From positions 47,076-111,075 of the IMG/VR virus record IMGVR_UViG_3300021962_000044: a stretch of 64,000 bases of DNA, one strand, 5' to 3'. The DNA comes from a virus. This document shows, one piece after another, positions 1 through 64,000 of this stretch. Made by a program: the position numbers and the translations under genes. Positions within the stretch are counted from its first letter, which is position 1. Each line of letters starts with the position of its first letter. The notes under the pieces were generated by a model. That model was not told the origin of the DNA, made no database searches, and saw nothing but the letters and a program-made list of their open reading frames with translations.

Positions 1-1
1 T

Positions 2-1459
2 GATATTAATACCGGATGGATTACTGGAGTTCCGACATTAAATTCAATTGGATTAAGCACATTTAATTTTGCAGTTAATGTTTATAAAGCAGGAAGAACT
101 GATATTGTTACTGCTAATTTTAACTTCACTTATAATGTAAGTAATGAAATAACTGATACAATAGTATGGGTTACTCCTAATGATTTAGGTACAATTTTTA
201 ATGGTTCAATTAGTACATTAAGTGTTACTGCTATAGCAGATACTGAATTATCATATAGAATAGTTGATGGGGCATTACCTCCTAATCTTTATATTTTAGA
301 CAATGGTGAAATAACCGGTAGGGTGTCTGAACAACCCACTGATACATTATTAGCACAAAACACAGAAACAGTTTTCACTTTTACTGTAGAAGCATATTCA
401 CCTTTATATTCAGTAGTACAATCTGAAAAAACATTTACGGTAACTGTATTGCAAGAATATAATCAACCAACTGATACTCTTTATATACAAGCTACAACTA
501 GTATAAATGATAGAAATATAATTAATAGTTTGTTATCTAATGAAACATTAATTCCGGAAGAAATGTTATACAGACCAAATGACATTTATTTTGGTAAAGC
601 AACTAATGTTATATATGAACATGCATATGGAATATATGCTAGTAATATTGATGAATATTTAGCCGCAGTAACTCAAAATCATTATTGGAGAAATATTACA
701 TTAGGTGAAATAAAAACTGCATTAGCAAAAAATAGTGCAGGTGAAATCATATATGAAGTAGTATATAGTGAGGTTATTGATAATTTAGTTAATCCTCAAG
801 GCATAAGTATTCAACAAGAAATTGTATGGCCAAGACCAATTAATTTGGGATTAGGTCCTTGGTATACAAGTGTTACTAATACATATTCTAGTTATAATAA
901 AGATTTACCTCCTGGTTATTATACTAGTAGGACACCGGGCTATGCACAAACATTATATCCAAATAGTTTATTCAACATGCGTAATCGTGTAGCACAAGTT
1001 GTTGGGCAAGAATATGATAGCAGATTGTTACCATTGTGGATGACTAGTCAACAAGAAAATGGCGGTACATTAGGTTATACTCAAGCTTGGGTTATATGTT
1101 ATACTAAACCTGGAATTATTGTTGATGGTGAACAATTAACTTATGCTGAATTTGAAGCGACTGGTTTAAAAAGAACACATACTCTAAATGGAGCAACTGT
1201 AATAGACTATTTTAGTTATGCTGAAACTATTAAAAATAATATACAAAATAATTGGCAATATACACTGAATCAAATCAACTTTAGAATTGATAGATTTAGT
1301 GTAGATAAAAGTGAAACATACAACTACGACAAAAATCTTAATCCACCTGCTTGGACAGGATTACCAAGTGCAACACCCGTACCTGATCCATTGGATAGTA
1401 AGAATTTCTATGTATTGTTCCCTAGAGAAACAATTTTACCAGATCAATCAGAATACTAA
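2..1459 (+). CDS. Virion structural protein with putative Ig-like domains (5'-truncated by window edge)
   Basis: The frame is open from position 2 (DINTGWITGVPT...GALPPNLYILDNGEITGRV), so the 323 start in the ORF track is internal. The G-x-LPPxL...G.ITG pattern is typical of phage He_PIG-type Ig repeats; T/N/V-rich. Confidence 0.6.
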   Translation, partial: DINTGWITGVPTLNSIGLSTFNFAVNVYKAGRTDIVTANFNFTYNVSNEITDTIVWVTPNDLGTIFNGSISTLSVTAIADTELSYRIVDGALPPNLYILDNGEITGRVSEQPTDTLLAQNTETVFTFTVEAYSPLYSVVQSEKTFTVTVLQEYNQPTDTLYIQATTSINDRNIINSLLSNETLIPEEMLYRPNDIYFGKATNVIYEHAYGIYASNIDEYLAAVTQNHYWRNITLGEIKTALAKNSAGEIIYEVVYSEVIDNLVNPQGISIQQEIVWPRPINLGLGPWYTSVTNTYSSYNKDLPPGYYTSRTPGYAQTLYPNSLFNMRNRVAQVVGQEYDSRLLPLWMTSQQENGGTLGYTQAWVICYTKPGIIVDGEQLTYAEFEATGLKRTHTLNGATVIDYFSYAETIKNNIQNNWQYTLNQINFRIDRFSVDKSETYNYDKNLNPPAWTGLPSATPVPDPLDSKNFYVLFPRETILPDQSEY

Positions 1460-1482
1460 ATATATAACGGAACACAACGAAT

Positions 1483-2508
1483 ATGAGCACAATTAACACA
1501 AACGGTATCAATGTAAATTACCCTGTACCAGGGGTAAATAACAACAGCCAAGGTTTTAGAGATAACTTTGCGGCAATTAGAACTAACTTGAATACAGCTG
1601 GTACTGAAATCACAGACCTACAAAACAAAGTAGTTGTTAAATCAGCACTAGCAAATTCTACAGTAAACAATGATATGGCTAATACTCTTATTAGCAATGC
1701 TTTAACACGTAGTTTTCGTGCTAGTACTTACAATTTAGGTAATGCAATATCAGGCACAGTATTAGTAAATGTATCCTTAGGTGATGTTCAGTATGGTACT
1801 ATTGCAGGTAATACTACTATTCAATTTACTGGATGGAGTCCTACTAGTACTCAAAGTAACGTTCAATTACAATTAGCAGTATCAAATAATTTAGCAGTAT
1901 TATCATTCCCTAGTCAAGTGACCGACGGTGTAACATCATTGGAAAATTATGCAAATGTTGCCAATACTAATACAGTTTCTATTCCATATGGTGTAACCCA
2001 ATTAGATTATAGATTCAGTACATTGGATTGCGGTAATTCAATTACAGTAGAACCATTTAATAATCCCAGAATAATATCACAAGTTCAACAAAGAACACCG
2101 GCACCAACGGGCTTTCAAGGAGATGTAGCCGGCGATATTGCAATAGATGCTAACTATGTTTATGTATGTACTGCATCATACAATTCAATTGCAAATACAG
2201 TTGTAATTGCAAATGCTAGTTCTACTGGAGATTTGTTAACAGTTTCAAATACAGGTAGCTTAACTTTAAACGATCCTATAATTTTTACAGGAGCTAACGT
2301 AACACAAGCTAATTTGGTAGCAAATACAATATATTATGTTAAAGCAATTGCATCCTCAGGTGCTAACGGAACAATTTCTGTAAGTGCTACTAGATCATCA
2401 GGCACTGCAGGAGCCAATGTTACATTAACAACAACTGCAAATGGATTTAGCGCAAATACATTTAATGGTACTGATATATGGAAAAGAATTGCACTAACTT
2501 CTTGGTAA
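1483..2508 (+). CDS. Virion structural (tail/baseplate-associated) protein
   Basis: N/T/A-rich beta-type composition; N-terminal YPVPGxNNxSQGFRDNF followed by a coiled coil; C-terminal WKRIAL tail-fibre-like end; upstream CTAAATA late-type motif. Confidence 0.55.
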   Translation: MSTINTNGINVNYPVPGVNNNSQGFRDNFAAIRTNLNTAGTEITDLQNKVVVKSALANSTVNNDMANTLISNALTRSFRASTYNLGNAISGTVLVNVSLGDVQYGTIAGNTTIQFTGWSPTSTQSNVQLQLAVSNNLAVLSFPSQVTDGVTSLENYANVANTNTVSIPYGVTQLDYRFSTLDCGNSITVEPFNNPRIISQVQQRTPAPTGFQGDVAGDIAIDANYVYVCTASYNSIANTVVIANASSTGDLLTVSNTGSLTLNDPIIFTGANVTQANLVANTIYYVKAIASSGANGTISVSATRSSGTAGANVTLTTTANGFSANTFNGTDIWKRIALTSW

Positions 2509-2519
2509 TAAATATTTGA

Positions 2520-2753
2520 ATGGAACACCCATTCATTTCATCACTATCTGATAAAACTCTTGAGGAGTTGCAGACTGTCATGTCCGAATTAACTAAAAAA
2601 CTAAACTTTGCATATCGTATGCAAAACAGTGCCATGATTCATCAATTAAATATGGTTATGGCTAGCTATAAAGCTGAATATGGTCGCAAAATGGATGAGC
2701 TTCTTAAAAAGCAAGGTGACCGAACTCAAATCAATATTCAAAAAGAAAGCTAA
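2520..2753 (+). CDS. Hypothetical helical protein
   Basis: 77-aa ORF tightly packed between neighbours; ATAAATA at 2508-2514. Confidence 0.6.
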   Translation: MEHPFISSLSDKTLEELQTVMSELTKKLNFAYRMQNSAMIHQLNMVMASYKAEYGRKMDELLKKQGDRTQINIQKES

Positions 2754-2755
2754 AA

Positions 2756-3358
2756 TTGACTACACGCATAGAACGAGATTTTTCATTTCAAGCAGGTGTT
2801 TATTTCCAAGAAGAATTTTTAATGAACGTATATACTATATCATTATATATGGATGTAGAAACAGAATCTATTAGAGAACAAAACGTAGCAATGGAAAGAA
2901 TCAAATACTTTCTAAATGATTGTTTAGAGAATAGCATTTTTGTACAAGATACTGAACATAAAATTATTGAGAAATATAATTCATGTGGCTTTAAAGTTTG
3001 TACAGTTCCCGAAGAACCTTACGATCAAATTATTACTATACTGTTATTAACTAAACTGAATAGCATTACTGAAGGAAGATTAGTAATTACTGATATTACT
3101 TTAGGCTCAAGGATAAGCGATCAGGTTAAGTTTAGTTATGATATTGAAAGTCCACGTGGTCCTTTAGAAGTAGCCGGATGGTGGACAGATAACGGTACAT
3201 CAATATCAGATCCTGTCAAAAAATCAGTACGTAAAGACAAAATTGTTAAGTTGTTTAAAACACAATCAACAGATTGGGCAGAATACAATTTAATTTGGAA
3301 AGAAAAAGATCCTAAAATTAAAAGTGAAATTGTTTTCACTACCGATCTTGAAAAATAA
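2756..3358 (+). CDS. Hypothetical protein
   Basis: 200-aa ORF with TTG start, co-oriented and abutting the upstream gene. Confidence 0.6.
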   Translation: MTTRIERDFSFQAGVYFQEEFLMNVYTISLYMDVETESIREQNVAMERIKYFLNDCLENSIFVQDTEHKIIEKYNSCGFKVCTVPEEPYDQIITILLLTKLNSITEGRLVITDITLGSRISDQVKFSYDIESPRGPLEVAGWWTDNGTSISDPVKKSVRKDKIVKLFKTQSTDWAEYNLIWKEKDPKIKSEIVFTTDLEK

Positions 3359-3406
3359 CTAACCAAAACTATTGTATACTATTGATAACTATGCTATAAT
3401 ATACAA

Positions 3407-3913
3407 ATGAAAACTGATAATTATGGTCAATTAATTTTTAATCAAAATGACCTATGCGAATTATTCTTACAAGACCCTACCCGTACTATCAATAATGCAC
3501 TAGTTGATAGCGTGATAGAATTTAATGGGTTTCTATCATTAGACAATATTCCAAATTTACAATTGTATCAAAAACCAACTATATCACTGGAAGAGTTTGA
3601 TAACAATAAGCAGAAAAATTGGCATATGCCCAAAGAATATTATGAATTAGATATTGCTAAATGGGTGTTAGATCAATGCAAAAGTGAAGCAGAATTACAA
3701 CGTGCAGGTGAGGAATTAATTAAGTTCCAAGAACGTAATATGTTTGTATTATTACAATATTTAAAGTATTTGGTTGACACAATGCGTAAGAATAATATTG
3801 TTTGGGGAGTGGGTAGGGGTAGTAGTGTAGCAAGTTTTGTATTGTTTTTAATAGGAATACACCGTATAAATAGTTTATACTATGATCTATCTATAGATGA
3901 GTTTTTAAAATAA
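3407..3913 (+). CDS. Stand-alone fragment homologous to DNA polymerase III alpha (DnaE) palm/NTPase region
   Basis: WGVGRGSSVASFVLFLIGIHRINSLYYDL matches the DnaE GxGRGSxxGSLVxYxLGITxxDPxxxxL motif; only 168 aa. Confidence 0.75.
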   Translation: MKTDNYGQLIFNQNDLCELFLQDPTRTINNALVDSVIEFNGFLSLDNIPNLQLYQKPTISLEEFDNNKQKNWHMPKEYYELDIAKWVLDQCKSEAELQRAGEELIKFQERNMFVLLQYLKYLVDTMRKNNIVWGVGRGSSVASFVLFLIGIHRINSLYYDLSIDEFLK

Positions 3914-3923
3914 GGAGAATATA

Positions 3924-4283
3924 ATGGCTAATTATAAAACAGCAATGGGTAAAACAGTTGATATGGCTGCATTAACCGCAAGAAATGAAAAAACTAGAGC
4001 AGTCGGTAATATGAAAGTTAATGCTCGAGGTGATACTATTGACGGGCAGGGTCGTATTATTAAAACGGCTACCGCCAAAGTAAATGATTCATATAACAAA
4101 ACTGTAGGTAATCGTTCAGCACAACCGGTACGCAATAAGCCAAAAACATCTGCGGCACCTCCATCAAAACCCGCAATTGATCTATCACAACTAAATGAAA
4201 TTGAACGTGAATTAGAAGAATCATTAGAAGATGATTTAGAAATTGAAAAAATTAAAGCACAGGAAATTAAAGGTAAAAAATGA
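3924..4283 (+). CDS. Hypothetical protein
   Basis: AGGAG SD before the ATG; contains AVGNMKVNARGD. Confidence 0.65.
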   Translation: MANYKTAMGKTVDMAALTARNEKTRAVGNMKVNARGDTIDGQGRIIKTATAKVNDSYNKTVGNRSAQPVRNKPKTSAAPPSKPAIDLSQLNEIERELEESLEDDLEIEKIKAQEIKGKK

Positions 4284-4657
4284 ACCAATACAGTAAACCA
4301 GCATTTAGCCCTACTAAAGTAGATACAATGAGATTCTTTAAGGATCATATCATTGTATCTGACATGCATTTTGATGAACGTGTAACTTCAGGTGGTATTA
4401 TCTTAATGGATGATGATAAGAAAAGTTCTGGCATTAGACCTCGTTGGGCAAAGATTTATGGTATAGGTCCTGATCAAAATGATCCACAATTAGAAATTGG
4501 TAAATGGATACTTATTAGTCATGGTCGGTGGACACGTGGAATTACAGTTGAAACTCCTGCAGGTAAACAAACATTGCGTAAAGTTGATCCTAATGATATA
4601 CTCTTAGTATCAGATGAACCAATGGAAGATGAAACAATAAGTGATAAGGTATATTAA
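4280..4657 (+). CDS. groES: GroES-like co-chaperonin
   Basis: DHIIV...ERVTSGGIIL mobile loop, A.IYGIGP, LEIGKWIL, DILLV: Cpn10 pattern. Confidence 0.8.
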   Translation: MNQYSKPAFSPTKVDTMRFFKDHIIVSDMHFDERVTSGGIILMDDDKKSSGIRPRWAKIYGIGPDQNDPQLEIGKWILISHGRWTRGITVETPAGKQTLRKVDPNDILLVSDEPMEDETISDKVY

Positions 4658-4675
4658 CATGACAGGAGTGGATGA

Positions 4676-4891
4676 ATGAATTCAATTGAGTTAGCGGATC
4701 ACTTAATATTTCGGGCAAAACATTTACATGAATTTACTGTAACTACAACTGTACCCAAAAATCTTAAATTTAATGGTCATATACCATTTGACATTAGTGT
4801 AAAAGATGATATACTTAGTGCTATCGTATATGCTGTAGACTTTGATGAAGCTACAACAATACTTAATAATTATTTGGAAAAACACACATGA
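4676..4891 (+). CDS. Hypothetical protein
   Basis: 71-aa ORF with GGAG upstream; ATGA overlap with the next gene. Confidence 0.5.
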   Translation: MNSIELADHLIFRAKHLHEFTVTTTVPKNLKFNGHIPFDISVKDDILSAIVYAVDFDEATTILNNYLEKHT

Positions 4892-5184
4892 TAAATTGGT
4901 TAAGACAAAAATTACAAAATTTTCTGCATCCACAATATCCACATGACAGTGATGTAGTAGAAACAAAAACTCATAGAAGAGGTGTTCTAGTTAGAGGATC
5001 AAGTCTTGATAGTAGAGGTATGAGTTTTACTATCCATATGGCTAGTGGTGGATATGTTTTAGAATACTCATCTTATGATGACAAAACAGATAGACATAAC
5101 CATAATTTACATATTATCCCTTCCGACCAAGATATGGGTCAGGGTATCGCACATATTATCACATTAGAAATGTTAAGAAAATGA
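4888..5184 (+). CDS. Hypothetical protein
   Basis: 98-aa ORF with ATGA overlaps on both sides. Confidence 0.6.
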   Translation: MINWLRQKLQNFLHPQYPHDSDVVETKTHRRGVLVRGSSLDSRGMSFTIHMASGGYVLEYSSYDDKTDRHNHNLHIIPSDQDMGQGIAHIITLEMLRK

Positions 5185-6107
5185 ATAAGAAACTTTGGGT
5201 AGAATCATACAGGCCGAACACAATAGCAGACTATGTGTTTGTAGATGAACGACAAAAGAATCAAGTAGAGGGTTGGGTTAAAGATGGATCTATCCCTCAT
5301 TTATTACTATCAGGTGATCCGGGTACAGGCAAAACAACTCTTGCTAAAGTACTGATCCACGAACTTGATGTAAGTGAATATGATGTATTGGAGATCAATG
5401 CATCACGTGAGAATAGCGTAGATGTTGTACGTAACAAGATTGTTAACTTTGTACAAACAATGCCTTTTGGTAGCTTCAAAGTAGTATTATTAGATGAAGC
5501 AGATTATTTGACACCAGCTGGTCAAGCGGCATTACGTAATGATATGGAAGCATATCATATGACAGCAAGATTTATTTTAACTTGTAACTATCAGCATAGA
5601 ATTATCCCTGCATTGAAGTCACGATGCCATGAGTTTCACATTACAAAAACAGATAAAACAGAGTTCACTGCGAGAGCGGCAACTGTGTTAGTAAGTGAAA
5701 ACATTGAATTTGATTTAGATGATTTAGATAGTTATGTTCGTGCCACATATCCAGATTTGCGTAAATGTTTAAATCAGTTACAGGTTAATAGTAGTACAGG
5801 GAAACTATTACCACCACAAACACAAGGATCTAGTGAGAATGAATTATTAGTTGATGCAACTAATTTATTTAAAGCAGGCAAAATCCTTGAGGGTAGACAA
5901 CAGTTATTACAATATATTGCTTTGTATCCTACACGTATTGAAGATACATATGCATGGATGTATCAAAATTTAGATTTATGGGGTAAGTCTAATGAGAAGC
6001 GTGATGCTAGTATTATTGTTATTAGAAATGGTTTAGCTAATCTAAGTTTAGTGGGTATACCTGAAATTAGTTTGGCAGCAACTCTTTGCGAACTTTCTGC
6101 GTTATAG
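5181..6107 (+). CDS. Clamp loader AAA+ subunit (RFC small / T4 gp44-like)
   Basis: LWVESYRP, Walker A GDPGTGKT, EINAS, Walker B LLDEAD, SRC arginine finger, DLRK sensor. Confidence 0.93.
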   Translation: MNKKLWVESYRPNTIADYVFVDERQKNQVEGWVKDGSIPHLLLSGDPGTGKTTLAKVLIHELDVSEYDVLEINASRENSVDVVRNKIVNFVQTMPFGSFKVVLLDEADYLTPAGQAALRNDMEAYHMTARFILTCNYQHRIIPALKSRCHEFHITKTDKTEFTARAATVLVSENIEFDLDDLDSYVRATYPDLRKCLNQLQVNSSTGKLLPPQTQGSSENELLVDATNLFKAGKILEGRQQLLQYIALYPTRIEDTYAWMYQNLDLWGKSNEKRDASIIVIRNGLANLSLVGIPEISLAATLCELSAL

Positions 6108-6117
6108 GATTATCAAC

Positions 6118-6390
6118 ATGAGATATTTATTAATTACATTCATGAGAAAGCCCAATGGGCAAATTGATGAACAAGTAGCGGTATCAAAAAAAGTTAAACC
6201 AAGTGACTTGCAGACCTGTAATGTTATATTAGATTATGCTAATAAAACAGTAGATAAATGCGTAATTGAAGGTAAAGCTTTAGATAGAGAGTGGGATAAG
6301 ATGCATGAATATTATGTAAAGATTTATCCTAATCTTATTTCACAACTTGAAAAAGAAGCAAGTATTACTGCAAAGACAAATGGGGCCTAA
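6118..6390 (+). CDS. Hypothetical protein
   Basis: 90-aa ORF with AGGA SD, ending in a terminator hairpin. Confidence 0.6.
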   Translation: MRYLLITFMRKPNGQIDEQVAVSKKVKPSDLQTCNVILDYANKTVDKCVIEGKALDREWDKMHEYYVKIYPNLISQLEKEASITAKTNGA

Positions 6391-6400
6391 GCCCCATTTT
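6378..6400. terminator. Bidirectional rho-independent terminator
   Basis: AAATGGGGC-CTAA-GCCCCATTT hairpin between convergent genes. Confidence 0.8.
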
Positions 6401-6401
6401 G

Positions 6402-7184
6402 TTAACTGTATAAGTTAAGCACATGTTCAATGATTTTATGTCGTTGAACGTCTTTGAGTTCAAATTTGCATAATTGCAATCCCGGAATCACCCCCTTCCT
6501 CAATCGATTTTGTAAATCTAATAGCCCATTGTCGGCTGTTTTACGATCGGCTTGTTCAATATCGCCAGTAATTACAATCTTACTACCGACGCCGATTCTG
6601 GTCATAATCATTTTAAGTTGACCCGGGGTTGCGTTTTGTGCTTCGTCTAATACTACCCAACTATGTTTGAAATTTCGTCCTCGACAAAATGCTAGAGGTG
6701 CAATTTCCACTATCTGTTCTTCTAGCATGTGGGCTATTTCCTTTGTTGTGTAGAATTCACGCAAAACGTCTAATAACGGTCTAGTCCATGGTTCCATCTT
6801 TTGATTGATATCTCCTGGCAAAAACCCGTGTTTTTCGTCATCAACACCTACTGCAGGCCTAGATAATATAATTCTATCACATTCACCATTACGCATAGCT
6901 TTTATGGCAGCAAGCATAGCTAAGTAAGTTTTACCAGTACCCGCAGGACCTGTGACTACGACAATATCTGTCTGCTCATCCAGTAGTGCGAGGATATAAT
7001 TTTCTTGGTTAACTGACTTAGGGATAAGTTGAACGGGCTTTTTATTGACCCGCATTTCCCGTTGTGCTTGTGCGAAATCTATCGTTTTTGATTCATGTGT
7101 GTAAAATGTTTGATTATCTTGTTTTTTACTGTGTGAAAACCGTGTGTCTTGTGTACGTAATGCGCTAGTTTTTCTTTTGCTCAA
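6402..7184 (-). CDS. phoH: PhoH-like ATPase
   Basis: GPAGTGKT, LSRPAV, GFLPG, RGRNF, LDEAQN, TRIG, GD.EQ.D, DVQRH. Likely TTG start at 7184 with AGGAG SD at 7192-7196 (the ORF track extends to 7226). Confidence 0.95.
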   Translation of the reverse strand: MSKRKTSALRTQDTRFSHSKKQDNQTFYTHESKTIDFAQAQREMRVNKKPVQLIPKSVNQENYILALLDEQTDIVVVTGPAGTGKTYLAMLAAIKAMRNGECDRIILSRPAVGVDDEKHGFLPGDINQKMEPWTRPLLDVLREFYTTKEIAHMLEEQIVEIAPLAFCRGRNFKHSWVVLDEAQNATPGQLKMIMTRIGVGSKIVITGDIEQADRKTADNGLLDLQNRLRKGVIPGLQLCKFELKDVQRHKIIEHVLNLYS

Positions 7185-7355
7185 GTTAATTCTCCTTTGT
7201 AGAGCGTGAGTTCTCATAACACTCAAGTTTATTTAAGGTCAATACTATCAGTCATAGTAGCATACTTATTGTGTAGCCATTAATGATAAATATTAGGCTA
7301 CGGTATCAAATATCGTTATTTGATGTATTCAAACTATAAAAGATAAATACTTTAT

Positions 7356-7964
7356 ATGAAAACCGCAGACGAATTTTTTGACAACGTTGATTATGTTAGC
7401 ATAATCGATACCGTTAAGGGTATATTTACCAGTGACGGCTCAATGGCTGTTTTACTAGACTACGAGCGAGTCTTAGATGAAGCCGACTTATATGCATTTA
7501 AGAACTGGGAATTGGGCGAATTAGTTCAGGGCCCTGACGTTAAACGCTATACAGTAGCATGTATATTCATGTATCCATACAAATTAATGCCCGACCCACG
7601 TGGTGCTAAACGTTTAGCTAGTGTGGGATGCAAAATCAAGTTTAAAAAGACTAAGATTAAGGTTCCGGTAGCTGTGACTAATCCAGATGATTATATCCCG
7701 GGTACAAGATATCCAAAAACAGCTTTACGTGAAGTATGGCTAGTATATATTGAAATGCCCAAAGAATTGATGGATGATATCCGTGAAGGTTCTATTGACT
7801 TGGCTGGTCAGAATATTGACTTGAATGAGTTAGATGATGCCTACGATGCTGATTTAGATAAAGAAGATACCGGTGAAGAGGAAGATCAACAACAGGATAT
7901 GATGGATCAAACCGGTACAGCAGCTCCTGGAATGGGAATGCCTCCTCCATTACCGGCAATGTAA
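7356..7964 (+). CDS. Phage hypothetical protein, acidic C-terminus
   Basis: 202-aa ORF directly after ATAAATA (7343-7349). Confidence 0.7.
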   Translation: MKTADEFFDNVDYVSIIDTVKGIFTSDGSMAVLLDYERVLDEADLYAFKNWELGELVQGPDVKRYTVACIFMYPYKLMPDPRGAKRLASVGCKIKFKKTKIKVPVAVTNPDDYIPGTRYPKTALREVWLVYIEMPKELMDDIREGSIDLAGQNIDLNELDDAYDADLDKEDTGEEEDQQQDMMDQTGTAAPGMGMPPPLPAM

Positions 7965-7965
7965 T

Positions 7966-8523
7966 ATGACAAATAAAACTATATTAAATGAAGGTTTAGA
8001 ATATCACGACTTAGTAGGTCAAATGCTTCCTACCGTAACTGTAGATGAATATGCGGCTCATATGGGTGAAGATAGTGAAATAGTAACATTAGCATTTACT
8101 GTTAAAAGTGAAGCTGCCGGAAATGATTTAGCTGATTGGTTTGAACGTGGTTATGATTTTGTATTAGATGCACAAGTTAGCGAAGGTGAAGTTAAGCCCG
8201 GGCAATATCTAGTATTTGTTGAAATGAATCGTAGAAGTAGTGTACCTAAACGTATCATTGAATTGTTAGATGATTTAGAAACATTAACTGCTATACCAGT
8301 TAAAGATTGGACAGTTGTTGTTGATGATGAAGAATACTCACCAGAAGAAGATGTATTGAAACAAGTTATTACTATCAGTCCGCATGAATATCGTGAAACT
8401 GAAGAAGTTGATGAAGAAGAAATTAATGAAATGCGTGAAAGAGCTGGATTAGAAGTTAAAGTACTTCATGCTGATAAACAAGATGCTGAAATAAAAGCAT
8501 TTAAATCAATGGCGGGATTATAA
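7966..8523 (+). CDS. Acidic hypothetical protein (possible head-associated)
   Basis: 185 aa; N-terminal MTNKTILNE|G; two short 'E..E(M/I)R..AGL'-type C-terminal repeats. Confidence 0.65.
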   Translation: MTNKTILNEGLEYHDLVGQMLPTVTVDEYAAHMGEDSEIVTLAFTVKSEAAGNDLADWFERGYDFVLDAQVSEGEVKPGQYLVFVEMNRRSSVPKRIIELLDDLETLTAIPVKDWTVVVDDEEYSPEEDVLKQVITISPHEYRETEEVDEEEINEMRERAGLEVKVLHADKQDAEIKAFKSMAGL

Positions 8524-8525
8524 GA

Positions 8526-9101
8526 ATGGCAACAATATTACCTAAAAAAGCCGGATTTGAACAACCAATGGCATTGGATGATGATCACTATACAACATTG
8601 GCAGCTGATCCTAGTATTAATCAATTCCCTCAAGGTAGTAGTTATGGTAGTACCTCTTTCGGTAATAACAGTATGAGTGCAGGTGGTTTTGGGTCACCAA
8701 ACTCATTTTCAAGCCCAAACTTCAATCAACAATCAACTTCAGGATTTGGAAGCACACAAAACGTTAATCAATCAAATAGCAATCAACCAGTACTCACAGG
8801 AGCCGCACCAACAAATGCTGCCAGTGGGGCAGATGTATTAGTAGCTAACGACAACACAGATTGGATTAACAAAAAATGGCGTCCAGTTATGGGTTGGATC
8901 TATATGCTAACTTGTACCATGGACTTTGTTATATTTCCAATCTTATGGAGCTTATTACAAGCAATGAGCAAGGGATCAGTTACAATGCAATGGCAACCAC
9001 TAACATTGCAAGGTGCCGGTCTTTATCACATCGCTATGGGTGCTGTTCTTGGTATTGCGGCTTATGGTCGTACAAAAGAAAAGATTGAGGGTAAATCTTA
9101 A
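8526..9101 (+). CDS. Holin-like membrane protein (3TM/GTA-holin type) with low-complexity N-terminus
   Basis: WRPVMGWIY followed by hydrophobic helices and LGIAAYGRTKEK. Confidence 0.65.
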   Translation: MATILPKKAGFEQPMALDDDHYTTLAADPSINQFPQGSSYGSTSFGNNSMSAGGFGSPNSFSSPNFNQQSTSGFGSTQNVNQSNSNQPVLTGAAPTNAASGADVLVANDNTDWINKKWRPVMGWIYMLTCTMDFVIFPILWSLLQAMSKGSVTMQWQPLTLQGAGLYHIAMGAVLGIAAYGRTKEKIEGKS

Positions 9102-9102
9102 T

Positions 9103-9130
9103 TTGACAAATAGCACAACGGTGTTATAAT
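9103..9130 (+). promoter_or_regulatory. Sigma70-type promoter, probably giving leaderless dnaJ mRNA
   Basis: TTGACA-16 nt-(TG)TATAAT; ATG 6 nt after the -10 box, no SD. Confidence 0.7.
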
Positions 9131-9136
9131 AGTTAA

Positions 9137-9937
9137 ATGGAACATTATCAAACTTTAGGGGTAGCTAAAACTGCTACGCCTGATGAAATTAAAAAAGCAT
9201 ATCGCAAGTTAGCAAGTCAACATCACCCTGATAAAGGTGGTGATACTGCTACATTTCAAAAAATTCAAATTGCATATGATATTTTAAGCGATCCTGAAAA
9301 ACGTAAACAATATGACAATCCAATGCCTCAAGGTTTTCCTGGAGGTCATCCAGGACAAGGTGGATTCCATTTCAATATGAATGGTTTCAGCATGGATGAT
9401 ATATTTGGACAAATGTTTAAACAACATCATCAACAGCAACAGCAACAACAAGTATACAGAACAAGTGTTTGGATTAATTTGGAACAAGTATATTCGGGCG
9501 GGGAGCAAACAATGAAGTTGCAAACTCAGCATAAAGCGCATATGATAAAGATTGATATACCCAAAGGTATACAAGAAGGTGGTCAAATACGTTATGAAAA
9601 TATAGTTGATGGAGCACCTTTAATAGTAGAATTTAGAATTCATAATCATTTGAAATATGAAAGAAGAATTAATGACTTATACTGCAATCAACCCATATCA
9701 GTATTAGATTTAATTGTTGGAACAAGTTTTGAATTTACTACCCTGGGTGGTAAAACCCTAGAAGTAACAATTCCTCCCAAAACTCAACCGCATATGCATG
9801 TGAAATTAGGTGGGCATGGATTGCCAATACAAGGAACTATTGCGTATGGAGACCAAATACTATTGCTAAAACCCTTTATACCTGATATAGTTGATAGTCG
9901 TATAACTGATAGCATTTTGCTATCTAAATCTGAGTAA
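9137..9937 (+). CDS. dnaJ: DnaJ/CbpA-type co-chaperone (no zinc finger)
   Basis: J-domain with HPD (HHPDKGG), G/F region, DnaJ C-terminal domain. Confidence 0.93.
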   Translation: MEHYQTLGVAKTATPDEIKKAYRKLASQHHPDKGGDTATFQKIQIAYDILSDPEKRKQYDNPMPQGFPGGHPGQGGFHFNMNGFSMDDIFGQMFKQHHQQQQQQQVYRTSVWINLEQVYSGGEQTMKLQTQHKAHMIKIDIPKGIQEGGQIRYENIVDGAPLIVEFRIHNHLKYERRINDLYCNQPISVLDLIVGTSFEFTTLGGKTLEVTIPPKTQPHMHVKLGGHGLPIQGTIAYGDQILLLKPFIPDIVDSRITDSILLSKSE

Positions 9938-9961
9938 ATAATTTTTTAAAAGGAACTGAAT

Positions 9962-12238
9962 GTGAATAATTCACCCGAAATCGAAGCAATTATCGAGGAA
10001 GCAATTGGATTTGCTAAACAGCGTAAACATCAATATTGTACTATTGAACATTTGTTATTAGCATTGATAACACACACACCATTTAAGAAATGTTTGGATA
10101 GTTTCGGAAGTGATACCGAAACAATGATTCAAGAGGTTACTGCATACGTTGATAGTCTACATGCTATTGTTGCAAAGGTAGAACCTGAAATTGAAATTCA
10201 ACCACGAAAAACTAATAGTTTAGAACGGGTAATGAATCGTTCAGTAACACAGGTACTATTTACCGGTCGTAGACAAGTTACAACTATTGATTTATACTTA
10301 AGTATATCTAGCGAGGGAAATAGTCATGCACATTATTTCTTATTAAAATATGGTATAAGTAAAAATGATTTTGTACCACATTGGCAACAAACTTACAAAG
10401 GGGCTGAATTCACAGCTAAACTTTCAGAAAATCAAGCTGATGAAATATTGGAAGAATATACAACTAATTTATCCGATCTAGCACGATCAGGTAAATTAGA
10501 GCCACTCATTGGACGTAGTAAAGAACTTGATGATATTGTAAATGTTCTTGCTAAACGTTTTAAAAGTAATGTATTAATGGTGGGTGATCCGGGTGTGGGT
10601 AAAACTGCAATTGCTGAAGGTCTCGCACAAATGATTTCACTAGGTGATTGCCCGGAGTTTATTCTTAACCATGAAGTATATTCACTTGAAGTGGGAGCAT
10701 TACTTGCAGGATCTAAATATCGTGGTGACTTTGAAGAAAAGGTCAAACAAGTACTAGAAGCACTAAACACTAAGAAAAAATCAATTTTATTTATTGACGA
10801 AGCACATACTATGAAGGGCAGTGGTTCAGCTAGCAATGGGTCAATTGACTTTGCTAACATGATTAAGCCTGCAATTACTAAAGGTACATTAAAAGTTATT
10901 GCAAGCACAACTTGGGAAGAATATTACGAATCATTTGAAAAGGATCGTGCATTAATGCGTAGATTCTATCGTGTATCAATAGATGAACCATCACTTGACA
11001 GCACTATTCGTATTCTTAAAGGATTAAGCACACGATTAAATGACTTCCATGAAGTTGATATCAGTGAGGAAGCAGTAACGGCAGCAGTAGAAGCGTCAGC
11101 TAGATATATTCATGACCGCAAGAACCCAGACAAAAGTATTGATTTACTTGATGCGGCTTGCGCTAAACAACGTGTTGCAGGGAATAAGGGAGCAATCATT
11201 ACTAAAGATTTGATCCACGAACAAGTTGAAAAATTCACAGGTGTTCCTGCTGATAAACTTAATGGTGATAACTTTGACCGTATCAATAGCCTTGAAGTTA
11301 ATATCAAAGGTAAATTGTATGGACAGGATGAAACCGTTGAACAAGTATTAGAACGTGTATATGTATCATTTGCTGGAATAGGTAATGAACATAAACCTAC
11401 AGCAAGTTTTATCTTCTTAGGCCCAACTGGCACAGGCAAAACAGAATTAGCCAAGTTGTTAAGTAAAAATCTTGACATGACATTACTCAAGTATGATATG
11501 AGTGAATATAGTGAAAAACACTCAGTATCAAGTTTGATTGGTCCGCCCCCTGGCTATGTTGGCTTTGGAGATAGCCAAGTAGGTGGAGGACGATTAATCA
11601 ATGACTTAAGCAAGAACCCACACAGCATTCTGTTGTTTGACGAAGTAGAGAAAGCTCACCCTGATATCTTTAACATCTTCTTACAAATGTTAGATGAAGG
11701 ACGTATTACTGGAAGCAATGGTAAAGAAGTTAACTGTAAGAATACTATTATTATTATGACAAGTAACTTGGGCAGTAGTGATAGTGAGAAAAACAATATT
11801 GGATTTGGTAATCAGGAAAAAGTAGGTGAAGATGACAAAGCAATTAAAGAATTCTTTAAACCAGAATTTAGAAATCGTGTTGATTTGATTTGTAAGTTTG
11901 GTAAACTTGATACATTAGCTATTAAGAAAATTGTTGTTAAGTTTACAGAAGAATTAAAAAAATCTCTAATAGAGAAACATAACATTAGTTTGAATTTGAG
12001 TGAGCCGGTTGTGGATTATTTAGCTGATAAAGGTTATGACAAAAAGATGGGCGCCCGTCCACTAGGTCGTAAAATTGATGAATTGATTCGTGTACCATTG
12101 AGTAAGAAAGTATTGTTTGAACGTATTAAAAATGCTATGGTAACATGTATTCTAGTAGATGATAAAATTGAATTTAATGTAGTACAGAAATCAATAGCGA
12201 AAGTAGGATCAGATGGCATTATTGAAATCAGTAACTGA
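9962..12238 (+). CDS. clpA: ATP-dependent Clp protease ATP-binding subunit ClpA
   Basis: Clp N-domain (TIEHLLLAL), two AAA+ modules (GDPGVGKT and GPTGTGKT), KYRGDFE pore loop, IGF ClpP-docking loop, GARPL; no ClpB middle domain. Confidence 0.93.
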   Translation: MNNSPEIEAIIEEAIGFAKQRKHQYCTIEHLLLALITHTPFKKCLDSFGSDTETMIQEVTAYVDSLHAIVAKVEPEIEIQPRKTNSLERVMNRSVTQVLFTGRRQVTTIDLYLSISSEGNSHAHYFLLKYGISKNDFVPHWQQTYKGAEFTAKLSENQADEILEEYTTNLSDLARSGKLEPLIGRSKELDDIVNVLAKRFKSNVLMVGDPGVGKTAIAEGLAQMISLGDCPEFILNHEVYSLEVGALLAGSKYRGDFEEKVKQVLEALNTKKKSILFIDEAHTMKGSGSASNGSIDFANMIKPAITKGTLKVIASTTWEEYYESFEKDRALMRRFYRVSIDEPSLDSTIRILKGLSTRLNDFHEVDISEEAVTAAVEASARYIHDRKNPDKSIDLLDAACAKQRVAGNKGAIITKDLIHEQVEKFTGVPADKLNGDNFDRINSLEVNIKGKLYGQDETVEQVLERVYVSFAGIGNEHKPTASFIFLGPTGTGKTELAKLLSKNLDMTLLKYDMSEYSEKHSVSSLIGPPPGYVGFGDSQVGGGRLINDLSKNPHSILLFDEVEKAHPDIFNIFLQMLDEGRITGSNGKEVNCKNTIIIMTSNLGSSDSEKNNIGFGNQEKVGEDDKAIKEFFKPEFRNRVDLICKFGKLDTLAIKKIVVKFTEELKKSLIEKHNISLNLSEPVVDYLADKGYDKKMGARPLGRKIDELIRVPLSKKVLFERIKNAMVTCILVDDKIEFNVVQKSIAKVGSDGIIEISN

Positions 12239-12947
12239 TGTACCGGGTATAGATTATTACGATTACCGAGATAGTGAATATTATAATAAGTTTGCTTATC
12301 GGTTAAGATTTAAAATGCCCAGTATTAGGTATATCATCAATGAGACCAAAGTTGATGGTTTGATGAAAAGGTATAATGCTACTAGTGGTTGGCGAGTTAT
12401 TAGAGAAGAAGATAGACCAATAGTTACTGAAAATCTAGAAGCACTTAAACAGTTAATAGAGTTACGTAATAGTGTTAAAAAGAATGGTACAGCAACAGTT
12501 CGTTTAGAATGGAATCATGCATCTGTTTTTAGCAATGATTTATCTTTTTTGAAAAACATTGAAAACATCAAGCCTGAATTAGAATATGATTATACTCAGG
12601 TACAAACAAACAATTTTGTAGGTGTAAAATCATTTGTTAATGATCCTAAACATAAGTTTAGAGTATATTTGAAATCTAAGATAGTTAAGGGTGATTTAAT
12701 ACAACAACTTGATGATCTGTTAAAACGCACCCCTAGCTTGTATCCATGTAATTCATTAAAAAATTGGTTACTAGGTGCATTACTTACTACAAATCAACAT
12801 ACTTGGAGATACCGTTTTACTAGTCCTACACATTTCATTGATTATGATGATGAAAGTACATTAAGCTATCTAGCAATAATGTATGGAGAATATCTTGGAA
12901 AACGATATAAATTAGAAAAAAGAATAGAAAATTATGGAACCAATTAG
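12213..12947 (+). CDS. Hypothetical protein
   Basis: 244-aa ORF overlapping the end of clpA. Confidence 0.6.
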   Translation: MALLKSVTDVPGIDYYDYRDSEYYNKFAYRLRFKMPSIRYIINETKVDGLMKRYNATSGWRVIREEDRPIVTENLEALKQLIELRNSVKKNGTATVRLEWNHASVFSNDLSFLKNIENIKPELEYDYTQVQTNNFVGVKSFVNDPKHKFRVYLKSKIVKGDLIQQLDDLLKRTPSLYPCNSLKNWLLGALLTTNQHTWRYRFTSPTHFIDYDDESTLSYLAIMYGEYLGKRYKLEKRIENYGTN

Positions 12948-13347
12948 AAAATTTATTAATTTAGTTGAATCTGCACAGAGTGTTGAACAACTAGCACATA
13001 TAAGCGATAAAGCATTAGATGATGCTTATCATTATGGTCGTAGCACACCCGGAGCAAACTTTGGTTGGTTAGCTAATATTGAAAGTGCAAAAGCCGCTAA
13101 AAGATTGATTGATGCCGGTGAAACTGATATTGAAAAGATTAGTGATGCTATTCATGACGGCTGGAATATCACCGCAATGGCAGATTATAATAATAAATTA
13201 CAATTAGATAGTCCTACTCCTGATGAAAAGAAGGCTAAAAGAGCTAAATTAGCACAACAATCTTATAGTCAGTTGCCGGAAGAAGAAAAAGAAAAAGATC
13301 GGGTAGTTGCTAGGGCTTTATTAAACGCAATTACAGGTACTGCATAA
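12934..13347 (+). CDS. RyR-domain-like protein with putative capsid-targeting leader
   Basis: IHDGW...YSQLPEEEKEKDR matches the RyR-repeat signature; N-terminus MEPIRKFINLVE|S. Confidence 0.6.
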   Translation: MEPIRKFINLVESAQSVEQLAHISDKALDDAYHYGRSTPGANFGWLANIESAKAAKRLIDAGETDIEKISDAIHDGWNITAMADYNNKLQLDSPTPDEKKAKRAKLAQQSYSQLPEEEKEKDRVVARALLNAITGTA

Positions 13348-13383
13348 AAGTGATAAATACTCTAATAAAATGGAGTATTTACC

Positions 13384-13548
13384 ATGGCAAAGATTGTAAC
13401 AGAATCAATCGTAATCACTTTTAGTAAAATAGTAAAAGACAACGATTCGGGTACTAGTATCACTAGTCCTGACATCCAAGCGGCTTTAGAGCAAGTAGCC
13501 CAAGAATTAATTGGCGATAGTGTAGTTGTTGAGGTTGTAAAAGCATAA
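13384..13548 (+). CDS. Small hypothetical protein (54 aa, not in ORF track)
   Basis: MAKIVTESIVITFSKIVKD...VVEVVKA; GGAG SD, ATAAATA at 13353, TAATG overlap with the next gene. Confidence 0.65.
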   Translation: MAKIVTESIVITFSKIVKDNDSGTSITSPDIQAALEQVAQELIGDSVVVEVVKA

Positions 13549-13934
13549 TGAGCCAAACAACTACTCTTATACTATTGCCACAAACAGCATATGTTAATCC
13601 AGGCAATGGAGCACCATACACTGTTACTGGTAATAGCCAACCCGGCGCATCATACATTATCAGTCCTAGATCATTGCAAACAGTTAATATTAACTTGACA
13701 AATTGTACTGGTAATATTACTATTGAAGCTAGTTTAGCTACTACTCCTAGTAGTACAGATTGGTTTAAAGTATATGAATTAGAAGCTAACGCAAATGCCG
13801 CTAGTAATAGCGCACCACAAATAGCTAGCAATGCATCAGTTTACACAAATATTAATGGTAACTTTGTTTATATGAGAGCAAAGGTTGTAGATTTTCAAGG
13901 TGGATTGGTTAATTTTGTTAAGTTAAGTTATTGA
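13548..13934 (+). CDS. Putative virion structural beta-sandwich protein
   Basis: N/T/S-rich beta pattern (GNITIEASL...DWF...NGNFVYMRA). Confidence 0.55.
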   Translation: MSQTTTLILLPQTAYVNPGNGAPYTVTGNSQPGASYIISPRSLQTVNINLTNCTGNITIEASLATTPSSTDWFKVYELEANANAASNSAPQIASNASVYTNINGNFVYMRAKVVDFQGGLVNFVKLSY

Positions 13935-13935
13935 T

Positions 13936-15825
13936 ATGAGAAATATTGTCATTATGCCGGGAGGCTTTCATCCCTTTCATGCAGGTCATGCCGCATTATA
14001 TCAAAGTGCAGTAAAAGCATTTAATGATGCTGACGTATATGTAGCCGCAACAAATGACACAAAAACAAGACCTTTTCCTTTTTCTGTTAAAGAGAAGTTA
14101 GCAAAGCTTGCAGGTGTTGCAGATAAACACTTTGTACAAGTTAAAAGTCCCTTTCAACCAAAAGAAATAACCGATCACTATAATCCGGAAGAAGATGTAT
14201 TAATCTTTGTTCGTAGTGAAAAAGATAGAAATGAAAGTCCTAAGCCGGGTGGTACAAAGAAAGATGGTACTCCAGCATATTTTCAACCCTGGACAGGTAA
14301 GAATCTACAACCATTTGGTAAACAAGCATATATTGCTTATCTACCTACAGTAGAGTTTGGTCCAGGAATTAGTAGTGCAACAGAGATACGTAATGCATGG
14401 CCTAACTTAGATGACCGTCGTAAAACAGCAATGGTTATGAGTTTGTACCCGGTAACTCAAAAGAATCCTAAGCTTGCCGCTAATGTTGTTAAGATGTTAG
14501 ATATGGGTATGGGTAATGAGTTAGATGAGGGTATGGGTAAAGCATTGGGTACAGCCGCGTTAGCAGGTAGCCTAGCATTAGGTGGTTTATCTAGTATGGG
14601 TAAAACAGCAGTTACTAACTGGGATAAATTACCACAACAAATGAGTACTCAACAAGATAGTAAAGGTGGTGAAAAGATTATGTCTGTAACTGGTCCTAAC
14701 AATAAAGGTGAGTATCGTGTTAGAGTTACTACAGATAATGATGTACAAGAGTTTGTTACTAAAACTCCACCAAAGGCATTAAATGAATTTGCCCCACCGA
14801 GTAGTGACCGAGGTGACGGCGGAGATAGTAGAAGTCGTAGAATAAGAAAACTATTAGAAATTGCTATACAAGTAGCAAAAGAAAAAAATATCGATGAATT
14901 GGGTATGATTCATGGTATGAATATGATAGCAGGTGATGAATTTTTCAATACAGCAGTTGAAGGTATACTACCAGACATAACAGATAAAGAATATATGTTT
15001 GTGCTACAGAGTGCTTATAAAACAGTAAAGCAAGGTTTGGCAGAAGCAAAGAAAAAAAGAAAAAAGAAAAGTAAAAACCGTAGTCTTGGAAGATACTTCT
15101 TCCCGGGATATAGTTACTATGGCGGCGGTGGAGAATCTGGTGAGGGTGGAGGAGATGGTGGAAGTGAAGGTATGGCGGAAGGCTTCCCTCAACCAGGACC
15201 AAGTTCAGGTGCTCCAAAACAGTTCGGTGCTGATGCCCAAATACAAACTCGCCAAATGACGGTAAAAGATATTATATCATCTATACCCGGTGTGCCTTAC
15301 TATAACAATGTAGTCGATGATTGGGACGCTAAAGATTATAGTTGGGGCGTTACTAAAAAAGTTATAGAGTATGCTACTTACTTGAAGGATCATCCAGAAA
15401 GTTTAGCAAAGTTGCCACCGGCAATAGTATTAAACGGTAAGTTTGAAGATGGCGCCCATAGAGTATCTGCCATATGGTTGCTACAACAAAGAATGGATCC
15501 TAAAAATCCATTGTGGAAAAATGTTAAATTAAATGTTCAATTTGTTAAGCAAGGTATGACGGAAGGCGAAGAAATTACTGAAGGACCTTTTGTTCAACGT
15601 CTTGGACGTCCTAATAAAGTTAATATCTATGTGAGACATACTACAGGCAAACCCTCTTTGCTTATTGCAACTGATATTCCTTATTCAATATATGATAAGT
15701 TTATTGCAAAGGCTATGCAAAAATATCCACAATTTAGGCAAACAGACTTTTCATTTAAATCTGCTGATAAACTTAAGGAAGAAACTAAATTGTCCGAAAG
15801 TGCTGATTACTTAGACGAAAATTAA
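13936..15825 (+). CDS. Modular polyprotein: HxGH cytidylyltransferase-like domain + ParB/Srx-like module + unknown modules
   Basis: PGGFHPFHAGH and ISSATEIR; LPPAIVLNGKFEDGAHR (ParB-N); module joints ELDE|G, ALNE|F, GLAE|A, GMAE|G, GMTE|G. Confidence 0.7.
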   Translation: MRNIVIMPGGFHPFHAGHAALYQSAVKAFNDADVYVAATNDTKTRPFPFSVKEKLAKLAGVADKHFVQVKSPFQPKEITDHYNPEEDVLIFVRSEKDRNESPKPGGTKKDGTPAYFQPWTGKNLQPFGKQAYIAYLPTVEFGPGISSATEIRNAWPNLDDRRKTAMVMSLYPVTQKNPKLAANVVKMLDMGMGNELDEGMGKALGTAALAGSLALGGLSSMGKTAVTNWDKLPQQMSTQQDSKGGEKIMSVTGPNNKGEYRVRVTTDNDVQEFVTKTPPKALNEFAPPSSDRGDGGDSRSRRIRKLLEIAIQVAKEKNIDELGMIHGMNMIAGDEFFNTAVEGILPDITDKEYMFVLQSAYKTVKQGLAEAKKKRKKKSKNRSLGRYFFPGYSYYGGGGESGEGGGDGGSEGMAEGFPQPGPSSGAPKQFGADAQIQTRQMTVKDIISSIPGVPYYNNVVDDWDAKDYSWGVTKKVIEYATYLKDHPESLAKLPPAIVLNGKFEDGAHRVSAIWLLQQRMDPKNPLWKNVKLNVQFVKQGMTEGEEITEGPFVQRLGRPNKVNIYVRHTTGKPSLLIATDIPYSIYDKFIAKAMQKYPQFRQTDFSFKSADKLKEETKLSESADYLDEN

Positions 15826-15882
15826 AAATATTTTGACCCCCTTGTTTTGATGTAAATATTACTATCTTAACAAGAGGATCAA

Positions 15883-16872
15883 ATGGCAACTAAGAAAACA
15901 ATCGAAAAGGTTACTGCTAAACCAGCAAAAGCCGCAACTAAAACTCCAGCAAAAGCACCGGTTAAAGCACCCGCTAAAGCTTCTAAAACAGCTAAAACAG
16001 TTCCTGTAGAAAAACTACAAGAAATTGCTGATCAGGCTGCTAAAGAACCAGCTCAGGCAGCGGGCCCGGGTCAAGTTCAAGTTAACGTAGATTTTCTACG
16101 TACAACTAAAGTACATATTGCTATGCCATGTTATGGTGGTATGCTAACAGAATCAACATTCATGTCATTCATCAAGTGGGCAAATACAGCTCGTCAACTT
16201 GGTATTGATTGGACATTAGAAACAATGGTTAATGAATCACTCATTAGCCGAGCAAGAAATACATTAACTGCTAAGTTTTTGGATATGCCAGACGCAACAC
16301 ATTTATTCTTTGTTGATGCTGACATTGGTTGGGAGCCATGGCATCTACTAGTTCTACTGAACCGTGACGTTGATGTTATCGGTGGACTATATCCAATGAA
16401 GACAATGCCAATTAAATGGGTTGTTAATGGATTTGAAGGTGCTGAAGAAGGTACTGATGGATTACAAGAAGTATCTAAAGCAGGTACAGGTTTCTTGTTG
16501 ATGAAGAAACATGTGTTTGAAAAGATGAAGACTCATCCTGCAGTTAAACAGTATAAGAACGACATTGGATTAGATCCAAAGTTTGACCAGCACTTAAAAA
16601 CGTATTTTGATACAGCGGTTCGTCAGAATCGTTACTATAGTGAAGATTGGACATTCTGTGAAAACTGGCGTGATATGGGCGGCCGCATCTGGGTTGACAA
16701 ACGTGTATTGTTACGTCACTCAGGTAGTTATGTATTCTGTATGGAAAATCAGGAACATTTGATGAAAACGATCGGCCCTATGTATGTTGAAGAACAGGCT
16801 AAAAAGGCACAACCGGCAGCTCCGGCAGTTCTCCCGGATGCAACTGGTGTAGTATCAATAGCTACAACTTAA
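15883..16872 (+). CDS. GT-A-fold glycosyltransferase-like protein with Ala/Lys/Pro-rich N-terminus
   Basis: SLISRARN, HLFFVDADIGW (DxD), AGTGFLL, SEDWTFC, L.HSG. Confidence 0.7.
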   Translation: MATKKTIEKVTAKPAKAATKTPAKAPVKAPAKASKTAKTVPVEKLQEIADQAAKEPAQAAGPGQVQVNVDFLRTTKVHIAMPCYGGMLTESTFMSFIKWANTARQLGIDWTLETMVNESLISRARNTLTAKFLDMPDATHLFFVDADIGWEPWHLLVLLNRDVDVIGGLYPMKTMPIKWVVNGFEGAEEGTDGLQEVSKAGTGFLLMKKHVFEKMKTHPAVKQYKNDIGLDPKFDQHLKTYFDTAVRQNRYYSEDWTFCENWRDMGGRIWVDKRVLLRHSGSYVFCMENQEHLMKTIGPMYVEEQAKKAQPAAPAVLPDATGVVSIATT

Positions 16873-16875
16873 TAC

Positions 16876-16900
16876 AAAGCCCCGAAAGGGGCTTTTATCT
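16876..16900 (+). terminator. Rho-independent terminator
   Basis: AAAGCCCC-GAAA-GGGGCTTT plus T-rich tail. Confidence 0.85.
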
Positions 16901-16917
16901 TTTTAGATAAATACTCT

Positions 16918-18612
16918 ATGGACTTAAAAGAATTACATTCATTCAAAATGTCAGATGCTGTGACATTTCACGATAGCCTCAATCCTAAACTGTTTCGTGG
17001 ACAACATCTACAACCTGAAGTAGAATTACAATTAAAAACCATAGCACAAGACTTTTTACAAGAGATAGGTATACACGACTTAGATGTACGTGATATCACT
17101 ATTTCTGGAAGTAATGCCGCCTATAGTTACACAGACCATAGTGATTTAGATTTACATATTTTAGTCAATATGAAGGATTTACCGGATGATGACATTTACC
17201 ATGAATTCTTCAAAGCTAAAAAAGATTTATACAATGACTCACATGATATTACTATCAACGGGATTCCAGTAGAATTATACATACAAGATGCGGCAGAACC
17301 TGTAACTAGTTTAGGTGAATATAGTGTTAAAGATAATAAATGGTTGCGAATGCCCGCAAAGCGTAGAGCAAACTTTGACCAAACAGCTACTAAGTCAAAA
17401 TATATAAAACTATTAGATATTATTGATACAACATTACAATCTGATAAAATAAGTAAAGTTAATAAAGTATTGAAAAAGATTAAACAATATCGTCAAGCTG
17501 GATTAGATAAAGGTGGTGAGTTTAGCCCTGAAAATCTAGCATATAAAGCATTACGTAGCCGTGGTTACATTACAAAGTTATATGACTTAAGAGACAGATT
17601 ACATAGTAAGCATTTGAGTTTAAATAACATGTATGCTAATGTAGATGAAGATTATGATCCAAATGGTATTCCTCCTGGACCAGAATTTAAGCCAACCATG
17701 CCAGCCGGTACTGTTAAAGTAGATGTAAGTGATACATATGATTGGTATAAGTTGGGACAACATATCAGTAATCTTGATGGATTGGGTAAACATGACTTTG
17801 GGCAAGGTCCTCCAAGTACTATAATGGCATTTGGTAGTGAAGAGGCAGAACATAAGTATATTGATGCACTAAAGAAAACTGGTCTTACCACAACTGATAT
17901 TGATCCGTTAGATCCTAATCAACCTAAAGGTATGAAGCGTCAAAAGACTGACCCTACATATAATGTAAATGAAGCTGTTACTGATAATTATCTATATCAC
18001 GCTACTATGCCTGCAGGCATGATGCGTATATTGCGTACAGGTATAATTAAAGCAACTGATAGACCGCAACCATCTACTAAATCAAAAACACAATACCCTA
18101 CAATTAGTACAACTAGATCAAAACAATATGCAGAATCAAACGATTTTGTAGATTTCTTAAACTTAACCAACGACGGTAATGCAGTCATATTAGTATTTGA
18201 TCGTGCCGCAGTCGCTAATCATTACAAAATGTTTAGTACAAGTCAAGGTACACAGACAGTAGGTGACGAATATGAAGAAGTAATTGTTGCCCCCAAAGGA
18301 GCAATGCCGATCAAAGGAACCTTAAAGGGCTTCTATTTCAACCCTAGAAGCACAGAAGAAATAGAAGGATATAAAGATATACCTTGGTTCAACGAGTTAT
18401 TGACCAGTCCATATTATATAGGACCAAAACAAGGTGTGGCGGAAGCATCAGGTTATATCCCTAGTGAAAAACAGAAGAATGACCCAAGATTTAGTACAGC
18501 ATTAACAGTAGATATTAAGCCCGACAGTATCAAAAAGAACGCAAAAGCATTCTATTGGAATACTAGTAGAGCAGGTATTCCTCCAACAGCAAAGCCATCA
18601 GGCAAAATCTAA
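16918..18612 (+). CDS. Modular polyprotein: Pol-beta-family nucleotidyltransferase + ADP-ribosyltransferase-like module
   Basis: GSNAAYSYTDHSDLDLH and VELYIQD (NTase); YLYHAT...ISTTRS...EYEEVI (ART-fold pattern); joints NVDE|D, NVNE|A, GVAE|A. Confidence 0.7.
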   Translation: MDLKELHSFKMSDAVTFHDSLNPKLFRGQHLQPEVELQLKTIAQDFLQEIGIHDLDVRDITISGSNAAYSYTDHSDLDLHILVNMKDLPDDDIYHEFFKAKKDLYNDSHDITINGIPVELYIQDAAEPVTSLGEYSVKDNKWLRMPAKRRANFDQTATKSKYIKLLDIIDTTLQSDKISKVNKVLKKIKQYRQAGLDKGGEFSPENLAYKALRSRGYITKLYDLRDRLHSKHLSLNNMYANVDEDYDPNGIPPGPEFKPTMPAGTVKVDVSDTYDWYKLGQHISNLDGLGKHDFGQGPPSTIMAFGSEEAEHKYIDALKKTGLTTTDIDPLDPNQPKGMKRQKTDPTYNVNEAVTDNYLYHATMPAGMMRILRTGIIKATDRPQPSTKSKTQYPTISTTRSKQYAESNDFVDFLNLTNDGNAVILVFDRAAVANHYKMFSTSQGTQTVGDEYEEVIVAPKGAMPIKGTLKGFYFNPRSTEEIEGYKDIPWFNELLTSPYYIGPKQGVAEASGYIPSEKQKNDPRFSTALTVDIKPDSIKKNAKAFYWNTSRAGIPPTAKPSGKI

Positions 18613-18667
18613 TAAGTTTCCATATTATGGTATTTTGATAAATACACTATTAGTATGGAAATCCGTT

Positions 18668-19951
18668 ATGAAAATCAAACAAATCACTGAAACTACAACA
18701 GCAGGTGCAATAGCTACTGTAAATTCACCATTAGGTGGCACACAAAGTAGAGGAAATCCTAGCATATATGGTGGCAAGAAAGTAGGAACTCTATTCAAGG
18801 GTAAAAAGACTAAAGCCCCATATGCTAATAGCATCAATGAAAGTGCTGAACTTAGTGAAGCACATTTAGAAGAAGATGATGTTATTGTTGTTCCAGGACA
18901 GGGTCGTAGTCGTAAAAACGGATTTGTTCCACATGGCCAAAGTCGTGTAGACCACGAAGTTGAAATGGCACGTAGTGATTTATTCAGTGCCGCAAAGAAT
19001 GCTCAACAAGTCTTTTCAATGATTAAAGATGTTAGTGAAGATGAAGGTCTTGACGGTTGGGTACAAGAAAAGATTATTAAAGCCAATGATTATCTAAACA
19101 CTATACGTGAATACCTAGAAGGTAAGCAAGTTCAAGGTGTAACGGAAAACAATCAAAGAGTTGATTCACTTGTCACAGACTCATTAAAAATAATGCGTGG
19201 TCCAGAAGTAAATGATGCAGTCAAAGCAATAAAGACTGTGCTAGGAGAAAGAGAATACAATAGCCGTCGCGGTTATTATAGTTTCTATGTTCGACAACTA
19301 ATGGATATGCATGGTCAAGAAGGTTTAACGGAAGGCTTACACCCAATGATTATTGATGATGTTAAAAAATTAGCAACGTTGAGTCCTACTGACAGATATA
19401 GTGCTTATTCTAATATTCGTGGTTACTTCAAGGCCGACCCAGCGTTGAGCAAGATGGCGTCAGATTTAATGGGAGGATACTACGAAGCAGACATGCTTAG
19501 AGGCAAGTATAAAACAGCCGAAGCAAAAGCCAAGTATGCTGAATTAGAACCAATGCATCAGGCATTTATTAAACAATCACTAGGTCAAGAGCAAGGTGTA
19601 ACGGAAGGCTCCAGAAACGCATATTTGAAGCACAACAATTTAATTGATTTAGAAAAACCACTTGCCGGATTAAAGGACGAGTTTAATAAGTTTTTGCGAA
19701 CCCACGATCCTGAAGAAAAACAAAAATTCCAACAAGGTATCAAACAAAGAATAAAGACACGCCCAATGGCGGGACCTAAAGGCGTATTACCAGAGCAAGG
19801 TATATCAGAAGGCGCTAAAGTTGACCGTATGGTTAAGCACATTGAAAAGTCAGAAGAAAAATCTGGCAAGAGTAAAAAAGAAGCTGAAAACATTGCTTGG
19901 GCAACTGCTAACAAACGTGGCATGTTAAATAACAAGAATAAGAAAGCGTAA
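18668..19951 (+). CDS. Modular polyprotein (putative internal head protein) with C-terminal ChaB-like motif
   Basis: Start MKIKQITE at 18668 after ATAAATA (18638); joints QGVTE, EGLTE, QGVTE, QGISE; C-terminal AENIAWATANK. Confidence 0.65.
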   Translation: MKIKQITETTTAGAIATVNSPLGGTQSRGNPSIYGGKKVGTLFKGKKTKAPYANSINESAELSEAHLEEDDVIVVPGQGRSRKNGFVPHGQSRVDHEVEMARSDLFSAAKNAQQVFSMIKDVSEDEGLDGWVQEKIIKANDYLNTIREYLEGKQVQGVTENNQRVDSLVTDSLKIMRGPEVNDAVKAIKTVLGEREYNSRRGYYSFYVRQLMDMHGQEGLTEGLHPMIIDDVKKLATLSPTDRYSAYSNIRGYFKADPALSKMASDLMGGYYEADMLRGKYKTAEAKAKYAELEPMHQAFIKQSLGQEQGVTEGSRNAYLKHNNLIDLEKPLAGLKDEFNKFLRTHDPEEKQKFQQGIKQRIKTRPMAGPKGVLPEQGISEGAKVDRMVKHIEKSEEKSGKSKKEAENIAWATANKRGMLNNKNKKA

Positions 19952-19952
19952 T

Positions 19953-22900
19953 ATGAGCAATATTCTTAAAGGTATAATAAACGAAGTTAGTCCACATAAC
20001 TATGATAGTGATTGGGATTATCAAGATGCAGTAGCACGTAGTGGTAAATCACGTTCTAGCTATCGTTCACAAGAAGATGATACTTTTGACTCTGATGTTG
20101 CATATTCCAGAAAGATGTATCAATTGGGACAACAACAAAAGGCTGCAAAAGAAAAAGCACAACGTGATAGTGACCATGATAGATTGGCAAGTGGTACAAA
20201 TGAAGATATAACTGAAGCCTCTAATCCTTATGAACCAGTAATGATTCAAGGTTATGATAAGTGGCTTAAGTTAGTTAGTATTCCTAATGTTGATAGACAT
20301 GCTTATAAAAGTGATATAACAGCAGTTACTTCCTTAGGTGATGTGATTGGTGAATTTAATACAGATAAAGATTTAGGATACGTTATTAAAAAATATGCTA
20401 AAGGTGTTAGTGAGAGTTTAGATGATCCATGGGGAGATCAAGGTAACTTTGCAGGTGATAAGCCAGTTAATCTTGGTGGTGTCTCTATTAAGAATATACA
20501 AGTGGGTGATACTGTTAAGTATTTTGGACAACCTTCAAAAGTAGTTGCTATGAGTAAGGATCGTAAATATTCTCGCATCACAATTTCTAAAGGCATGGGT
20601 ACTGTTACACAAGATGTATTAACACGTGACTTACAACAATTAGGCCAGGGCAAAGCAATAGAAGAAAATGATAATATTCAAACTAGAATGCGAATGGATG
20701 ATTATTATAAATTGGCAGATGCTATTCAGGAAAAACTTAGACAAGCAATTAAACTAGGTGATAACGAACTTGTACATAAATTATCCAAAGAACGTGCTGA
20801 CTTAGATGCACGTGTTAAAAAATATGGATTGATACCAGAATCACAACTAGATGAAATCTCTAATGAAAAGTTAGCACAATACAAAACAGCTGCCGCATTA
20901 GATGCAGGCAAAGCTGATAAAGAAGGTGATTATAAACGTGGCGATAAACGTTTCAGTGGTATTGTTAAAGCAACTAAGAAACAGTTTGCTAATGATACAA
21001 AGAAATCTGGTATCAGTCAAGGTATAAATGAATTTGCCCCCATTAAACCCCCTACTGCCGGGGCATTTGGTGGTAATAAAGATTACGGACAACCAAATAG
21101 TTCACGCTATATAGGTGGTAACAAGTTTGTAGTAGGTACTACTAACAATTATGTATTGACCGCTACAATAGACAAATGGGGATTAGAATGGGATGAGGAT
21201 GACGAGATATGGTTCTTAGACAGTCCCGGTGCCGCACATATTGCTGATGCTAGTGAAGGTGAAATAGAACTACCTCCACCCCGTGAACAAAGAAATCAAA
21301 TACATGATTTAGTAACTGATTATCTTAATGAAAGAAATTCTGCTGATTTACAAAAGGTAGCCGCATATTATGGTCACAGTAATGATGGCGAAATGGCAAC
21401 AAATGAAAGTTCAGAAGCACCTAGATTTAACAGTAAACAAGAAGTTATTAATCACTTTGTTAAAAACGGCAAAAGTGCGGCAGCAGGTGCAGCGGCATGG
21501 GAACGTGGTTATAGAGGTTCATCTAAGAAACCAATAGAGTTAAAAAAACCACCACAAAGAAGTTACCATGATGAACTAGATGATAAACGTTATTCAAATA
21601 CATTTGAAAACTTAGGTGATCAATTGAAATCTAATTCATTAAACGCACTAGTTCAAGCCAAATTAGCTATAGAGCAACAACGTCAAGCTGAAATAGAAGC
21701 TTGGAAAAGAGATTTTGAAAAGAATACAGTACAAAAAGCACAACAAGGTTTACGTAGAGAATTTGAACCAACTCCAGTTGCACAGCCTGGCGAGAAGCAT
21801 TCTGTATTGAAAGCTAGGTTAGCACAATTAAATAATGCTATACAGAAGCAAGAACTAGTAGATAAGTTAGTTGATAGATTAGAGCGTAAGGGTTTAATGA
21901 CTCCTGCAATGCAAAACGATACTGATACAAGAATGCATGTTAAGTATGGTGCAAAAGATAACTATCAATCTTTAAATAAAAAATTAGACAATGCTATTCA
22001 AATGTTACAGAATAGATTAAATATCCGTAAAATTTCTGGATTAAAAGAAGGTCATGATGAGCGTGATGAATATGATAATCCTAGAATGGGTAGAGATTAC
22101 GGCAAAGGCAATCTATTTGTAGATCCTGGTTCAAATGAATTTAAAAAAGAAGTACATATAGGTAGCAATGACGGCGAACGTGGCAGACCAAAAAATCTAA
22201 AGGGTGTTTCAAAAGTATTACCAGCTGATGCATTTGGCCGTACTACAGGTAAGATACCAGATAGTGCAAGACCAACATCAAAAGAAGATCCTTTTAAAGA
22301 CGTTGATGAAGACCTAGACGAAAATCTACATAAGTGGTTTCAAGAAAAGTGGGTACGATTTGGACCTGATGGTAAGATCCGTGGTGATTGCGCTAGAGGT
22401 GATGATAGTGAAGGTAAACCAAAATGCTTACCACAAAGTAAAGCACAGAATTTAGGCAAAGCAGGTCGTGCTAGTGCGGCAAGTCGTAAGCGTAGAGAAG
22501 ATCCTAATCCAGAACGCAGTGGTAAGGCTATCAATGTTGCTACTAAGAAAAAGAGTAACGAAGGTGTGGCGGAAGACCAACTTGATGAATTAAGTTGCTG
22601 GTCTGGTTATCATAGAGTCGCTGGCACCAAAGCAGGCTTTCCAGGTAGTTGTGCTAAAAATAAAACAAACGAAGAAGCAGTTGATGAAGCTGATATGAAC
22701 CGTAGAGGATTCTTAAAAGGTATGGGTGCGGCGGCTGTGGCAGGTAGCGCATTAGTTAATCCTATTGTTGCTAAAGCGCAAGATTCAACATCTGCTAGAG
22801 GAATAACAAAATCTGATTTACAAAAAAAATTCCCTAATAGTTTAGATATTAAAGCGACAGGAACAAGACCACCCTCTATTATAACGGATTTAGGTTTATC

Positions 22901-24290
22901 ATCCGGTAAAAATTTAGAATTGGAAGTAAAGACTACCGATTTATTGGGTAATGCATCGTTAGGATATATTGAATTTATAAATGATATAATGGTTGGTCAA
23001 TTTTATATCACTGATAAATCAAACTTACCAAAAATTTCAGCGTTTACTAAAAAGCCAGAAATTATTGAGTATTTTAAAAATATAGCCACACGAATATTAG
23101 GCACGGGTAAATTAGGTTCTGTTCAAGGAAAAATCTCACTAGACAAAGTAAATACGGATCAGGGAGTGGGAGCCGGAGTGATGAAAGGACTCTTTGAAAT
23201 TAGTTATGATACAATTAATATTAATGTAGAAACATCAAATGGATCAATTAACCTATTAGTCGGTGCCTATGAAAGTGGAAACTACTTTGTTATAAGTTTA
23301 ATAACTGCAATAAAAAAACAACAAAATAATTTAACACTTGACGAATTCAACAAAAAAGTTGTGGCGGAAGAACAACATAGTTGCCCACATTGCGGTGGCG
23401 AGATGGTTAGTGAAGAACTAATGAATGAAAAGAAAGATGCTTGCTACTATAAAGTAAAGAGTCGTTATAAAGTATGGCCAAGTGCTTATGCATCTGGTGC
23501 GTTAGTTAAGTGTCGTAAGAGTGGTGCTGATAGTTGGGGAAACAGCGGTAAGAAAAACGAAAGCATTGAAGAAGGCTGGCAAGATGAAGCACAAGAGTTA
23601 GAGGACTGGTCAAAAGAAGTCAATAAGAAATTGTATAGAGCGCATGAAACTCAGCGTCCTGGACTAGCAAGACAACTAAGCAAACTAGAACAAAAACATT
23701 TTGGTAGTAGTCTAAATCAAGGATCACTTACAGAAATAGTTAAGGCAGCATTGATGGCATTACAAAAAGGTCAAATGGTTCACTATGATCCACAACAAGT
23801 AGGTCAAATGCCATTTGGTAACATAGTAGGCGATGAAGCTAAACTTATTGCAAAATATAATATAACCCGTGACGAACTTGCTGGTTACCGTATGTTACAC
23901 GATAAAAATATGGTAGATAATCTTGAACAATTTTTAAAGTTACGCCGTTTGGTACGTGCAAAGTCATGGCCTCTAGAGTATTATGAAGAACTAGAGAAGT
24001 TAACACCGGAAGAAGCATGGTTAAAAATGGCCGATGATTTGAATTGGTCCAAAGATGACATGAATGAAGAAATTCAATCTAAAACAGATGATAAGTTATT
24101 AGCATACTACGCACAGCGTAAGGCTGAAAAACAAAAACAACAAAGTCAACCACAAGACCAACTTGATGAAAAGTGGACTAAGAAATACAAAGATAGCATC
24201 AACTGTAGTAATCCAAAAGGATTTAGTCAAAAAGCACATTGTGCCGGTAAACAGAAAAATGAAAGTGCTATTATGAAAGGTCTTAAATAA
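19953..24290 (+). CDS. 1445-aa modular polyprotein (putative internal head protein) with internal Tat signal and small basic Cys modules
   Basis: More than 15 [LIVM]-x-E or xNE joints; MNRRGFLKG internal motif; basic modules NLHKWFQEKW..KPKC, DACYYKVK..WPSAYASG and KWTKKYKDSINC..KGFSQKAHC. Confidence 0.7.
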   Translation: MSNILKGIINEVSPHNYDSDWDYQDAVARSGKSRSSYRSQEDDTFDSDVAYSRKMYQLGQQQKAAKEKAQRDSDHDRLASGTNEDITEASNPYEPVMIQGYDKWLKLVSIPNVDRHAYKSDITAVTSLGDVIGEFNTDKDLGYVIKKYAKGVSESLDDPWGDQGNFAGDKPVNLGGVSIKNIQVGDTVKYFGQPSKVVAMSKDRKYSRITISKGMGTVTQDVLTRDLQQLGQGKAIEENDNIQTRMRMDDYYKLADAIQEKLRQAIKLGDNELVHKLSKERADLDARVKKYGLIPESQLDEISNEKLAQYKTAAALDAGKADKEGDYKRGDKRFSGIVKATKKQFANDTKKSGISQGINEFAPIKPPTAGAFGGNKDYGQPNSSRYIGGNKFVVGTTNNYVLTATIDKWGLEWDEDDEIWFLDSPGAAHIADASEGEIELPPPREQRNQIHDLVTDYLNERNSADLQKVAAYYGHSNDGEMATNESSEAPRFNSKQEVINHFVKNGKSAAAGAAAWERGYRGSSKKPIELKKPPQRSYHDELDDKRYSNTFENLGDQLKSNSLNALVQAKLAIEQQRQAEIEAWKRDFEKNTVQKAQQGLRREFEPTPVAQPGEKHSVLKARLAQLNNAIQKQELVDKLVDRLERKGLMTPAMQNDTDTRMHVKYGAKDNYQSLNKKLDNAIQMLQNRLNIRKISGLKEGHDERDEYDNPRMGRDYGKGNLFVDPGSNEFKKEVHIGSNDGERGRPKNLKGVSKVLPADAFGRTTGKIPDSARPTSKEDPFKDVDEDLDENLHKWFQEKWVRFGPDGKIRGDCARGDDSEGKPKCLPQSKAQNLGKAGRASAASRKRREDPNPERSGKAINVATKKKSNEGVAEDQLDELSCWSGYHRVAGTKAGFPGSCAKNKTNEEAVDEADMNRRGFLKGMGAAAVAGSALVNPIVAKAQDSTSARGITKSDLQKKFPNSLDIKATGTRPPSIITDLGLSSGKNLELEVKTTDLLGNASLGYIEFINDIMVGQFYITDKSNLPKISAFTKKPEIIEYFKNIATRILGTGKLGSVQGKISLDKVNTDQGVGAGVMKGLFEISYDTININVETSNGSINLLVGAYESGNYFVISLITAIKKQQNNLTLDEFNKKVVAEEQHSCPHCGGEMVSEELMNEKKDACYYKVKSRYKVWPSAYASGALVKCRKSGADSWGNSGKKNESIEEGWQDEAQELEDWSKEVNKKLYRAHETQRPGLARQLSKLEQKHFGSSLNQGSLTEIVKAALMALQKGQMVHYDPQQVGQMPFGNIVGDEAKLIAKYNITRDELAGYRMLHDKNMVDNLEQFLKLRRLVRAKSWPLEYYEELEKLTPEEAWLKMADDLNWSKDDMNEEIQSKTDDKLLAYYAQRKAEKQKQQSQPQDQLDEKWTKKYKDSINCSNPKGFSQKAHCAGKQKNESAIMKGLK

Positions 24291-24336
24291 TGAAAGACTA
24301 TGATTTTTATTGGAATTTAAAAGGATACCCTAGAGG

Positions 24337-24936
24337 CTAATCAAAAATTATTCTCCAACCCTTATAAGAGGTCTCGTTTTTTCGGATGAGACCTCTTAAT
24401 CCTTTAGTACTAATAGAGTATTTTATAGCAAATTCATATGAGGTACTGTATACTCTTTCTAGAGTATTGATGTTCTCAAAGCAATAGACTGTTTTATTAA
24501 ATCTAGTATTATTAGTTCCGGCTTTGGATCGTTTTGTGAATTTTGAAGCATATTCATTTGATATTAATCTGCCGCGCACCCAACCTTCTGGAATATCTCC
24601 ACGAATTTTCTTATTAATAATACCATTGTTAATCCAAATAGTGCCATACATTGGATTATTCTCACCGGTATTCGATAATTTTGCGAGATAAGATTTTTCT
24701 TCAGGAGAGACTTTCATTCTCTGAGACATGATTAAACATGCTTTGTAATCCCCTTGTGATTTATGTATTTCGTAATGTTCTTTGATGGAAACACATAGTA
24801 AATTTGATATTTCATTATTATTGTGATTTCCATCAATATGATGAATTTCATAACTGCGACCATCTTCATCTTTAGGAATGGGCCCTATAAATGTTTCGTA
24901 AATCTTACGATGATCCGTGGTTGAATAAATACTCAT
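24337..24936 (-). mobile_element. Free-standing HNH homing endonuclease with NUMOD-type DNA-binding motifs
   Basis: YEIHHIDGNHNNNEISNL..VS..EH..IH; GENNPMYG and WINNG. Inserted antisense in a late operon. Start at 24936 has an AAGGAG SD. Confidence 0.88.
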
Positions 24937-25036
24937 GCTGGTGCTCCTTTTTAGCATTAGAGTAGTTGGGCCTGCCAGCCGCGAACTACACTTTTATTTA
25001 TCATAAGTTTAGATAAATATATGAATAAGGATTAAT

Positions 25037-25477
25037 ATGTTAGTAGAAAACTTAAAAGTGTTATTGGCTAGTACTCAAGTGTTTGCGATTAAAACGCAAC
25101 AATTCCATTGGTGCGTAGAGGGGACCAACTTCCCGCAATATCACGAATTCTTTAATACGTTATATGGAGATGTGAGTGCTACTATTGATCCTATTGCTGA
25201 ATATATTAGAATACTAGGTCATTACACTCCGGGTAGTTTAACACGTTATGCAGAACTAAGTATCATTCAAGACCAAATTAAAATTCCACGTGCTGAGTTA
25301 ATGTTTGCAGAATCATTGCAAGATTGTGAAGCAATGGGTCAACTTGTTGTTGCTATGTTTGATCAGGCAGCTAGTGAGAATCAGCATGGTATCGAAAACT
25401 ATATGGCTGAACTACAAGATTTGTATGGCAAGAAAGCATGGTTTATCCGTTCAACATTAAAAAGAGAACGTGAGTGA
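25037..25477 (+). CDS. dps: Dps/ferritin-like DNA-protection protein
   Basis: KTQQFHWCVEG.NF..YHEFF..LY, D.IAEYIR.LG and K.AWF. Confidence 0.88.
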   Translation: MLVENLKVLLASTQVFAIKTQQFHWCVEGTNFPQYHEFFNTLYGDVSATIDPIAEYIRILGHYTPGSLTRYAELSIIQDQIKIPRAELMFAESLQDCEAMGQLVVAMFDQAASENQHGIENYMAELQDLYGKKAWFIRSTLKRERE

Positions 25478-25971
25478 GAGCAATTGATTTTTTAATTGAA
25501 GTAGGTGACAGTCCATACAAGTTACCTAACCGTTGGAAAAACAACGGAGATTCTGTTAAGAAGTCAATAGAATTACCTAGTGGTAATTATTTAGAAATTG
25601 ATATAACGGCTGATACTAAATTAGCTTTAGTAAATTTTTATGTAGGTGGAAGTCAAAAAATTACAGGTGAGGGTGATGCTATTAAAATCTTTTCAACTGT
25701 AGGTAATGCCATAAATGATTATGCTATAAAGAAAAGACCATATGTAATTTGTTTTACTGGTCACATATTTGATAATAGTAGAATACGTTTATATGATAGA
25801 TTAGCAAACAGATGGTTAACTATGCCCGGGCTTAAGGGATATGTTAATTTAACAGACCATGAAGATTTATGGCCAACAGATTTAGTATATTTTATGGATG
25901 ATATACAAGATTTAACCGATCAAAAAATTTATGTTTTAGCAAGCCCAACTTGGATGAGAAACGTAACATGA
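25474..25971 (+). CDS. Hypothetical protein with capsid-targeting-like leader (paralog of next gene)
   Basis: MRAIDFLIE|VGDSPY; TGEGDAIKIFSTV; SRIRLY. Confidence 0.65.
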   Translation: MRAIDFLIEVGDSPYKLPNRWKNNGDSVKKSIELPSGNYLEIDITADTKLALVNFYVGGSQKITGEGDAIKIFSTVGNAINDYAIKKRPYVICFTGHIFDNSRIRLYDRLANRWLTMPGLKGYVNLTDHEDLWPTDLVYFMDDIQDLTDQKIYVLASPTWMRNVT

Positions 25972-26771
25972 GAGCAACAGAATTTATTTTAAATGAGGTC
26001 GGGGACAATCCTTATACGTTTGAGCCATATCAACCACCCAATCAGCAACATATTAAAGTTCGTGCCCGTAATGCAATAGATAAAATACCTCCTAATAAAA
26101 ATACAATTACAACTAATGTATCTAATCCAAATATAAAAAATTATTCCTTCGTTACTAAAAACGGACTTAGATATGTTGTAATATTAAAACCTTCTACTCC
26201 AAAAGCTAACGGAGAGATTAACACAGTAGAACTAGCATTTTATGCTATTGATAAAAGAGGTAGACCAAATTTTGACCTCACTGGTACAGGTGATGCGGCA
26301 AATGTTTTTGCTACAGTAAAAAATGTATTAGCAAAATATATTGAAGAATATAATCCAAAACTTATTGGTTTTTCAAGTGAGAAAAAAATAGATACTACCC
26401 CAAACAACGATAGTAGATTTAAACTATATTCATTATTTGCTAAACAGTTTAGTAAATGGTTTCCTGCTTATGCAAAATCATACACACGTGATGAAGCAGA
26501 CAGAACTGTGTTTATGTTTAAGCGTAATGCTGATGAACAAGTTACTGAACAAACAAACCCTAAAATAGATTTGACACCAAACTATCCTAACTATAAAGTA
26601 TTAGTGGGAGAGTTTATTGGCATTAGAAAAAACAGAGCAAGATTTTTAATTGTAGCATCTGAACTTAAACCAGGCGTACGTGAGACTGATAATATATTTA
26701 GAGCAAAAACAACTAATACACCAATCAGTATTGAAATTAGTAAAGTAAAGAATCGAACAGTAGTAGGATAA
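25968..26771 (+). CDS. Two-module hypothetical protein with capsid-targeting-like leader
   Basis: MRATEFILNE|VGDNPY; TGTGDAANVFATV; SRFKLY; joint QVTE|Q. Confidence 0.65.
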   Translation: MRATEFILNEVGDNPYTFEPYQPPNQQHIKVRARNAIDKIPPNKNTITTNVSNPNIKNYSFVTKNGLRYVVILKPSTPKANGEINTVELAFYAIDKRGRPNFDLTGTGDAANVFATVKNVLAKYIEEYNPKLIGFSSEKKIDTTPNNDSRFKLYSLFAKQFSKWFPAYAKSYTRDEADRTVFMFKRNADEQVTEQTNPKIDLTPNYPNYKVLVGEFIGIRKNRARFLIVASELKPGVRETDNIFRAKTTNTPISIEISKVKNRTVVG

Positions 26772-26773
26772 AA

Positions 26774-27211
26774 ATGAAAAAAATATTAATATTAATAATG
26801 CTAACATTAACAACTATAGCATTTGCACAAAAACAAAAGCCAATGAATATATATGAATTTCCAATCACTAGAGTTATTGATGGAGATACTGTAGCATTTC
26901 AAGCACCGTTCTTACCCCCACCATTAAAACAAGAGTTAAGTATTCGTGTATTTGGTGTTGATACACCTGAAAAAGGTCATAGAGCAATGTGTCCAAGTGA
27001 AGACCAACGTGGTCAAGCCGCTACTGCATTTACAAAAAATGCTATCAGTAAAGCACAGAAACGTCAAGTAGCTATTGCTGATTGGGATAAGTATGGTGGA
27101 CGTGTATTGGGTGATATAATACTTGATGGACAAAGTTTAAGAATGATGTTAATACAGAATGGATTTGCAAGAGAATACTACGGAGAAGCTAAAACTTCTT
27201 GGTGCAACTAA
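26774..27211 (+). CDS. Secreted thermonuclease (SNase/TNase family)
   Basis: Sec signal MKKILILIMLTLTTIAFA|Q; RVIDGDT, IRVFGVDTPE, DKYGGRVLG, GFAREY. Confidence 0.9.
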   Translation: MKKILILIMLTLTTIAFAQKQKPMNIYEFPITRVIDGDTVAFQAPFLPPPLKQELSIRVFGVDTPEKGHRAMCPSEDQRGQAATAFTKNAISKAQKRQVAIADWDKYGGRVLGDIILDGQSLRMMLIQNGFAREYYGEAKTSWCN

Positions 27212-27212
27212 C

Positions 27213-27297
27213 ACACCTTAGGACCGGTACTTGTTACCGTGGTGTAGGCGGCTTCTGCCTTAAGCAATCCAATTCGCTACTGGACCTTATAAGTGAG
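27213..27297 (+). ncRNA. Candidate small structured RNA (unassigned)
   Basis: GC-richer intergenic island with nested stems ACACC/GGTGT, CGGTA/TACCG and AGGCGG/CTGCCT; no U-tract. Confidence 0.3.
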
Positions 27298-27310
27298 CAT
27301 AAATACTAAT

Positions 27311-28450
27311 ATGAGAGCAATAGAACTATACGAATCAGCCGCAAGTGAACTAGCTAAGAAACTTCCTAGCTTAGAGAAGCACGACTATAATACCATTGAT
27401 AAACTAATGAGAAATATAGCAAAGAAACATCGTATAACCGGTGATGCATTGCATGATTTATTTGTTAGAAAATATCACAAAACTCCAGACAGTTGGATTA
27501 AAGATAAACTAGATGAGGTTGGAGGACGACATTACAACCCGGATGGTTCAACATATCGCGGATCCAATAATAAAATGCCGACATTAAATGATCCGGAAGA
27601 TATTTATAACAGGGCAGAACGAGTACCATATCAAGATCCAGCCGGTGAGGATCCTGAAATAGATGATAGTGTTAAACAAATTATTAAAAATGGATTAGAC
27701 AGGTTAAGTGATGATGAACGAAAAGTATTAATTTTAAGATTTTGGCATGATTTGACATTACGACAAATTGCTGATAAGTTTGGACTATCTGAACCTAGAA
27801 TAAGACAAATTGAAGCTAAGGGTTTAAGAAGATTACAAGTTTCTGCTAAACATAAAGGATATGATCCAGAAGCATTAAAACTGTATGTAAAACAAAACGA
27901 AAATCCACCAAAACTAATGGCTCAAGATAAAACCAAAGCACAAGCGTTAAAAGTAGCAAATGCGTATAAGACAGCGTTCCCAAAGAAGCCTTACTACCCG
28001 CCTAAAGCAAAGAAAGATATAGATACGGGTGAAGTATGGGTTTACTACCCGCCTAAAGCAAAGAAAGATGTCATTAAAGAATCTGAACAAGAAGATTTAA
28101 ATAATAATCCTATTGTACAGAAGTTTCTTGCTTGGACAAGTAAGAAGTTAAACTTAGAAACTACACCAAAGATAGAGTTTAGTTATGATAGTGATGAAGC
28201 ACAAGAAGGTCATCATACTGGAAGACATAATCCAGATACGGGTGAAGTATGGGTTTATTGTGCCAATAGAAATTTAGTAGATATATTACGTACTGTGTTC
28301 CATGAATTAACTCATGTACGTCAGGGTGAATTAAATATGATTAAGCCGGGTGATAGTTATCCAGGTAGTCCAATAGAAGCAGAAGCGGATGTAATGGCTG
28401 GCAAGTATATTAAGATATTTGGCAAAATGCATCCAGAAATATTTCAATAA
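27311..28450 (+). CDS. Modular polyprotein: sigma-70 region 4 HTH module + HExxH zincin-like module
   Basis: MRAIELYE|S leader; LDRLSDDERKVLILRF..DLTLRQIADKFGLSEPRIRQIEAKGLRRL; TVFHELTH..Q...EAEA; joints KLDE|V and VIKE|S. Confidence 0.75.
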   Translation: MRAIELYESAASELAKKLPSLEKHDYNTIDKLMRNIAKKHRITGDALHDLFVRKYHKTPDSWIKDKLDEVGGRHYNPDGSTYRGSNNKMPTLNDPEDIYNRAERVPYQDPAGEDPEIDDSVKQIIKNGLDRLSDDERKVLILRFWHDLTLRQIADKFGLSEPRIRQIEAKGLRRLQVSAKHKGYDPEALKLYVKQNENPPKLMAQDKTKAQALKVANAYKTAFPKKPYYPPKAKKDIDTGEVWVYYPPKAKKDVIKESEQEDLNNNPIVQKFLAWTSKKLNLETTPKIEFSYDSDEAQEGHHTGRHNPDTGEVWVYCANRNLVDILRTVFHELTHVRQGELNMIKPGDSYPGSPIEAEADVMAGKYIKIFGKMHPEIFQ

Positions 28451-28461
28451 AGGTTTTATAA

Positions 28462-29397
28462 ATGTCAATAACAATAACAGGTGGAATAACAATATCCGGC
28501 GGAGGATGGACTCTAGAGGCACCCCCGGCTGGTAATAAGGCTATATTTGGATACGGAGCTGCTGTAGACAATGTCTACGTCAACGTGACCAATCTAGTGT
28601 CAAATACAGGTGTAGTTGCTACTGATACTGCTGGTGTAGGTACTGCTAGAAGTGGTCTTGCAGCCGCCGGCTATGGCGGTGATAAAGCTATATTTGGATA
28701 CGGAGCAACATCAGTTTTTGCTGATAGTAGTGTGTCAATGACAAACAAAGTATCAAATACAGGTGTGGTTGCGAGTGATACCACAGGTGTTGGTACTATT
28801 AGGAGATATCTTGCAGCCGCAGGTTATGGTGGTGATAAGGCTATATTTGGATATGGATATAATGGATCAACTAATGTATCAATAACCAACCTAGTATCAA
28901 ATACTGGTGTAGTTGCTACTGATACTGCAGGTGTTGGTACTGCTAGGTCTAATTTAGCAGCCGCAGGATATGGTAGTGATAAAGCTATATTTGGATATGG
29001 AAGTGGTCCAGTTTCAATAACCAACCTAGTATCAAATACTGGTGTAGTTGCTAATGATACTACAGGTGTCGGTACTGCTAGAACTCAACTTGCAGCCGCA
29101 GGATATGGCGGTGATAAAGCTATATTTGGATATGGATCCGCTAGTGGTTATGTATCAATAACCAATCTAGTATCAAACACTGGTGTAGTTGGTAATGATG
29201 TTACAGGCGTCGGTACTGCTAGAGGATCACCTGCAGCCGCAACATATGGTACTGATAAAGCTATATTTGGATATGGTTACACCAGTGTCACATGGACCGC
29301 AATAACCAACCTAGTATCAAACACAGGTGTAGTTGCTAGTGATACTGCTGGTGTTGGTACTGCTAGATATGGATTGGCAGCCGCAGCCTACGGTTAA
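28462..29397 (+). CDS. Six-repeat (Kelch-like beta-propeller) protein, probably virion-associated
   Basis: Six 45-51 aa units KAIFGYG-variable-TNLVSNTGVVAxDTxGVGTARxxLAAAGYG. Confidence 0.7.
   Translation: MSITITGGITISGGGWTLEAPPAGNKAIFGYGAAVDNVYVNVTNLVSNTGVVATDTAGVGTARSGLAAAGYGGDKAIFGYGATSVFADSSVSMTNKVSNTGVVASDTTGVGTIRRYLAAAGYGGDKAIFGYGYNGSTNVSITNLVSNTGVVATDTAGVGTARSNLAAAGYGSDKAIFGYGSGPVSITNLVSNTGVVANDTTGVGTARTQLAAAGYGGDKAIFGYGSASGYVSITNLVSNTGVVGNDVTGVGTARGSPAAATYGTDKAIFGYGYTSVTWTAITNLVSNTGVVASDTAGVGTARYGLAAAAYG
28533..29394 (+). repeat. Coding tandem repeat, 6 units of 135-153 bp
   Basis: gctatatttggata at 28540, 28687, 28840, 28984, 29119 and 29260. Confidence 0.9.
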
Positions 29398-29452
29398 ACA
29401 ACAATTTACCATAATCATTGCTAATCAAATCATTCTATGTTATAATAGCTAA

Positions 29453-30079
29453 ATGATTAAGTTAACAGTACCATTACCCAAAAGTATCACAATCGCATTC
29501 AGTGGCGGTGTTGACTCTTGCGCTATCGTTGACTTTCTAAGTCGTAAACATAATGTCTCTTGCGCTTACTTTCATCACGGTACTACACATGGTAATAAAT
29601 CACTAGAGTTTGTATCTAACTTCTGCGAAAATAGAAATATACCATTATATCTAGGTGTGCTAAATCGTGATAAACCTAAATCAATGAGTCAAGAAGAATT
29701 CTGGAGAGAAGAACGATATCAATATTTCGCTACTCTCGGTCCAGTTATTACTGCTCATCACTTGGATGACTGCGTAGAAACATATATCTGGTCAAGTCTT
29801 CATGGTACACCCAAAGTCATTCCATTAACAAGAGACAATGTATTAAGACCATTTCTAACTACAAGAAAAGAAGATTTCATATATTGGTGCGAAAGTCATA
29901 ACATTGAATGGTGTGAGGATAACTCTAATAAAAATAACAAATATATCCGCAATTACATTCGCAATGAACTAATGCCACACGCATTACGAGTTAACCCAGG
30001 TTTACATACTTTGGTCAAAAAGATCGTAGAAGGTAAAAAAATACTTGACTTCTCTACACAACTCAAGTATACTAACTAA
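29453..30079 (+). CDS. tilS: tRNA(Ile)-lysidine synthase-like PP-loop ATPase (N-terminal domain only)
   Basis: AFSGGVDS, TAHHLDDCVET, RPFL, EDNSN....RNYIRN. Confidence 0.85.
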   Translation: MIKLTVPLPKSITIAFSGGVDSCAIVDFLSRKHNVSCAYFHHGTTHGNKSLEFVSNFCENRNIPLYLGVLNRDKPKSMSQEEFWREERYQYFATLGPVITAHHLDDCVETYIWSSLHGTPKVIPLTRDNVLRPFLTTRKEDFIYWCESHNIEWCEDNSNKNNKYIRNYIRNELMPHALRVNPGLHTLVKKIVEGKKILDFSTQLKYTN

Positions 30080-30096
30080 TTATTTAAGGAGAAACT

Positions 30097-30363
30097 ATGT
30101 CGGATTATAACAGAACGTTTAATGGTGAGGCAAAAATTAAGCTTACCCAAATCGTAAATGAAGGGATGCATGTACTACATGAAATTGATACATTGAATGG
30201 TGGATTAAATGACACTATTAAAGCGGTGGCTGATGAGCTGGAAATTAAAGCTAGTACATTAAAGAAAGCAATTAAAATTGCACACAAGGCATCATTAGGT
30301 CAGACTAACAAGGATCACGATGAACTCAATACAATCCTAGAAACTGTGGGAAAAACGCTTTGA
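30097..30363 (+). CDS. Small dsDNA-binding protein (T4 DsbA/GapR-like)
   Basis: Helical 88-aa protein with D.IK....E..I....LKKAIKIAHK pattern, upstream of the polymerase; AAGGAG SD. Confidence 0.55.
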   Translation: MSDYNRTFNGEAKIKLTQIVNEGMHVLHEIDTLNGGLNDTIKAVADELEIKASTLKKAIKIAHKASLGQTNKDHDELNTILETVGKTL

Positions 30364-33077
30364 GTTATGTGGATGCTATTCATAGTAAAGACGAAGACCG
30401 TATCTATGTAGTAGAACGATCTCCTGAGGGTAAACGATTGTATAAAGAATACCCTACTAACTATGTATTGTATTATCCTGATAACAAAGGTAAACATCGT
30501 AGTATCTATGGTGATCCAGTCAGTCGTTTTAGCACACGCAAACGACAAGAGTTTGAAAAAGAAAGACGCATCCACTCAAATAAAAAACTATTTGAGAGTG
30601 ATGTGCCAGTAGTCTTCCGTTGTCTAAGTGAAAACTATCTTAAGGTTGATGCACCTAAACTTCATACTTGCTTCTTTGACATTGAGGTGGACTTTGATCC
30701 TGAAAAGGGTTTTAGTCCTACTAGTGATCCATTCAATCCTGTTACAGCTATCAGTTGTTACTTAGATTGGCTAGATCAATGCATTACATTAGTGATTGCT
30801 CCGAAACATATGAGCAGTGAAACAGCCCAAGAAATCACTAATGAGTTTGAAAACACAATGCTTTTCAAATCAGAGAAAGAAATGTTTGACGTTTTCTTTC
30901 AATTAATAGATGATGCCGATGTATTAACTGGGTGGAACTCAGAAGGCTATGATATACCCTATATGGTCAATCGTGTTACTAGAGTGATGAGTAAAGATGA
31001 CACACGCAAGTTTTGCTTGATGGGTCAATTACCTAAAGCTAGAGAATATGAACGATTCGGTAAGAGTGAAACAACTTATGACTTGGTAGGTCGTATTCAC
31101 TTAGACTATCTACAATTATACAAAAAGTATAACTATGAATCACGCCATAGTTATAAACTAGACAGTATCGGTGAGATGGAAGTAGGTGAAAACAAAACAC
31201 AATATGAAGGTACTCTTGACCAACTGTATAACAAAGACTTTAAGAAGTTTATTGAATACAACAGACAAGATACAATGTTGTTGGTGAAGATTCACAACAA
31301 ACTTAAGTTTTTAGAATTAGCTAATCAACTTGCACATGAGAACACAGTATTATTACCGACAGTAATGGGTTCTGTAGCAATGATTGAGATGGCAATTTTT
31401 AATGAAGCACATGAACGTGGCTTAGTAGTACCAGATAAAAAACGAAAGGTTGAAAATGAAGAAGATGTCCAGCAGGCAGCAGGTGCCTTTGTTGCTACGC
31501 CGAAAAGAGGCATGCATGAATATGTCGGAGCAGTTGACATTAACTCACTCTATCCCTCGGTTATTCGTGCCCTCAACATGGCAGGTGAAACCATCGTTGC
31601 TCAGGTCAGACAAACAATCACTGACCAATATATGCAAGACAAAGGCGTGCGATTAGCAAGTGAAAAGAAACGTCACAAAGAAGGTGATGACGCAGTTACA
31701 GGAAGTATTCTCTGGGAGAATCTGTTTGGTGCATTAGAGTATACTGCTATTATGAACCAAGAACGTGGTACAATTCTTACTATTGACTTTGAAGATGGTC
31801 GTAGTGTAGAAATGAGTGCGGCAGAAATCTGGAAGATGATATTTGATAGTCATAAGCCTTGGATGTTAAGTGCTAATGGCACAATCTTTACTTATGAAAA
31901 AGAAGGTGTTGTTCCCGGTCTACTTACACGCTGGTATACAGAACGTAAAGTTATTCAGAAACAAGCTAAAGAAGCATATGGTACTGATATGTATGATTAC
32001 TACGACAAACGACAACTTGTTCGTAAGATTTTACTTAACTCAGCATATGGTGCATTGTTAAATGAACATTGTCGTTTTTATGATAAACGTATAGGTCAAT
32101 CAGTAACACTATCTGGTCGACAAATTGTTAAGCATATGATGAGTACTATCAATGAAACAGTTGAAGGTATCTATTCGCATGAAGGTAATGCTATTGTGTA
32201 TGGTGATACTGACAGTTGTTATTTTACAGCTTATCCAACACTAAAGCCACAGATTGAATCTGGTGCATTAGAGTGGAATAAAGAAACCTGTATCGGTTTA
32301 TATGATGGTATTGCTGAACAAGCAAATGAAAGTTTCCCATCATTCATGGAACGTGCTTTTCATGCTCCAAGAAAGAACGGGGAGATTATCAAAGCTGGTC
32401 GTGAATTGATTGGTGATCGTAGTATCTTTATTACTAAAAAACGTTATGCTATCAATATTTTTGATAAAGAGGGCAAACGTAAAGATAAAGATGGAGTAGC
32501 AGGTGATATCAAGGCAATGGGTCTTGATTTAAAACGTGCAGACACACCTAAGTATGTACAAGAGTTTTTAATGAATGTACTACAAATGGTTTTACAACAA
32601 GGTAAAGGTCGTGATGATGTGATTGAAGCCGTAAAGGATTTCAAACGTATCTTAACTGCACAAGATAGTTGGACTAAAGGTTCACCTAAAGGCGTAAACA
32701 AACTTACGATGTATGGTGATTTAGAAGCAAAAAGTAGTACAGGTCGTGCTAATATGCCCGGTCACGTTAGAGCGGCATTGAACTACAATTATTTACGCAA
32801 AGTAAATGGAGACAACTATAGTCAAAAGATTATTGATGGTATGAAGGTTGTTGTATGTAAACTTAAAAGTAATCCATTAGGATTTACATCAATAGCTTAT
32901 CCTGTTGATGAATTAAGATTACCACAATGGTTTACTGAGTTACCATTTGATGATCAGGCTATGGAACAAACGTTAGTAGATGAGAAGATTGATAATTTAT
33001 TGGGTGTATTAGATTGGGATATTCGTAGCAATACAGATACTAACAGTACATTTGATGATTTATTCAGTTTCGGTTAA
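30360..33077 (+). CDS. Family B DNA polymerase (T4 gp43-like)
   Basis: ExoI FDIE, ExoII GWNSEGYD, ExoIII YNRQD, motif A DINSLYPS, motif B KILLNSAYG, motif C YGDTDS, KKRY; no intron or intein. Confidence 0.97.
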   Translation: MSYVDAIHSKDEDRIYVVERSPEGKRLYKEYPTNYVLYYPDNKGKHRSIYGDPVSRFSTRKRQEFEKERRIHSNKKLFESDVPVVFRCLSENYLKVDAPKLHTCFFDIEVDFDPEKGFSPTSDPFNPVTAISCYLDWLDQCITLVIAPKHMSSETAQEITNEFENTMLFKSEKEMFDVFFQLIDDADVLTGWNSEGYDIPYMVNRVTRVMSKDDTRKFCLMGQLPKAREYERFGKSETTYDLVGRIHLDYLQLYKKYNYESRHSYKLDSIGEMEVGENKTQYEGTLDQLYNKDFKKFIEYNRQDTMLLVKIHNKLKFLELANQLAHENTVLLPTVMGSVAMIEMAIFNEAHERGLVVPDKKRKVENEEDVQQAAGAFVATPKRGMHEYVGAVDINSLYPSVIRALNMAGETIVAQVRQTITDQYMQDKGVRLASEKKRHKEGDDAVTGSILWENLFGALEYTAIMNQERGTILTIDFEDGRSVEMSAAEIWKMIFDSHKPWMLSANGTIFTYEKEGVVPGLLTRWYTERKVIQKQAKEAYGTDMYDYYDKRQLVRKILLNSAYGALLNEHCRFYDKRIGQSVTLSGRQIVKHMMSTINETVEGIYSHEGNAIVYGDTDSCYFTAYPTLKPQIESGALEWNKETCIGLYDGIAEQANESFPSFMERAFHAPRKNGEIIKAGRELIGDRSIFITKKRYAINIFDKEGKRKDKDGVAGDIKAMGLDLKRADTPKYVQEFLMNVLQMVLQQGKGRDDVIEAVKDFKRILTAQDSWTKGSPKGVNKLTMYGDLEAKSSTGRANMPGHVRAALNYNYLRKVNGDNYSQKIIDGMKVVVCKLKSNPLGFTSIAYPVDELRLPQWFTELPFDDQAMEQTLVDEKIDNLLGVLDWDIRSNTDTNSTFDDLFSFG

Positions 33078-33155
33078 ATTGGTGTTGCTATTCGCAATAT
33101 ATTCCGTTATAATACACATTATAACTACCTAAATAGTTTAAACAAAGGAAAAAAC

Positions 33156-33887
33156 ATGAAAGATAATTTACAAGATTTAATTCAATATACACATGGCTTA
33201 GGCTGTATTGATTTAATTAAAGTCAGTGGTACTGACACAGAGACGACACTAAATGCTATTGCAGAAGATAAAAGTGTAATTGTTAGTGGTGCATTTAAAA
33301 ATCCTAACGCAGAGTTTATTGGTACTTTTGGTATGCCTAACTTAGGCAAGCTAAAAACAATTTTAAGCTTTGAAGATTATGATGAACATGCTAAAATCAA
33401 TGTTGTTCGTGGAACACGTGATGACCCAAATGCTCCTGCTAATATTCACTTTGAAACAAAAGCAGGTGATTTCATTAACGATTATCGTTTAATGGGAAAA
33501 GCTATTGTTGAAGAAAAAGTCAAATCAGTTACATTTAAAGGTGCTACTTGGAATGTAGAATTTGAACCTTCTATTGCTGGCATTCAACGATTGAAACGTC
33601 AAGCAAGTGCTAATAGTGAAGAAAAGAACTTTACTACTAAAACAGAAAACGGTGACTTGAAGATTTTCTTTGGAGACCCGTCAACTCACAGTGGTAACTT
33701 TGTGTTTCAACCAGGTGTTACTGGTTCATTAGCTAAAGCATGGATGTGGCCTGTTAAAGAATTTCTAAGTATTATGGATCTTCCAGGTGACAAAACTGTT
33801 CGTATTTCTGATGCAGGAGCGGCAGAGGTTACAGTTGATAGTGGTCTTGCAACATATCGTTACTTACTCCCAGCACAAGCAAAATGA
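33156..33887 (+). CDS. Probable DNA sliding clamp (gp45/PCNA-like)
   Basis: 243 aa immediately after the polymerase, alternating beta/alpha pattern, C-terminal YRYLLP; a clamp loader is present in the window. Confidence 0.55.
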   Translation: MKDNLQDLIQYTHGLGCIDLIKVSGTDTETTLNAIAEDKSVIVSGAFKNPNAEFIGTFGMPNLGKLKTILSFEDYDEHAKINVVRGTRDDPNAPANIHFETKAGDFINDYRLMGKAIVEEKVKSVTFKGATWNVEFEPSIAGIQRLKRQASANSEEKNFTTKTENGDLKIFFGDPSTHSGNFVFQPGVTGSLAKAWMWPVKEFLSIMDLPGDKTVRISDAGAAEVTVDSGLATYRYLLPAQAK

Positions 33888-34255
33888 TTAAAAGTTTAAG
33901 TACTAGCAGTCCTTTTCTAACAGTATCAGGTGGCAATCCTGGATCTACTTATATAGGTAACTATAGCAATAGTCCTGGTGTGGGTAATATGCGATATAAC
34001 CCCAATAATCAGAATGTAGAAGTGTATGACGGTAGTACTTGGATTATTCTTTCAGCACATCATGCTAGTATAAACTTAAATGATGAAACAGTTAGATTGT
34101 TAGAGTGGGCTAAAAAGAAAATGCTAGAAGAAGCCGAGCGCAACAAATTAGCAGAAACAAATCCCACTATTAAAGATTTGATGGAACAAATCAGAGACAA
34201 AGAAGAACAAGTTCGTATTGTTCAAACATTGATTAAAGAAGAAGTAAGAGTTTAA
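33884..34255 (+). CDS. Hypothetical protein
   Basis: 123 aa, overlaps both neighbours; C-terminal coiled coil. Confidence 0.6.
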   Translation: MIKSLSTSSPFLTVSGGNPGSTYIGNYSNSPGVGNMRYNPNNQNVEVYDGSTWIILSAHHASINLNDETVRLLEWAKKKMLEEAERNKLAETNPTIKDLMEQIRDKEEQVRIVQTLIKEEVRV

Positions 34256-35847
34256 TGGAACAAGATAATCTATCAGCAAAGCAAAGCCCTGATTGGGCAT
34301 TGTTTTTACCCGCAGTCAGTAGTTTTTATATTTCTGGTTTAGGTAAGCAACGTAAGGGTGAACAATATTTTGACCCTGCACGTATCCCTGCAAAATTTAA
34401 CGGTGATGTAGAGAAACTAAACTTTCTTAATAGTAAAGAAGGTCTCTATTATTATAAATGGGGACTATACTCTGCTGGTCATGCTAACTTAGATACTACT
34501 AAAGACGATGCTAGTGAATCAATCATTAGAGAACGTGAAGAAGGTACATTTATGTTGGGTGACTCTGGTGGATTTCAAATTCTTAAAGGACAATGGCCAG
34601 CTGATTGGAAAGATCCTAATTGCCCTAAAGCTATGATAAAGCGTAAAGCAGTATTGAACTGGATGGATACATACATGGACTATGGCATGGTCCTTGATAT
34701 TCCTTCACAATCATTAACTACCTTTCATATGAAGGATCCTAAAACAATTGAAAAAGATGTACATGGTAATGATATTCCGGGTAGTGGAGTAAGTCTTCAT
34801 GGAATTCAATTTATTGCAGATGCAGTTAAAGCTACTCATATCAATAACGAATACTTCATTAACAATCGTTCGGGCAAATGTAAATTCTTAAACGTATTAC
34901 AAGGTCGTACACATACACAATCAAACGATTGGTATAATGAGATGAAAAAGTATTGCGATCCAAATATCTATCCAGATAATCATTTTAATGGTTGGGCATT
35001 TGGTGGTCAAAACAAAATTGATCCACACTTAATGCTAACACGTATGATTGATATTATACATGATGGATTGTTAGTAGAAGATAAACATGATTTAATTCAT
35101 TGTTTGGGTACAAGTATTTTAGAGTATGCTGTCTTGTTTACTGAAATTCAAAAAGCTATTCGTAAATATCATAACCCAAAACTTAAGATTACATTTGATT
35201 GTGCAAGCCCATTCTATAGTGCGGCTAAAGGATTAGCATATTTCAATACTAATATTGAGCATGATAAAAAATGGTCATACAGTATGGAAAAGACGGCCGA
35301 GAAAAAAGATTATGCCAATGACACTAGAAAATACAGAGATGCTGTATTAGCTGAAGGTATCCATAATCTATTTACAGATAGTCCAGTAACTGATAAACTA
35401 GTGCTTAAGGATATGTGTTATCGTGGTCATGGTTTTTTAGGTCAACATAACAAAGAAACCAAAACTAGTTGGGATACATTGAGTTATACATTGATTCAAA
35501 GTCATAATGTATGGATGCATATGAATGCTGTTCAAGAGGCTAATCGTCAATATGAACAAGGTGTTGTACCTAAAATGCTTATTCATAAACTTGAAGGTAG
35601 TAAGTTTTTTAGTAAGGTAATTGATGAAATCTTTAGTAAAAAAACTAAACAAGAAGCTATTGACCTAATTGATTATTATAGTAGTTATTGGATGCAGTTT
35701 CAATCTGGTAGTCAGGGAATTAGTGGTAAGAAAACTGCTAATGCAATGACTAGCTTTGACAGGTTATTTATTGTAGAAGATAAACCAAAATTTGAAGAAG
35801 AAATAGAAGATAGTGATGATGCAATGAATGAGGTATTAGGAGAATGA
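34255..35847 (+). CDS. dpdA: DpdA/TGT-like guanine transglycosylase (7-deazaguanine DNA insertion)
   Basis: MLGDSGGFQ, MVLDIP, VLQG, GWAFGG, IHCLG, TFDCASP, HN: TGT-barrel motifs; clustered with folE, queD and queE. Confidence 0.75.
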   Translation: MEQDNLSAKQSPDWALFLPAVSSFYISGLGKQRKGEQYFDPARIPAKFNGDVEKLNFLNSKEGLYYYKWGLYSAGHANLDTTKDDASESIIREREEGTFMLGDSGGFQILKGQWPADWKDPNCPKAMIKRKAVLNWMDTYMDYGMVLDIPSQSLTTFHMKDPKTIEKDVHGNDIPGSGVSLHGIQFIADAVKATHINNEYFINNRSGKCKFLNVLQGRTHTQSNDWYNEMKKYCDPNIYPDNHFNGWAFGGQNKIDPHLMLTRMIDIIHDGLLVEDKHDLIHCLGTSILEYAVLFTEIQKAIRKYHNPKLKITFDCASPFYSAAKGLAYFNTNIEHDKKWSYSMEKTAEKKDYANDTRKYRDAVLAEGIHNLFTDSPVTDKLVLKDMCYRGHGFLGQHNKETKTSWDTLSYTLIQSHNVWMHMNAVQEANRQYEQGVVPKMLIHKLEGSKFFSKVIDEIFSKKTKQEAIDLIDYYSSYWMQFQSGSQGISGKKTANAMTSFDRLFIVEDKPKFEEEIEDSDDAMNEVLGE

Positions 35848-35848
35848 T

Positions 35849-36061
35849 ATGCCATATAAACAACGTATTAAAACTTTAGAAGAATCACATAGATTAGTTG
35901 AGAATCAAATCTTTCAATTAGAGAAGTCTGGTAGTACTGATATTGAAAAAATTAAAAGTTTAAAAGAACTTAAGGATAAGTATTTTACTGAATTGCGTTC
36001 ATTGAATAGAGCGCAATGGGATCATGACCATGAAAGAGTAGATTTAGATGATGACCGTTAA
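35849..36061 (+). CDS. Small coiled-coil protein (DUF465-like)
   Basis: L.ESH..V..QI..LE....I..LK.LK pattern. Confidence 0.5.
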   Translation: MPYKQRIKTLEESHRLVENQIFQLEKSGSTDIEKIKSLKELKDKYFTELRSLNRAQWDHDHERVDLDDDR

Positions 36062-36275
36062 TCCAGCACTTACTATAAAATCAACAATGACTAGTGATAC
36101 CCAGGACTCTATTATTACCTTTACTGGTGGTTCAGATGAAATGTTACGTATTGCAAAAGATGGGTTTTATATACGTGGTAAACGGGTAAATCAGGATGAC
36201 AAAGAAGCAGAATTAGTGTATAATACATTTCATCAATGGTTAACATGGGCAACACTTAATAGGGATTACAAATGA
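36048..36275 (+). CDS. Hypothetical protein
   Basis: 75-aa ORF in an operon. Confidence 0.5.
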   Translation: MMTVNPALTIKSTMTSDTQDSIITFTGGSDEMLRIAKDGFYIRGKRVNQDDKEAELVYNTFHQWLTWATLNRDYK

Positions 36276-36727
36276 TAGAACAACATGAACAAGCAATGGC
36301 AGAGAAACGTTCTCGCATTAAAGATAAAGCATTACGTACAATTTTTGTGCGTTTTCAAAAAGAAGGTATTCACAAATACCCAGCGGCAGCAACAGACCCA
36401 TCACTTGCTACAGGTGATGAGTATGATGTTAGCTTTTTAGCTACTCCACATAGACACATCTTTCATTTTGATGTGGCTATTGAAGTATTTCACAACGACC
36501 GTGATATTGAGTTTATTCAGTTTAAAAGATGGTTAGAGAATCAATATTCTCAAGGCATACTAGAATTGGATTACAAAAGTTGTGAAATGATTAGTGATGA
36601 CCTCTATGAAGTTATTGCAACTCGGTATCCAGATCGTAGTATCGCTATTCAAGTATCAGAAGATAATGAGAATGGTGCTCATATTGTCTATAACACAACA
36701 ACAAATTTACATAAACTCGCTATTTAA
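36272..36727 (+). CDS. QueD-like T-fold protein (second paralog)
   Basis: GIHKY...PHRHIFHF (HxH metal site), DIEF..FK, SCEMI and VSED resemble the PTPS/QueD fold. Confidence 0.6.
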   Translation: MIEQHEQAMAEKRSRIKDKALRTIFVRFQKEGIHKYPAAATDPSLATGDEYDVSFLATPHRHIFHFDVAIEVFHNDRDIEFIQFKRWLENQYSQGILELDYKSCEMISDDLYEVIATRYPDRSIAIQVSEDNENGAHIVYNTTTNLHKLAI

Positions 36728-36739
36728 AAGGAAATAAAA

Positions 36740-36940
36740 ATGGCAAAACAACAATCTAACCCACGTGTTCAACAAATCTTTGAGGATCTAGAAAACTATC
36801 TAGCTTTCTGTCAAGATTTCGGATACAAGTTTGATGAATCAACACTATATGATATGCGTAGCTTTGCATATCGTCAATTTAGTAAGGCAGTAACTGGCAA
36901 GTGGGCTAAAGATCAATGGCAGGAAGACGCACGTCCATGA
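36740..36940 (+). CDS. Hypothetical protein
   Basis: 66 aa with AAGGA SD. Confidence 0.6.
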   Translation: MAKQQSNPRVQQIFEDLENYLAFCQDFGYKFDESTLYDMRSFAYRQFSKAVTGKWAKDQWQEDARP

Positions 36941-38115
36941 GAAAACTGTTTTACATGGGGCTTGAACCTTATAAAGCACGTTACACTTTGCAATTACAAG
37001 AGTGGAATGAACGTGTCTTTAAACGTAGAGGTATTAACTATGTTATCGTTCCCGGCGAAACATTAAGTAATGATCAAGCTATTGTTACAGGACAAGTATT
37101 AGATGCTCATGGTCGTACATACTTTGGCATGAGTCAATTAATGAATTTAGTTAAAATGATGAAGGCAGGAGAATGTAGTAATGAAGATATTGTCTACTTT
37201 GAAGATATGTTTCAACCAGGTATTGAAAGTTTGCCTTATATACTTAAGCAAGTTCCTGCTAATCTGCGTCCTCGTATATTTGTCCGTTGTCTTGCTCAGT
37301 CAATTGATCCGGATGATTTCGTACATGTATGGGGTATGAGTGAGTTCATGGGTCACTATGAAAAGATGGTTGATTCATTTGTTGATGGCGTATTAGCTAC
37401 CAACGAAGAAATGATTATGCATATGAAGATTGCTGGTTGGAAGGCTCCATTATATAACGTTAGCGGTCTTGCATTTGGTAAGGATGAAGTTCGTAATCGG
37501 ATTGAAGGTCCGTTAAAACCCTTCAATGAACGTAAAATGCGTGTAGCATTTTCAGCAAGATGGGATCAAGAGAAACAACCTGATTTCTATATGGATTTGA
37601 TTGAAGCATTTTATGCTAGGTCTAATACTAAAGTAGAGTTCTGCGTATTCAGTGGTAGCAAGTTAAAAAGTAATAACGAAAGTTACATGGAACGTACCCG
37701 AAAACTTCAAAGTCAAGGTAAACTAGTTATCTATGAAGATTTAGAAAAGAATGCATATTATGAATTACTAAATGACACAAGAGTATTGTTTAACTGTGCA
37801 TTGCAAGACTGGGTAAGTAATACAGTTAGTGAAGCAGATACATTGGGTTGTAATGTATTATATCCAGCATATCGTTCATTCCCGGAAACGTTTGCTAATG
37901 ATAATACACGATTATATATTCCCTGGAGTATTGATGATGCTATGTCTAAATTGCAAAATTTGTTAGTAGCACCACATAACTATCAAGGTCGTATTAGTAA
38001 TTACAATGATGGTACTATTGACCGTATCTGTGATATTATGGAAGGCAACGGGGAACAATATTTACGTATGAGTAACGACTATCGTAAATACACAAGAGAA
38101 ACAAAATACTCATAA
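36937..38115 (+). CDS. GT-B-fold glycosyltransferase
   Basis: FSARWDQEKQPDF, Y.ELL...RVLFN.A.QD.VS.TV.EA..LGC.VLYP: GT4-like C-terminal domain. Start at the ATGA overlap, 36937. Confidence 0.75.
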   Translation: MRKLFYMGLEPYKARYTLQLQEWNERVFKRRGINYVIVPGETLSNDQAIVTGQVLDAHGRTYFGMSQLMNLVKMMKAGECSNEDIVYFEDMFQPGIESLPYILKQVPANLRPRIFVRCLAQSIDPDDFVHVWGMSEFMGHYEKMVDSFVDGVLATNEEMIMHMKIAGWKAPLYNVSGLAFGKDEVRNRIEGPLKPFNERKMRVAFSARWDQEKQPDFYMDLIEAFYARSNTKVEFCVFSGSKLKSNNESYMERTRKLQSQGKLVIYEDLEKNAYYELLNDTRVLFNCALQDWVSNTVSEADTLGCNVLYPAYRSFPETFANDNTRLYIPWSIDDAMSKLQNLLVAPHNYQGRISNYNDGTIDRICDIMEGNGEQYLRMSNDYRKYTRETKYS

Positions 38116-38132
38116 CATTTAAAGGAAACAAA

Positions 38133-38327
38133 ATGAGCGCACAAAATGATATTGAAACAAGCTTGGCAGCATACAATGCCGAGAACGATAAGTTTAACAA
38201 AGGCAATGCAGCCGCTGGTACACGTGCCCGTAAAGCATTAGCAGAGTTAGCTAAAGCAGTTAAGGCTCGCCGTAATGAAATTACAGCAGAAAAAGCCGCA
38301 CGTGCAGAAGCAAAAGCTAAGGCTTAA
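38133..38327 (+). CDS. Histone H1-like Hc1-family basic protein
   Basis: KGNAAAGTRARKAL.EL.K..K..R signature. Confidence 0.75.
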   Translation: MSAQNDIETSLAAYNAENDKFNKGNAAAGTRARKALAELAKAVKARRNEITAEKAARAEAKAKA

Positions 38328-38339
38328 TCGAACAACATT

Positions 38340-39002
38340 ATGAGTGAAATTAATGTTTTACCATTATTTTCTACTCCGGTGATGTACGAATATAAAACAG
38401 AATATCGTGTTTCACAAAAAGAAAAAGATATTTTATATTCTTTGGAAGAGCGAACCAATTATGGAAATGCTCTTTCTAAAAATACATATGTTTTAGATTT
38501 ACCTGGATTAGAAAATTTAAAAAGTTTTTTGCAATTTAAATTAGATTATTATGCAAAAAATATTGTAGCTGTAGAAGAACAGAAATTCTATATTACAAAT
38601 TCCTGGACAACAAGGAATCAAATGGGTGAAAAACATCATTCACATAGACACCCAAATTCTATGCTAAGTGGTGTATTTTATCTGGAAGCTGATGGTAATT
38701 CGCCTTTAGAAATTTCACATCGTTCTAGGATTTTTGAAGATTTTAGATTTTCATTTAAACATACCGAAATGAATATGTTTAATTCTCCGTCTTGGAAGGG
38801 GTTAGTTGTTACAGGAAGTTTAATCATATTTCCAAGTTGGCTAGTCCATGAAGCACACTCAAACACATCTAATATAGATAGACGAGTATTAGGATTTAAT
38901 AGTTTTGTTGAGGGTAAGTTTGGTCCTCAACTAGGATCTGAAGATGCATATTCCGCAGAACTTATACTTACTAACTCAAAGGAAAATTATGGCAACACGT
39001 AA
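38340..39002 (+). CDS. 2OG-Fe(II) oxygenase (TIGR02466-like)
   Basis: LFSTP, SW, H.H.H.NS.LSGVFY, G.LIIFPSWL.H, R.VLGFN. Confidence 0.85.
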   Translation: MSEINVLPLFSTPVMYEYKTEYRVSQKEKDILYSLEERTNYGNALSKNTYVLDLPGLENLKSFLQFKLDYYAKNIVAVEEQKFYITNSWTTRNQMGEKHHSHRHPNSMLSGVFYLEADGNSPLEISHRSRIFEDFRFSFKHTEMNMFNSPSWKGLVVTGSLIIFPSWLVHEAHSNTSNIDRRVLGFNSFVEGKFGPQLGSEDAYSAELILTNSKENYGNT

Positions 39003-39213
39003 ATTAAAGAATATAGATAACGAGCAATGGCCTAAAATTAATCAAGGAACTCATCTAACAGTAAAAACATTTGAAGATGGGCACACTGAGTTACTATGGG
39101 ATTGGGACGCACTAGTCAATGAAGTACGTGAAGCTTGTGCTAGTGCTAAACTTGCCAATACAAAGCCTGCAGTTAAGGCTAAATCAAAAAAATCAGTTGC
39201 TAAAACAAAATGA
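38989..39213 (+). CDS. Hypothetical protein
   Basis: ATG at 38989 with AAGGA SD; basic C-terminus. Confidence 0.55.
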   Translation: MATRKLKNIDNEQWPKINQGTHLTVKTFEDGHTELLWDWDALVNEVREACASAKLANTKPAVKAKSKKSVAKTK

Positions 39214-39294
39214 TAAATACATATGTTGCATAAAGGCAACAATATAGACCTAGGTCTCGTTGAGCATTAACGATAGATGCTTTGAAAGGAACAT

Positions 39295-39972
39295 ATGTAT
39301 AAACTTTATCAAATAACCAATACGGTCAACGGAAAATCGTATATAGGTATCACTAAACTTTCCATAACTGAACGATGGAATGTCCATATCTCTAACTCAA
39401 TAAAACCCAAATATCCATTACATCACGCTATTGCAAAGTATGGATACAATTCTTTTACAATTAATCTTTTAGAAGAAAATCAGGATAGAAAAGTTATCAG
39501 TGGACTAGAAGAACCCACTATTCAGAGACTAAGAACTCATGTAAGTAAACACGGATATAATGTTGCCAAAGGTGGTTATGGTGGTGATTTAGGGCCAGAG
39601 GCTACTGCAAAACGAATTGAAACAATCAAAAACTATTCACCTGAAAGAAAAGCCAAACATCAAGAAAAATTGCGGTTGCGTAATTTAGGTAAGACGAAAG
39701 AAAATGATGCCGGAAGATTATCACAATCAGAAAAAATAAAAGGTAATTCTTTTAGAAAAAACATACCACACACCCCTAAATCAAGTTTAAAAATTTCTAG
39801 GGCAAATACAGGTAAAATAAGATCCGAAAGCTCTAGACAGCTATATAGTAAAATTGCTAAAATAAGAGGAACAGGACCTCAATTGCAAGGCAAAAAAGTA
39901 AGTTGTATTTGCTGCCAAAGAGATTGGGATTTAGGTAATTTCACACAACATATCAAAAGGAATTTAAAATGA
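39295..39972 (+). mobile_element. Free-standing GIY-YIG homing endonuclease (NUMOD3 repeats)
   Basis: LYQITNTVNGKSYIGIT, R...H, E, GYN...GG; HT..S..KIS..N.GK.RS; inserted directly before folE. Confidence 0.9.
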
Positions 39973-40649
39973 GTTTTAATAAAAACAAAGCAGACTCGGA
40001 GTTGGGAAAACAAGTACATGAATATTTGGTAAAGATGGGTGTAGAAACACCTACAAATCCTAACGGATTGAGCCGTACTGATAAAATTGATATCATTGAA
40101 GCAAAATTCACTGATATAATGAATGCATTGGGATTAGATTTATCTGATGATAGTTTAATTGAAACCCCGAAACGTGTTGCAAAAATGATGGTAGGGGAAA
40201 TCTTTTGGGGGCTAGACTATGAAGCATTCCCAAAATGTACAACAGTTGACAACAAGATGCAATACAACGAAATGGTTGTAGAGCGTAATGTTAATGTTCA
40301 ATCTAACTGCGAACATCATTTTGTAGTAATTGATGGATTGGCTACTGTAGCTTATGTCCCTAAACAAAAAGTATTAGGGCTTAGTAAGATCAACCGTATT
40401 GTAGAATATTTTAGCAAAAGACCTCAGATTCAAGAGAGGTTAACAGAGCAAATTTTTCACACCTTACAGTTCATCCTTGATACAGAAGATGTTGCAGTTA
40501 TGATTGATGCCCAACACTATTGCGTTAAAAGCAGGGGAGTTGAGGATACAGGATCTAGTACTGTTACTTGTCGTTTAGGTGGAGGATTTAAATCTGATCC
40601 AGCGGCACGACAAGAGTTCTTACAGATTGCTAACAAAGGTTGCAAATGA
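39969..40649 (+). CDS. folE: GTP cyclohydrolase I
   Basis: [42 protein letters not shown]. Confidence 0.96.
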
Positions 40650-40837
40650 AGTTTAAATTAGGTGATATGGTTAAAAAAGTATCAGGTTCACAATGGCACG
40701 GTAAAGTAGTAGGTACATATTCAACTGAGTTAACTCCTGAAGGATATGCAGTTGAAAGTCATACAGAAAAAGGTTCTGTTCAAATATATCCTGCAAAGGC
40801 TCTTGAGTTATGGGAGTTGAATAATGGGAATGCGTAA
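40646..40837 (+). CDS. dfrB: Type B (R67-like) dihydrofolate reductase
   Basis: [52 protein letters not shown] aligns along the whole R67 SH3 core, including the VQIY active-site motif. Confidence 0.9.
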
Positions 40838-41060
40838 ACAAATGGATTACAATAGTGTACATCATCAAATCTATATGTCTGGTGTAGAACTACATAGTAA
40901 CTACAATGATGGTTACAATCAATTTGAAATCAAAAAAGATTTACATCGTATTAAATGGCTATTAGATGAGATTATGGCTGATAGTCCTACATTTGCAGGT
41001 GAGGATGAATTCTTAAAAGAACATGAGCAAACTAAGATGTGGAGAACTCTTTCAAAATGA
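40824..41060 (+). CDS. Hypothetical protein
   Basis: 78-aa ORF overlapping its neighbours. Confidence 0.55.
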
Positions 41061-41530
41061 TTTTTAATCACATTAAGAAACTTAAACAAGACGGTAAGAA
41101 AATTGGTATTACCTTCAGTACATTTGACCTACTTCACGCAGGTCATATTGCTATGTTAAGTGAAGCAAAGAATCATTGTGATTACTTAATTTGTGGACTA
41201 CAAACTGACCCGACTATTGATCGTCCTGATACTAAGAATAAACCTATTCAAAGTATCGTAGAACGACAGATTCAACTTGCGGCTTGCCGTTATGTAGATG
41301 AAGTAGTTGTATATCAAACTGAACAGGACCTTATAGACTTATTACTTATTCTACCATTAGATGTTCGCATTTTGGGTGTTGAATATGCTGAGAAAGAGTT
41401 TACTGGAAGATATGAAGGCGGAGAGCGTGGCATTGAACTTGTGTTTAATGGTCGTGACCACAGTTTCAGTAGTTCAAGTTTACGTAAACGGGTAGCTGAT
41501 GCCCAAATTATTAATACTCTTAATAAATAA
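41057..41530 (+). CDS. Cytidylyltransferase (TagD/RfaE-like)
   Basis: FSTFDLLHAGH, LICGLQTD, ER...L.ACRYVDEV, SSSSLR. Confidence 0.88.
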   Translation: MIFNHIKKLKQDGKKIGITFSTFDLLHAGHIAMLSEAKNHCDYLICGLQTDPTIDRPDTKNKPIQSIVERQIQLAACRYVDEVVVYQTEQDLIDLLLILPLDVRILGVEYAEKEFTGRYEGGERGIELVFNGRDHSFSSSSLRKRVADAQIINTLNK

Positions 41531-41534
41531 GATA

Positions 41535-41600
41535 ACCGGTCTCTTTGGGCTCATCCCGGTATACAAATTCTGCGTCCTATGCTATAATATAACATAGGAG
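41535..41600 (+). promoter_or_regulatory. Candidate preQ1-I-like riboswitch plus SD-sequestering hairpin upstream of queD
   Basis: P1 ACCGG/CCGGT, loop starting UC and ending CAUC, A-rich tail AUACAAA; TCCTATG (41575-81) pairs with CATAGGA (41593-99) over the SD. Confidence 0.45.
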
Positions 41601-41606
41601 AACACA

Positions 41607-42089
41607 ATGGCAAACAAAAAATTCTTTTCAACAAAAACATACAGACAAATAGGTCCTGTAGCATATCGTCAATGGCGTGCTGACAGTCATTGTAACTTAA
41701 TTCATGGATATGCTATGAGTTTTCACTTTGAGTTTGAAGCTGATACATTAGATGCCCGTAACTGGGTAACTGACTTTGGTGGATTACGCCCACTTAAAGA
41801 TAAACTAGAAGAATGGTTTGACCATACTCTACTAGTCGCACAAGATGACCCAATGCGTGAACATCTATTAGAACTAGGTAGATTGAAACTAGCAAAGATT
41901 ACAGAAGTAGAACGTACTGGTTGTGAAGGTATTTCAGACTTTTTATACGAATATGTTAATACAATCTTTTTACCTAACTGCGGTAGTGAAGAAGCTAAAC
42001 GTGTTTGGTGTTGTAGAGTAGAAGTACGTGAGACTGATAGCAATATGGCAGGCCGTAGTGGTCACAGAGAAGATAGAGAGTTTGAGTAA
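41607..42089 (+). CDS. queD: 6-carboxy-5,6,7,8-tetrahydropterin synthase
   Basis: CNLIHGY, WVTDFG.L, FDHTLL, TGCE, VEVRET. Confidence 0.85.
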   Translation: MANKKFFSTKTYRQIGPVAYRQWRADSHCNLIHGYAMSFHFEFEADTLDARNWVTDFGGLRPLKDKLEEWFDHTLLVAQDDPMREHLLELGRLKLAKITEVERTGCEGISDFLYEYVNTIFLPNCGSEEAKRVWCCRVEVRETDSNMAGRSGHREDREFE

Positions 42090-42937
42090 TGGCACAGTTA
42101 AAAATTTCAGAACTATTTTATAGTATACAAGGAGAGGGCCGATATATCGGTGTACCAAGTATTTTCCTAAGAACATTTGGTTGTAACTTTACCTGTGCAG
42201 GCTTTGGCATGCCTAAAGGTCAAGTAAGTAAAGAAGTAGAAGATATTGCCGCAAGGGTTCACTATTATGATGATTATAAAAAATTACCGTTGGTTAGTAC
42301 AGGGTGTGATAGTTATGCTAGTTGGGATCCTAGGTTTAAGCATCTTAGCCCTATGCGTAGCACCGATGATATTGTTGACAGCATTATGGCTATGCTTCCT
42401 CACAGTCGCTGGATGGATGAGCACCTTGTTATCACTGGTGGAGAGCCTCTACTTGGTTGGCAAAGGTCTTATCCTGAATTACTTTCAAACGAAAAGATGA
42501 GAGCATTAAAAGAGATTACTTTTGAAACTAATGGTACACAAGAACTAAGTCAAGACCTATCAATCTATCTACAGAAGTGGAAGATTAATAGAGAAAAGAA
42601 TGCATTAACATTTAGTGTTAGTCCTAAACTAAGTATCAGTGGTGAGAAGTGGGAAGACGCAATTTGTCCTGATATCATTCGTCAATATGAAACTGTAGGC
42701 TTTGTGTATTTAAAGTTTGTGATTGCTACTAAAGAAGATGCATTAGAAGCAGATAAAGCCGTACAAGCGTTTCGGACTGGTGGATTTAGAGGTCCAGTAT
42801 ACTTTATGCCATGCGGTGGTGTAGAATCTGTTTATAATTTAAATGCAAAAAATGTTGCTATTGAAGCAATGAATCGTGGTTATCGTTATAGTGATAGATT
42901 ACAAGTGCCGTTGTTTAAGAATGAATGGGGAACATAA
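42089..42937 (+). CDS. queE: 7-carboxy-7-deazaguanine synthase (radical SAM)
   Basis: ISELFYSIQGEG...G.PSIFLRTFGCN..C, CDS, VITGGEP, ETNG, VSPK, RLQ. Confidence 0.9.
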   Translation: MAQLKISELFYSIQGEGRYIGVPSIFLRTFGCNFTCAGFGMPKGQVSKEVEDIAARVHYYDDYKKLPLVSTGCDSYASWDPRFKHLSPMRSTDDIVDSIMAMLPHSRWMDEHLVITGGEPLLGWQRSYPELLSNEKMRALKEITFETNGTQELSQDLSIYLQKWKINREKNALTFSVSPKLSISGEKWEDAICPDIIRQYETVGFVYLKFVIATKEDALEADKAVQAFRTGGFRGPVYFMPCGGVESVYNLNAKNVAIEAMNRGYRYSDRLQVPLFKNEWGT

Positions 42938-42946
42938 GATAGTTCC

Positions 42947-43180
42947 ATGTTAGATTATCCAATAGATGATGATGTATTTTACAACAATGCATTAATGAGA
43001 GGTCTAGGATCAACTCTTAAGTTTGCATGGTTGCCTAAAAGATGCGTGTTAACAGGTAAGTTAATTTGGTTAAAATATGGTTATAGAATTACAGCAATGT
43101 GGACAGGGCCAGGTGAGCCCGTATTTGAACACAAGTGGCACGATAAGAATGCCCATATTATGTGGTTATTAAAAAGGTAA
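42947..43180 (+). CDS. Hypothetical protein
   Basis: 77 aa; FAWLPKRC..TGK.IWLK. Confidence 0.5.
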   Translation: MLDYPIDDDVFYNNALMRGLGSTLKFAWLPKRCVLTGKLIWLKYGYRITAMWTGPGEPVFEHKWHDKNAHIMWLLKR

Positions 43181-43184
43181 ATAT

Positions 43185-43367
43185 ATGTATGAATTAAGAT
43201 ATCTTGTCCGAAGTGGTTGGGACGGACCTGAACAAGTGTTACAATATAGAACACAACTTGAAGTTACAGACTATAGCGGAACTACTACAAACGGTAGTTT
43301 TACTAAAAAACGTGAATGGACTGAATGGCAAGATGTACCTACTATAGATGAAACTAAGAAAAAATGA
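43185..43367 (+). CDS. Hypothetical protein
   Basis: 60 aa; VLQYR...WTEWQDVP; ATGA overlap with the next gene. Confidence 0.55.
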   Translation: MYELRYLVRSGWDGPEQVLQYRTQLEVTDYSGTTTNGSFTKKREWTEWQDVPTIDETKKK

Positions 43368-44701
43368 GAACATACGATAAACGAATTGGCTTTTTAGTAA
43401 GCTATCAAACCCTCATCCCGCACGGGGGAATAGGGCAATTTACTAAAAGTTTTTGCGAATTAATGAATCAACATAATATTAAAGTTGATATCATTACGGA
43501 TAAAGAACCACAAAATACTGAGTTTGTTAAATCTATAAAAGCAAATATTATTGCTCCATTGGAATCATTAAAATATACCGATCACAGCAGTATCTTTATG
43601 TATGGAGATACATTTTGTTATGAACGAATGGCTAACTTCCGTACAGCTATTGTAGAAGCATTAGAACATAATCTATATGATGCATTGATATGTAACACCT
43701 ACGAAACTGTACAAGTAGCAAGTACTATGGGACTTGAAGATGTTATTCAAGTGATTGCATACACACACTTAGAAAGTCAAATCTTTAAAGATACAAAAAA
43801 TCCCTTTTTGTATTCTACAAATGAAATGATGCGTAAACAATTAGATATGAATGGTATTGTAGTTGGTACACAGAGTAAATTTAATCAAGTTAGTATTGGT
43901 GACACAGTATTTCATTTACCTATTCCTATCACCGAGTCTAGTCTATTAAAAGAATATCACAATCCGCGTGAAGGTATATTGTTTGTAGGTAGATGGGAAG
44001 AAGGTAAGAATCCTGAATTGTTTATTGATTTAATTGAACAAACAAAACTACCTGCAAAAGTTATGACTAGTCCAAACGGTGTTAAGAAGTTTGAAGAACG
44101 ACTATCAAAATTAGGTGTCAAGTATGATGTTCGTGCTAGTATTGTAGGTCAAGAAAAAGTTGACTTTATGACAAGTGCTAGAATTGCATTCAATCCTAGT
44201 ATTGTTGAGAGTTATGGTATGGCATTCTATGAACAACATATTCAATTACCTACATTAGTATTAGAAAATCAACGTTGGACTAATAACTTTAACAAAGATT
44301 TCTTTTACACTTGTACTAAAAAAGATATGGCATCAAAAGCAAAAGAATTGTACGATATTTTTGAAAAAGCAGAAAGATGGTATAACTTGGGATCATTGCA
44401 ACATGCACAAGAACAAGAAGCTACTGTCTTTCATAAATGGAACAACTGTTTTAATGACTTTGAACCTAAAAAATCTAACACAAATACTGCAAAGATATGT
44501 AATGAAAATACAGTTAAACTTGTTGACTTCATTAGTGATTTAAACCGTAGTATTATATGTATTGATGATGTACGCAGTGTTTTAACCAATAAACATAAGT
44601 TTAGAGTTATCTATACTGATGACGACACATATTTAACAAAAGATCCTAGTTTTGAACCAATAGAAGAAGTTGAAAGTTTATCACTATTTGAGGGATTATG
44701 A
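43364..44701 (+). CDS. GT4-like (GT-B) glycosyltransferase
   Basis: PHGGIG, LFVGRWEEGKNP, FNPSIVESYGMAFYE (E-x7-E). Confidence 0.85.
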   Translation: MRTYDKRIGFLVSYQTLIPHGGIGQFTKSFCELMNQHNIKVDIITDKEPQNTEFVKSIKANIIAPLESLKYTDHSSIFMYGDTFCYERMANFRTAIVEALEHNLYDALICNTYETVQVASTMGLEDVIQVIAYTHLESQIFKDTKNPFLYSTNEMMRKQLDMNGIVVGTQSKFNQVSIGDTVFHLPIPITESSLLKEYHNPREGILFVGRWEEGKNPELFIDLIEQTKLPAKVMTSPNGVKKFEERLSKLGVKYDVRASIVGQEKVDFMTSARIAFNPSIVESYGMAFYEQHIQLPTLVLENQRWTNNFNKDFFYTCTKKDMASKAKELYDIFEKAERWYNLGSLQHAQEQEATVFHKWNNCFNDFEPKKSNTNTAKICNENTVKLVDFISDLNRSIICIDDVRSVLTNKHKFRVIYTDDDTYLTKDPSFEPIEEVESLSLFEGL

Positions 44702-45528
44702 AAAAGATTTTAATTACTGGTTGTTCAGGATACATAGGTTCACATCTATCTAAGATGTTAGCTAATGATTATGAAGTTTATGGTTTAGATATTGATGAAC
44801 CACAGGCACCACTTAATGAGTTTTATCGCTGTGATATCAATAGACAATTTGCTATCCCAGGTGATATAGAATATGATTGTGTAATTCATTTAGCGGCATT
44901 AGTACGTGTGGGTGAGAGTGAACAAATACCTATCAAGTACTATATCACTAACTTAAATGGTACAATGAATGTAGTTAATAAAATAAAGACAAAGAACTTT
45001 ATCTTTGCTAGTACAGGCGCCGCACAAGATTGTTCTAGTGCTTATGGTATCAGCAAGCGAGCCGCTGAAGATGTAGTTAGAGAATATTGTACAAAACATA
45101 AACAACAAGATTATACTATCTTTAGATTCTATAACGTTATCGGAAGTGATGGTTATGAACCAACCAACCCTGATGGTTTAATGTACAAACTAATGGAAGC
45201 ACGTGATACAGGCGTATTTACTATATATGGTAATGATTATGATGTATCACCTGACGGTACTTGTGTACGTGACTATGTTCATGTTAATGAAATATGTGAT
45301 GCAATAAAACAAGCTATTGAGAAGCCTAGTAATAGTGTTGAATGTCTAGGACATGGTGTAGGATATACGGTACAAGATATTGTTGATTTATTTCAAAAAG
45401 TAAATAATTGTGACTTTACAGTAAAATACGGCACTAGAAGAAAGGGTGATTTACCTAGTAGTGTACTAGCCAATGTGTCACCTTATATGCGTAATCTTTA
45501 CTCTATGGAAGAGTTATTGAAAGTTTAA
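44698..45528 (+). CDS. NAD-dependent NDP-sugar epimerase (GalE-like)
   Basis: ITGCSGYIGSH, HLAA, YGISK (YxxxK), RFYNV.G, DGTCVRDYVHV, RRKGD. Confidence 0.9.
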   Translation: MKKILITGCSGYIGSHLSKMLANDYEVYGLDIDEPQAPLNEFYRCDINRQFAIPGDIEYDCVIHLAALVRVGESEQIPIKYYITNLNGTMNVVNKIKTKNFIFASTGAAQDCSSAYGISKRAAEDVVREYCTKHKQQDYTIFRFYNVIGSDGYEPTNPDGLMYKLMEARDTGVFTIYGNDYDVSPDGTCVRDYVHVNEICDAIKQAIEKPSNSVECLGHGVGYTVQDIVDLFQKVNNCDFTVKYGTRRKGDLPSSVLANVSPYMRNLYSMEELLKV

Positions 45529-47051
45529 GCTAAATGTGTCATTAAGGTATTCATTTGTTGAACACCACCTTTTGATAACTGAAATCCTTTTTGGTCTGCA
45601 CGTTTGATTCGTTGGTCATAACTAGGATGTGAGCTATTGGGAAGTTTAGTTATACTATTATAAAAGTCGTAATCAGATTGTTTTTGGTGCAAGAACTTAA
45701 ACATCTCAACTTTGTTGTAACCTAAAGCCCTACATAACTTAATAGCAAAGTCGTCAGCATCCATTTCTTCCCGACGTGCTTTCCCGGGATCAGGCTGAAA
45801 ACCGTGTCCTAGGGCAATGTGTCCCAGTTCATGTGCAATAGCAAATGCCAGTGTAGAATCAGGAGCATCCCAAAACACAGTTAGGTCAAGACTGACATTA
45901 CGAGTATCAGCATTTCCTTGAACCCACTGGTCATTCGACGTAACAAGAACTTTTGTCCCCTGCAGTCTTTGTGCCCATTCTGGTCCGGCGGCTCGCATTA
46001 ACTTACCCAGCATACCATTACTGCGTTGTTGCAGTTGTTCAAATCTAGGCATCCAAACGTCAGGTTGTTTTTTTATAGTTTCTAAATCTTGATATTCACC
46101 TGCTTTAGCTAAACCAGTAGCACCTAATGCGGCAGCACCTGCTGCACCTTTAAGCAGGTCTCTACGACTAATAGCTTCAGCTAATTCATTGTTCGTTTTT
46201 ACAATAGGTGGAACCCAGTTGTATAGTTCTCTTGGACCGCCGGATTCATTGTGGTAATAATTTGCTTTAAACGGACCATCAAATTTAATAACGTTTTGAA
46301 CTTCTTTTGGATTACCACCTGTTAATCTCTTAAATGCATCTATTGCTTTTTCTTTTGTCAAACCAGCCTTATTAAACTCACCGGTATCACCAATAGGCAA
46401 GATTAAGCCATCAGGTGTAGCACTCCATAATGTATATCCATCTGGATTGTCTCTCCTTGCTACGATTTGAACTTCATTTGGCTTATAGTAATGTTTACTA
46501 TTCAATGGTGGTTTAGCTAACTTACGTGAGAACGTTCCCTTATTAGTAGGATCATCTTTCATAGCAGTTAATTCTAAGCCACTATCACTAATCAATTTTA
46601 ATAGACCTTCTGGAACTTTATTCATTAACTCTTTGCGTATCTGAATGCCCACAACATATGGTTTCTTAACAGGGATCCCTATACCTCTCGGATGATAGAT
46701 ACGTTCTTCTGTTTCTTGTTTATACATTGGGTTACTAGCTGTTGGACCCGTACCATCAGGTTGATTATAGAATTGCATATAAGAGAATGGCATTACTTTG
46801 AATCCAGCTTGACGTAATGCATTTCTATCTAGTACAAGTTGAATACTGCCGCCGCCATACGGGAATCTATAATATTGATTTCTACTTGCGCTGATTACTG
46901 GTATCTCCCAACCACCTTCTTCATCTGTATCAGATAAGTGTGGTTGTATCACACCTTTTCTGAGTATGTTCCAGATTTGATTAGGTTGTGATACACTATG
47001 ATAAACATAGTCTCCGCCTACGGCTTCTGATAAAAATTCACTTGCTCTCAT
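45525..47051 (-). CDS. Modular polyprotein: ART-like module + Tat signal + M48 metallopeptidase
   Basis: Leader MRASEFLSE|A; YVYHS...ISASR...ETEERI; LAE|AISRRDLLKG..AKA|G; AIAHELGH, EMDAD, SHPS...RI. Confidence 0.75.
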   Translation of the reverse strand: MRASEFLSEAVGGDYVYHSVSQPNQIWNILRKGVIQPHLSDTDEEGGWEIPVISASRNQYYRFPYGGGSIQLVLDRNALRQAGFKVMPFSYMQFYNQPDGTGPTASNPMYKQETEERIYHPRGIGIPVKKPYVVGIQIRKELMNKVPEGLLKLISDSGLELTAMKDDPTNKGTFSRKLAKPPLNSKHYYKPNEVQIVARRDNPDGYTLWSATPDGLILPIGDTGEFNKAGLTKEKAIDAFKRLTGGNPKEVQNVIKFDGPFKANYYHNESGGPRELYNWVPPIVKTNNELAEAISRRDLLKGAAGAAALGATGLAKAGEYQDLETIKKQPDVWMPRFEQLQQRSNGMLGKLMRAAGPEWAQRLQGTKVLVTSNDQWVQGNADTRNVSLDLTVFWDAPDSTLAFAIAHELGHIALGHGFQPDPGKARREEMDADDFAIKLCRALGYNKVEMFKFLHQKQSDYDFYNSITKLPNSSHPSYDQRIKRADQKGFQLSKGGVQQMNTLMTHLA

Positions 47052-48940
47052 TAGTGTTTCAATAATAGTGTTGACAATACATCTTGTCTATTAGCACTGA
47101 TATCACCCTCACCCGGGGCAATAATAACATTCCATTTCTTAATGTTATTCTTTTGAGGAGTAGCCATCATCTCATTGTAATCAATGATAGTATCACGTTT
47201 TAAGTTATATTGTTGTGCTAATCTGTCTTTTAATTCGTCTAATGCTGCCGCATCTTTTGGTTGCCATGCACCATCAGCAGTCTTATCTAACTTACCGGTC
47301 TCATCTTTCTTTAATAAGTCATAAAATAACTTACTAGGAACAATACGACTATTTTTTGTAACATCTAATTGCGGGTCTTGTTGTTTAACTTGTTTTTCTT
47401 GACTAGTACTTGCACCTTCACTCCAGTTAACAATAAAGTTACTTGGCTTTTGACCTAATGCCGCATCTGCTATTTTTGTATAAGCATAGAACTTAACATC
47501 AGGATGAGAGGCAGCTAACTTAAATGCTAAATCCATATATTCTGGGCTAAAGAAATCACCAGCATCATGCCAACGAATAGTTAGATTGTAACCACCTTTT
47601 TGTGCTGATTTTTCTTCTTTTGTAATTTCATTACTTAATTGATTGAAGAAACCATCTGGATCATTCAATAAGAAAGTTAGTATTCTTCCGTCGCTTAACC
47701 ATGGCCCTTCAAACTGAACCTTACCGCCCTTCATAGCAAAACAATCCACTTTACATGAGCCGGCACCTGGACATGTATTAACTACTATAAGTTCGTTTGT
47801 ACCTTCATCTAATGCGATACCAACTAATGCGGCAAAGCCAATGTTATAAAATTGTTCTAGTTCACCATTAGAATGTTTCATCTTCTCATTTTGTTTAAGA
47901 AGTTTCTTTGGGCGAACACCTAATGCTGTTTTGATTTGGTCTGTATCGTAGCGTTTACCTTCTTCATTGTAGTATTTGACTACACTTGAGCGATGTATGT
48001 AAGGTAGTTTATATTTGTCTGTTTTACCCTTTTCACGATTACGAATTCTATCTAAGTAATCTTCTAGTTCTTGACCTTTTAGTTCACGTGTTTGTGCTGG
48101 GAGTTTTGTTGCTTCATTTACACCTTGTTTTTTTATTAATGAAATAATATTACTAATACCATTTAATGAAATATCCCTCTCGGATGTAGTTCCAAATTTA
48201 CCAGTTGGGTTTTGCCATGTAAATTTCACTGTTAAAACATTTGAATTAGCAATTTTATCAAGGGCATGGGTTAAATCTACTCTACCCCTATTAGAAATAG
48301 TTACAGGAATGGTTTTAATAGTATTGGTATTATTATTCAACATATACTTGAATTCAGTATTTGGCTGAAAATTATAGTCATGTCCTAACTTAAATGTTAA
48401 CCGTAAACCACCATAATTTATCCAATGAAGAAAAAGGTCATTAGTATTATTAGATGCCATAATTTCTTTATCTTTTTTATCAAATTTTGATGTTCTAATA
48501 GTTACGCTCCATTCACCAATATTTTCAGTTGTAGTATTTGATAAAGCTTCACCGGCTGCGCCCGTTGCGGCTGCCGCGCCCATACCTTTTAAGAACCCTC
48601 TACGGCTAATGTCAGCTTCATTCACACCGTGTTGTTTATGTTGTGTAGATGGTTTACCACGTTTATCACTATCAGGGAACATTATAGACATACTTTTACC
48701 ATAAGCCTGATCAATTGTTTTAGGATCTATTTTAGATTTATCAGTTCTAGCCTTATGTGTAAACTGTGCTAATTGTTCAGGGGACATTTTATCTAATTCT
48801 TCGGAAGACATTTCATCTATTTTTTCTTCCGGTTCATCACCTGATTGAGCAAGGAATTGATCCATACTCATAACTTTGATGCCACCTACAGCACCCGGTA
48901 ATTTGGGTGTCGCACCCTCAAATAATTCTGTAAAGTTCAT
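47051..48940 (-). CDS. Modular polyprotein: Tat-signal module + gp88-like Fe-S/radical-SAM-like module
   Basis: Leader MNFTELFE|G; VNE|ADISRRGFLKG; TCPGAGSCKVDCFA, IRWHDAGDF and FYAYTK (phage gene-88 family pattern). Confidence 0.7.
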   Translation of the reverse strand: MNFTELFEGATPKLPGAVGGIKVMSMDQFLAQSGDEPEEKIDEMSSEELDKMSPEQLAQFTHKARTDKSKIDPKTIDQAYGKSMSIMFPDSDKRGKPSTQHKQHGVNEADISRRGFLKGMGAAAATGAAGEALSNTTTENIGEWSVTIRTSKFDKKDKEIMASNNTNDLFLHWINYGGLRLTFKLGHDYNFQPNTEFKYMLNNNTNTIKTIPVTISNRGRVDLTHALDKIANSNVLTVKFTWQNPTGKFGTTSERDISLNGISNIISLIKKQGVNEATKLPAQTRELKGQELEDYLDRIRNREKGKTDKYKLPYIHRSSVVKYYNEEGKRYDTDQIKTALGVRPKKLLKQNEKMKHSNGELEQFYNIGFAALVGIALDEGTNELIVVNTCPGAGSCKVDCFAMKGGKVQFEGPWLSDGRILTFLLNDPDGFFNQLSNEITKEEKSAQKGGYNLTIRWHDAGDFFSPEYMDLAFKLAASHPDVKFYAYTKIADAALGQKPSNFIVNWSEGASTSQEKQVKQQDPQLDVTKNSRIVPSKLFYDLLKKDETGKLDKTADGAWQPKDAAALDELKDRLAQQYNLKRDTIIDYNEMMATPQKNNIKKWNVIIAPGEGDISANRQDVLSTLLLKH

Positions 48941-49998
48941 AGTATTTCTTTTCTAGCCTTTGCTACCATTTGTTCGGCAAGCATTAGTAATTCTTCCATT
49001 TGCTCAATAGATTCGCAGTTCCATCTACGCAAACTTTTGTTAATGTTACTATTTGGATCTCTTGCTGTCTTGGCACTTGTTCTGCTTTTCTTCATGCCCT
49101 TCATTCTAGCACAGAATGATTTACGGCGTTTAGCAGCCTTACTGCCTTTTTTAAGTTTGCTAGGTTTAGTAGTAACCGCTGTTTGAATCTTGCTACCAGG
49201 ATGACTACGGCGATAACTCTTTACAGACTTTTTACTCATTCCACCTACACGTTTGTTATTGTGTTTTGACCAATTCTCGCCTTCCGCTACACTTTCATCT
49301 AACTCATTCCCAGCGAACTCAATAGCATCATAAGGTCCCCAAGGCTTACCAGTACGGCCATCAATGTCATTTCCAGCATCATCATTGTCACCGTATTCAT
49401 AGTGTTCTTTACTTTGAATTTCTACTCCATCAAACTCAGCATTATATCCGATAAAGTATTTTCTAACTTTGCCGTCAGGACAATGAATACCGCGTTCTAG
49501 CATATTTTCAATAGCGTCTTGAACTTTCATTCTATGTTCTAATGGATTTTTTCCTTGTTTGACCAGGTCCCCCAACATCTCCCATTCCATATTGTACCAT
49601 GCTCTAGCCAATGTTTTTAAATAGTTGCTATCACCCTCGCCACCAGTACTAGGTGCAAGTTCATTTAATGATTCGTTTTGTTGACCTAATGGAATATTAG
49701 CAATATCGTTTACAGTAATATTAACTAAATTAGTTGTACCATTTGCTAGACGGGCAAAGTGCCCCTGATTGTGTAAATTCATCATTGCATAATAAAGATA
49801 GTTTGGGTCAATAACATCTGTACGTACAACTTTAACACCAATCCTTGAAGGATCAAATTCTTTAACAGGCTTGCCCACTGTTTTATCACTACCCTTACGT
49901 ACTAACCAAAAGTCAGCGTCTGGCATATTAGTAGCAATTTTTGCTAGGTCTTTCAGTCTGGTACTGACATTCTCTGATATAATTTCGGTAAATCTCAT
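48937..49998 (-). CDS. Modular polyprotein: HsdS-TRD-like module + unknown module + basic C-terminal module
   Basis: Leader MRFTEIISE|N; joints SLNE|L and LDESVAE|G; C-terminal RRKSFCARM...DPNS.INKSLRRWNC. Confidence 0.65.
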   Translation of the reverse strand: MRFTEIISENVSTRLKDLAKIATNMPDADFWLVRKGSDKTVGKPVKEFDPSRIGVKVVRTDVIDPNYLYYAMMNLHNQGHFARLANGTTNLVNITVNDIANIPLGQQNESLNELAPSTGGEGDSNYLKTLARAWYNMEWEMLGDLVKQGKNPLEHRMKVQDAIENMLERGIHCPDGKVRKYFIGYNAEFDGVEIQSKEHYEYGDNDDAGNDIDGRTGKPWGPYDAIEFAGNELDESVAEGENWSKHNNKRVGGMSKKSVKSYRRSHPGSKIQTAVTTKPSKLKKGSKAAKRRKSFCARMKGMKKSRTSAKTARDPNSNINKSLRRWNCESIEQMEELLMLAEQMVAKARKEIL

Positions 49999-50077
49999 TT
50001 TGTTATCCGTAAATAGTTGACTTTATTGCGTAGGTATGCTACACTATATCTATTATTTATCATTTTGGACTATTACT

Positions 50078-51103
50078 TTGACAAATCAATCTATCAAACG
50101 CATCGGCTTTGCTTGCAAATGGGCAGAAATTAACAAGAAAGGTGAGATTGTTTCAGCCGAAGGTCTTAACACGGGCGGAACTACACAAGCATGGGCAAAG
50201 CGTAATAATCGTAGTGTAGTAGAAGAAAAGATTATGGATGTTGCTAAACGCAATATTATGAATACACACGCACTTGTTAAAAAAGTTGCCACACTTGATC
50301 CAGAATTACGTATGTTGCGTTTGACTAGTGATATGCTCAGTTTCTATACAATGGATGGGTACAAAGAATTTTGGCATTCAACTGATGTACAAAACAGTTT
50401 ACAGCGATGGTTTGCACCCATTGGTGAAACAGCTAGGGCCAATGATGTACGTCTTAGTTTTCATCCAGACCAGTTTGTAGTTTTAGCGAGTGACCGTGAT
50501 GAGGTAGTAAATAAGAGTATAGAAGAATTTGAATATCATTGTGACATGGTTCGTTTTATGGGCTATGGCAAGACATTTCAAGACTTCAAAGTAAATGTAC
50601 ATATCTCGGGACGTAGAGGCCCACAAGGCATTAGGGATGTGTACAATAGATTATCGCCAGAAGCGAGAAACACACTTACACTAGAAAATGAGGAATACAC
50701 ACATGGACTTACTGACTGCTTATCATTATCTGACCTCGTACCTACGGTCATGGACATTCACCATCACTGGATTCGTGAGGGAGAATACATCGAACCTACT
50801 GATGACCGTGTTAAAAGGGTCATTGACAGTTGGCGTGGCGTTCGCCCTACTTTACATTATTCTGTTAGTAGGGAAGATTGTCTTGTTGAACACGCCCGAA
50901 ATGAACGTCCCGCCCATGATGCGTTGATTGAAGCAGGTCACAGTAAACAAAAACTTCGGGCACATAGTGATTACTATTGGAACGATGCTGTGAACGATTG
51001 GGCATTGACATTTATTGATAACTTTGATATGATGTGTGAATCAAAGGCAAAGAATCTTGCCAGCTTTAAACTATACGAAAGATACAAATGTTTGACAAAA
51101 TAA
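50078..51103 (+). CDS. uvsE: UV damage endonuclease
   Basis: RIGFAC, RLTSD, RLSFHPDQF, NVH, LENEE, DIHHH, HYS, AHSD, ESKAK. The promoter TTGACT-17-TACACT (50017-50045) favours the TTG start at 50078. Confidence 0.9.
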   Translation: MTNQSIKRIGFACKWAEINKKGEIVSAEGLNTGGTTQAWAKRNNRSVVEEKIMDVAKRNIMNTHALVKKVATLDPELRMLRLTSDMLSFYTMDGYKEFWHSTDVQNSLQRWFAPIGETARANDVRLSFHPDQFVVLASDRDEVVNKSIEEFEYHCDMVRFMGYGKTFQDFKVNVHISGRRGPQGIRDVYNRLSPEARNTLTLENEEYTHGLTDCLSLSDLVPTVMDIHHHWIREGEYIEPTDDRVKRVIDSWRGVRPTLHYSVSREDCLVEHARNERPAHDALIEAGHSKQKLRAHSDYYWNDAVNDWALTFIDNFDMMCESKAKNLASFKLYERYKCLTK

Positions 51104-51513
51104 AAAACTTATTCAAAAAGCAAGAGGTTAAGCCTGTTGCTAAGAAAGAGCCTAAGACTAAACAAGTTAAAGCTAAGACAGAACTTACAGAAAAAGAAAA
51201 AGCTACGGCGGCAAGTGAACCATACATTGCCATTACTAAAGTAGAAATCAATCCTGAAAATATCAATGATGGTGCATTTGATTTAGATTTCAATGACAAA
51301 TTTGTATTGAATCTTATTAAAGCAGGTTATAGACAACGAGATGATGATACTGATGTTATCATAGTTGATCGGTGGTTTCAAACAGTATGTCGCAATGTGG
51401 CATTAGAGATGTATGAACAGCAAGTAGCTGATCCGGAGAACCGCACAGAAGGTCGTGATGCTAGGGTTATCCGTACTAAGGATTTAGGCAATGGCCGCAC
51501 TGAGGTAAGCTGA
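51088..51513 (+). CDS. Hypothetical protein
   Basis: 141-aa ORF overlapping the end of uvsE. Confidence 0.65.
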   Translation: MFDKIKNLFKKQEVKPVAKKEPKTKQVKAKTELTEKEKATAASEPYIAITKVEINPENINDGAFDLDFNDKFVLNLIKAGYRQRDDDTDVIIVDRWFQTVCRNVALEMYEQQVADPENRTEGRDARVIRTKDLGNGRTEVS

Positions 51514-51545
51514 AATAGTGTTGTTTAAATACAACATTTCTATAG

Positions 51546-51574
51546 TTGACAATTAATGGAAAGGGTGCTATAAT
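51546..51574 (+). promoter_or_regulatory. Consensus sigma70 promoter
   Basis: TTGACA-17-TATAAT with extended TG. Confidence 0.85.
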
Positions 51575-51604
51575 TAAGTATTAAATCGCACAACGGATCA
51601 GATT

Positions 51605-52396
51605 ATGGCAGCTATATCATTCAAACTGTTCAAAAACTCATGTGAAGAACGTGGGTATACCGAACGTGTTTACGAAGAACAAAACAACTGCGTACTATAC
51701 ACCAACAACGGTGTAAAGTGTGAAATTAAAAAGAACCACTATACCGTGGGCTGGCTTGCACGTCCAGAAGATGTTGCCGAAATGCGTAAACAAATCCTAG
51801 CTCAAGGATTTACTGAAAAAACAGGTAAACGTTCCGAAAAACGTAAAGATGCCAAAGACTTTATCAACATTCCTTTTGACGGTAATGTACTTGAAAACTT
51901 TTGGGTCATTGTAGGTACAATTGAAGCTATTGAAACTATTGTACGAAAGGTACGTGGTCAAGCTATTAAGCCTATTCCACGTGAAGTATCTGAACGTAAT
52001 ATCTTTGAAAAGATTGCCAAACGTTTCAAGTATTTTATTGATAGCGAAGATGGATTTGGTTTAGAGAATACTAGGTCATTACTTGAAGGTGATAGTATTG
52101 ACCACTTAATTACAATTGGTGAATCAGTAAAGCGTACTAAAGAGAATACTTATCGTGAACATATTGTTCCTTGTATTTTGATTTACAATCAAGCAGTTAC
52201 AATGACTATGGAAAAATGTAGTGTAACTGAAGTAGCACAAATGATTAAAAACAATTTGGCTATTGTATTGATTACCACTGAGGAAGCTGAATTGCTTGAT
52301 AATGAATTGGACATGCAAACAAGTATGCCTGAAAATTGGAAGTTTGGTGATAGTGTTTTTGCACGACTTGATGTTGCAAAAATACAACTCAAATAA
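51605..52396 (+). CDS. Hypothetical protein with C-terminal His-Me-finger-like motif
   Basis: YREHIVP...IVLITTEE...LD resembles an HNH-like EHxxP nuclease core. Confidence 0.5.
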   Translation: MAAISFKLFKNSCEERGYTERVYEEQNNCVLYTNNGVKCEIKKNHYTVGWLARPEDVAEMRKQILAQGFTEKTGKRSEKRKDAKDFINIPFDGNVLENFWVIVGTIEAIETIVRKVRGQAIKPIPREVSERNIFEKIAKRFKYFIDSEDGFGLENTRSLLEGDSIDHLITIGESVKRTKENTYREHIVPCILIYNQAVTMTMEKCSVTEVAQMIKNNLAIVLITTEEAELLDNELDMQTSMPENWKFGDSVFARLDVAKIQLK

Positions 52397-52400
52397 TAAG

Positions 52401-52429
52401 TTGACAATAAAGTCAACATCTGCTATAAT
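52401..52429 (+). promoter_or_regulatory. Consensus sigma70 promoter with overlapping inverted repeat
   Basis: TTGACA-17-TATAAT; GTTGAC-aataaa-GTCAAC at 52400-52417 covers the -35 box. Confidence 0.8.
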
Positions 52430-52455
52430 CTTATTTTAATTTGTAAGGAAATTAC

Positions 52456-54378
52456 ATGAGTCATTTATATCCAAATACAGTAAAACTAACAACTGCAACA
52501 AAGCAGATTGATTTAGCTTTTATGCGCCCACTACAACGACAATATTTGCACGATGAGATTTTTAAATCCATAAGTGATTCTGAATTGACCAACGATCAAC
52601 GAATTACTATTGTCCCTGCAGGAACTAATGCAGGGAAATCTACTGTTATTACTAAGATTACGATTCCGTACGTAGTTTACCTTGATTCGTCAGTACAATG
52701 TATCACTTTTACATCCCCTGATAGCGGTTGTGTTGACGGTCCTTATCATAAGTTTCATGCTGAGTGGAATGGTAAACGCATCACATGTGCTGATGGTACT
52801 ATTAAACAATTTAGGGCCCGTCGTAAAGACGATATTAAGTTGTCATGGATGATCGGTGAAGCCACATCAGATGAGATTGTTGATGTGTGGTTTGTATCTA
52901 CACAATGGCTACGTCAAATCTGGGGTGAGTACAGTGATCCATGGATGCCAAAATCAATTGGTGTTCCACAATATATTTTTGTTGACGAGATTCATTTTGG
53001 TATGGGCACAATTGATGCTACTACAATCTTTTTGGATCAAGGCCGCAATAACAAGAACTTTGATCCTAAGTGGTTGCCTACTATTTATGGTATGGCAGTT
53101 GCTGGATCACGTGTGCTAGGTTATACCGGTACTGCTACTGTCAGTCAGCAAGGTGGAACTACTTTGGGAGCCGGTGTGTTCAAATCATTGACACCAATGA
53201 AGGAACATAAAAACACTAGTGTGTTTGCAGAAATCTTACCTCTTAAAACTAAGTTACATTCACTCACTTATCGTAGTGAGCTAATGAATACCTACGATTT
53301 GTCTAAGTTGGTTTATGAATTGTCTGTTGACAAGTGTGATAAGTTTTTCAAAGAGATTGATGTGGACACATGGGAGAAAGCAGAAGATATCGGAATTGTG
53401 AAAATTATGCCCGGTGCATTCTTTAAATTTGGTCGTGCTGATGCTACTAAGTCTATTCCATTATACTCTAGTCGCGGCCGCAAGAATGATTTTCTTAAAT
53501 ATGGTCAAGATTTGAATGCCGATATTGGTATTGTGAACAGTGACGAAAAGAATTATACCAAAACAGGTCAATACCCTCAATATTTCAAAGATGCATATTC
53601 TATTATCAGACAAGCTAATCATCATGTTAATATCATTGATCCATTTTTGTTAAGTGTGATTATGCAAGGTAACATGGGTTGGGATATTCCTCGTTTGAAA
53701 CAAATCTCATTCTTGGGTTATCCTAGCGCAAAGAATGTTTTCTTGATGCAATTACAAACAATGGCACGTGCAAAACGTTTAGTGTGTGATGTATATGACC
53801 ACACTGATAAAGCACGTGAGATTGCGGAATTGGATATCTCTATTGAGCAGAAGATTCTGTTGGCTAAATTTGTTGTGTTTGTGAATACAGTTAATATTGT
53901 TATTCCTAACGATGCACCTTTATTGGATAGAGCATATGATGAGTTCCGTAAGAACATGCATACTCCTAATCAAGGTTTAGACTTGTATTTGGATATCATT
54001 AATACACATGTTCCTGTTAAAAAGAACAATGTGGCTAAAATGACCAAACCTCACTTTCACATGGGTTATAACCCCGGTTCACAGAACCAAATGAACAAGA
54101 AAGATTATTGCCAACATTGTACTGATTTGGGATTAGTTAACGACAAAGGAGTTACTTTCTGTGCAATTATTGGGAGAGTACAAGCAGAGGATGAAGCAGG
54201 TCGTAAATTGACTGATGATGAATTTAAAGAGTATTGGAAAGGTCAATTGAAGGTAGATCACCTTAACGGTAACCGTGATGACAATCGTCCAGAAAATTTG
54301 TACACACGTGATGGTATCAGCGATGGATTGAAAACCTTAATCCATAAGGATTACTTGAATAGCTACAAAGCGGCTTGA
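52456..54378 (+). CDS. SF2 helicase-like ATPase fused to C-terminal HNH domain
   Basis: AGTNAGKS, FVDEIH, GYTGT, GWDIP, QTMARAKR; CxxC...VDHLNGNRDDNRPENL...H. Confidence 0.75.
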   Translation: MSHLYPNTVKLTTATKQIDLAFMRPLQRQYLHDEIFKSISDSELTNDQRITIVPAGTNAGKSTVITKITIPYVVYLDSSVQCITFTSPDSGCVDGPYHKFHAEWNGKRITCADGTIKQFRARRKDDIKLSWMIGEATSDEIVDVWFVSTQWLRQIWGEYSDPWMPKSIGVPQYIFVDEIHFGMGTIDATTIFLDQGRNNKNFDPKWLPTIYGMAVAGSRVLGYTGTATVSQQGGTTLGAGVFKSLTPMKEHKNTSVFAEILPLKTKLHSLTYRSELMNTYDLSKLVYELSVDKCDKFFKEIDVDTWEKAEDIGIVKIMPGAFFKFGRADATKSIPLYSSRGRKNDFLKYGQDLNADIGIVNSDEKNYTKTGQYPQYFKDAYSIIRQANHHVNIIDPFLLSVIMQGNMGWDIPRLKQISFLGYPSAKNVFLMQLQTMARAKRLVCDVYDHTDKAREIAELDISIEQKILLAKFVVFVNTVNIVIPNDAPLLDRAYDEFRKNMHTPNQGLDLYLDIINTHVPVKKNNVAKMTKPHFHMGYNPGSQNQMNKKDYCQHCTDLGLVNDKGVTFCAIIGRVQAEDEAGRKLTDDEFKEYWKGQLKVDHLNGNRDDNRPENLYTRDGISDGLKTLIHKDYLNSYKAA

Positions 54379-54403
54379 CATTTATTAAATAGTAGTATAT
54401 AAT
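54375..54403 (+). promoter_or_regulatory. Sigma70 promoter, probably giving leaderless rnh mRNA
   Basis: TTGACA (contains the upstream TGA stop)-17-TATAAT; ATG 6 nt later. Confidence 0.8.
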
Positions 54404-54409
54404 AGACAC

Positions 54410-55414
54410 ATGACATACAAATACGCACTCATCGATACTGCAAACACTTTTTTTCGTGCCCGTCACGTGGCATCACGCAATAGTACACCTGACGAGAAGA
54501 TTGGAATGGCACTACATCTTACACTTGCATCAGTCAATCAAGTAGTTCGCAAATTTGGCATTGACCACGTTGTGTTTTGTTTGGAGGGGAAATCGTGGAG
54601 GAAGTCCTACTATGAGCCATATAAAAAGAATAGAATTGTAGATACACAATCACAAACTCAAGCAGAGAAAGAAGAAAATGAACTTTTTTGGGGAACATAT
54701 GAAAAGTTTACAACTTTCTTACGTGAGCGGACTAACGTAAGTGTCCTTCGTGATCCACAGGCAGAAGCTGATGATTTAATTGCACGTTTCATTCATTTAC
54801 ACCCAGAAGATGAACATTTTATTATCAGTAGCGACAGTGATTACATTCAACTAATTACAGATAAGGTAAAGCAATATAATGGTATTACTAATCAATTAAT
54901 TACACTTGAAGGTTATTTTGATGATAAAGGTCGTATTGTCAAGGATAAGAAAACTAGTGAGCCAAAACTGTTAGGAGACCCACAATATATACTATTCGAA
55001 AAATGTATGCGTGGTGATTCAACTGATAATGTGTTCAGTGCTTATCCCGGAGTACGTAGTAAGGGTACACAAAAGAAAGCTGGGTTGATGGAAGCTTATG
55101 CTGATAGGAACAAGCAAGGTTTCGACTGGAATAACATGATGCTACAGCGTTGGGTAGACCACAATGAAGTTGAACATCGGGTGCGTGATGATTATGAACG
55201 TAATCGGGTATTGATTGATTTGACTTGTCAACCAGATGAAGTCAAAGTATCAGTAGATACAAACATTCGTGGGGGTGTACGTACAACTGTTACTCCTCAG
55301 GTTGGCATTCACTTTATGAAATTCTGCGGTAAATACGAGTTGACTAAGATTAGTGAACAAGCTGATACTTACGCTAAGTGGTTGAACAATCCTTATAAGG
55401 GTTTATTGACATGA
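54410..55414 (+). CDS. rnh: T4 RNase H-like 5'-3' exonuclease (FEN family)
   Basis: LIDTAN, SWRK..Y..YK.NR, EADD.IA, SSDSDY.QL, GDSTDNV, RN..LIDL. Confidence 0.92.
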   Translation: MTYKYALIDTANTFFRARHVASRNSTPDEKIGMALHLTLASVNQVVRKFGIDHVVFCLEGKSWRKSYYEPYKKNRIVDTQSQTQAEKEENELFWGTYEKFTTFLRERTNVSVLRDPQAEADDLIARFIHLHPEDEHFIISSDSDYIQLITDKVKQYNGITNQLITLEGYFDDKGRIVKDKKTSEPKLLGDPQYILFEKCMRGDSTDNVFSAYPGVRSKGTQKKAGLMEAYADRNKQGFDWNNMMLQRWVDHNEVEHRVRDDYERNRVLIDLTCQPDEVKVSVDTNIRGGVRTTVTPQVGIHFMKFCGKYELTKISEQADTYAKWLNNPYKGLLT

Positions 55415-55638
55415 CCTTTACTACGCCTGACAAAATTATTAAAACAATACGTAAAGATGATCCTGACTTTTATATTGATAATGGAATTGCCATAGCGCCA
55501 CGTGCTGGATTTGAAATTAGTAATGATTGCCCAAAACAATATAAACATATGATTGTAGAAGCTATAAAACAGGGTTGGTTACAACCAGTAGCATATATGA
55601 AAGAATCAGAGTATACTTGGGAACAACTAGGAGAATGA
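55411..55638 (+). CDS. Hypothetical protein
   Basis: 75 aa, ATGA overlap. Confidence 0.55.
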   Translation: MTFTTPDKIIKTIRKDDPDFYIDNGIAIAPRAGFEISNDCPKQYKHMIVEAIKQGWLQPVAYMKESEYTWEQLGE

Positions 55639-55639
55639 A

Positions 55640-55837
55640 ATGAATAGAGATTACAACAACTTACAATACATTTTAAACAAAACACCAGATGAATTACATG
55701 AGTGGTGGAACTCATTAGATGATGAGGATCAAGCATATGCTATGGAAATCATTATAGAATATAGAAAAATGTTGGATGAACCCATAGTAGAGGACTTGTC
55801 TTTAGCAAGTAATTTATTAAAACAGTTTATGTTATAA
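55640..55837 (+). CDS. Hypothetical protein
   Basis: 65 aa with AGGAG SD. Confidence 0.55.
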   Translation: MNRDYNNLQYILNKTPDELHEWWNSLDDEDQAYAMEIIIEYRKMLDEPIVEDLSLASNLLKQFML

Positions 55838-56076
55838 TGCCGACACTAGCAGAATATTTCAAAGCAAATCGATATCAGGGTAAATACAGTATCGGTGACC
55901 GTGTTATCGGTAAATGGAATAAAATTCCTTTTGTAGGTACTGTGGGCAATGACACATTGATTAACGAAATTGAAGGACCTAGAATTAGCGTTCATTTAGA
56001 TTTGCCCATTAAATACAAAGATGTGGTTTATAATGTAATTATTGTTAAACATAAGGACATTACACTATATAAATGA
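55837..56076 (+). CDS. Hypothetical SH3-like protein
   Basis: YSIGDRVIG...FVGTV pattern. Confidence 0.55.
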   Translation: MPTLAEYFKANRYQGKYSIGDRVIGKWNKIPFVGTVGNDTLINEIEGPRISVHLDLPIKYKDVVYNVIIVKHKDITLYK

Positions 56077-56303
56077 AAGATATAAAGATGGATAATGAAA
56101 AAATTAAAATATTGGCTGAGCAATGTATTGCCGAGGGCCAATTTGCCGTTGGGGATTTTACCAAATCAATAATTGATGAATGTTTACTTGCGTTAGATAA
56201 TGCTGGAAAACCTCATGTACATACTACATTTGACCAGGGTCAACATGAAAGTAGCATTGCAGAAGCAAAGAAAGCAATAAAAAATCATTTTGATATTATA
56301 TGA
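56073..56303 (+). CDS. Small phage protein (paralog of 61962 and 62179 ORFs)
   Basis: NEKIKILAEQ...F...IIDEC...IKNHF. Confidence 0.55.
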   Translation: MKDIKMDNEKIKILAEQCIAEGQFAVGDFTKSIIDECLLALDNAGKPHVHTTFDQGQHESSIAEAKKAIKNHFDII

Positions 56304-56584
56304 ATGCAGTATCCGCTCCTAGCCCGTTGCTTGATTATACCTTAAGATATAATTTAAGAAAAGAAATTATAGATTCTACCAAGCTTAGGGATATTGAAAA
56401 GGATGCGGAATTACAAAAAGTTAAATTATTAACATTGCAAAATGAAAAACGATTGTTACAGGATCGTAAATTTGAAGAACATATTGAAGAAATTAAGAAA
56501 TATGAATCATTAAAATTAACCAAAGAATACCAGGATTACCGTTATCTATATAATCTTGGTACAAAGGTTGACATGTACATTTAA
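56300..56584 (+). CDS. Hypothetical coiled-coil protein
   Basis: 94 aa, C-terminal GTKVDMYI. Confidence 0.5.
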   Translation: MNAVSAPSPLLDYTLRYNLRKEIIDSTKLRDIEKDAELQKVKLLTLQNEKRLLQDRKFEEHIEEIKKYESLKLTKEYQDYRYLYNLGTKVDMYI

Positions 56585-56613
56585 ATATAGTATACTTACA
56601 CAGAGGAATAAAC

Positions 56614-57075
56614 ATGACAAAAACACTTATTGCAAAACCCGTAGTAAAAAATCAATTCTGGATCGTTACTGATGGTAAAGAAAAAGTCGGAAATGTATTA
56701 GCCGATGGTTCTGGATTTGAAGTAAAATTGAATGGCAACAAAAGTCATTACAAAAATACTACAGCTATTAAGCGTAAAACAAATATTGAATTTGAAGCAG
56801 TACAAAAAATAGATAAAACTAAACATGACCTGCCCTTTAAGGTATATCCCACAACAGAAAAAGTATTCAATAGTATGTTAGATATTAAACGCAAATTGCA
56901 TTTATTTACGACAGGTTCTAAAAGTAAATGCTATCATGTTGCGGGTTGGTTTAATATACAACAAGGAAGTGAAAAAGATACAGTTTTTTGTCCTAAATAC
57001 ATTTTTATTCAGCGTTATCCGTATCAAGGACCCTATAAAACTGAAATAGAGGCTAAAAAAGCGATAAATACTTAA
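56614..57075 (+). CDS. Hypothetical protein
   Basis: 153 aa with GAGGA SD. Confidence 0.65.
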   Translation: MTKTLIAKPVVKNQFWIVTDGKEKVGNVLADGSGFEVKLNGNKSHYKNTTAIKRKTNIEFEAVQKIDKTKHDLPFKVYPTTEKVFNSMLDIKRKLHLFTTGSKSKCYHVAGWFNIQQGSEKDTVFCPKYIFIQRYPYQGPYKTEIEAKKAINT

Positions 57076-57275
57076 TGATACACATTAAACGATTTATAGA
57101 TAAAGTATCCATTATGGAGACTAAACAAGGTAAAGATGTTGTAATTCCTATAGGTGAAGCTCGTGGATTGCGGGATGAATTAAACAAGTTACTTGTTGAT
57201 AACTATGAATTGTTGCAGACTAAAGTTTCCGTTGAACCTGTATTTCAAGTAGAGATTAATGGTGGTAAATTTTAA
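57075..57275 (+). CDS. Hypothetical protein
   Basis: 66 aa, TAATG overlaps; ATAAATA at 57064. Confidence 0.6.
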   Translation: MIHIKRFIDKVSIMETKQGKDVVIPIGEARGLRDELNKLLVDNYELLQTKVSVEPVFQVEINGGKF

Positions 57276-57568
57276 TGAGTAGAACACAACCCAAAGTTCT
57301 ACTAGAATTAGTAGATAAAGTAACATACAAATGTGATCAAATTGTAGAAGCTGCCGGTATATGGGCAGTATTTTATGATGGACAACCTATCAATTTAAAA
57401 AGCCAACATTACTTAGATAACGAAGCAACTCCTAAATATAAAAAAACTAGTTTTAGTAATCCCGGACATGCACGTAATTTATGTCGTAAATTGAATCTTC
57501 AATTTAAAACAGATAAGTTTACTGTAGTGTTTATGAATTCAGGTAGAGTTGTCTACCCAGATGAGTAA
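57275..57568 (+). CDS. Hypothetical protein
   Basis: 97 aa; KYKKTSFSNPGHARNL. Confidence 0.65.
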   Translation: MSRTQPKVLLELVDKVTYKCDQIVEAAGIWAVFYDGQPINLKSQHYLDNEATPKYKKTSFSNPGHARNLCRKLNLQFKTDKFTVVFMNSGRVVYPDE

Positions 57569-57968
57569 ACGTAAAACTTTAAAAGAAACTATTACAGAAG
57601 TTGTATTGGCGCAACTTCCTGATTCCCTCAATCAAGAAAAAATTATTCCAATAGATAAGCTACTATTCAAGTGGTGGATGACTGGACGCCAAGATGGATT
57701 GCGTTTAACCGACGTCGGTGATTTAGCATTCAGAATGGCAGAAATAGAATTTTATCAATATGAATTGAAGCTACAACCAGAAACTCAATATCATGCTTAT
57801 ATCTTAGAACTTAATAAAAAAATCAAATGTCCCTATTATATGGGAGTAAATAAAGATGGGAAGAAAAGCTTTCCGTACATAAGATTTTATGATAGCAAAA
57901 TAGCTATGATGGTTAGTTTGTATGGAAATGTAAATGAATATTTAGATAGCATAAAGGTAAAAAAATGA
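57561..57968 (+). CDS. Hypothetical protein (possible winged-helix)
   Basis: GLRLTDVG motif; ATG at 57561. Confidence 0.6.
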   Translation: MSKRKTLKETITEVVLAQLPDSLNQEKIIPIDKLLFKWWMTGRQDGLRLTDVGDLAFRMAEIEFYQYELKLQPETQYHAYILELNKKIKCPYYMGVNKDGKKSFPYIRFYDSKIAMMVSLYGNVNEYLDSIKVKK

Positions 57969-58132
57969 CTGAAGAAAAGAAAAGTAAAAATCCATTTATT
58001 AACTTAGCTAATGCCGCTAAGAAAGACAATAATAAGCCTGGATTAGGTAAAGCACCTAAATCACAAGGTCCTAAACCAACTAAGGGAAACGGTGGTGCTA
58101 CGGTAGTTCGTAGAAGTGGACGTGGTGGTTAA
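57965..58132 (+). CDS. Small basic Lys/Gly-rich protein (55 aa, not in ORF track)
   Basis: MTEEKKSKNPF...VVRRSGRGG; ATGA overlap. Confidence 0.5.
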   Translation: MTEEKKSKNPFINLANAAKKDNNKPGLGKAPKSQGPKPTKGNGGATVVRRSGRGG

Positions 58133-58611
58133 TACCACTCACCTTCATTACGCATACGTTTAATAAAAGTAAGATAGGTGCTACATATTCCGTAGCATCT
58201 TAATTGTACAGTACTAAACAATGCTCTGTCTTTTATTTCAGGTAAAACAATAACACTAGTATTGTTTACCGGAACTGTTCCGGGTGTCCATAATTTATCA
58301 CTACTAGTTAATGCATTTACATTAGGATTAGGTTGATAGAAATAGTTTGGATAATTTTTTAATGGTTGTGTAGTAAACCAATCATATGTTTCCTGATTCC
58401 CAGATTTAATCCAAAAACGATTACCTTGCAAGTATTTGTCAGTTACTGGAATAGGTGCTTGTTCTGGACCTACACATAATGTATTATCTATTCTCCAAAC
58501 ATCAACCATACAAGCAAATCCATTATTGAAGGATTTTCCTATTTGGTCAGGAGTATTAGCATATTCATAGTTTTGGCCGTCGTAAATTCCCTGATAAGAT
58601 ATATATAACAT
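58129..58611 (-). CDS. Degenerate GDPD/PLC-like phosphodiesterase-fold protein
   Basis: ISYQG...ANTPDQI...GFACMVDVW aligns to IAHRG...EN.P..I...G..VEIDVW; GICS near the C-terminus. Confidence 0.55.
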   Translation of the reverse strand: MLYISYQGIYDGQNYEYANTPDQIGKSFNNGFACMVDVWRIDNTLCVGPEQAPIPVTDKYLQGNRFWIKSGNQETYDWFTTQPLKNYPNYFYQPNPNVNALTSSDKLWTPGTVPVNNTSVIVLPEIKDRALFSTVQLRCYGICSTYLTFIKRMRNEGEWY

Positions 58612-58702
58612 AGTATGTATTTATGTCAACGTAATCAATAGCTACCGCGTTATATATATGTAGACATATAAATCTACTTCATTATCATAAAGGAAACTTA
58701 AA

Positions 58703-58945
58703 ATGAAAACATTAGCAATCGTCTTAATCTCTACATTGTCACTAGCAACAGCTATGGCTCAGAACACAGCTCCTGCGGCAAAGCCAGCTACAGCAACAAC
58801 TGTACCTGCTAAGGCAGAAGCACCAAAAGAAGAAATGAAATTGGCTAAGAAAAAGGATGCTCCCAAGGCAGATACTAAAAGTGAGGCCAAGCCTGCTAGT
58901 CCTGCAAAAGCCGACGATAAAAAAGCCGAAGCTTCTAAGAAGTAA
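58703..58945 (+). CDS. Secreted Ala/Lys/Pro-rich peptide
   Basis: Signal peptide MKTLAIVLISTLSLATAMA|Q; AAGGA SD. Confidence 0.7.
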   Translation: MKTLAIVLISTLSLATAMAQNTAPAAKPATATTVPAKAEAPKEEMKLAKKKDAPKADTKSEAKPASPAKADDKKAEASKK

Positions 58946-59227
58946 TCCATACAGACTTATCGCAATTAAAACTTGGGGACTTGATCCAAATCAGGTTCTA
59001 GTTAGTGATGAGGATATACTAGTTAATTCCCGTCGTATCATATTAAAGATTGAAACGTCTTTACATGACGATGAGGAATTAAGTGATTATATCAAGTTAA
59101 GATTGTTTCTGGCCAGACAATTGGCTATGTCAAAATATAGAGAAATCTATCAGCCGGCATAAATATATATGAAGTTAGGGGTTCTTCATAAAAACCCACT
59201 TTTAAACACACACATAGGAGATATAAA

Positions 59228-59515
59228 ATGTTTAACACAGCAACTTACGCCTTTATCGATGGAGTTTCAGACTTCAAAAAGAAATTTGTAGAACAAACAG
59301 TTCAACACGAAGGCATCAAAACAGCACTCAATACTTTTGTTGATGCACAATCAAAATATACTAAAGCAGCCGCAGATGCAGGAATGCAATCAGCAATGGC
59401 TTTGGGTATGATTTTTACAAGCAAAGATTTTTACACACAATTAGCAGATCAGTATAAAGCAATGGTTCCAGCTTTCAATATTGCTAAATCTGCAAAATCT
59501 ACAAAGGTTAAGTAA
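59228..59515 (+). CDS. Hypothetical amphipathic helical protein (phasin-like, weak)
   Basis: AGGAG SD; 95 aa, Ala-rich helical. Confidence 0.55.
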   Translation: MFNTATYAFIDGVSDFKKKFVEQTVQHEGIKTALNTFVDAQSKYTKAAADAGMQSAMALGMIFTSKDFYTQLADQYKAMVPAFNIAKSAKSTKVK

Positions 59516-59888
59516 TTATGAAACTTTTAGGAATACTAATAGTGTTCCTAGGTTTTTCTACAGATACCTACGGAACAGAGTTAGAAAAATATATAGTCAG
59601 CCGAAATCCAAAAGATGCAGGTGACATTGAGCGATTGACCTACGAGTTCCATCGCAAACAATCAGATTGGAGATTTCTATGAACACACTTAAACAACTAT
59701 TCAACAGCCTACTAGAGGCTATTCAATCTATTAAAGATTACAAAGCGAGTAAAATGAAATGAATCAATGGCAACCTATGACTGACGAAGATTGGGAATGG
59801 GTTAATCATGGTACATTACCGAAACCCGTTGACATTCCAGTCAAAACAAACTACAATTAATACACATACACTTTTTTAAGGAAATAAA

Positions 59889-60161
59889 ATGACAGACTTT
59901 AAACCAAAATTACCTGAAGTTAAATTTAACAAAAACGGTTACGAATTACGTACAGATATCTTAGCTATGGCTAAAGATGCTGTACAACACGAATACCAAA
60001 TGAAATTTCACGGTTGGGAGATGAGCGCCAAACGTGATGAAAAAACAGGTCAACTTGTCTCTACAATTGCAATGCCCGAATTTCCAGGTCTAGACAAAAT
60101 CCTAGAAACTGCTGAAAAGATGTACGGTTTTGTTAATCAAAGTACTAATACTAAAAAGTAA
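59889..60161 (+). CDS. Hypothetical protein
   Basis: NGYELRTDIL.MAK...P....ILETAEKMY.FV; AAGGA SD. Confidence 0.65.
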   Translation: MTDFKPKLPEVKFNKNGYELRTDILAMAKDAVQHEYQMKFHGWEMSAKRDEKTGQLVSTIAMPEFPGLDKILETAEKMYGFVNQSTNTKK

Positions 60162-60175
60162 TACTTTTAGTTCTC

Positions 60176-60205
60176 AAAAAATGCCCCGTTTTTTGGGGCT
60201 TTTTT
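60176..60205 (+). terminator. Rho-independent terminator
   Basis: GCCCC (60183-87) / GGGGC (60195-99) followed by a T-tract. Confidence 0.8.
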
Positions 60206-60211
60206 ATACCC

Positions 60212-60271
60212 AAAATTTGACAATAAATGGACTTAGTGCTACAATAGAATCTTAGACAGTTAGATAAAGGA
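60212..60271 (+). promoter_or_regulatory. Repeated early promoter + RBS cassette, copy 1
   Basis: TTGACAataaatgg...TACAATagaatcttagacagttagataaagga; 17-nt spacer. Confidence 0.85.
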
Positions 60272-60277
60272 CACGAA

Positions 60278-60619
60278 ATGACTACATTCATCAAAGGCAA
60301 TTTCTACGGTACTGAGTACGTTGACTATACAAACCCAGTCGACGGAACTACTAAATTTGTAGCCCGCTTCAAATATGTTCGTGGGACTAAAGCAAGTTTC
60401 CTTACTTTCCTTACAAAGAATTTTACTGTTGAGGAATACTTTAGTCGCTTAGAAAAGGGCGAAGCACCTCTTGAAATCGTTGGTTCTAAGGGTTTTATTC
60501 AACCACATATCAAAAAGATGCTTAAAGAACAGGGTTACCCAGTTACTAGTGCAGGATTTGAGCAATTAGTCCAAGATAATGTTGCAAAAACACAACAACG
60601 CTTGGCCGCTAAAATTTGA
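60278..60619 (+). CDS. Early hypothetical protein
   Basis: 113 aa between cassette copies 1 and 2. Confidence 0.7.
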   Translation: MTTFIKGNFYGTEYVDYTNPVDGTTKFVARFKYVRGTKASFLTFLTKNFTVEEYFSRLEKGEAPLEIVGSKGFIQPHIKKMLKEQGYPVTSAGFEQLVQDNVAKTQQRLAAKI

Positions 60620-60670
60620 CAATAAATGGTTTCGGGTATATAATAGAATCTTAAACAGTTAGATAAAGGA
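60611..60670 (+). promoter_or_regulatory. Repeated early promoter + RBS cassette, copy 2
   Basis: TTGACA 60616, TATAAT 60639, agaatcttaaacagttagataaagga. Confidence 0.88.
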
Positions 60671-60676
60671 AACAAA

Positions 60677-60889
60677 ATGTCATACGGAATGTTTAGCGAA
60701 GAAGGCAACAAACAAATTGCCGATATCATTGAATTTCACAAAAATTACAAAAGTGACTGGGCTACGGTTTATCAGAATTTGCGTGATTTGGCCGATAGTG
60801 ACTACACTAAATTTGGCGAAGCAATGGATACAGAAGTCCGTGAAATTGTCTATACGAAATTGGGCTTTAAGTCAGATTTCTATATTTGA
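60677..60889 (+). CDS. Early hypothetical protein
   Basis: 70 aa between cassette copies 2 and 3. Confidence 0.7.
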   Translation: MSYGMFSEEGNKQIADIIEFHKNYKSDWATVYQNLRDLADSDYTKFGEAMDTEVREIVYTKLGFKSDFYI

Positions 60890-60941
60890 CAATAAATGGC
60901 TTTGGGTATATAATAGAATCTTAAACAGTTAAACAACGGAG
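60884..60941 (+). promoter_or_regulatory. Repeated early promoter + RBS cassette, copy 3
   Basis: TTGACA 60886, TATAAT 60909, agaatcttaaacagtta...ggag. Confidence 0.88.
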
Positions 60942-60947
60942 TTAAAC

Positions 60948-61214
60948 ATGAACGCATTGCAAAAATACATTGACCAGAAGAATCGTTGGAATAGCATTTT
61001 CAAGGGTGAACAATATGAAGTCGTTACTCAAGCCGGTCGTCAACGTTTGGCAGATCAAATTGATTCTGCCCTTAGCCCTGAGAACTTGACCTGCGATGGT
61101 GAGTTGCCCCGTGCAGAAGTTAACCGTCGTTACAAAGAATTGATGACTGCCGCTAAACAATTGAAACAGTTGGATCCATCTGTTAAGTTTTACGAATACG
61201 AAACTGAAATTTAA
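60948..61214 (+). CDS. Early hypothetical protein
   Basis: LSPENLTCDGEL; GGAG SD. Confidence 0.7.
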   Translation: MNALQKYIDQKNRWNSIFKGEQYEVVTQAGRQRLADQIDSALSPENLTCDGELPRAEVNRRYKELMTAAKQLKQLDPSVKFYEYETEI

Positions 61215-61224
61215 GGAGAATAAC

Positions 61225-61962
61225 ATGCCTGGATTTGCTAACGTATCAAATATGACTAGCCGTCAAATTCAACGTATGGGTCATGCTGATGATTCTACTC
61301 CATATCGTGCTAAAACTAGAACACAAAAAGTTACAGTTAACTACAATGCTGATGATGTGTGGAGTGCGGCATGTGCGGCTCAACGTATCAATGGTAGTTA
61401 TGTCAAGTTAAGTTCAGTTTCTGAATCAGATCCTGCTACAACAAAACTATCCAATCGTATGATTGTTGAACAATTGTTGACTGACCAATCAGGTATTACT
61501 GACACAGACCGTGAACATGGTAAAAAGGTTCGTGCGTTTTATCAGGCACTGACTTTCAAAATCTTGCAAGGTAAACAACTAAGTGATTTTGATAACACAG
61601 CAATGTTGATTGCTAACAGAGAGGTTATTACCGGTAACTATGATGTTGCAGTTATTGCTAGTTTACCATCATGCTATGAGCGTGGTGTTGAACGTCAAAC
61701 AGCAGAACAACGAGTTAATTTTGCTACCGGTGGTTTAATTGGTAAAGCTAGTGACAAGGTAAAACTTGAAATTGAAGTTATCAAGTGTACATATTCGCAT
61801 AGTTATAACGTGTTCTTTGTAACTGGAATTACTACGCAGGATCAACCAGTATTCTTTAGTTATAAGGAAAAGGTTCCTACTGGTGATACCATGAACATAG
61901 TCGGTACTGTTAAAGCACATAGAGATAACATTACCCAACTTAATCGTGTAAAGGTTCTTTAA
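61225..61962 (+). CDS. Hypothetical protein with C-terminal OB-fold-like segment
   Basis: IVGTVKAH....TQLNRVK; AAGGAG SD. Confidence 0.65.
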   Translation: MPGFANVSNMTSRQIQRMGHADDSTPYRAKTRTQKVTVNYNADDVWSAACAAQRINGSYVKLSSVSESDPATTKLSNRMIVEQLLTDQSGITDTDREHGKKVRAFYQALTFKILQGKQLSDFDNTAMLIANREVITGNYDVAVIASLPSCYERGVERQTAEQRVNFATGGLIGKASDKVKLEIEVIKCTYSHSYNVFFVTGITTQDQPVFFSYKEKVPTGDTMNIVGTVKAHRDNITQLNRVKVL

Positions 61963-62189
61963 TGAATACAGAATTGATTCAGAAATTAAAGTCGCAATGT
62001 ATTGTCCGTGAAATGCGTGGTACTAATGCATTTGACAATTATATGGTTGATCGGTTTGATACTGAAAAGTTTGCAGAACTGATTGTCAAAGAATGTGACC
62101 GTTATGCCCGTAGTGTATGGGAACATGGTCCTTTGTTAGGTAGAGATTTGTTAATACATTTTGGAATTGAGGAGATGAGTGATGAATAA
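61962..62189 (+). CDS. Small phage protein (EKFAELIVKEC family)
   Basis: Similar to the 56073 and 62179 ORFs. Confidence 0.6.
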   Translation: MNTELIQKLKSQCIVREMRGTNAFDNYMVDRFDTEKFAELIVKECDRYARSVWEHGPLLGRDLLIHFGIEEMSDE

Positions 62190-62412
62190 AGATATTCAAA
62201 TTCTTTTTAAGCAAGCAGGTGGTTATATTGAAACTGACGAGCAGGGTAATATTTTTACCTATGCACATGATTTTGATCCTGAGAAATTTGCCCGTTCACT
62301 AATTAAAGAGTGCTATCAGACGTTAATCAATCATGGTTATACAGATGCGGCAAATGTATTAGACAAAGAGTTTGCCGAAGATTGGCAACCATATGAGTTT
62401 CCGGAGATTTGA
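62179..62412 (+). CDS. Small phage protein (EKFARSLIKEC)
   Basis: Tandem paralog of the previous ORF; GAGGAG SD. Confidence 0.6.
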   Translation: MMNKDIQILFKQAGGYIETDEQGNIFTYAHDFDPEKFARSLIKECYQTLINHGYTDAANVLDKEFAEDWQPYEFPEI

Positions 62413-62704
62413 AAATGGAAAAAAACAAATGCAATGTGTGTAGTTGTACGTATACTGATGATGAGGGCGGTGTACAAGGATACTTTGGAATAATTCCAGT
62501 ATCGTTTTGCCCAACTTGTTTTAGTAGTATGTGCGATATGGTTCAACAAATGAATGAAAATTTACAGGAGGAAGTATGACTAAATTATTAATAGGTTTTA
62601 TTCTTGGCATTATTGTATCAACAGTCGGCTTTAGTGGTATTGCTAAGATAGCTGATAATGGCGTTAACAAAGTTAAAGAAGTAACACAGGAACAGGTGAA
62701 ATAA

Positions 62705-63133
62705 ATGGGACTAGATATGTATGCGTATGTTGCTAAAAAAAGAGGGCAATACAATGAATTCTACGAAACTGCAGAGTTTGATGGAACAACAAATGATTTT
62801 GAAAGCGAGACAGTTACTAAGCCACACGAAATTGCTTATTGGCGTAAACATCCTAACTTGCATGGTTGGATGGAACAACTATGGGTTAGTAAAGGTCGTC
62901 CAAGGCAAAGTGTTGGTTGGCCTATATTCAATGGCATTGAACTTGAACTAACGTGGGATGACTTGGACAACCTTGAACGAGCTATTCGTACTGGTCAACT
63001 TCCGGATACAGAAGGTTTCTTTTTTGGCAATCCTGCTGATAATCATTACTATGAACAAGACCTTGAGTTTGTAAACAACGCAAAGGCAGAAGTGTTCCTA
63101 GGACTAAAAGTATTTTACAATAGCAGTTGGTAA
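62705..63133 (+). CDS. Phage hypothetical protein
   Basis: MGLDMY...YWRKHPNLHGWM...GFFFG...YNSSW. Confidence 0.7.
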   Translation: MGLDMYAYVAKKRGQYNEFYETAEFDGTTNDFESETVTKPHEIAYWRKHPNLHGWMEQLWVSKGRPRQSVGWPIFNGIELELTWDDLDNLERAIRTGQLPDTEGFFFGNPADNHYYEQDLEFVNNAKAEVFLGLKVFYNSSW

Positions 63134-63156
63134 CTAAATACCCTGTAAGGGGTAAT

Positions 63157-63342
63157 ATCATGGATACAATTAAAACAATAATTATCACACTACTAGTAAT
63201 CGTAGGAATGGTTTGGTTTGTACGAGAGGGCACGGACGATCCTGATTATGTTGTACTAGAGTATCAGTGTTCCAAACTTCATTCATATGAAGAAGTACCC
63301 AATGAGGTAACCGAAGAATGTACTAAACGTAAGGCAAAATAA
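63157..63342 (+). CDS. Small membrane-anchored protein
   Basis: Single N-terminal TM helix plus two Cys; start approximate. Confidence 0.45.
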   Translation: MMDTIKTIIITLLVIVGMVWFVREGTDDPDYVVLEYQCSKLHSYEEVPNEVTEECTKRKAK

Positions 63343-63866
63343 TGGCTATCTTATATCGTATCAAACCAGCAGACAAAAAATCAGTAGAAGCATTCTATGA
63401 TGTTTATAAAAAAATGCCTGATGGTACTATCCGTGGTTGGAGTGTTACCGAACTATATCGTTGGGGTCAAGGATTTGTAGAAGATGAATCTGAGTTGCCC
63501 TTTAGTGATGATCGGTATCATTGTGTCGATCCTACGATCGGTTGGGGTTGTGAACTTGAGGACCTTTGTGCGGTAGACTTTGAGTTTGATGATAGTTTCA
63601 CCGATGAAGAAAAAGCAGAGATTGAAGAACTTTGGGCAAATGGTGACCCAAATGATGAGTATGAACGTAGTGGTGCGGCCTGGCTATATGACTATAGTGA
63701 ATGGGAAGTAGAAGAAGATACTATTACTATTTTGGGTCCATTTACGGTTGACAAAATTGACGAGGACGTGTATAATGAAGTCATTGAAACAATAGAACTT
63801 AAACCCCGTCCACCTTTTGTAGCTACAACAGCGTGGCCCTTTTCAACAGCAACGAAAGAAGATTAA
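63342..63866 (+). CDS. Acidic hypothetical protein
   Basis: 174 aa, D/E-rich; TAATG overlap. Confidence 0.65.
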   Translation: MAILYRIKPADKKSVEAFYDVYKKMPDGTIRGWSVTELYRWGQGFVEDESELPFSDDRYHCVDPTIGWGCELEDLCAVDFEFDDSFTDEEKAEIEELWANGDPNDEYERSGAAWLYDYSEWEVEEDTITILGPFTVDKIDEDVYNEVIETIELKPRPPFVATTAWPFSTATKED

Positions 63867-64000
63867 ATGTCCGCTTCATGGATTAACAAACTGAATGAAT
63901 CAGATAGTCGCCTGCACAAGGAAGATGTTATTAAACAAGCATTAGAGGCAAGTGTCCTTGGTAGCACAAATGCTCAGATTTTTCTGGGTTTGACTAAAGC
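63867..64000 (+). CDS. Probable ATP-dependent DNA ligase, N-terminus (truncated by window)
   Basis: INKLNESDSRLHKEDVI resembles the N-terminal helices of T4-like ligases; no catalytic motif is visible in the window. Confidence 0.4.
   Translation, partial: MSASWINKLNESDSRLHKEDVIKQALEASVLGSTNAQIFLGLTK

Follow-up and report, generated by a model that had tools for sequence, protein, structure and literature searches.

Cassette-built putative cargo polyproteins with leaders like the T4 capsid-targeting tag in an uncultured freshwater giant phage

Eleven genes of an uncultured freshwater giant phage, a T4-related jumbo phage, are of a polyprotein type and encode strings of swappable cassettes. 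They are located at positions 12934–28450 and 45525–49998 of the window, i.e., the whole 64,000 nt stretch that was analyzed (positions 47,076–111,075 of IMG/VR record IMGVR_UViG_3300021962_000044). All positions are window coordinates; the contig is 32% complete and 144 genes were counted on it. The modules of each chain are small (median about 90 aa) and mutually unrelated, number about 13 in the gene that has most of them, and are proposed to fold independently. The sequences strongly support the cassette build, leaders that resemble the T4 capsid-targeting sequence (CTS) and joints that obey the rule of the T4 protease gp21 (aliphatic-x-Glu); we infer cutting, packaging and ejection of the polyproteins. 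The eleven genes probably encode cargo polyproteins whose joints would be cut by the prohead protease and whose approximately 40 products would be packaged and delivered with the DNA.

Most chains open with an 8–12 residue leader of the T4 capsid-targeting type, with the core E-F-[IL]-x-E. The nine Glu-ending leaders listed in the preliminary description were all located again, in position and in strand. The start codon of 25474 is GTG, and 18668, 25968 and 27311 start at internal ATGs within slightly longer ORFs. Defined loosely as a hydrophobic-x-Glu ending within 13 residues, such leaders occur at about the chance level: 21 of the 144 contig genes have one, as do 54 of the 394 genes of a complete relative. 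A sharper pattern, M-[RKN]-[AFIL]-x-[EDQ]-[FILM]-x(1-3)-E, which was drawn up post hoc from data already seen, is present at 7 of 144 N-termini and at none of 689 internal Met (p = 4e-6), and six of the nine leaders have M-[RN]-[AF]-x-[ED]-[FIL]..E in common. In the T4 record the leader of IPII and IPIII is MKTYQEFIAE and that of Alt is MELITELFDE. A Glu-to-Asp change in the T4 CTS prevents its processing. The T4 CTS has a capsid-targeting function and is sufficient for packaging (PMC9026906).

The gene at 12934–13347 (+ strand) encodes a single cassette (137 aa) with the leader MEPIRKFINLVE at 12934–12969 and a weak RyR-domain match. Residues 16–135 are an internal cassette in polyproteins of four relatives (L007, L029, L069 and L048), where it is led by a joint; here it is led by the leader. 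Gene 13936–15825 (+) encodes a 629 aa polyprotein without a leader, in which an HxGH cytidylyltransferase-like domain (Pfam PF01467, 7.8e-6) is followed by cassettes. It has the strict joints QGLAE (15031–15045), EGMAE (15166–15180) and QGMTE (15550–15564) and the looser joints ELDE (aa 198) and ALNE (aa 284); homology breakpoints relative to related proteins are at aa 195–200, 281, 370 and 537–547. The 564 aa polyprotein of 16918–18612 (+) consists of a Pol-beta-type nucleotidyltransferase (NTase) module (1–245), a cassette (246–352), an 'ART-like' cassette with conserved H/R/D/E (353–510) and a C-module, with joints NVDE (aa 245), NVNE (aa 352) and QGVAE (18430–18444). It matches phrog_36119 (3e-47) and, in Foldseek, CD-NTase/ANT, and its model shows a pLDDT trough at 234–263; homology breakpoints were also located in this protein by comparison of related loci. 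It starts with MDLKE, which may represent a 5-residue leader. Neither it nor the 13936 protein has a typical leader of 8–12 residues, which counts against leader-based targeting of these two.

The gene at 18668–19951 (+; 427 aa) has the leader MKIKQITE (18668–18691) and joints at 19133–19147, 19319–19333, 19592–19606 and 19796–19810. Its family has 1704 database homologues, in which the N-module and C-module are constant and the cassettes between QG[VLMI]xE joints vary. The longest chain, 1445 aa, is encoded at 19953–24290 (+) with leader MSNILKGIINE (19953–19985), strict joints at 20400–20414, 21018–21032 and 22560–22574 and about nine looser [LIV]xE borders. Two shorter genes on this strand also bear leaders: 25474–25971 (165 aa; MRAIDFLIE, 25474–25500), the body of which is similar to cassettes found inside polyproteins of the 16918 family in more than 10 relatives, and 25968–26771 (267 aa; MRATEFILNE, 25968–25997), which has two cassettes and a border at EQVTE (aa 194). 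The 379 aa polyprotein of 27311–28450 (+; leader MRAIELYE, 27311–27334) has an N-module up to KLDE (aa 69), a sigma-70 region 4 cassette at aa 70–257 (Pfam PF04545, 3.2e-17) and a C-terminal HExxH module. The sigma cassette is optional, and most relatives, forms of about 190 aa, are without the 70–251 cassette.

The remaining three genes are on the minus strand. Gene 45525–47051 (508 aa; leader MRASEFLSE, 47025–47051) encodes an 'ART-like' module, the joint ELAE (aa 291), a Tat signal (46098–46178; TIGR01409, 25.2 bits) and an M48-type Zn-peptidase (Pfam PF01435, 1.1e-7). Gene 47051–48940 (629 aa; leader MNFTELFE, 48917–48940) has joints HGVNE (48617–48631) and QGVNE (48113–48127), a Tat signal at 48539–48616 (26.4 bits) and a GP88 domain (Pfam PF17338, 2.5e-27). 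Gene 48937–49998 (353 aa) has the leader MRFTEIISE (49972–49998), the joint ESVAE (49282–49296) and a basic C-terminal DUF6321 cassette (Pfam PF19846, 7.9e-11).

The joints have the consensus Q-G-V-A-E|G, with an aliphatic P3 and Glu at P1 as the constant features. The preliminary description had proposed [LIVM]xE as the border motif. The plain motif is not enriched (16.3 vs 16.1 per 1000 aa), but G[LIVM]xE is, 3.7-fold, and the extended joint [QEKH]G[LIVM][ATSN]E is found 13 times in the candidates and not at all in other genes (Fisher p = 3e-11). The further proposal that domain borders coincide with x-x-E is borne out: the median distance of homology breakpoints with relatives from the Glu of [LIVMA]xE is 4 residues, compared with 18 for random positions, and the four joints of the 18668 protein all fall in or beside pLDDT<50 troughs that separate helical modules in its AlphaFold model. 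Ahead of four anchored cassette starts, Glu occupies P1 in 78/78, 24/28, 15/15 and 51/51 distinct contexts; V, I, M or L occupies P3 in 71/78, 24/28, 15/15 and 51/51, and P2, P4 and P5 drift. This pattern of conservation points to selection at the protein level. Cut sites of the phiKZ type have the motif S/A/G-x-E; the joints here do not follow it, since P3 is aliphatic as in T4 and is V/I/M/L in 86–100% of the anchored joints.

At the DNA level the joint forms an 18-nt repeat, CAAGGTGTGGCGGAAGGC, made up of rare codons, and synonymous-site conservation is sharply confined to these 18 nt. GTG is used at 72% (9% in the background), GCG at 85% (6%) and GGC at 64% (14%). This bias implies a DNA- or RNA-level constraint beyond what a protease site alone explains, and the 18-nt joint is probably also a site at which cassettes are shuffled by recombination in frame. 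The DNA-level conservation had been missed in the preliminary description.

The restriction of rare-codon conservation to 18 nt, together with the extensive cassette shuffling, would also suit proteins that act uncut as multidomain 'polyvalent' proteins, for which there is precedent (Iyer et al. 2017, PMC5512222), with the joint as a flexible linker and a homology patch for in-frame recombination. This we consider quite improbable, in that P1 Glu and the aliphatic P3 are retained even in joints whose DNA consensus and P2, P4 and P5 have diverged, the joint motif matches the predicted maturation site of the capsid protein, internal Tat signals need a free N-terminus yet sit 1–4 residues after a Glu, and the N-terminal leaders have the same x-E ending and substitute for joints. 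Cassette exchange is seen in comparisons of more than 80 related loci and 120 database homologues, in which cassettes are gained, lost and moved precisely at joints. The two halves of the 45525 protein ('ART-like', and Tat plus M48) are two genes in relatives, each with a MRANEFI[ST]E leader, and are joined here via ELAE. What precedes the 'ART-like' module is the leader in 45525 and NVNE in 16918. Interchangeability of leader Glu and joint Glu is strongly supported by these arrangements.

Three internal Tat signals, at aa 913, 109 and 292 of the 19953, 47051 and 45525 chains, pass the TIGR01409 cut-off of 16.7 bits. The first (22689–22784, + strand; 23.4 bits) is immediately after AVDE. Each of the three directly follows x-x-Glu and none is at the N-terminus of the translated chain, so that they would become N-terminal only once the chain is cut. 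In the family, 21 of 22 Tat signals begin 1–4 residues past a hydrophobic-x-Glu. A leader directly ahead of a Tat motif could merely be a long n-region. The M48 module stands behind a Tat signal and is thus probably periplasmic cargo. If cutting and packaging hold, this would be the first example known to us of periplasmic re-routing of proteins delivered by a phage.

Neither the S77 protease nor the capsid gene was found on the 32%-complete contig. An S77 (gp21-type, Peptidase_S77) protease is encoded in three complete or near-complete relatives. One of these, G001 (349 kb, 100% complete), is collinear with the contig and has 83% nt identity over 75% of it. Its head genes are in the order found in T4: portal, a small leader-bearing ORF, an acidic core protein that contains EGMAE, the S77 protease, scaffold and a gp23-type capsid protein. 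The capsid protein has LLAE|S at the position of T4 FLTE|A, which is its predicted maturation site. The polyprotein genes are distant from the head genes, as are the T4 IP and alt genes. The late-type promoter-like motif ATAAATA is present at 16907–16913 (+), 11 nt ahead of the 16918 start, and at 18638–18644, 27299–27305 and 25013–25019, upstream of 18668, 27311 and the 25037 operon, respectively. Within the contig, 26 of 51 copies are no more than 60 nt upstream of a gene start, including those of sheath, tube and fibre genes, and we infer late transcription of the polyprotein genes.

The separation from the head genes, the leaderless 13936 protein and the possible 5-residue leader of 16918 would fit chains that are not packaged but processed at their Glu joints while still in the producer's cytoplasm, with Tat pieces exported in the same infection (e.g., to exclude superinfection or to control lysis). 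Proteins exported by Tat in the producer would not have to refold after ejection, and phage proteases act on a cytosolic host enzyme according to the abstract of a 2026 preprint (PMC12991175). Nevertheless, the leaders match the T4 capsid-targeting tag that suffices for packaging, cassette homologues (family T4-GC119) are present in purified virions, and T4 gp21 is activated within proheads (PMC9026906); cytoplasmic cutting is thus rather unlikely.

The identified domains are sigma-70 region 4, M48/HExxH peptidase, cytidylyltransferase-like HxGH, the Pol-beta-type NTase fold, GP88 and DUF6321. Of the earlier domain labels, sigma-70 region 4, the peptidases and the NTases stand, and ParB-like and HsdS-like have no Pfam match. 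The 'ART-like' module has weak Tpt1/DarT leads only (Tpt1 E about 1; Atlas lead 0.82). Single polypeptides carry at least two unrelated effector-type domains: an HxGH nucleotidyltransferase plus cassettes, an NTase plus the H/R/D/E module, and sigma region 4 plus HExxH, with Tat plus M48 and GP88 in further mixed chains. HExxH domains form the C-terminal part of two of the eleven proteins, and autoprocessing by an embedded metallopeptidase (MPTase) has been proposed by Iyer et al. for polyvalent proteins (PMC5512222), so that cutting by such modules, or by a host protease, might replace the prohead protease. This is highly improbable, since a peptidase module is absent from nine of the eleven, the P1-Glu/P3-aliphatic rule is the gp21 signature and the M48 module is probably exported.

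One indirect experimental link to virions comes from the T4-GC119 family, 13 peptides of which were detected by mass spectrometry in purified S-SM1 virions (Sullivan et al. 2010, PMC3037559 Suppl. Table 8). Three cassettes here are homologous to the P-SSM2 member (PSSM2_123), with E values of 1e-24 to 2e-15. The regions are aa 789–895 and 1145–1237 of the 19953 protein and aa 235–328 of the 48937 protein, the latter with 58% identity that includes the joint. The P-SSM2 protein likewise has V-x-E|G between small basic modules. The gene varies from 276 to 2985 nt across cyanophages and lies between gp15 and gp16 in P-SSM2. It differs in being one smaller gene of a T4-like cyanophage, without a CTS-type leader in P-SSM2, and is not described as a processed polyprotein.

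No paper on CTS-led cassette polyproteins of this kind was found in a literature search, and the set is rated as an extension of the T4 CTS/internal-protein system with novel features. T4 IPI–III and Alt are CTS-tagged and processed by gp21 (Mullaney and Black; Repoila et al. 1994; PMC9026906, PMC3012670). Shared with T4 are the Glu-ending leader of 8–12 residues, the gp21-family protease and head order (here in the close relative), a dispersed location of the cargo genes far from the head genes, hypervariable cargo behind a conserved leader, and late-type promoter-like motifs resembling TATAAATA. Unlike in T4, the putative cargo is chained, the predicted cut site is repeated internally as an extended QGVAE|G with its 18-nt rare-codon repeat, some cassettes bear Tat signals and the predicted repertoire is several-fold larger. 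Polyvalent proteins also combine many unrelated effector-type domains, and are believed to enter the host alongside the DNA, perhaps after processing or with processing to follow (Iyer, Burroughs, Anand, de Souza, Aravind 2017, PMC5512222). Zn-peptidase and nucleotidyltransferase modules occur here too; of the polyvalent signature domains (MPTase, DdrB-like ParB, PolyVal ART), HExxH/M48 is present, the ParB-like module has no Pfam match and the ART-like one is weak. However, autoprocessing by an embedded MPTase is proposed for them, and they lack both a CTS-type leader and a defined cut site that recurs along the chain, whereas here a repeated prohead-protease-type site punctuates small cassettes, mostly without a known domain. 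In the phiKZ/SPN3US phages, excerpts of the published work describe head and inner-body (ejection) proteins in which the prohead protease makes more than one cut (PMC5694885, PMC7411985, PMC10052503). These are similar in that numerous proteins are packaged in the heads of giant phages, cleaved behind Glu and passed into the host, but they belong to another phage lineage, and cassette shuffling or Tat signals are not described in those excerpts.

In the proposed mechanism, the genes would be transcribed late and the leader would bring the chain into the prohead core. The S77 prohead protease would cut after each Glu, removing the leader and freeing about 40 separate products, among them a sigma region 4 fragment, nucleotidyltransferases, Zn-peptidases and small basic proteins. 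These would remain in the capsid until they pass, along with the DNA, into the next host, where three products with a newly exposed N-terminal Tat signal may be exported to the periplasm. A fuller reading, put forward tentatively, is a combinatorial delivered-effector system: the 18-nt element would be both recombination joint and cut-site code, hundreds of mini-protein cassettes would be shuffled between genes and genomes, and chains would be loaded by leaders, freed in the capsid and injected, some of the pieces being addressed to the periplasm by Tat. If cutting and packaging are true, the head-delivered set of T4 would be the minimal form of a larger, modular, fast-shuffling arsenal carried by abundant freshwater and marine jumbo phages, in which a single cassette family has more than 1700 database homologues. 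Small proteins for host takeover and anti-defence could be drawn from it in abundance, and nature would have supplied a design rule, leader plus QGVAE|G joints, by which phage heads could be loaded with multiple cargoes. The joint would then be an unusual single sequence selected at two levels, as a DNA recombination patch and as a protease site. The polyprotein genes share 50% of their bases with G001, compared with a median of 100% for other genes, and evolve with rapid turnover.

The polyprotein encoded by gene 18668 (genes are named by their window start coordinates, those on the minus strand by the lower one) has 1704 database homologues. A fixed N-terminal module is present in all 16 of the homologues inspected, and the same fixed C-terminal module (G-A-K-V-D-R-M...) in 14 of the 16. 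The N-module starts with MKIKQITE in most of the 16 and ends in QVQGVTE. Between the two modules is a variable series of unrelated cassettes, each ending in QG[VLMI]AE/G, where the slash marks a putative cut. Every polyprotein family is built alike across 80 related viral loci. The 16918 family retains residues 1–246 and 507–564 and exchanges the middle; the 27311 family retains 1–69 and 252–379, with a sigma-70 region-4 cassette in some members only. The 'ART-like' cassette of 16918 is also present within a protein of the 19953 family. Homology breakpoints bear out the proposal that cassette borders fall on x-x-E motifs: they are a median of 4 residues from the Glu of an [LIVMA]xE motif vs 18 for random positions, and 41% are at most 3 residues from such a Glu vs 11.5% for random positions. 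The fetched relatives contain 155 distinct chains with at least two strict joints (a joint is an internal aliphatic-x-Glu border between cassettes) and 597 inter-joint segments of median length 91 aa. In single-linkage clustering the cassettes merged into a single giant component, as looser joints had not been split, and only the segment counts and lengths are usable from this census.

The plain motif [LIVM]xE, raised in the preliminary description as a possible mark of the borders, has equal density in candidate and control proteins (16.3 vs 16.1 per 1000 aa). Enrichment in the candidates is 3.7-fold for G[LIVM]xE (p = 9e-5), and [QEKH]G[LIVM][ATSN]E is found 13 times in them vs 0 times among the remaining 29,913 residues (p = 3e-11). 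A fourteenth joint of the strict type, ESVAE/G, is in the 48937 protein. At the DNA level the joint comprises 18 nt, CAAGGTGTGGCGGAAGGC, outside of which there is no conservation. It is built from rare codons, i.e., GTG for Val (72% in the joint vs 9% in the genome background), GCG for Ala (85% vs 6%) and GGC for Gly (64% vs 14%). The octamer CGGAAGGC is present 5 times in the window vs 0.5 expected, each time in frame and within a polyprotein gene, which fits the joint as a recombination patch. A role of the joint AAGGTG as an internal Shine-Dalgarno sequence for restart was rejected, as there is no start codon at the right distance downstream.

The protein rule persists where the DNA consensus of the joint has gone. 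In relatives, the residues preceding the C-module of the 16918 family are NVGE, SISE, NVWE, NVEE, SMSE, DVAE, SMAE and GVAE. For four cassette starts used as anchors, the counts of distinct contexts with Glu at P1 are 78/78, 24/28, 15/15 and 51/51, and those with an aliphatic P3 are 71/78, 24/28, 15/15 and 51/51; P2, P4 and P5 are variable. On these comparisons the joint is under both protein-level and DNA-level constraint and, read as a cleavage site, its P1 Glu with an aliphatic P3 is the rule of gp21, the T4 prohead protease.

An AlphaFold2 model of the 18668 protein displays small helical modules, with a mean pLDDT of 58. The expectation that joints coincide with domain borders holds in this prediction, where four of the five internal stretches with pLDDT < 50 contain or adjoin the four joints (E160, E222, E313 and E381). 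A Foldseek comparison of the model with viral structures gave one uncharacterised homologue and nothing else. The AlphaFold model of 16918, which is unreliable past residue 343 (pLDDT 20–40), shows a nucleotidyltransferase domain of the Pol-beta type, whose Foldseek matches to CD-NTases and aminoglycoside nucleotidyltransferases are weak; a trough at 234–263 includes the NVDE joint.

All nine leaders (short N-terminal peptides ending in Glu) are located where the preliminary description placed them. By that loose definition, scored as hydrophobic-x-Glu inside the first 13 residues, leaders are not above chance (21 of the 144 contig genes; 54 of the 394 genes of G001, a complete related viral genome). 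A sharper pattern, M-[RKN]-[AFIL]-x-[EDQ]-[FILM]-x(1-3)-E, defined post hoc after the data had been seen, is present at 7 of 144 N-termini and at none of the 689 internal Met (p = 4e-6), with the same outcome in G001. The leaders have the core E-F-[IL]-x-E in common with MKTYQEFIAE of T4 IPII and IPIII, and are similar to the Alt leader MELITELFDE (T4 records). In T4, ten residues of the capsid-targeting sequence (CTS) are enough for capsid targeting and processing is governed by CTS residues 8 and 10; T4 relatives have CTS-like leaders ahead of diverse proteins (PMC9026906).

Leader and joint are interchangeable, to judge from gene arrangements among the relatives. Gene 12934, with leader MEPIRKFINLVE, stands alone here and in four relatives, and its residues 16–135 are an internal cassette of polyproteins in four other relatives. 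The C-half of 45525 (a Tat signal and an M48 peptidase) is a gene of its own in nine relatives, starting with MRANEFISE/AISRRDLLKG, and the N-half is also a separate gene in relatives, starting with MRANEFITE/AVGGDY; here the halves are fused via NNELAE/AISRR. One 'ART-like' module follows a leader in 45525 and an NVNE joint in 16918. Tat-like signals in the family start 1–4 residues downstream of a hydrophobic-x-Glu in 21 of 22 cases, a position that is sensible only if that Glu defines a new N-terminus. Three Tat signals score above the TIGR01409 cut-off.

The module labels proposed earlier are upheld for sigma-70 region 4 (3e-17), the M48 peptidase (1e-7) and the cytidylyltransferase-like HxGH module (8e-6); those termed ParB-like, HsdS-like and ART-like have no Pfam match at E up to 5. 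Other modules match GP88 (2.5e-27) and DUF6321 (8e-11). For the 'ART-like' cassette, a PDB profile search gives Tpt1 only, at E about 1, and the Atlas offers a DarT/PARP lead at 0.82, which is under the Atlas noise level. Across the alignment of this cassette, one His, one Asp and one Glu are invariant and one Arg is nearly so.

The window spans bases 47076–111075 of a 111-kb viral contig from IMG/VR. CheckV completeness of this contig is 32%, and its family-B DNA polymerase is 42–48% identical to those of Rak2-like phages, Atu_ph07 and other jumbo myoviruses. Megablast with 18 kb gave no match to cultured phages at the DNA level and tblastn of the 18668, 16918 and 13936 proteins found no cultured close relative; related phages are frequent in metagenomes from lakes. 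Tail sheath, tube and fibre genes are in the upstream portion of the contig; the contig, at 32% completeness, has neither a gp21-type protease gene nor a gp23-type capsid gene. G001 (348.7 kb) is collinear with the contig, with 83% nucleotide identity across 75% of it. Its head genes are in T4 order, from the portal (PF07230, 1.6e-103) through a small ORF that begins MHLFEMFTPAIE, an acidic core protein with EGMAE inside, an S77 protease (1e-27) and a scaffold protein (N-terminus MLDAIKPLLE) to a gp23-type capsid protein. The capsid protein has ...LLAE/SSAG about 22 residues ahead of the conserved VIRRVMP, where T4 has FLTE/AEIGG ahead of MVRRAIP. The polyprotein genes have only 50% of bases in common with G001, vs a median of 100% for the remaining genes.

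A tblastn search with the 1445-aa 19953 chain matches T4-like cyanophages, mainly gene PSSM2_123 of Prochlorococcus phage P-SSM2, located between gp15 and gp16. This gene corresponds to cluster T4-GC119 in Sullivan et al. 2010, listed as 'Structural protein', with 13 peptide counts in virions purified from S-SM1; the gene is 276 to 2985 nt long among cyanophages (PMC3037559). PSSM2_123 is 58% identical to residues 235–328 of 48937 (1e-24), with the joints aligned (ESVAE/G vs EFVNE/G), and is also homologous to 19953 residues 789–895 and 1145–1237. The same study detected a cytidylyltransferase, T4-GC190, in S-SM1 virions by mass spectrometry (25 counts) (PMC3037559). The P-SSM2 copy (L129:1144–2415) has the N-terminus MKSFSQFLTE, which closely resembles the T4 CTS. 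Homology of T4-GC190 to 13936 was rejected, the similarity being only marginal (E 0.006 across the HxGH motif), and it is treated as an analogue.

The polyprotein architecture and the logic of its sites are solid. The chains are probably cut by the prohead protease, and their packaging and ejection as cargo are plausible, somewhat more likely than not. Head proteins of the phiKZ type are cut at multiple sites, but P3 of those sites is other than the aliphatic P3 here. Polyvalent proteins share the multi-effector idea but invoke embedded peptidases, and the repeated site is absent there (PMC5512222). The closest known system is the T4 CTS/internal-protein set, in which the cargo is polymorphic and the leader conserved (PMC3012670). 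No description was found in the literature of cassette chains in which a gp21-type site recurs, of the 18-nt joint or the joint peptide, or of internal Tat signals or Tat combined with a prohead protease.

ATAAATA, which is similar to the T4 late promoter, is rare, with 51 copies on the two strands of the contig, yet 26 of these are at most 60 nt ahead of a gene start. It precedes the sheath, tube and fibre genes and also 16918, 18668, 27311 and 25037, the last being the head of the 25474/25968 operon. A second motif class, of TGTTATAAT type (extended -10, sigma-70-like), is at window positions 9120–9136, 29436–29452, 33110–33130 and 50000–50035. It precedes a separate gene set (the DnaJ-like gene, 29453, 33156 and others), distinct from the tail and polyprotein genes with ATAAATA. 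The two classes suggest an early/late split that would be legible from the motifs.

Several neighbouring genes were also observed. Directly upstream of the polyprotein region, 9137–12238 has a gene with a DnaJ-like N-terminus by eye and, behind it, a full double-AAA ATPase of the ClpA/ClpB type (PF07724, 8e-55). A ferritin/Dps-like gene with ATAAATA (25037–25477; PF00210, 1.8e-15) is in an operon that continues into the leader-bearing 25474 and 25968. Between this operon and the 19953 polyprotein, on the opposite strand, is a putative HNH-type homing endonuclease (24337–24957, minus strand), recognized by eye from HHIDGNH. A staphylococcal-nuclease homologue (26774–27211; PF00565) with a putative Sec-type signal peptide by eye is between two polyprotein genes. 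The 311-aa protein at 28462–29397 has about six 50-aa repeats (GDKAIFGYG ... TNLVSNTGVV..DT.GVGTAR) and no Pfam match. Upstream of the window and adjoining the tail genes is an 899-aa highly charged, low-complexity protein (L003:3894–6590; contig 39894–42593) that starts with MDFKSLLSQLDQLNE and contains G[LIVM]xE five times; this protein is possibly a further packaged chain. Leader-like starts are also present in contig genes 16358 (MRLFEL...) and 15636 (MKLTEF...), the latter with a PHROG match annotated 'virion structural protein'.

Follow-up and report, generated by a model that had tools for sequence, protein, structure and literature searches.

A gene cluster from a giant T4-type phage carries an 18-bp coding element that is conserved at its silent DNA positions between otherwise unrelated protein modules. 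Homology between related phages breaks at this element, and modules have recently been swapped from one copy of it to another. We put at roughly 60% the probability that this element, here called the joint, is a protease-cleavable linker, identical by descent, that serves as a portable short homology for general recombination and decays in place. The window analysed comprises 64,000 nucleotides (positions 47,076 to 111,075 of IMG/VR record IMGVR_UViG_3300021962_000044), and its source is a fragment of an uncultured giant T4-type phage, the 111-kb record having an estimated completeness of ~32%. The cluster encodes polyproteins, in which small unrelated modules are chained together, several behind short T4-style leaders. 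The genes are as follows.

13936..15825, plus strand: polyprotein gene 1, 629 aa; cytidylyltransferase-like nucleotidyltransferase N-terminus, then unrelated modules (ORF list and Pfam)
16918..18612, plus strand: polyprotein gene, 564 aa; phrog_36119 domain at the N-terminus, one joint
18668..19951, plus strand: polyprotein gene, 427 aa from the ATG at 18668; I-T-E leader of 8 residues, four joints
19953..24290, plus strand: polyprotein gene, 1445 aa; I-N-E leader of 11 residues, joints, internal Tat signal
24337..24957, minus strand: HNH_3 endonuclease gene standing alone, immediately downstream of the 1445-aa gene (Pfam HNH_3, E=2.7e-11)
47051..48940, minus strand: polyprotein, 629 aa; contains the decayed joint at 48110..48127
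48937..49998, minus strand: polyprotein gene, 353 aa; I-S-E leader of 9 residues, C-terminal DUF6321 module

Residues 6–93 of polyprotein gene 1 match Pfam CTP_transf_like (E=7.8e-6), and this gene has an L-D-E breakpoint near 14521 in addition to three joints. The frame of the 427-aa polyprotein opens upstream at a TTG (18635), and the 1445-aa polyprotein has other L/V/I-x-E boundaries besides its joints. The domains recognised were CTP_transf_like in the polyproteins and Peptidase_M48, GP88 and DUF6321 in minus-strand ORFs, the M48-like domain being located in 45525–47051; most polyprotein modules had no family match in Pfam, PHROGs or PDB sequence searches. A megablast search of the polyprotein region against GenBank phages returned zero matches, and a protein search matched only single modules (approximately residues 1114–1241 of the 1445-aa protein), which occur as small free genes in T4-like cyanophages. 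Single-sequence AlphaFold2 modelling of the 427-aa ORF gave a mean pLDDT of 46, too weak for use; its sole confident segment (approximately residues 226–308) is bracketed by joints at 222 and 313, and coil was predicted at three of the four joints. The cluster does not adjoin head genes.

The joint spans six codons, reading [Q/E]-G-[V/L/M/I]-[A/T]-E-[G/A], and its DNA consensus in relatives is CAAGGTGTGGCGGAAGGC. The individual copies, with the ends of blastn homology to related loci (L numbers), are listed below.

15031..15048, plus strand: Q-G-L-A-E-A, partly decayed, Ala codon GCA; L014, L018 and L008 homology stops at 15054–15057
15166..15183, plus strand: E-G-M-A-E-G (GCG, GGC); L017 homology stops at 15182
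15550..15567, plus strand: Q-G-M-T-E-G (ACG, GGC); L008 homology begins at 15544
18430..18447, plus strand: Q-G-V-A-E-A, full consensus DNA; pattern match
19133..19150, plus strand: Q-G-V-T-E-N, decayed (GTA ACG); L017, L012, L008 and L026 homology stops at 19140–19147
19319..19336, plus strand: E-G-L-T-E-G; L014, L018 and L008 homology stops at 19335–19336
19592..19609, plus strand: Q-G-V-T-E-G; L018 homology begins at 19590
19796..19813, plus strand: Q-G-I-S-E-G, most decayed; swap point against L007
20200..20217, plus strand: E-D-I-T-E-A, decayed (2 mismatches), still a module boundary; homology to five relatives stops at 20205–20210
20400..20417, plus strand: K-G-V-S-E-S, fully decayed, still a module boundary; homology to six relatives begins at 20411–20423
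22560..22577, plus strand: E-G-V-A-E-D with consensus core; left boundary of the cassette differing from L007, 44 HSP ends in a 15-nt bin
23355..23372, plus strand: K-V-V-A-E-E, retaining GTG GCG; right boundary of the cassette differing from L007
48110..48127, minus strand: K-Q-G-V-N-E-A, decayed; in the 629-aa minus-strand polyprotein
49279..49296, minus strand: E-S-V-A-E-G (GCG, GGC); pattern match

The 15-base joint pattern gave six exact matches against 0.00 expected, always in frame, and 13 matches with up to two mismatches against 0.75 expected. An earlier, sequence-only reading had quoted joints at 15166, 15550, 18430, 19133, 19319, 19592, 22560, 23358 and, on the minus strand, 49279–49296; each was recovered at its position, in frame and on the sense strand. 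That reading had also noted an excess of NCG codons, which the codon counts bear out: GCG or ACG is used in 9/11 joints (binomial P ~4e-10), against a background in the 111-kb record of 5.9% of Ala codons for GCG and 4.2% of Thr codons for ACG. The whole record contains just 12 Ala/Thr-Glu dipeptides encoded NCG-GAR, nine of which are joints, and the glycine following the joint glutamate is GGC in 6/6 joints (13.7% background). The spacings of 186, 273 and 204 nt reported for the 18668 ORF are correct and all multiples of three. Joints 15166 and 15550, described as near-identical copies flanking a ParB-like module, indeed match at 16/18 positions and bracket one 128-aa module; the ParB-like identity itself found no backing, as 15181–15564 matched nothing in Pfam (E up to 1), PHROGs or PDB sequences.

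For comparison we used 77 related loci, picked by protein similarity only. Among their joint codons, GCG was used in 121/156, GTG in 101/129 and GGC in 59/86. Across 62 Q-G-V-A-E contexts, non-redundant at <80% identity, valine was encoded by GTG in 57 (background 0.13), alanine by GCG in 58 (background 0.10) and glycine by GGT in 60; control motifs taken from these proteins (QLDE, [LIV]DE, CPHCGG and NES) displayed ordinary codon variation. The silent-site conservation of the joint cannot be explained by the peptide alone. Variant valine codons were GTA in 25 cases and GTT in one despite equal background frequencies, which argues that the joint copies are identical by descent. The 15-mer occurs in at least 119 IMG/VR contigs of ~33–50% GC; 115 of 116 matches fall within an uninterrupted frame of 79 codons or more and read x-G-V-A-E-x, with all flanks different. 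In complete relatives it is restricted to polyprotein clusters, and a literature search found no published description of it.

When orthologous loci were aligned, module order was not fixed among relatives, and 20% of internal blastn ends fell within the 18-nt joints compared with 1.7% expected, an approximately ten-fold enrichment of HSP ends. For pairs with one homologous flank, the other flank was unrelated at the joint in 328/354 (93%), compared with a flank discordance of 6–20% at control points ±26 and ±40 codons away. The discordance was symmetrical (left-only 105, right-only 104). None of the three outcomes set beforehand as refuting (fixed module order, breakpoints off the motif, NCG use at background) was observed, and the earlier proposal of module gain, loss and exchange at a joint conserved in its DNA therefore stands.

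Recent events are visible between close relatives. L071 and L077 (~99% identical) differ by a cassette with consensus joints on both sides, L046 and L055 by a 383-nt cassette indel, and L070 and L076 by an indel of 167 nt that lies between two direct repeats of G-V-D-E type, the overlap being 19 nt. At the 18430 joint, L008 carries a cassette of ~580 nt between two joint copies, its two HSPs overlapping on 18423–18445. L007 is 99.6% identical to the window but departs from it at 19796, where it has a Tat-signal module, and between 22560 and 23372; of the three boundaries involved, two have a partner that carries no consensus joint. Some breakpoints also fall on L-D-E, V-D-E and I-E-E sites with no DNA consensus, so selection for intact modules alone yields part of the pattern. 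The joints of recently recombined pairs were modestly more alike than random ones (0.9–1.3 versus 2.0 mismatches per 15-mer), and crossover points were scattered across the joint rather than fixed. Were the joint mobile on its own as an 18-bp insertion, the same two flanks should occur in relatives with no joint between them; no convincing case was seen in the first 40 of 295 ungapped spanning hits. These 40 hits were one-flank matches lengthened by chance. Recent horizontal cassette transfer between the 352-kb and 524-kb relatives was rejected: their cassettes are about as diverged (70–89%) as their backbones (~75–80%) and give no signal of it.

Every relative is a metagenome assembly and many loci are near-duplicates, and such patterns could in principle come from chimeric assembly across a short repeat or from close contigs that are not independent. 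We regard an artefact of this kind as extremely unlikely, since assemblers generally work with words longer than an 18-bp repeat, the frame is open across every junction, and the codon bias persists both in the contexts non-redundant at <80% identity and across phages whose backbones are only ~75% identical.

Another alternative is that the silent sites are kept for a nucleic-acid function unrelated to recombination, for example a Shine-Dalgarno-like pause (AGGTG, GGAAGG) that separates the folding of modules or a site for an RNA- or DNA-binding factor, with breakpoints arising there by selection for whole-module recombinants. The binding of conservation to sense strand and reading frame (115/116 in frame), the persistence of one 15-mer over the range of GC contents given above, and the breakpoints at protease-type sites that have no DNA consensus would all suit such a function, which we nevertheless consider unlikely. 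A rare-codon pause is not expected to rely on identical codons at 33% and at 50% GC, and variants lie one transition from the consensus, which indicates descent rather than convergence. There is no hairpin and no excess folding energy, joint-centred 58-nt windows averaging −7.18 kcal/mol and windows drawn at random from the same ORFs −7.27 (sd 3.06). Joints also drift at least as fast as nearby silent sites when both flanks are co-inherited: in 10 such pairs, which are non-independent, third-position identity was 30/40 in the joint compared with ~0.82 in the flanks. Finally, joints erode with AT pressure, as decay correlates with lower GC (rho −0.50) and proceeds in place by G-to-A changes, notably in this AT-rich genome. 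The ‘TRR’ positions of the motif first proposed for the window mostly reflect G-to-A decay from the TGG consensus of relatives. By inspection, Chi-like, restriction-site, frameshift and internal-start readings of the joint were rejected, with no palindrome, slippery heptamer or fixed downstream start codon, and conservation was seen to cover the whole 15–18 nt rather than a 5–8 nt core.

The sequence-only reading had likened the array to an integron, a comparison to which the search for recombinases lent no support: neither a tyrosine nor a serine recombinase was found in the phage's own record or in three complete relatives, where PF00589 (IntI-type tyrosine recombinases) gave no match while all 14 of 14 control genomes matched. 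The joint is not palindromic, forms no hairpin (the 18-mer alone folds at −0.1 kcal/mol) and lacks an attC-like fold. An enzyme dedicated to the 15–18 bp joint, whether integron-like or a homing-type nuclease such as HNH_3, that catalyses or triggers cassette exchange is in our assessment highly improbable. The conserved length does fall within the target range of homing endonucleases, duplicated joints can flank insertions, and an HNH_3 gene lies directly downstream here, as it does at two polyprotein clusters in the 524-kb relative. This gene is patchy among relatives, however: the complete relative G002 has perfect joints and no HNH homologue by tblastn, genomes that bear the HNH gene likewise keep perfect joints, and the spread of crossovers over the joint gives no fixed point. 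HNH_3 may act as a local stimulator of recombination. More broadly, the phage could have an activity dedicated to this purpose, residing for example in the adjacent HNH nuclease or in an enzyme not yet recognised as such, which would target the joint and deliberately break or pair DNA there, in a programmed in-frame shuffling of domains; we consider this very unlikely.

General or short-homology recombination is sufficient for the exchange of modules. A RecA-family (RecA/UvsX-type) recombinase is present in 3/3 complete relatives, and T4 rearranges via 6–10 bp microhomologies in a few rounds of laboratory evolution (PMC9391042). Under our preferred reading of the joint as a portable short homology, all copies would derive from one DNA sequence, and a copy would travel along with each module that is inserted, deleted or exchanged. 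Since the joint is the only sequence common to otherwise unrelated modules, it would serve as a short in-frame homology for the general recombination or replication machinery of the phage, with RecA/UvsX-type exchange, single-strand annealing and template switching as candidate routes. The product of each exchange would be an intact polyprotein that can still be cleaved. The consensus is probably upheld by turnover (copying, conversion and an advantage of the majority sequence) rather than by purifying selection on silent sites in place, and resident joints would erode through G-to-A changes, as the majority have done in this AT-rich genome.

That the recombination site doubles as a protease site was also part of the original proposal; exchange at the joint is borne out, and cleavage at it is an inference. 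Joints and other homology breakpoints all lie at [L/I/V/M]-x-E, and proteases of the gp21 group cut after glutamate (PMC5694885); the hydrophobic-x-Glu sites between modules fit the cutting rule of a gp21-type protease. Peptidase_S77 (the gp21-type prohead protease) is present in 3/3 complete relatives above the curated cut-off (E 1e-27 to 1e-28), and its absence from the phage's own record, ~32% complete, probably reflects the fragmentary state of that record. No built-in processing peptidase (MPTase, zincin or HINT) was found in the plus-strand cluster. Five ORFs begin with leaders of 8–12 residues ending in I/L/F-x-E, which we take to resemble the capsid-targeting leader of T4. Three internal Tat signals begin two residues past a hydrophobic-x-Glu site, an arrangement that makes sense only if the site is cut. 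On this reading the polyproteins would be cleaved and packaged into the capsid.

Several known systems share features with the joint. T4 IPI–III and Alt carry a capsid-targeting leader and are processed by gp21 (Peptidase_S77), and the ejection proteins of giant phages belong to the same comparison (PMC5694885, PMC7697877). The polyproteins likewise have short N-terminal leaders ending in hydrophobic-x-Glu, would be cut after glutamate and have a gp21-type protease in complete relatives, but unlike the T4 internal proteins, with a single cargo behind one leader, they hold many unrelated modules per ORF with repeated putative sites, one class of which is fixed at the DNA level. In PeSLs, too, short conserved repeats flank variable units and repeat-to-repeat recombination is the proposed driver, and differences between near-identical phages are similarly repeat-bounded here (L071/L077, L046/L055, L070/L076 and window/L007). 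PeSLs, however, are regulatory elements between genes, consist of a promoter and a terminator stem-loop and move whole genes, whereas the joint, an unstructured in-frame coding element of 18 bp, moves protein domains within ORFs. His boxes in gp37 separate interchanged variable segments of T-even tail-fibre genes. The gp38 adhesins of those genes carry conserved glycine-rich motifs in the same role (PMC3157838); these in-ORF motifs also separate segments interchanged between phages, but they belong to the core structure of a single domain within one gene family, whereas the joint is a linker, present in several genes, between modules that are independent and unrelated. Polyvalent proteins, known from phages and conjugative elements, combine many effector-like domains, are thought to be co-delivered with DNA and cut, and at some loci have been suggested to vary in a cassette-like manner (PMC5512222). 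The polyproteins may likewise combine many such domains in one polypeptide, most modules here having no known family. Processing of polyvalent proteins relies on metallopeptidase or HINT domains that they themselves contain, and a joint fixed at the DNA level is not described for them. With integron attC/IntI arrays the polyproteins share unrelated cassettes separated by a recurring site, but no integrase or folded attC-like site was found, and each cassette here is a protein segment in frame, not a promoterless gene.

In well over 100 giant-phage contigs, the points at which protein modules are exchanged thus carry one and the same 18-bp coding element. To our knowledge, clean molecular examples of Botstein-type ‘linker’ models of phage mosaicism are few, and within reading frames they are nearly absent. 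Were a dedicated activity at work, programmed shuffling would diversify the set of injected proteins. If short-homology recombination is confirmed, it would allow combinatorial evolution of injected effectors with frames and cleavage sites unbroken, would provide a simple rule for splitting uncharacterised polyproteins into candidate effector units, and would suggest a natural design principle for modular cargo loading of T4-type capsids.

The window occupies bases 47076–111075 of a 111,075-bp IMG/VR virus record of ∼35% GC, estimated by CheckV to be ∼32% complete. Its giant-phage genes include those for a ClpA/B-like AAA+ protein and a family-B DNA polymerase, and the source is a giant T4-type phage, uncultured and represented here by a fragment; the complete records among its relatives measure 348,701, 352,012 and 524,565 bp. 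Besides the polyprotein genes on the plus strand (13936–24290, including a 1445-aa ORF at 19953–24290), this part of the window contains:

9962–12238 (+): ClpA/B-like homologue of an 'ATP-dependent protease' with a double AAA+ (phrog_4871, E 1.6e-231), shortly before the polyprotein cluster
24337–24957 (−): free-standing HNH_3 endonuclease gene, immediately 3′ of the gene for the 1445-aa polyprotein
25037–25477 (+): ferritin-like protein gene adjoining the cluster (Pfam Ferritin, E 1.8e-15)
28596–29366 (+): 144-nt (48-codon) unit repeated 5.4 times in tandem at ∼78–80% identity, within a 311-aa ORF (28462–29397) without a family match

Unrelated polyprotein modules are connected by an in-frame joint of six codons (18 nt), for which the sequence-only reading had proposed the pattern aaggtNtRRcggaag. 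This pattern has six exact matches (0.00 expected) and 13 with up to two mismatches (0.75 expected), all in frame and on the sense strand, encoding [Q/E]-G-[V/L/M/I]-[A/T]-E-[G/A/E/D/N]. The positions assigned to the joints in that reading proved correct, as did spacings of 186, 273 and 204 nt, and the two copies around the 15181–15564 module match at 16 of 18 positions, as it had described; its 'ParB-like' label for this module could not be confirmed. Record-wide shares within each codon family are 5.9% for GCG (Ala), 4.2% for ACG (Thr), 13.7% for GGC (Gly) and 8.7% for GTG (Val). As had been suggested, NCG use at joints is above background (9 of 11 joints, P ∼4e-10), and of only 12 Ala/Thr-Glu dipeptides in the record written NCG-GAR, nine are joints. 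A Gly following the joint Glu is encoded by GGC in all six cases.

The same codons recur in 77 related loci, which were picked because their proteins resemble the 1445-aa ORF, without regard to DNA. Within the motif, Ala is GCG in 121/156 cases (background ∼8%), Val is GTG in 101/129 (∼11%) and the next Gly is GGC in 59/86 (∼18%). Removal of contexts more than 80% alike left 126 joint contexts, with the consensus CAAGGTGTGGCGGAAGGC and flanks of zero information content. Where the peptide is exactly Q-G-V-A-E (62 non-redundant contexts), GTG is used in 57, GCG in 58 and GGT in 60, while the control motifs QLDE, [LIV]DE, CPHCGG and NES in the same proteins show normal synonymous variation. Variant Val codons at the joint are GTA in 25 cases versus GTT in one, despite equal background frequencies. 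The variants therefore differ from the consensus by one transition, and the joint copies share descent at the DNA level rather than having converged on a peptide. The 15-mer core of the joint is found in at least 119 IMG/VR contigs of ∼33–50% GC, with 115 of 116 matches lying in open frames 79 codons or longer and reading x-G-V-A-E-x between differing flanks; in the complete relatives it is confined to polyprotein clusters.

Homology between loci breaks at the joints. Among 337 distinct joint contexts, pairs with a homologous flank shared the left flank only in 168 cases, the right only in 160 and both in 24 (93% discordant), compared with 6–20% discordance at control positions at a distance of 26 or 40 codons. 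At least two different right partners occur in 39 left-flank families (maximum nine), and at least two left partners in 42 right-flank families (maximum 11). Joint discordance is symmetrical (left-only 105 versus right-only 104), whereas at [L/I/V]-D-E sites it is mainly on the left, and such sites therefore belong to the right-hand module. When 13936–24290 was compared with the 77 loci by blastn, the ten 18-nt joints contained 20% of internal HSP ends versus 1.7% expected, the remaining hot spots being L-D-E, V-D-E and I-E-E sites. Breakpoints thus lie on the motif, and module order is permuted in loci L014, L026 and others, both in keeping with the proposed cassette array.

Recent events are visible between close relatives. 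The window and locus L007 are 99.6% identical, yet a swap begins within the joint at 19796 and the sequence bounded by the 22560 and 23355 joints is wholly replaced. Locus L008 carries a ∼580-nt cassette inserted at the 18430 joint, with a joint copy on each side, and L071 and L077 (99.3–99.9% identical) differ by one cassette with consensus joints at both ends. The 383-nt cassette distinguishing L046 from L055 has a joint at one end, and a 167-nt indel between L070 and L076 lies between two direct G-V-D-E-type repeats with a 19-nt overlap; the consensus joint is not present on both partners in every recent event. Separately, L007 has a 123-nt in-frame deletion at window 19365–19488 (+), away from joints and with microhomology of at most 1–2 nt, so ordinary indels also shape polyprotein genes.

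The sequence-only reading had attributed such exchange to an integron-like system. Searches for tyrosine and serine recombinases (PF00589, PF00239) gave no matches in the record or the three complete relatives, and no hairpin was found at the joint. All three complete relatives encode a RecA-family recombinase, and T4 in the laboratory rearranges through 6–10 bp microhomologies (PMC9391042), so a stretch of 15–18 identical bases should easily suffice. The evidence therefore does not support an integron-like site-specific system, and general short-homology recombination at joints explains the pattern most economically; in recent recombinant pairs, the crossovers are scattered across the joint. 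Homologues of the HNH_3 gene are patchy in relatives, but in the 524-kb relative two clusters (L052, L054) have one at the corresponding place, a distribution that resembles homing-endonuclease behaviour.

The consensus probably persists through turnover, each exchange bringing fresh joint copies and majority-type joints recombining more readily. In the few pairs in which a true joint has both flanks co-inherited, conservation of its third positions (30/40) does not exceed that of flanking silent positions (∼0.82); in this small sample, in-place selection on the silent sites seems unlikely, and a nucleic-acid-level function is still a live rival because such pairs are few. Joint decay increases with lower locus GC (rho −0.50, P 2e-4, across loci that are not independent), and the window is among the more decayed loci (mean 1.6 mismatches per 15-mer), which accounts for the 'TRR' degeneracy in the pattern first proposed.

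The nearest parallels among known systems are the gp21-processed internal proteins of T4, shuffling mediated by PeSLs (PMC2839356), swapping of motif-bounded segments in gp38 adhesins (PMC3157838) and polyvalent proteins (PMC5512222); none of the papers found in the literature searched describes an in-frame joint fixed in this way at the DNA level. A small Cys-rich module (C-P-H-C-G-G ... S-A-Y-A-S-G) at 23370–23570 (+), assigned to phrog_727 and with a weak DUF5872 match, has as its counterpart a small gene standing on its own in hundreds of genomes of T4-like cyanophages. The polyprotein here chains together modules that elsewhere are separate genes.

Five ORFs begin with 8–12-residue leaders ending in I/L/F-x-E, which presumably recall the T4 capsid-targeting leader. 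All three complete relatives encode a Peptidase_S77 of the T4 gp21 family, a type of protease that cleaves after Glu (PMC5694885). From these features we infer that the polyproteins are cut and packaged in the capsid. Three Tat signals (Pfam TAT_signal) lie in mid-protein, each two residues past a V/L-x-E site:

22686–22750 (+): Tat signal at residue 914 of the 1445-aa ORF
∼48550–48620 (−): Tat signal at residue 110 of a minus-strand ORF
∼46110–46175 (−): Tat signal at residue 294 of a second minus-strand ORF

In relatives, a Tat module comes immediately after the consensus joint. A Tat signal inside a protein can be of use only once the site before it is cut; cutting at V/L-x-E would expose a Tat export signal on the injected cargo.

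Follow-up and report, generated by a model that had tools for sequence, protein, structure and literature searches.

The window, a stretch of 64,000 nucleotides, comes from an uncultured giant T4-related lake phage whose own record is a 111-kb fragment (32% complete) and whose home group is a freshwater clade of roughly 350-kb genomes. Three of its open reading frames each carry an internal twin-arginine (Tat) signal: P0003 (19953–24290, plus strand), P0004 (47051–48940, minus strand) and P0005 (45525–47051, minus strand). P0003 encodes a modular 'polyprotein' of 1445 residues that opens with the leader MSNILKGIINE (19953–19985) and contains 24 [LIV]-x-E sites; its Tat signal starts at residue 913 and is followed by cargo 1, of about 197 residues (22779–23369, plus strand), which ends at V-A-E (residues 1137–1139). 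P0004 (629 residues) consists of the leader MNFTELFE, a spacer, a Tat cassette whose signal starts at residue 109, and a GP88 (PF17338) domain. Its cargo 2 (residues 135–276; 48113–48538, minus strand) ends at a second GVNE site, again followed by A. In P0005 (508 residues) the leader MRASEFLSE precedes domain A (residues 10–289), a Tat signal starting at residue 293 and an M48-like peptidase, cargo 3 (45528–46100, minus strand). None of the three signals is N-terminal in the primary product.

Are these segments Tat signals at all? The entire 111-kb record, scanned in all six frames with the Pfam model TAT_signal (PF10518), gave three matches in total, and these are the three buried signals, with scores of 28.4, 26.7 and 25.2 bits (E 3e-7 to 3e-6 per genome) against a curated cut-off of 22.7 bits. 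When whole proteins were scanned the scores were 23.5, 22.0 and 18.1. At site 1 the residues V-D-E (22680–22688, plus strand) are followed by the signal ADMNRRGFLKG...VAKA (22689–22778), the mature protein starting with QD at 22779. Site 2 reads V-N-E (48625–48617, minus strand), then ADISRRGFLKG...EALS (48616–48539), and site 3 reads L-A-E (46184–46176, minus strand), then AISRRDLLKG...LAKA (46175–46101). Signals 1 and 3 have 15–18 uncharged residues in the h-region followed by A-K-A, an A-x-A site. Signal 2 is marginal, with a short h-region of 12 uncharged residues and A-L-S in place of a clear A-x-A. Sites 1 and 2 are encoded by near-identical DNA, down to the same CGT-AGA arginine pair and the same TTA, AAA and GGT codons. 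The initial annotation had described three mid-protein Tat signals lying three to four residues behind x-x-E, two of them ending in A-x-A and two sharing near-identical DNA; all of this was borne out, and the sites that precede the signals, VDE, VNE and LAE, are [LIV]-x-E sites of T4-protease type. The HMM scores and the recurrence across relatives led us to reject a chance resemblance to Tat signals. The sequences support the view that all three segments are genuine Tat-type export signals. The window also encodes two ordinary Sec signals, and these sit at true N-termini, without leaders.

The leaders that open all three ORFs resemble the capsid-targeting sequence (CTS) of T4. Further leaders, such as MRANEFISE and MRAKEFITE, likewise resemble the T4 CTS, MKTYQEFIAE, and at least nine further leader-bearing ORFs occur in the 111-kb record. 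Leaders are found on non-Tat proteins as well, among them a sigma-70 region 4 protein. The first gene of the three-gene unit that includes P0004 and P0005 (48937–49998, minus strand) couples the leader MRFTEIISE to a DUF6321 domain and has no Tat signal, which shows the leader to be a module in its own right. A late-type promoter-like motif, GATAAATA, stands at 50054–50061 on the minus strand, 63 nt ahead of the start at 49998, and so heads the unit running from 49998 through P0004 to P0005. The same motif occurs on the plus strand at 18637–18644, 28 nt upstream of an ORF with the leader MKIKQITE (18665–19951) that abuts P0003. Many starts have it 12–35 nt ahead of them, and its distance is 27 nt for the tube gene and 61 nt for the sheath gene. 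The units containing all three Tat ORFs are thus headed by a motif that they share with the sheath and tube genes, which makes the three ORFs candidate late genes.

How are the signals placed relative to potential cleavage sites? Each of those in the window begins its twin-arginine region three to four residues behind an aliphatic-x-Glu. Since the density of [LIV]-x-E in the three ORFs is low, about 0.6–3 per 100 residues, it is unlikely that three of three signals would lie so close behind such a site by chance; by our own estimate the probability is roughly 1e-4. The pattern extends to the relatives: in 21 of 21 distinct Tat-signal contexts from the window and relatives a Glu stands two to four residues before RR, in 20 of them with an aliphatic residue two positions before the Glu (the exception is TDE in L109), and in none of the 21 is there a plain leaderless N-terminal Tat signal. 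Might internal starts release the signals instead? Site 1 has an in-frame ATG at 22695, two codons before RR. Sites 2 and 3 had been described as having no Met; a start codon is indeed absent at site 3, which has no ATG, GTG or TTG within 14 codons upstream, but not at site 2, where an in-frame GTG (48625–48623, the V of GVNE), seven codons before RR, is a possible start. Counting window and relatives, the 14 codons upstream are free of ATG, GTG and TTG for at least five distinct buried signals. Genes of the source phage mostly have no Shine–Dalgarno sequence, or weak ones, and these sequences are therefore no guide to internal starts.

The head genes on which capsid processing would depend are present in the clade. 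Two relatives with complete genomes, G001 (352 kb) and G002 (335 kb), share the ORFs under discussion with the source phage at 62–90% identity. Each of the two encodes a prohead protease of the T4 gp21 type (Peptidase_S77, E 1e-27 to 1e-28) and a capsid protein matching Gp23 (E 1e-97 to 1e-100); neither gene was found in the 32%-complete record of the source phage itself. The N-terminus of the clade capsid protein has four [LI]-x-E motifs, the last of which is LAE. Megablast and tblastn searches of the ORFs against cultured phages gave distant GP88-domain matches and nothing else. Scanned for Tat signals, seven large relatives gave at most one weak, sub-threshold match each, and two that are cultured, PA5oct and Vibrio phage 2.275.O, gave no match, so that there is no cultured model with the feature. 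Tat cassettes are sparse across the clade and are therefore accessory.

The cassettes are also exchanged between backbones. Tat-cargo modules exist in two forms, stand-alone (leader, Tat signal, cargo) and embedded, as seen for the M48 domain and for cargo 2 with its homologue P0009; embedded cargos are flanked on both sides by V/L-x-E sites. Backbones that are 91–99% identical carry swapped Tat cassettes. The P0003 homologue in L109 has both flanks at 91–99% identity and a different Tat cassette, while the homologue of P0004 in L027/L039 keeps the same backbone around a lipobox (VAGC) Tat signal and a different cargo. In the complete relative G001 the P0003 modules stand in a different order. 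The residues around the signals vary (LAE, VSE or ISE; S or N before RR), and the twin arginines, the h-region and the A-x-A are kept.

What are the cargos? Cargo 3 is an M48-type zinc peptidase in which HExxH is invariant; it also has the downstream Glu and an H-P motif. It scores 35.7 bits with the Pfam M48 model (cut-off 20.3), and H90, E91, H94 and E112 are invariant in an alignment of nine sequences. By sequence, 3c37 and BepA are the PDB entries that match it best, and its AF2 model (pLDDT 82) has E. coli BepA among its top Foldseek matches, which are weak (TM 0.45–0.5). Cargo 3 is thus a predicted BepA-like M48 peptidase, the fold match being a weak one. In relatives one cargo is a TolA domain III (TonB_2, E 7.6e-19) with 50% identity over 109 residues, and 64% over the best segment, to a Limnohabitans protein encoded directly after tolQ- and tolR-like genes; another is a GH19 muramidase. 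Every identifiable cargo is therefore, as far as domain assignments support it, one that acts on the envelope or in the periplasm: BepA-like M48, GH19 and TolA domain III. For cargo 2, word-based searches gave no homologues, and a full HMMER scan gave mostly compositional matches and one real relative, P0009, a stand-alone form with MRFSEIINE, ITRRDFLKG and then the same domain (pairwise E 1e-16). An atlas search offers a lead, and only that, towards VasI/IalB-like periplasmic proteins. For cargo 1 neither IMG/VR nor a set of 5.8 billion proteins yielded a homologue, the atlas gave weak leads and no usable family, and its single-sequence AF2 model (pLDDT 33) is unusable.

If the signals are genuine but buried, how might they come to be used? 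We propose a system with two addresses, in which a head protease would cut leader and polyprotein, the product would be injected and the host Tat system would export it; we put the probability of this reading at about 0.5. The T4-CTS-like leader, of 8–11 residues, would take late, capsid-targeted proteins into the prohead core. There the gp21-type prohead protease, cutting after aliphatic-x-Glu, would remove the leader and separate the modules, so that one product per ORF would now start three to four residues before its twin-arginine motif and the masked Tat signal would become N-terminal. The products would leave the head with the DNA, reach the cytoplasm of the next host and refold. Tat, as the sole route for finished, folded proteins, would then carry them to the periplasm, where signal peptidase I would remove the signal at A-x-A or, for the lipobox of one relative, signal peptidase II would act. 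From the first moment of infection the cargos (M48 in the window, a TolA decoy and GH19 in relatives) could work on the envelope, probably to keep out competing phages or bacteriocins, or else to remodel it. The initial annotation had proposed that capsid proteolysis unmasks the signal and that host Tat then exports the injected, pre-folded proteins, and the sequences support this in part: the clade, in its complete members, encodes both a protease of gp21 type and the gp23 capsid protein; the ORFs have T4-CTS-like leaders and late-type promoter motifs; and the cargos identified (M48/BepA-like, TolA domain III, GH19) are periplasm-acting domains. The wider proposition, that giant T4-related phages pre-load their heads with folded effectors which a protease-unmasked Tat signal sends to the periplasm before phage gene expression, we advance tentatively, as having a little less than an even chance. 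Those effectors would be interchangeable as cassettes, and domains taken from hosts, with TolA domain III as a decoy, would be among them. Keeping the signal inside a polyprotein would also guard against its being used too early, for export from the cell that makes the protein.

Could the same signals serve the producing cell? Export by Tat there, to bring about lysis, to exclude superinfection late on or to alter the envelope, would make the leader an n-region combined with a conserved 5' recombination/translation module, buried copies being freed by internal initiation or by a cytoplasmic protease. The stand-alone forms suit such a scheme, since their signal is N-terminal with an n-region of 11–12 residues, which is in the normal range, and stand-alone leader-Tat proteins could be exported equally well without packaging. 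An ATG or GTG lies close upstream at sites 1 and 2 and in several relatives, the gene starts of the source phage need little or no Shine–Dalgarno sequence, and GH19 is a typical endolysin fold, so that this cargo could be a plain exported endolysin. Set against these points are the five distinct buried signals without a start codon and the fact that embedded cargos would stay joined to large downstream domains unless the flanking V-x-E were also cut. The same leader, moreover, is found on Tat-less proteins, plainly secreted phage proteins use leaderless N-terminal Sec signals, and the only known protease with such a site preference in such phages works inside proheads (PMC9026906). We consider producing-cell export rather unlikely.

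It is a good deal less probable that the buried signals are dead relics of stand-alone Tat-exported genes fused in frame behind others. P0005 does resemble a fusion of two genes: domain A and Tat-M48 are separate genes in many relatives (L006–L009 versus L010–L020), the fusion recurring in L004, and to align the junction TNNELAE with RANEFISE, the stand-alone leader, takes a gap of a single residue. A relic would hardly account, however, for the independent occurrence of three buried signals in a single genome and of others in relatives, for RR, h-region and A-x-A retained amid varying surroundings, for the invariant catalytic residues of the M48 cargo, or for the recent exchange of whole cassettes within backbones that are nearly identical, including a cassette with a TolA domain newly captured from a host. 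We give very little credence to a reading without export, in which the segments would be membrane-inserting or channel-forming ejection elements, or Rieske-type internal signals with dual Sec/Tat insertion. Ejection proteins of other phages do insert into the envelope, and internal Tat signals exist in polytopic Rieske-type proteins, for example those of actinobacteria. The segments in question, however, show the full S/N-R-R-x-F/L-L-K consensus above the Pfam cut-off, A-x-A or lipobox sites stand behind them, and the cargos are soluble periplasmic domains. The Rieske-type version was rejected, there being no hydrophobic helix upstream of the signal in any of the three ORFs.

The two-address reading has its nearest counterpart in the internal proteins of T4. 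T4 gp21 cuts after L/I-x-E, and a CTS of 10 residues loads proteins that are later ejected into the cell; CTS-GFP loaded in this way fluoresces in the infected host (PMC9026906). Like the window ORFs, IPI, IPII, IPIII and Alt open with a short leader whose last residues are aliphatic-x-Glu, and EFIxE is found on both sides. T4 and the clade also have in common the gp21-type protease, the gp23-type capsid protein, and diverse unrelated cargos that sit behind a conserved leader in hypervariable loci; late expression, which the promoter-like motif suggests for the window ORFs, would be a further shared trait. The T4 proteins, however, act in the cytoplasm and have no second address, whereas the predicted cut here would expose a Tat signal; and the window ORFs are long and polyprotein-like, with several cargos each and sites flanking each module. 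The signals themselves have the twin-arginine consensus, the weakly hydrophobic Gly/Ala-rich h-region and the A-x-A or lipobox c-region of bacterial Tat signal peptides (PF10518); they differ in being preceded, in the window, by 109 to 912 residues. T7 gp16, an internal core protein with a transglycosylase domain, is likewise capsid-internal, delivered at infection and envelope-acting, as is proposed here, but the T7 core proteins are believed to enter the envelope straight away in the course of ejection, with no host export pathway or signal peptide. Sec-signal and SAR endolysins, like the GH19 cargo of the relatives, put a phage muralytic enzyme on a host export pathway; theirs is an N-terminal, Sec-type signal used in the producing cell, whereas that of the GH19 proteins is Tat-type and stands behind a leader and a 75-residue domain.

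Is there a precedent? For phages we found no published one in the searched literature for a Tat signal behind a head-protease-type site, and the earlier claim of novelty holds to that extent. The bipartite chloroplast transit peptides of Tat substrates of the thylakoid lumen (such as OE23 and OE17) are a close conceptual analogue: their signals act in series, and stromal cleavage leaves the thylakoid Tat signal N-terminal, as proposed here. The likeness is one of logic, with no homology, and the first compartment would here be a capsid, then the cytoplasm of another cell. If the two-address reading is true, virion-delivered proteins would have an undescribed route, from capsid to cytoplasm to periplasm via the host Tat system, Tat being used rather than Sec because it accepts finished, folded proteins. 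The arms-race model of the T4 internal proteins would then extend from cytoplasmic defences to the cell envelope, and the TolA decoy, the BepA-like protease and the muramidase would be natural envelope effectors acting from time zero. The captured TolA domain, by its resemblance to the Limnohabitans protein, points to Limnohabitans-like Comamonadaceae as the hosts of this uncultured jumbo-phage clade.

How are the twin-arginine (Tat) signals of this phage placed? The initial annotation had described three Tat-type signal peptides in mid-protein, each close behind a Glu site, two of them ending in A-x-A and two sharing near-identical DNA. All three peptides were found exactly as described, within three long open reading frames: P0003 (19953–24290, + strand, 1445 aa), P0004 (47051–48940, − strand, 629 aa) and P0005 (45525–47051, − strand, 508 aa), which carry sites 1, 2 and 3, respectively. 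Pfam TAT_signal matches each of them, at 28.4, 26.7 and 25.2 bits (curated cut-off, 22.7 bits), and a six-frame scan of the whole record with this model returned exactly three matches, all at these sites. The Glu placement holds too: each signal stands directly behind VDE, VNE or LAE, with 3–4 residues from the Glu to the first Arg. Since [LIV]-x-E occurs at only 0.6–3 per 100 residues in the three ORFs, it is unlikely that all three signals fall behind such a site by chance. Signals 1 and 3 terminate in A-K-A; the h-region of signal 2 is shorter, and A-L-S alone is found at its end. The near-identity of the DNA at sites 1 and 2 extends to synonymous codon choices. Another buried Gly/Ala-rich hydrophobic segment, GMGKALGTAALAGSLALGGLSS, lies immediately behind L-D-E at about 14520–14610 in the ORF 13936–15825 (+ strand); with one Lys in place of the twin arginines, it is signal-like and not Tat-type.

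Does this arrangement recur? The window and its relatives together provide 21 distinct Tat-signal contexts. A Glu lies 2–4 residues ahead of the signal in all 21, and the second residue before that Glu is aliphatic in 20, the exception being TDE. A leaderless N-terminal Tat signal occurs in none of the 21. Embedded cargos, the protein segments behind the Tat signals, have a V/L-x-E site behind them as well.

The cassettes, each a Tat signal with its cargo, differ between relatives. In the contig L109 the P0003 backbone is kept at 91–99% identity on both flanks, the cargo in the Tat cassette is a different one, and a small module beside the cassette has its place on the opposite side. The P0004 backbone is found at about 97% identity in L027 and L039, where NVNE↓A and GLNE↓A bracket a replacement cassette made up of a Tat signal with a terminal lipobox (VAGC) and an unrelated cargo. 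In the P0003 homologue of the complete genome G001 (C1:190185–193193; L192, L194, L196; 1012 aa) the modules are reordered and some are missing, which we interpret as cassette shuffling inside one ORF; the altered order fits modules that work independently after separation. The M48 module of P0005 is a gene of its own in many relatives, starting M/V-RA[NSK]EFI[SNDT]E and passing directly into [AD]I[SN]RRDLLKG...AKA↓GE, while domain A, the part of P0005 before its Tat signal, is a separate gene in others. The fused form of domain A and M48 appears again in L004, from a different metagenome, with VSE instead of LAE at the junction. P0009, a stand-alone homologue of cargo 2, starts MRFSEIINE and continues with ITRRDFLKG. 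Two further relatives (L063:1791–3008 and L106:2381–3160) encode proteins with a leader, a spacer (AIAI.MKKAGKKPK), a Tat signal and a conserved basic C-terminal region, KAAKRR.SFCARM...RRW.CES.

What do the cassettes carry? Cargo 3 belongs to the M48-type zinc peptidases (Pfam 35.7 bits; cut-off 20.3), and its HExxH, downstream Glu and H-P motif are invariant across nine sequences. Among solved structures it is closest, by sequence and by fold (the fold match being weak), to an M48 peptidase (3c37) and to BepA of E. coli, a beta-barrel assembly-enhancing protease of the periplasm. In L109 the cargo (6019–6540) belongs to the TonB_2/TolA C-terminal domains (E = 7.6e-19). Aligned with the C-terminal part of a Limnohabitans protein (L111:787–1731), it shows 50% identity across 109 residues, rising to 64% in the best segment, with 25 identical residues in a row. 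We identify that protein as TolA from its gene order, since the gene comes immediately after tolQ- and tolR-like genes. Domain III of TolA serves as the hub in the periplasm to which TolB, group A colicins and the filamentous-phage g3p bind (PMC7391070). In G001 and G007 a leader, some 75 residues, V-x-E and a Tat signal precede a GH19 glycoside hydrolase. For cargo 2 a language model gives no more than a lead, to VasI/IalB-like periplasmic proteins, and for cargo 1 no family was found. Every identifiable cargo is predicted to work in the periplasm, which lends credibility to the Tat signals as true addresses for that compartment and suggests freshwater Comamonadaceae such as Limnohabitans (Gram-negative) as hosts. 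Despite the GC gap (phage about 35%), the TolA domain III taken from a Limnohabitans-like host also hints at the hosts of this uncultured jumbo-phage clade.

Why should an export signal be buried? All three proteins begin with a short leader resembling the capsid-targeting sequence (CTS) of T4: MSNILKGIINE in P0003, MNFTELFE in P0004 and MRASEFLSE in P0005. Such leaders stand on at least nine further ORFs of the record. Two of these ORFs, one with sigma-70 region 4 and one with DUF6321, lack a Tat signal, so the leader is a module in its own right. The ORF with the sigma-70 domain (MRAIELYE..., 27311–28450, + strand; Pfam E = 3e-17) could, if packaged and injected, be a sigma-factor decoy or mimic in the earliest phase of infection. 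The closest known system is the internal-protein/CTS system of T4, whose gp21 cuts behind L/I-x-E. There the CTS consists of residues 1–10 of IPIII, MKTYQEFIAE (a start confirmed here in the sequence); proteins bearing it are taken into the head, processed and then ejected into the host, and cells infected with CTS-GFP phages fluoresce (PMC9026906). The initial annotation knew of no precedent, and full-text literature searches likewise turned up nothing relevant that ties Tat to a capsid-targeting sequence, to a prohead protease, or to ejection proteins and jumbo phages. In its logic the arrangement comes nearest to the bipartite chloroplast transit peptide, which unmasks a thylakoid Tat signal.

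The most economical reading, to which we assign a probability of about one half, is a two-address system, prohead loading and then Tat export. The leader would load the protein into the prohead, where a gp21-type protease would cut at [LIV]-x-E. The resulting module, starting with a short n-region and the Tat signal, would be ejected together with the DNA; Tat, the route open to proteins already finished and folded, would then export it.

Might the cassettes instead be exported in the cell that produces the phage? The stand-alone forms do resemble ordinary Tat precursors, and internal starts are possible at site 1, as the initial annotation allowed, and also at site 2, where it had noted no Met. 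Yet this main alternative, which we hold to be rather unlikely, leaves unexplained both the cut sites flanking each cargo and the start-less signals, five distinct buried ones having no ATG, GTG or TTG within 14 codons upstream. Nor does it explain why the plainly secreted proteins of the phage have leaderless Sec signals. Two plain Sec-type signals occur in the window, both at true N-termini and without a leader, on a staphylococcal-nuclease homologue (26774–27211, + strand) and on a small ORF at 58703; leader-bearing genes flank the nuclease homologue. That gene fusion left the buried signals behind as relics is improbable, being hard to square with recent cassette exchange and with the preservation of RR and A-x-A. 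A membrane-anchor or Rieske-type nature of the buried segments is most improbable and fails: no hydrophobic segments, and hence no helices, were found upstream of the three signals, and the cargos are soluble and periplasmic.

The window covers the last 64 kb, at the 3′ end, of an IMG/VR record of 111 kb with a GC content of about 35%. CheckV puts the completeness of the record at 32%, from which a genome size near 350 kb follows. Among cultured phages no near match to the window ORFs was found. IMG/VR holds hundreds of related contigs, among them the complete genomes G001 (352 kb) and G002 (335 kb). Each of the two has genes for a prohead protease of the T4 gp21 type (Peptidase_S77) and for a major capsid protein of the gp23 type; these head genes are absent from our 32%-complete record. 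In G001 a scaffold-like coiled-coil gene lies between the protease and capsid genes. Residues 1–43 of the capsid protein contain four [LI]-x-E motifs, the final one LAE. The capsid protein shares 66% identity with its counterparts in Vibrio phage 2.275.O and Pseudomonas phage PA5oct, the latter described as kin of the RaK2/121Q jumbo myoviruses. The Tat scan gave zero matches in these two phages and at most one weak match in each of seven large relatives. Tat cassettes are accessory in the clade.

When might these genes be expressed? About 13 of the 24 copies of GATAAATA(C/T) in the record lie 12–35 nt upstream of starts (examples in the window at 7342, 16906, 18637 and 25012, + strand, and 50061, − strand). 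The motif stands 27 nt upstream of the tail tube gene and 61 nt upstream of the tail sheath gene (Phage_sheath_1C, E = 1e-12), and it heads the units containing all three Tat ORFs. Close to the T4 late promoter TATAAATA, it is probably the clade's counterpart of it. A Shine-Dalgarno sequence is missing from most genes of the phage. In several replication/metabolism-type genes TATAAT(A) lies just 6–9 nt (up to about 17 nt) ahead of the ATG (3395, 9125, 29441, 41583 and 54398, + strand); these genes may have very short-leadered or leaderless mRNAs.
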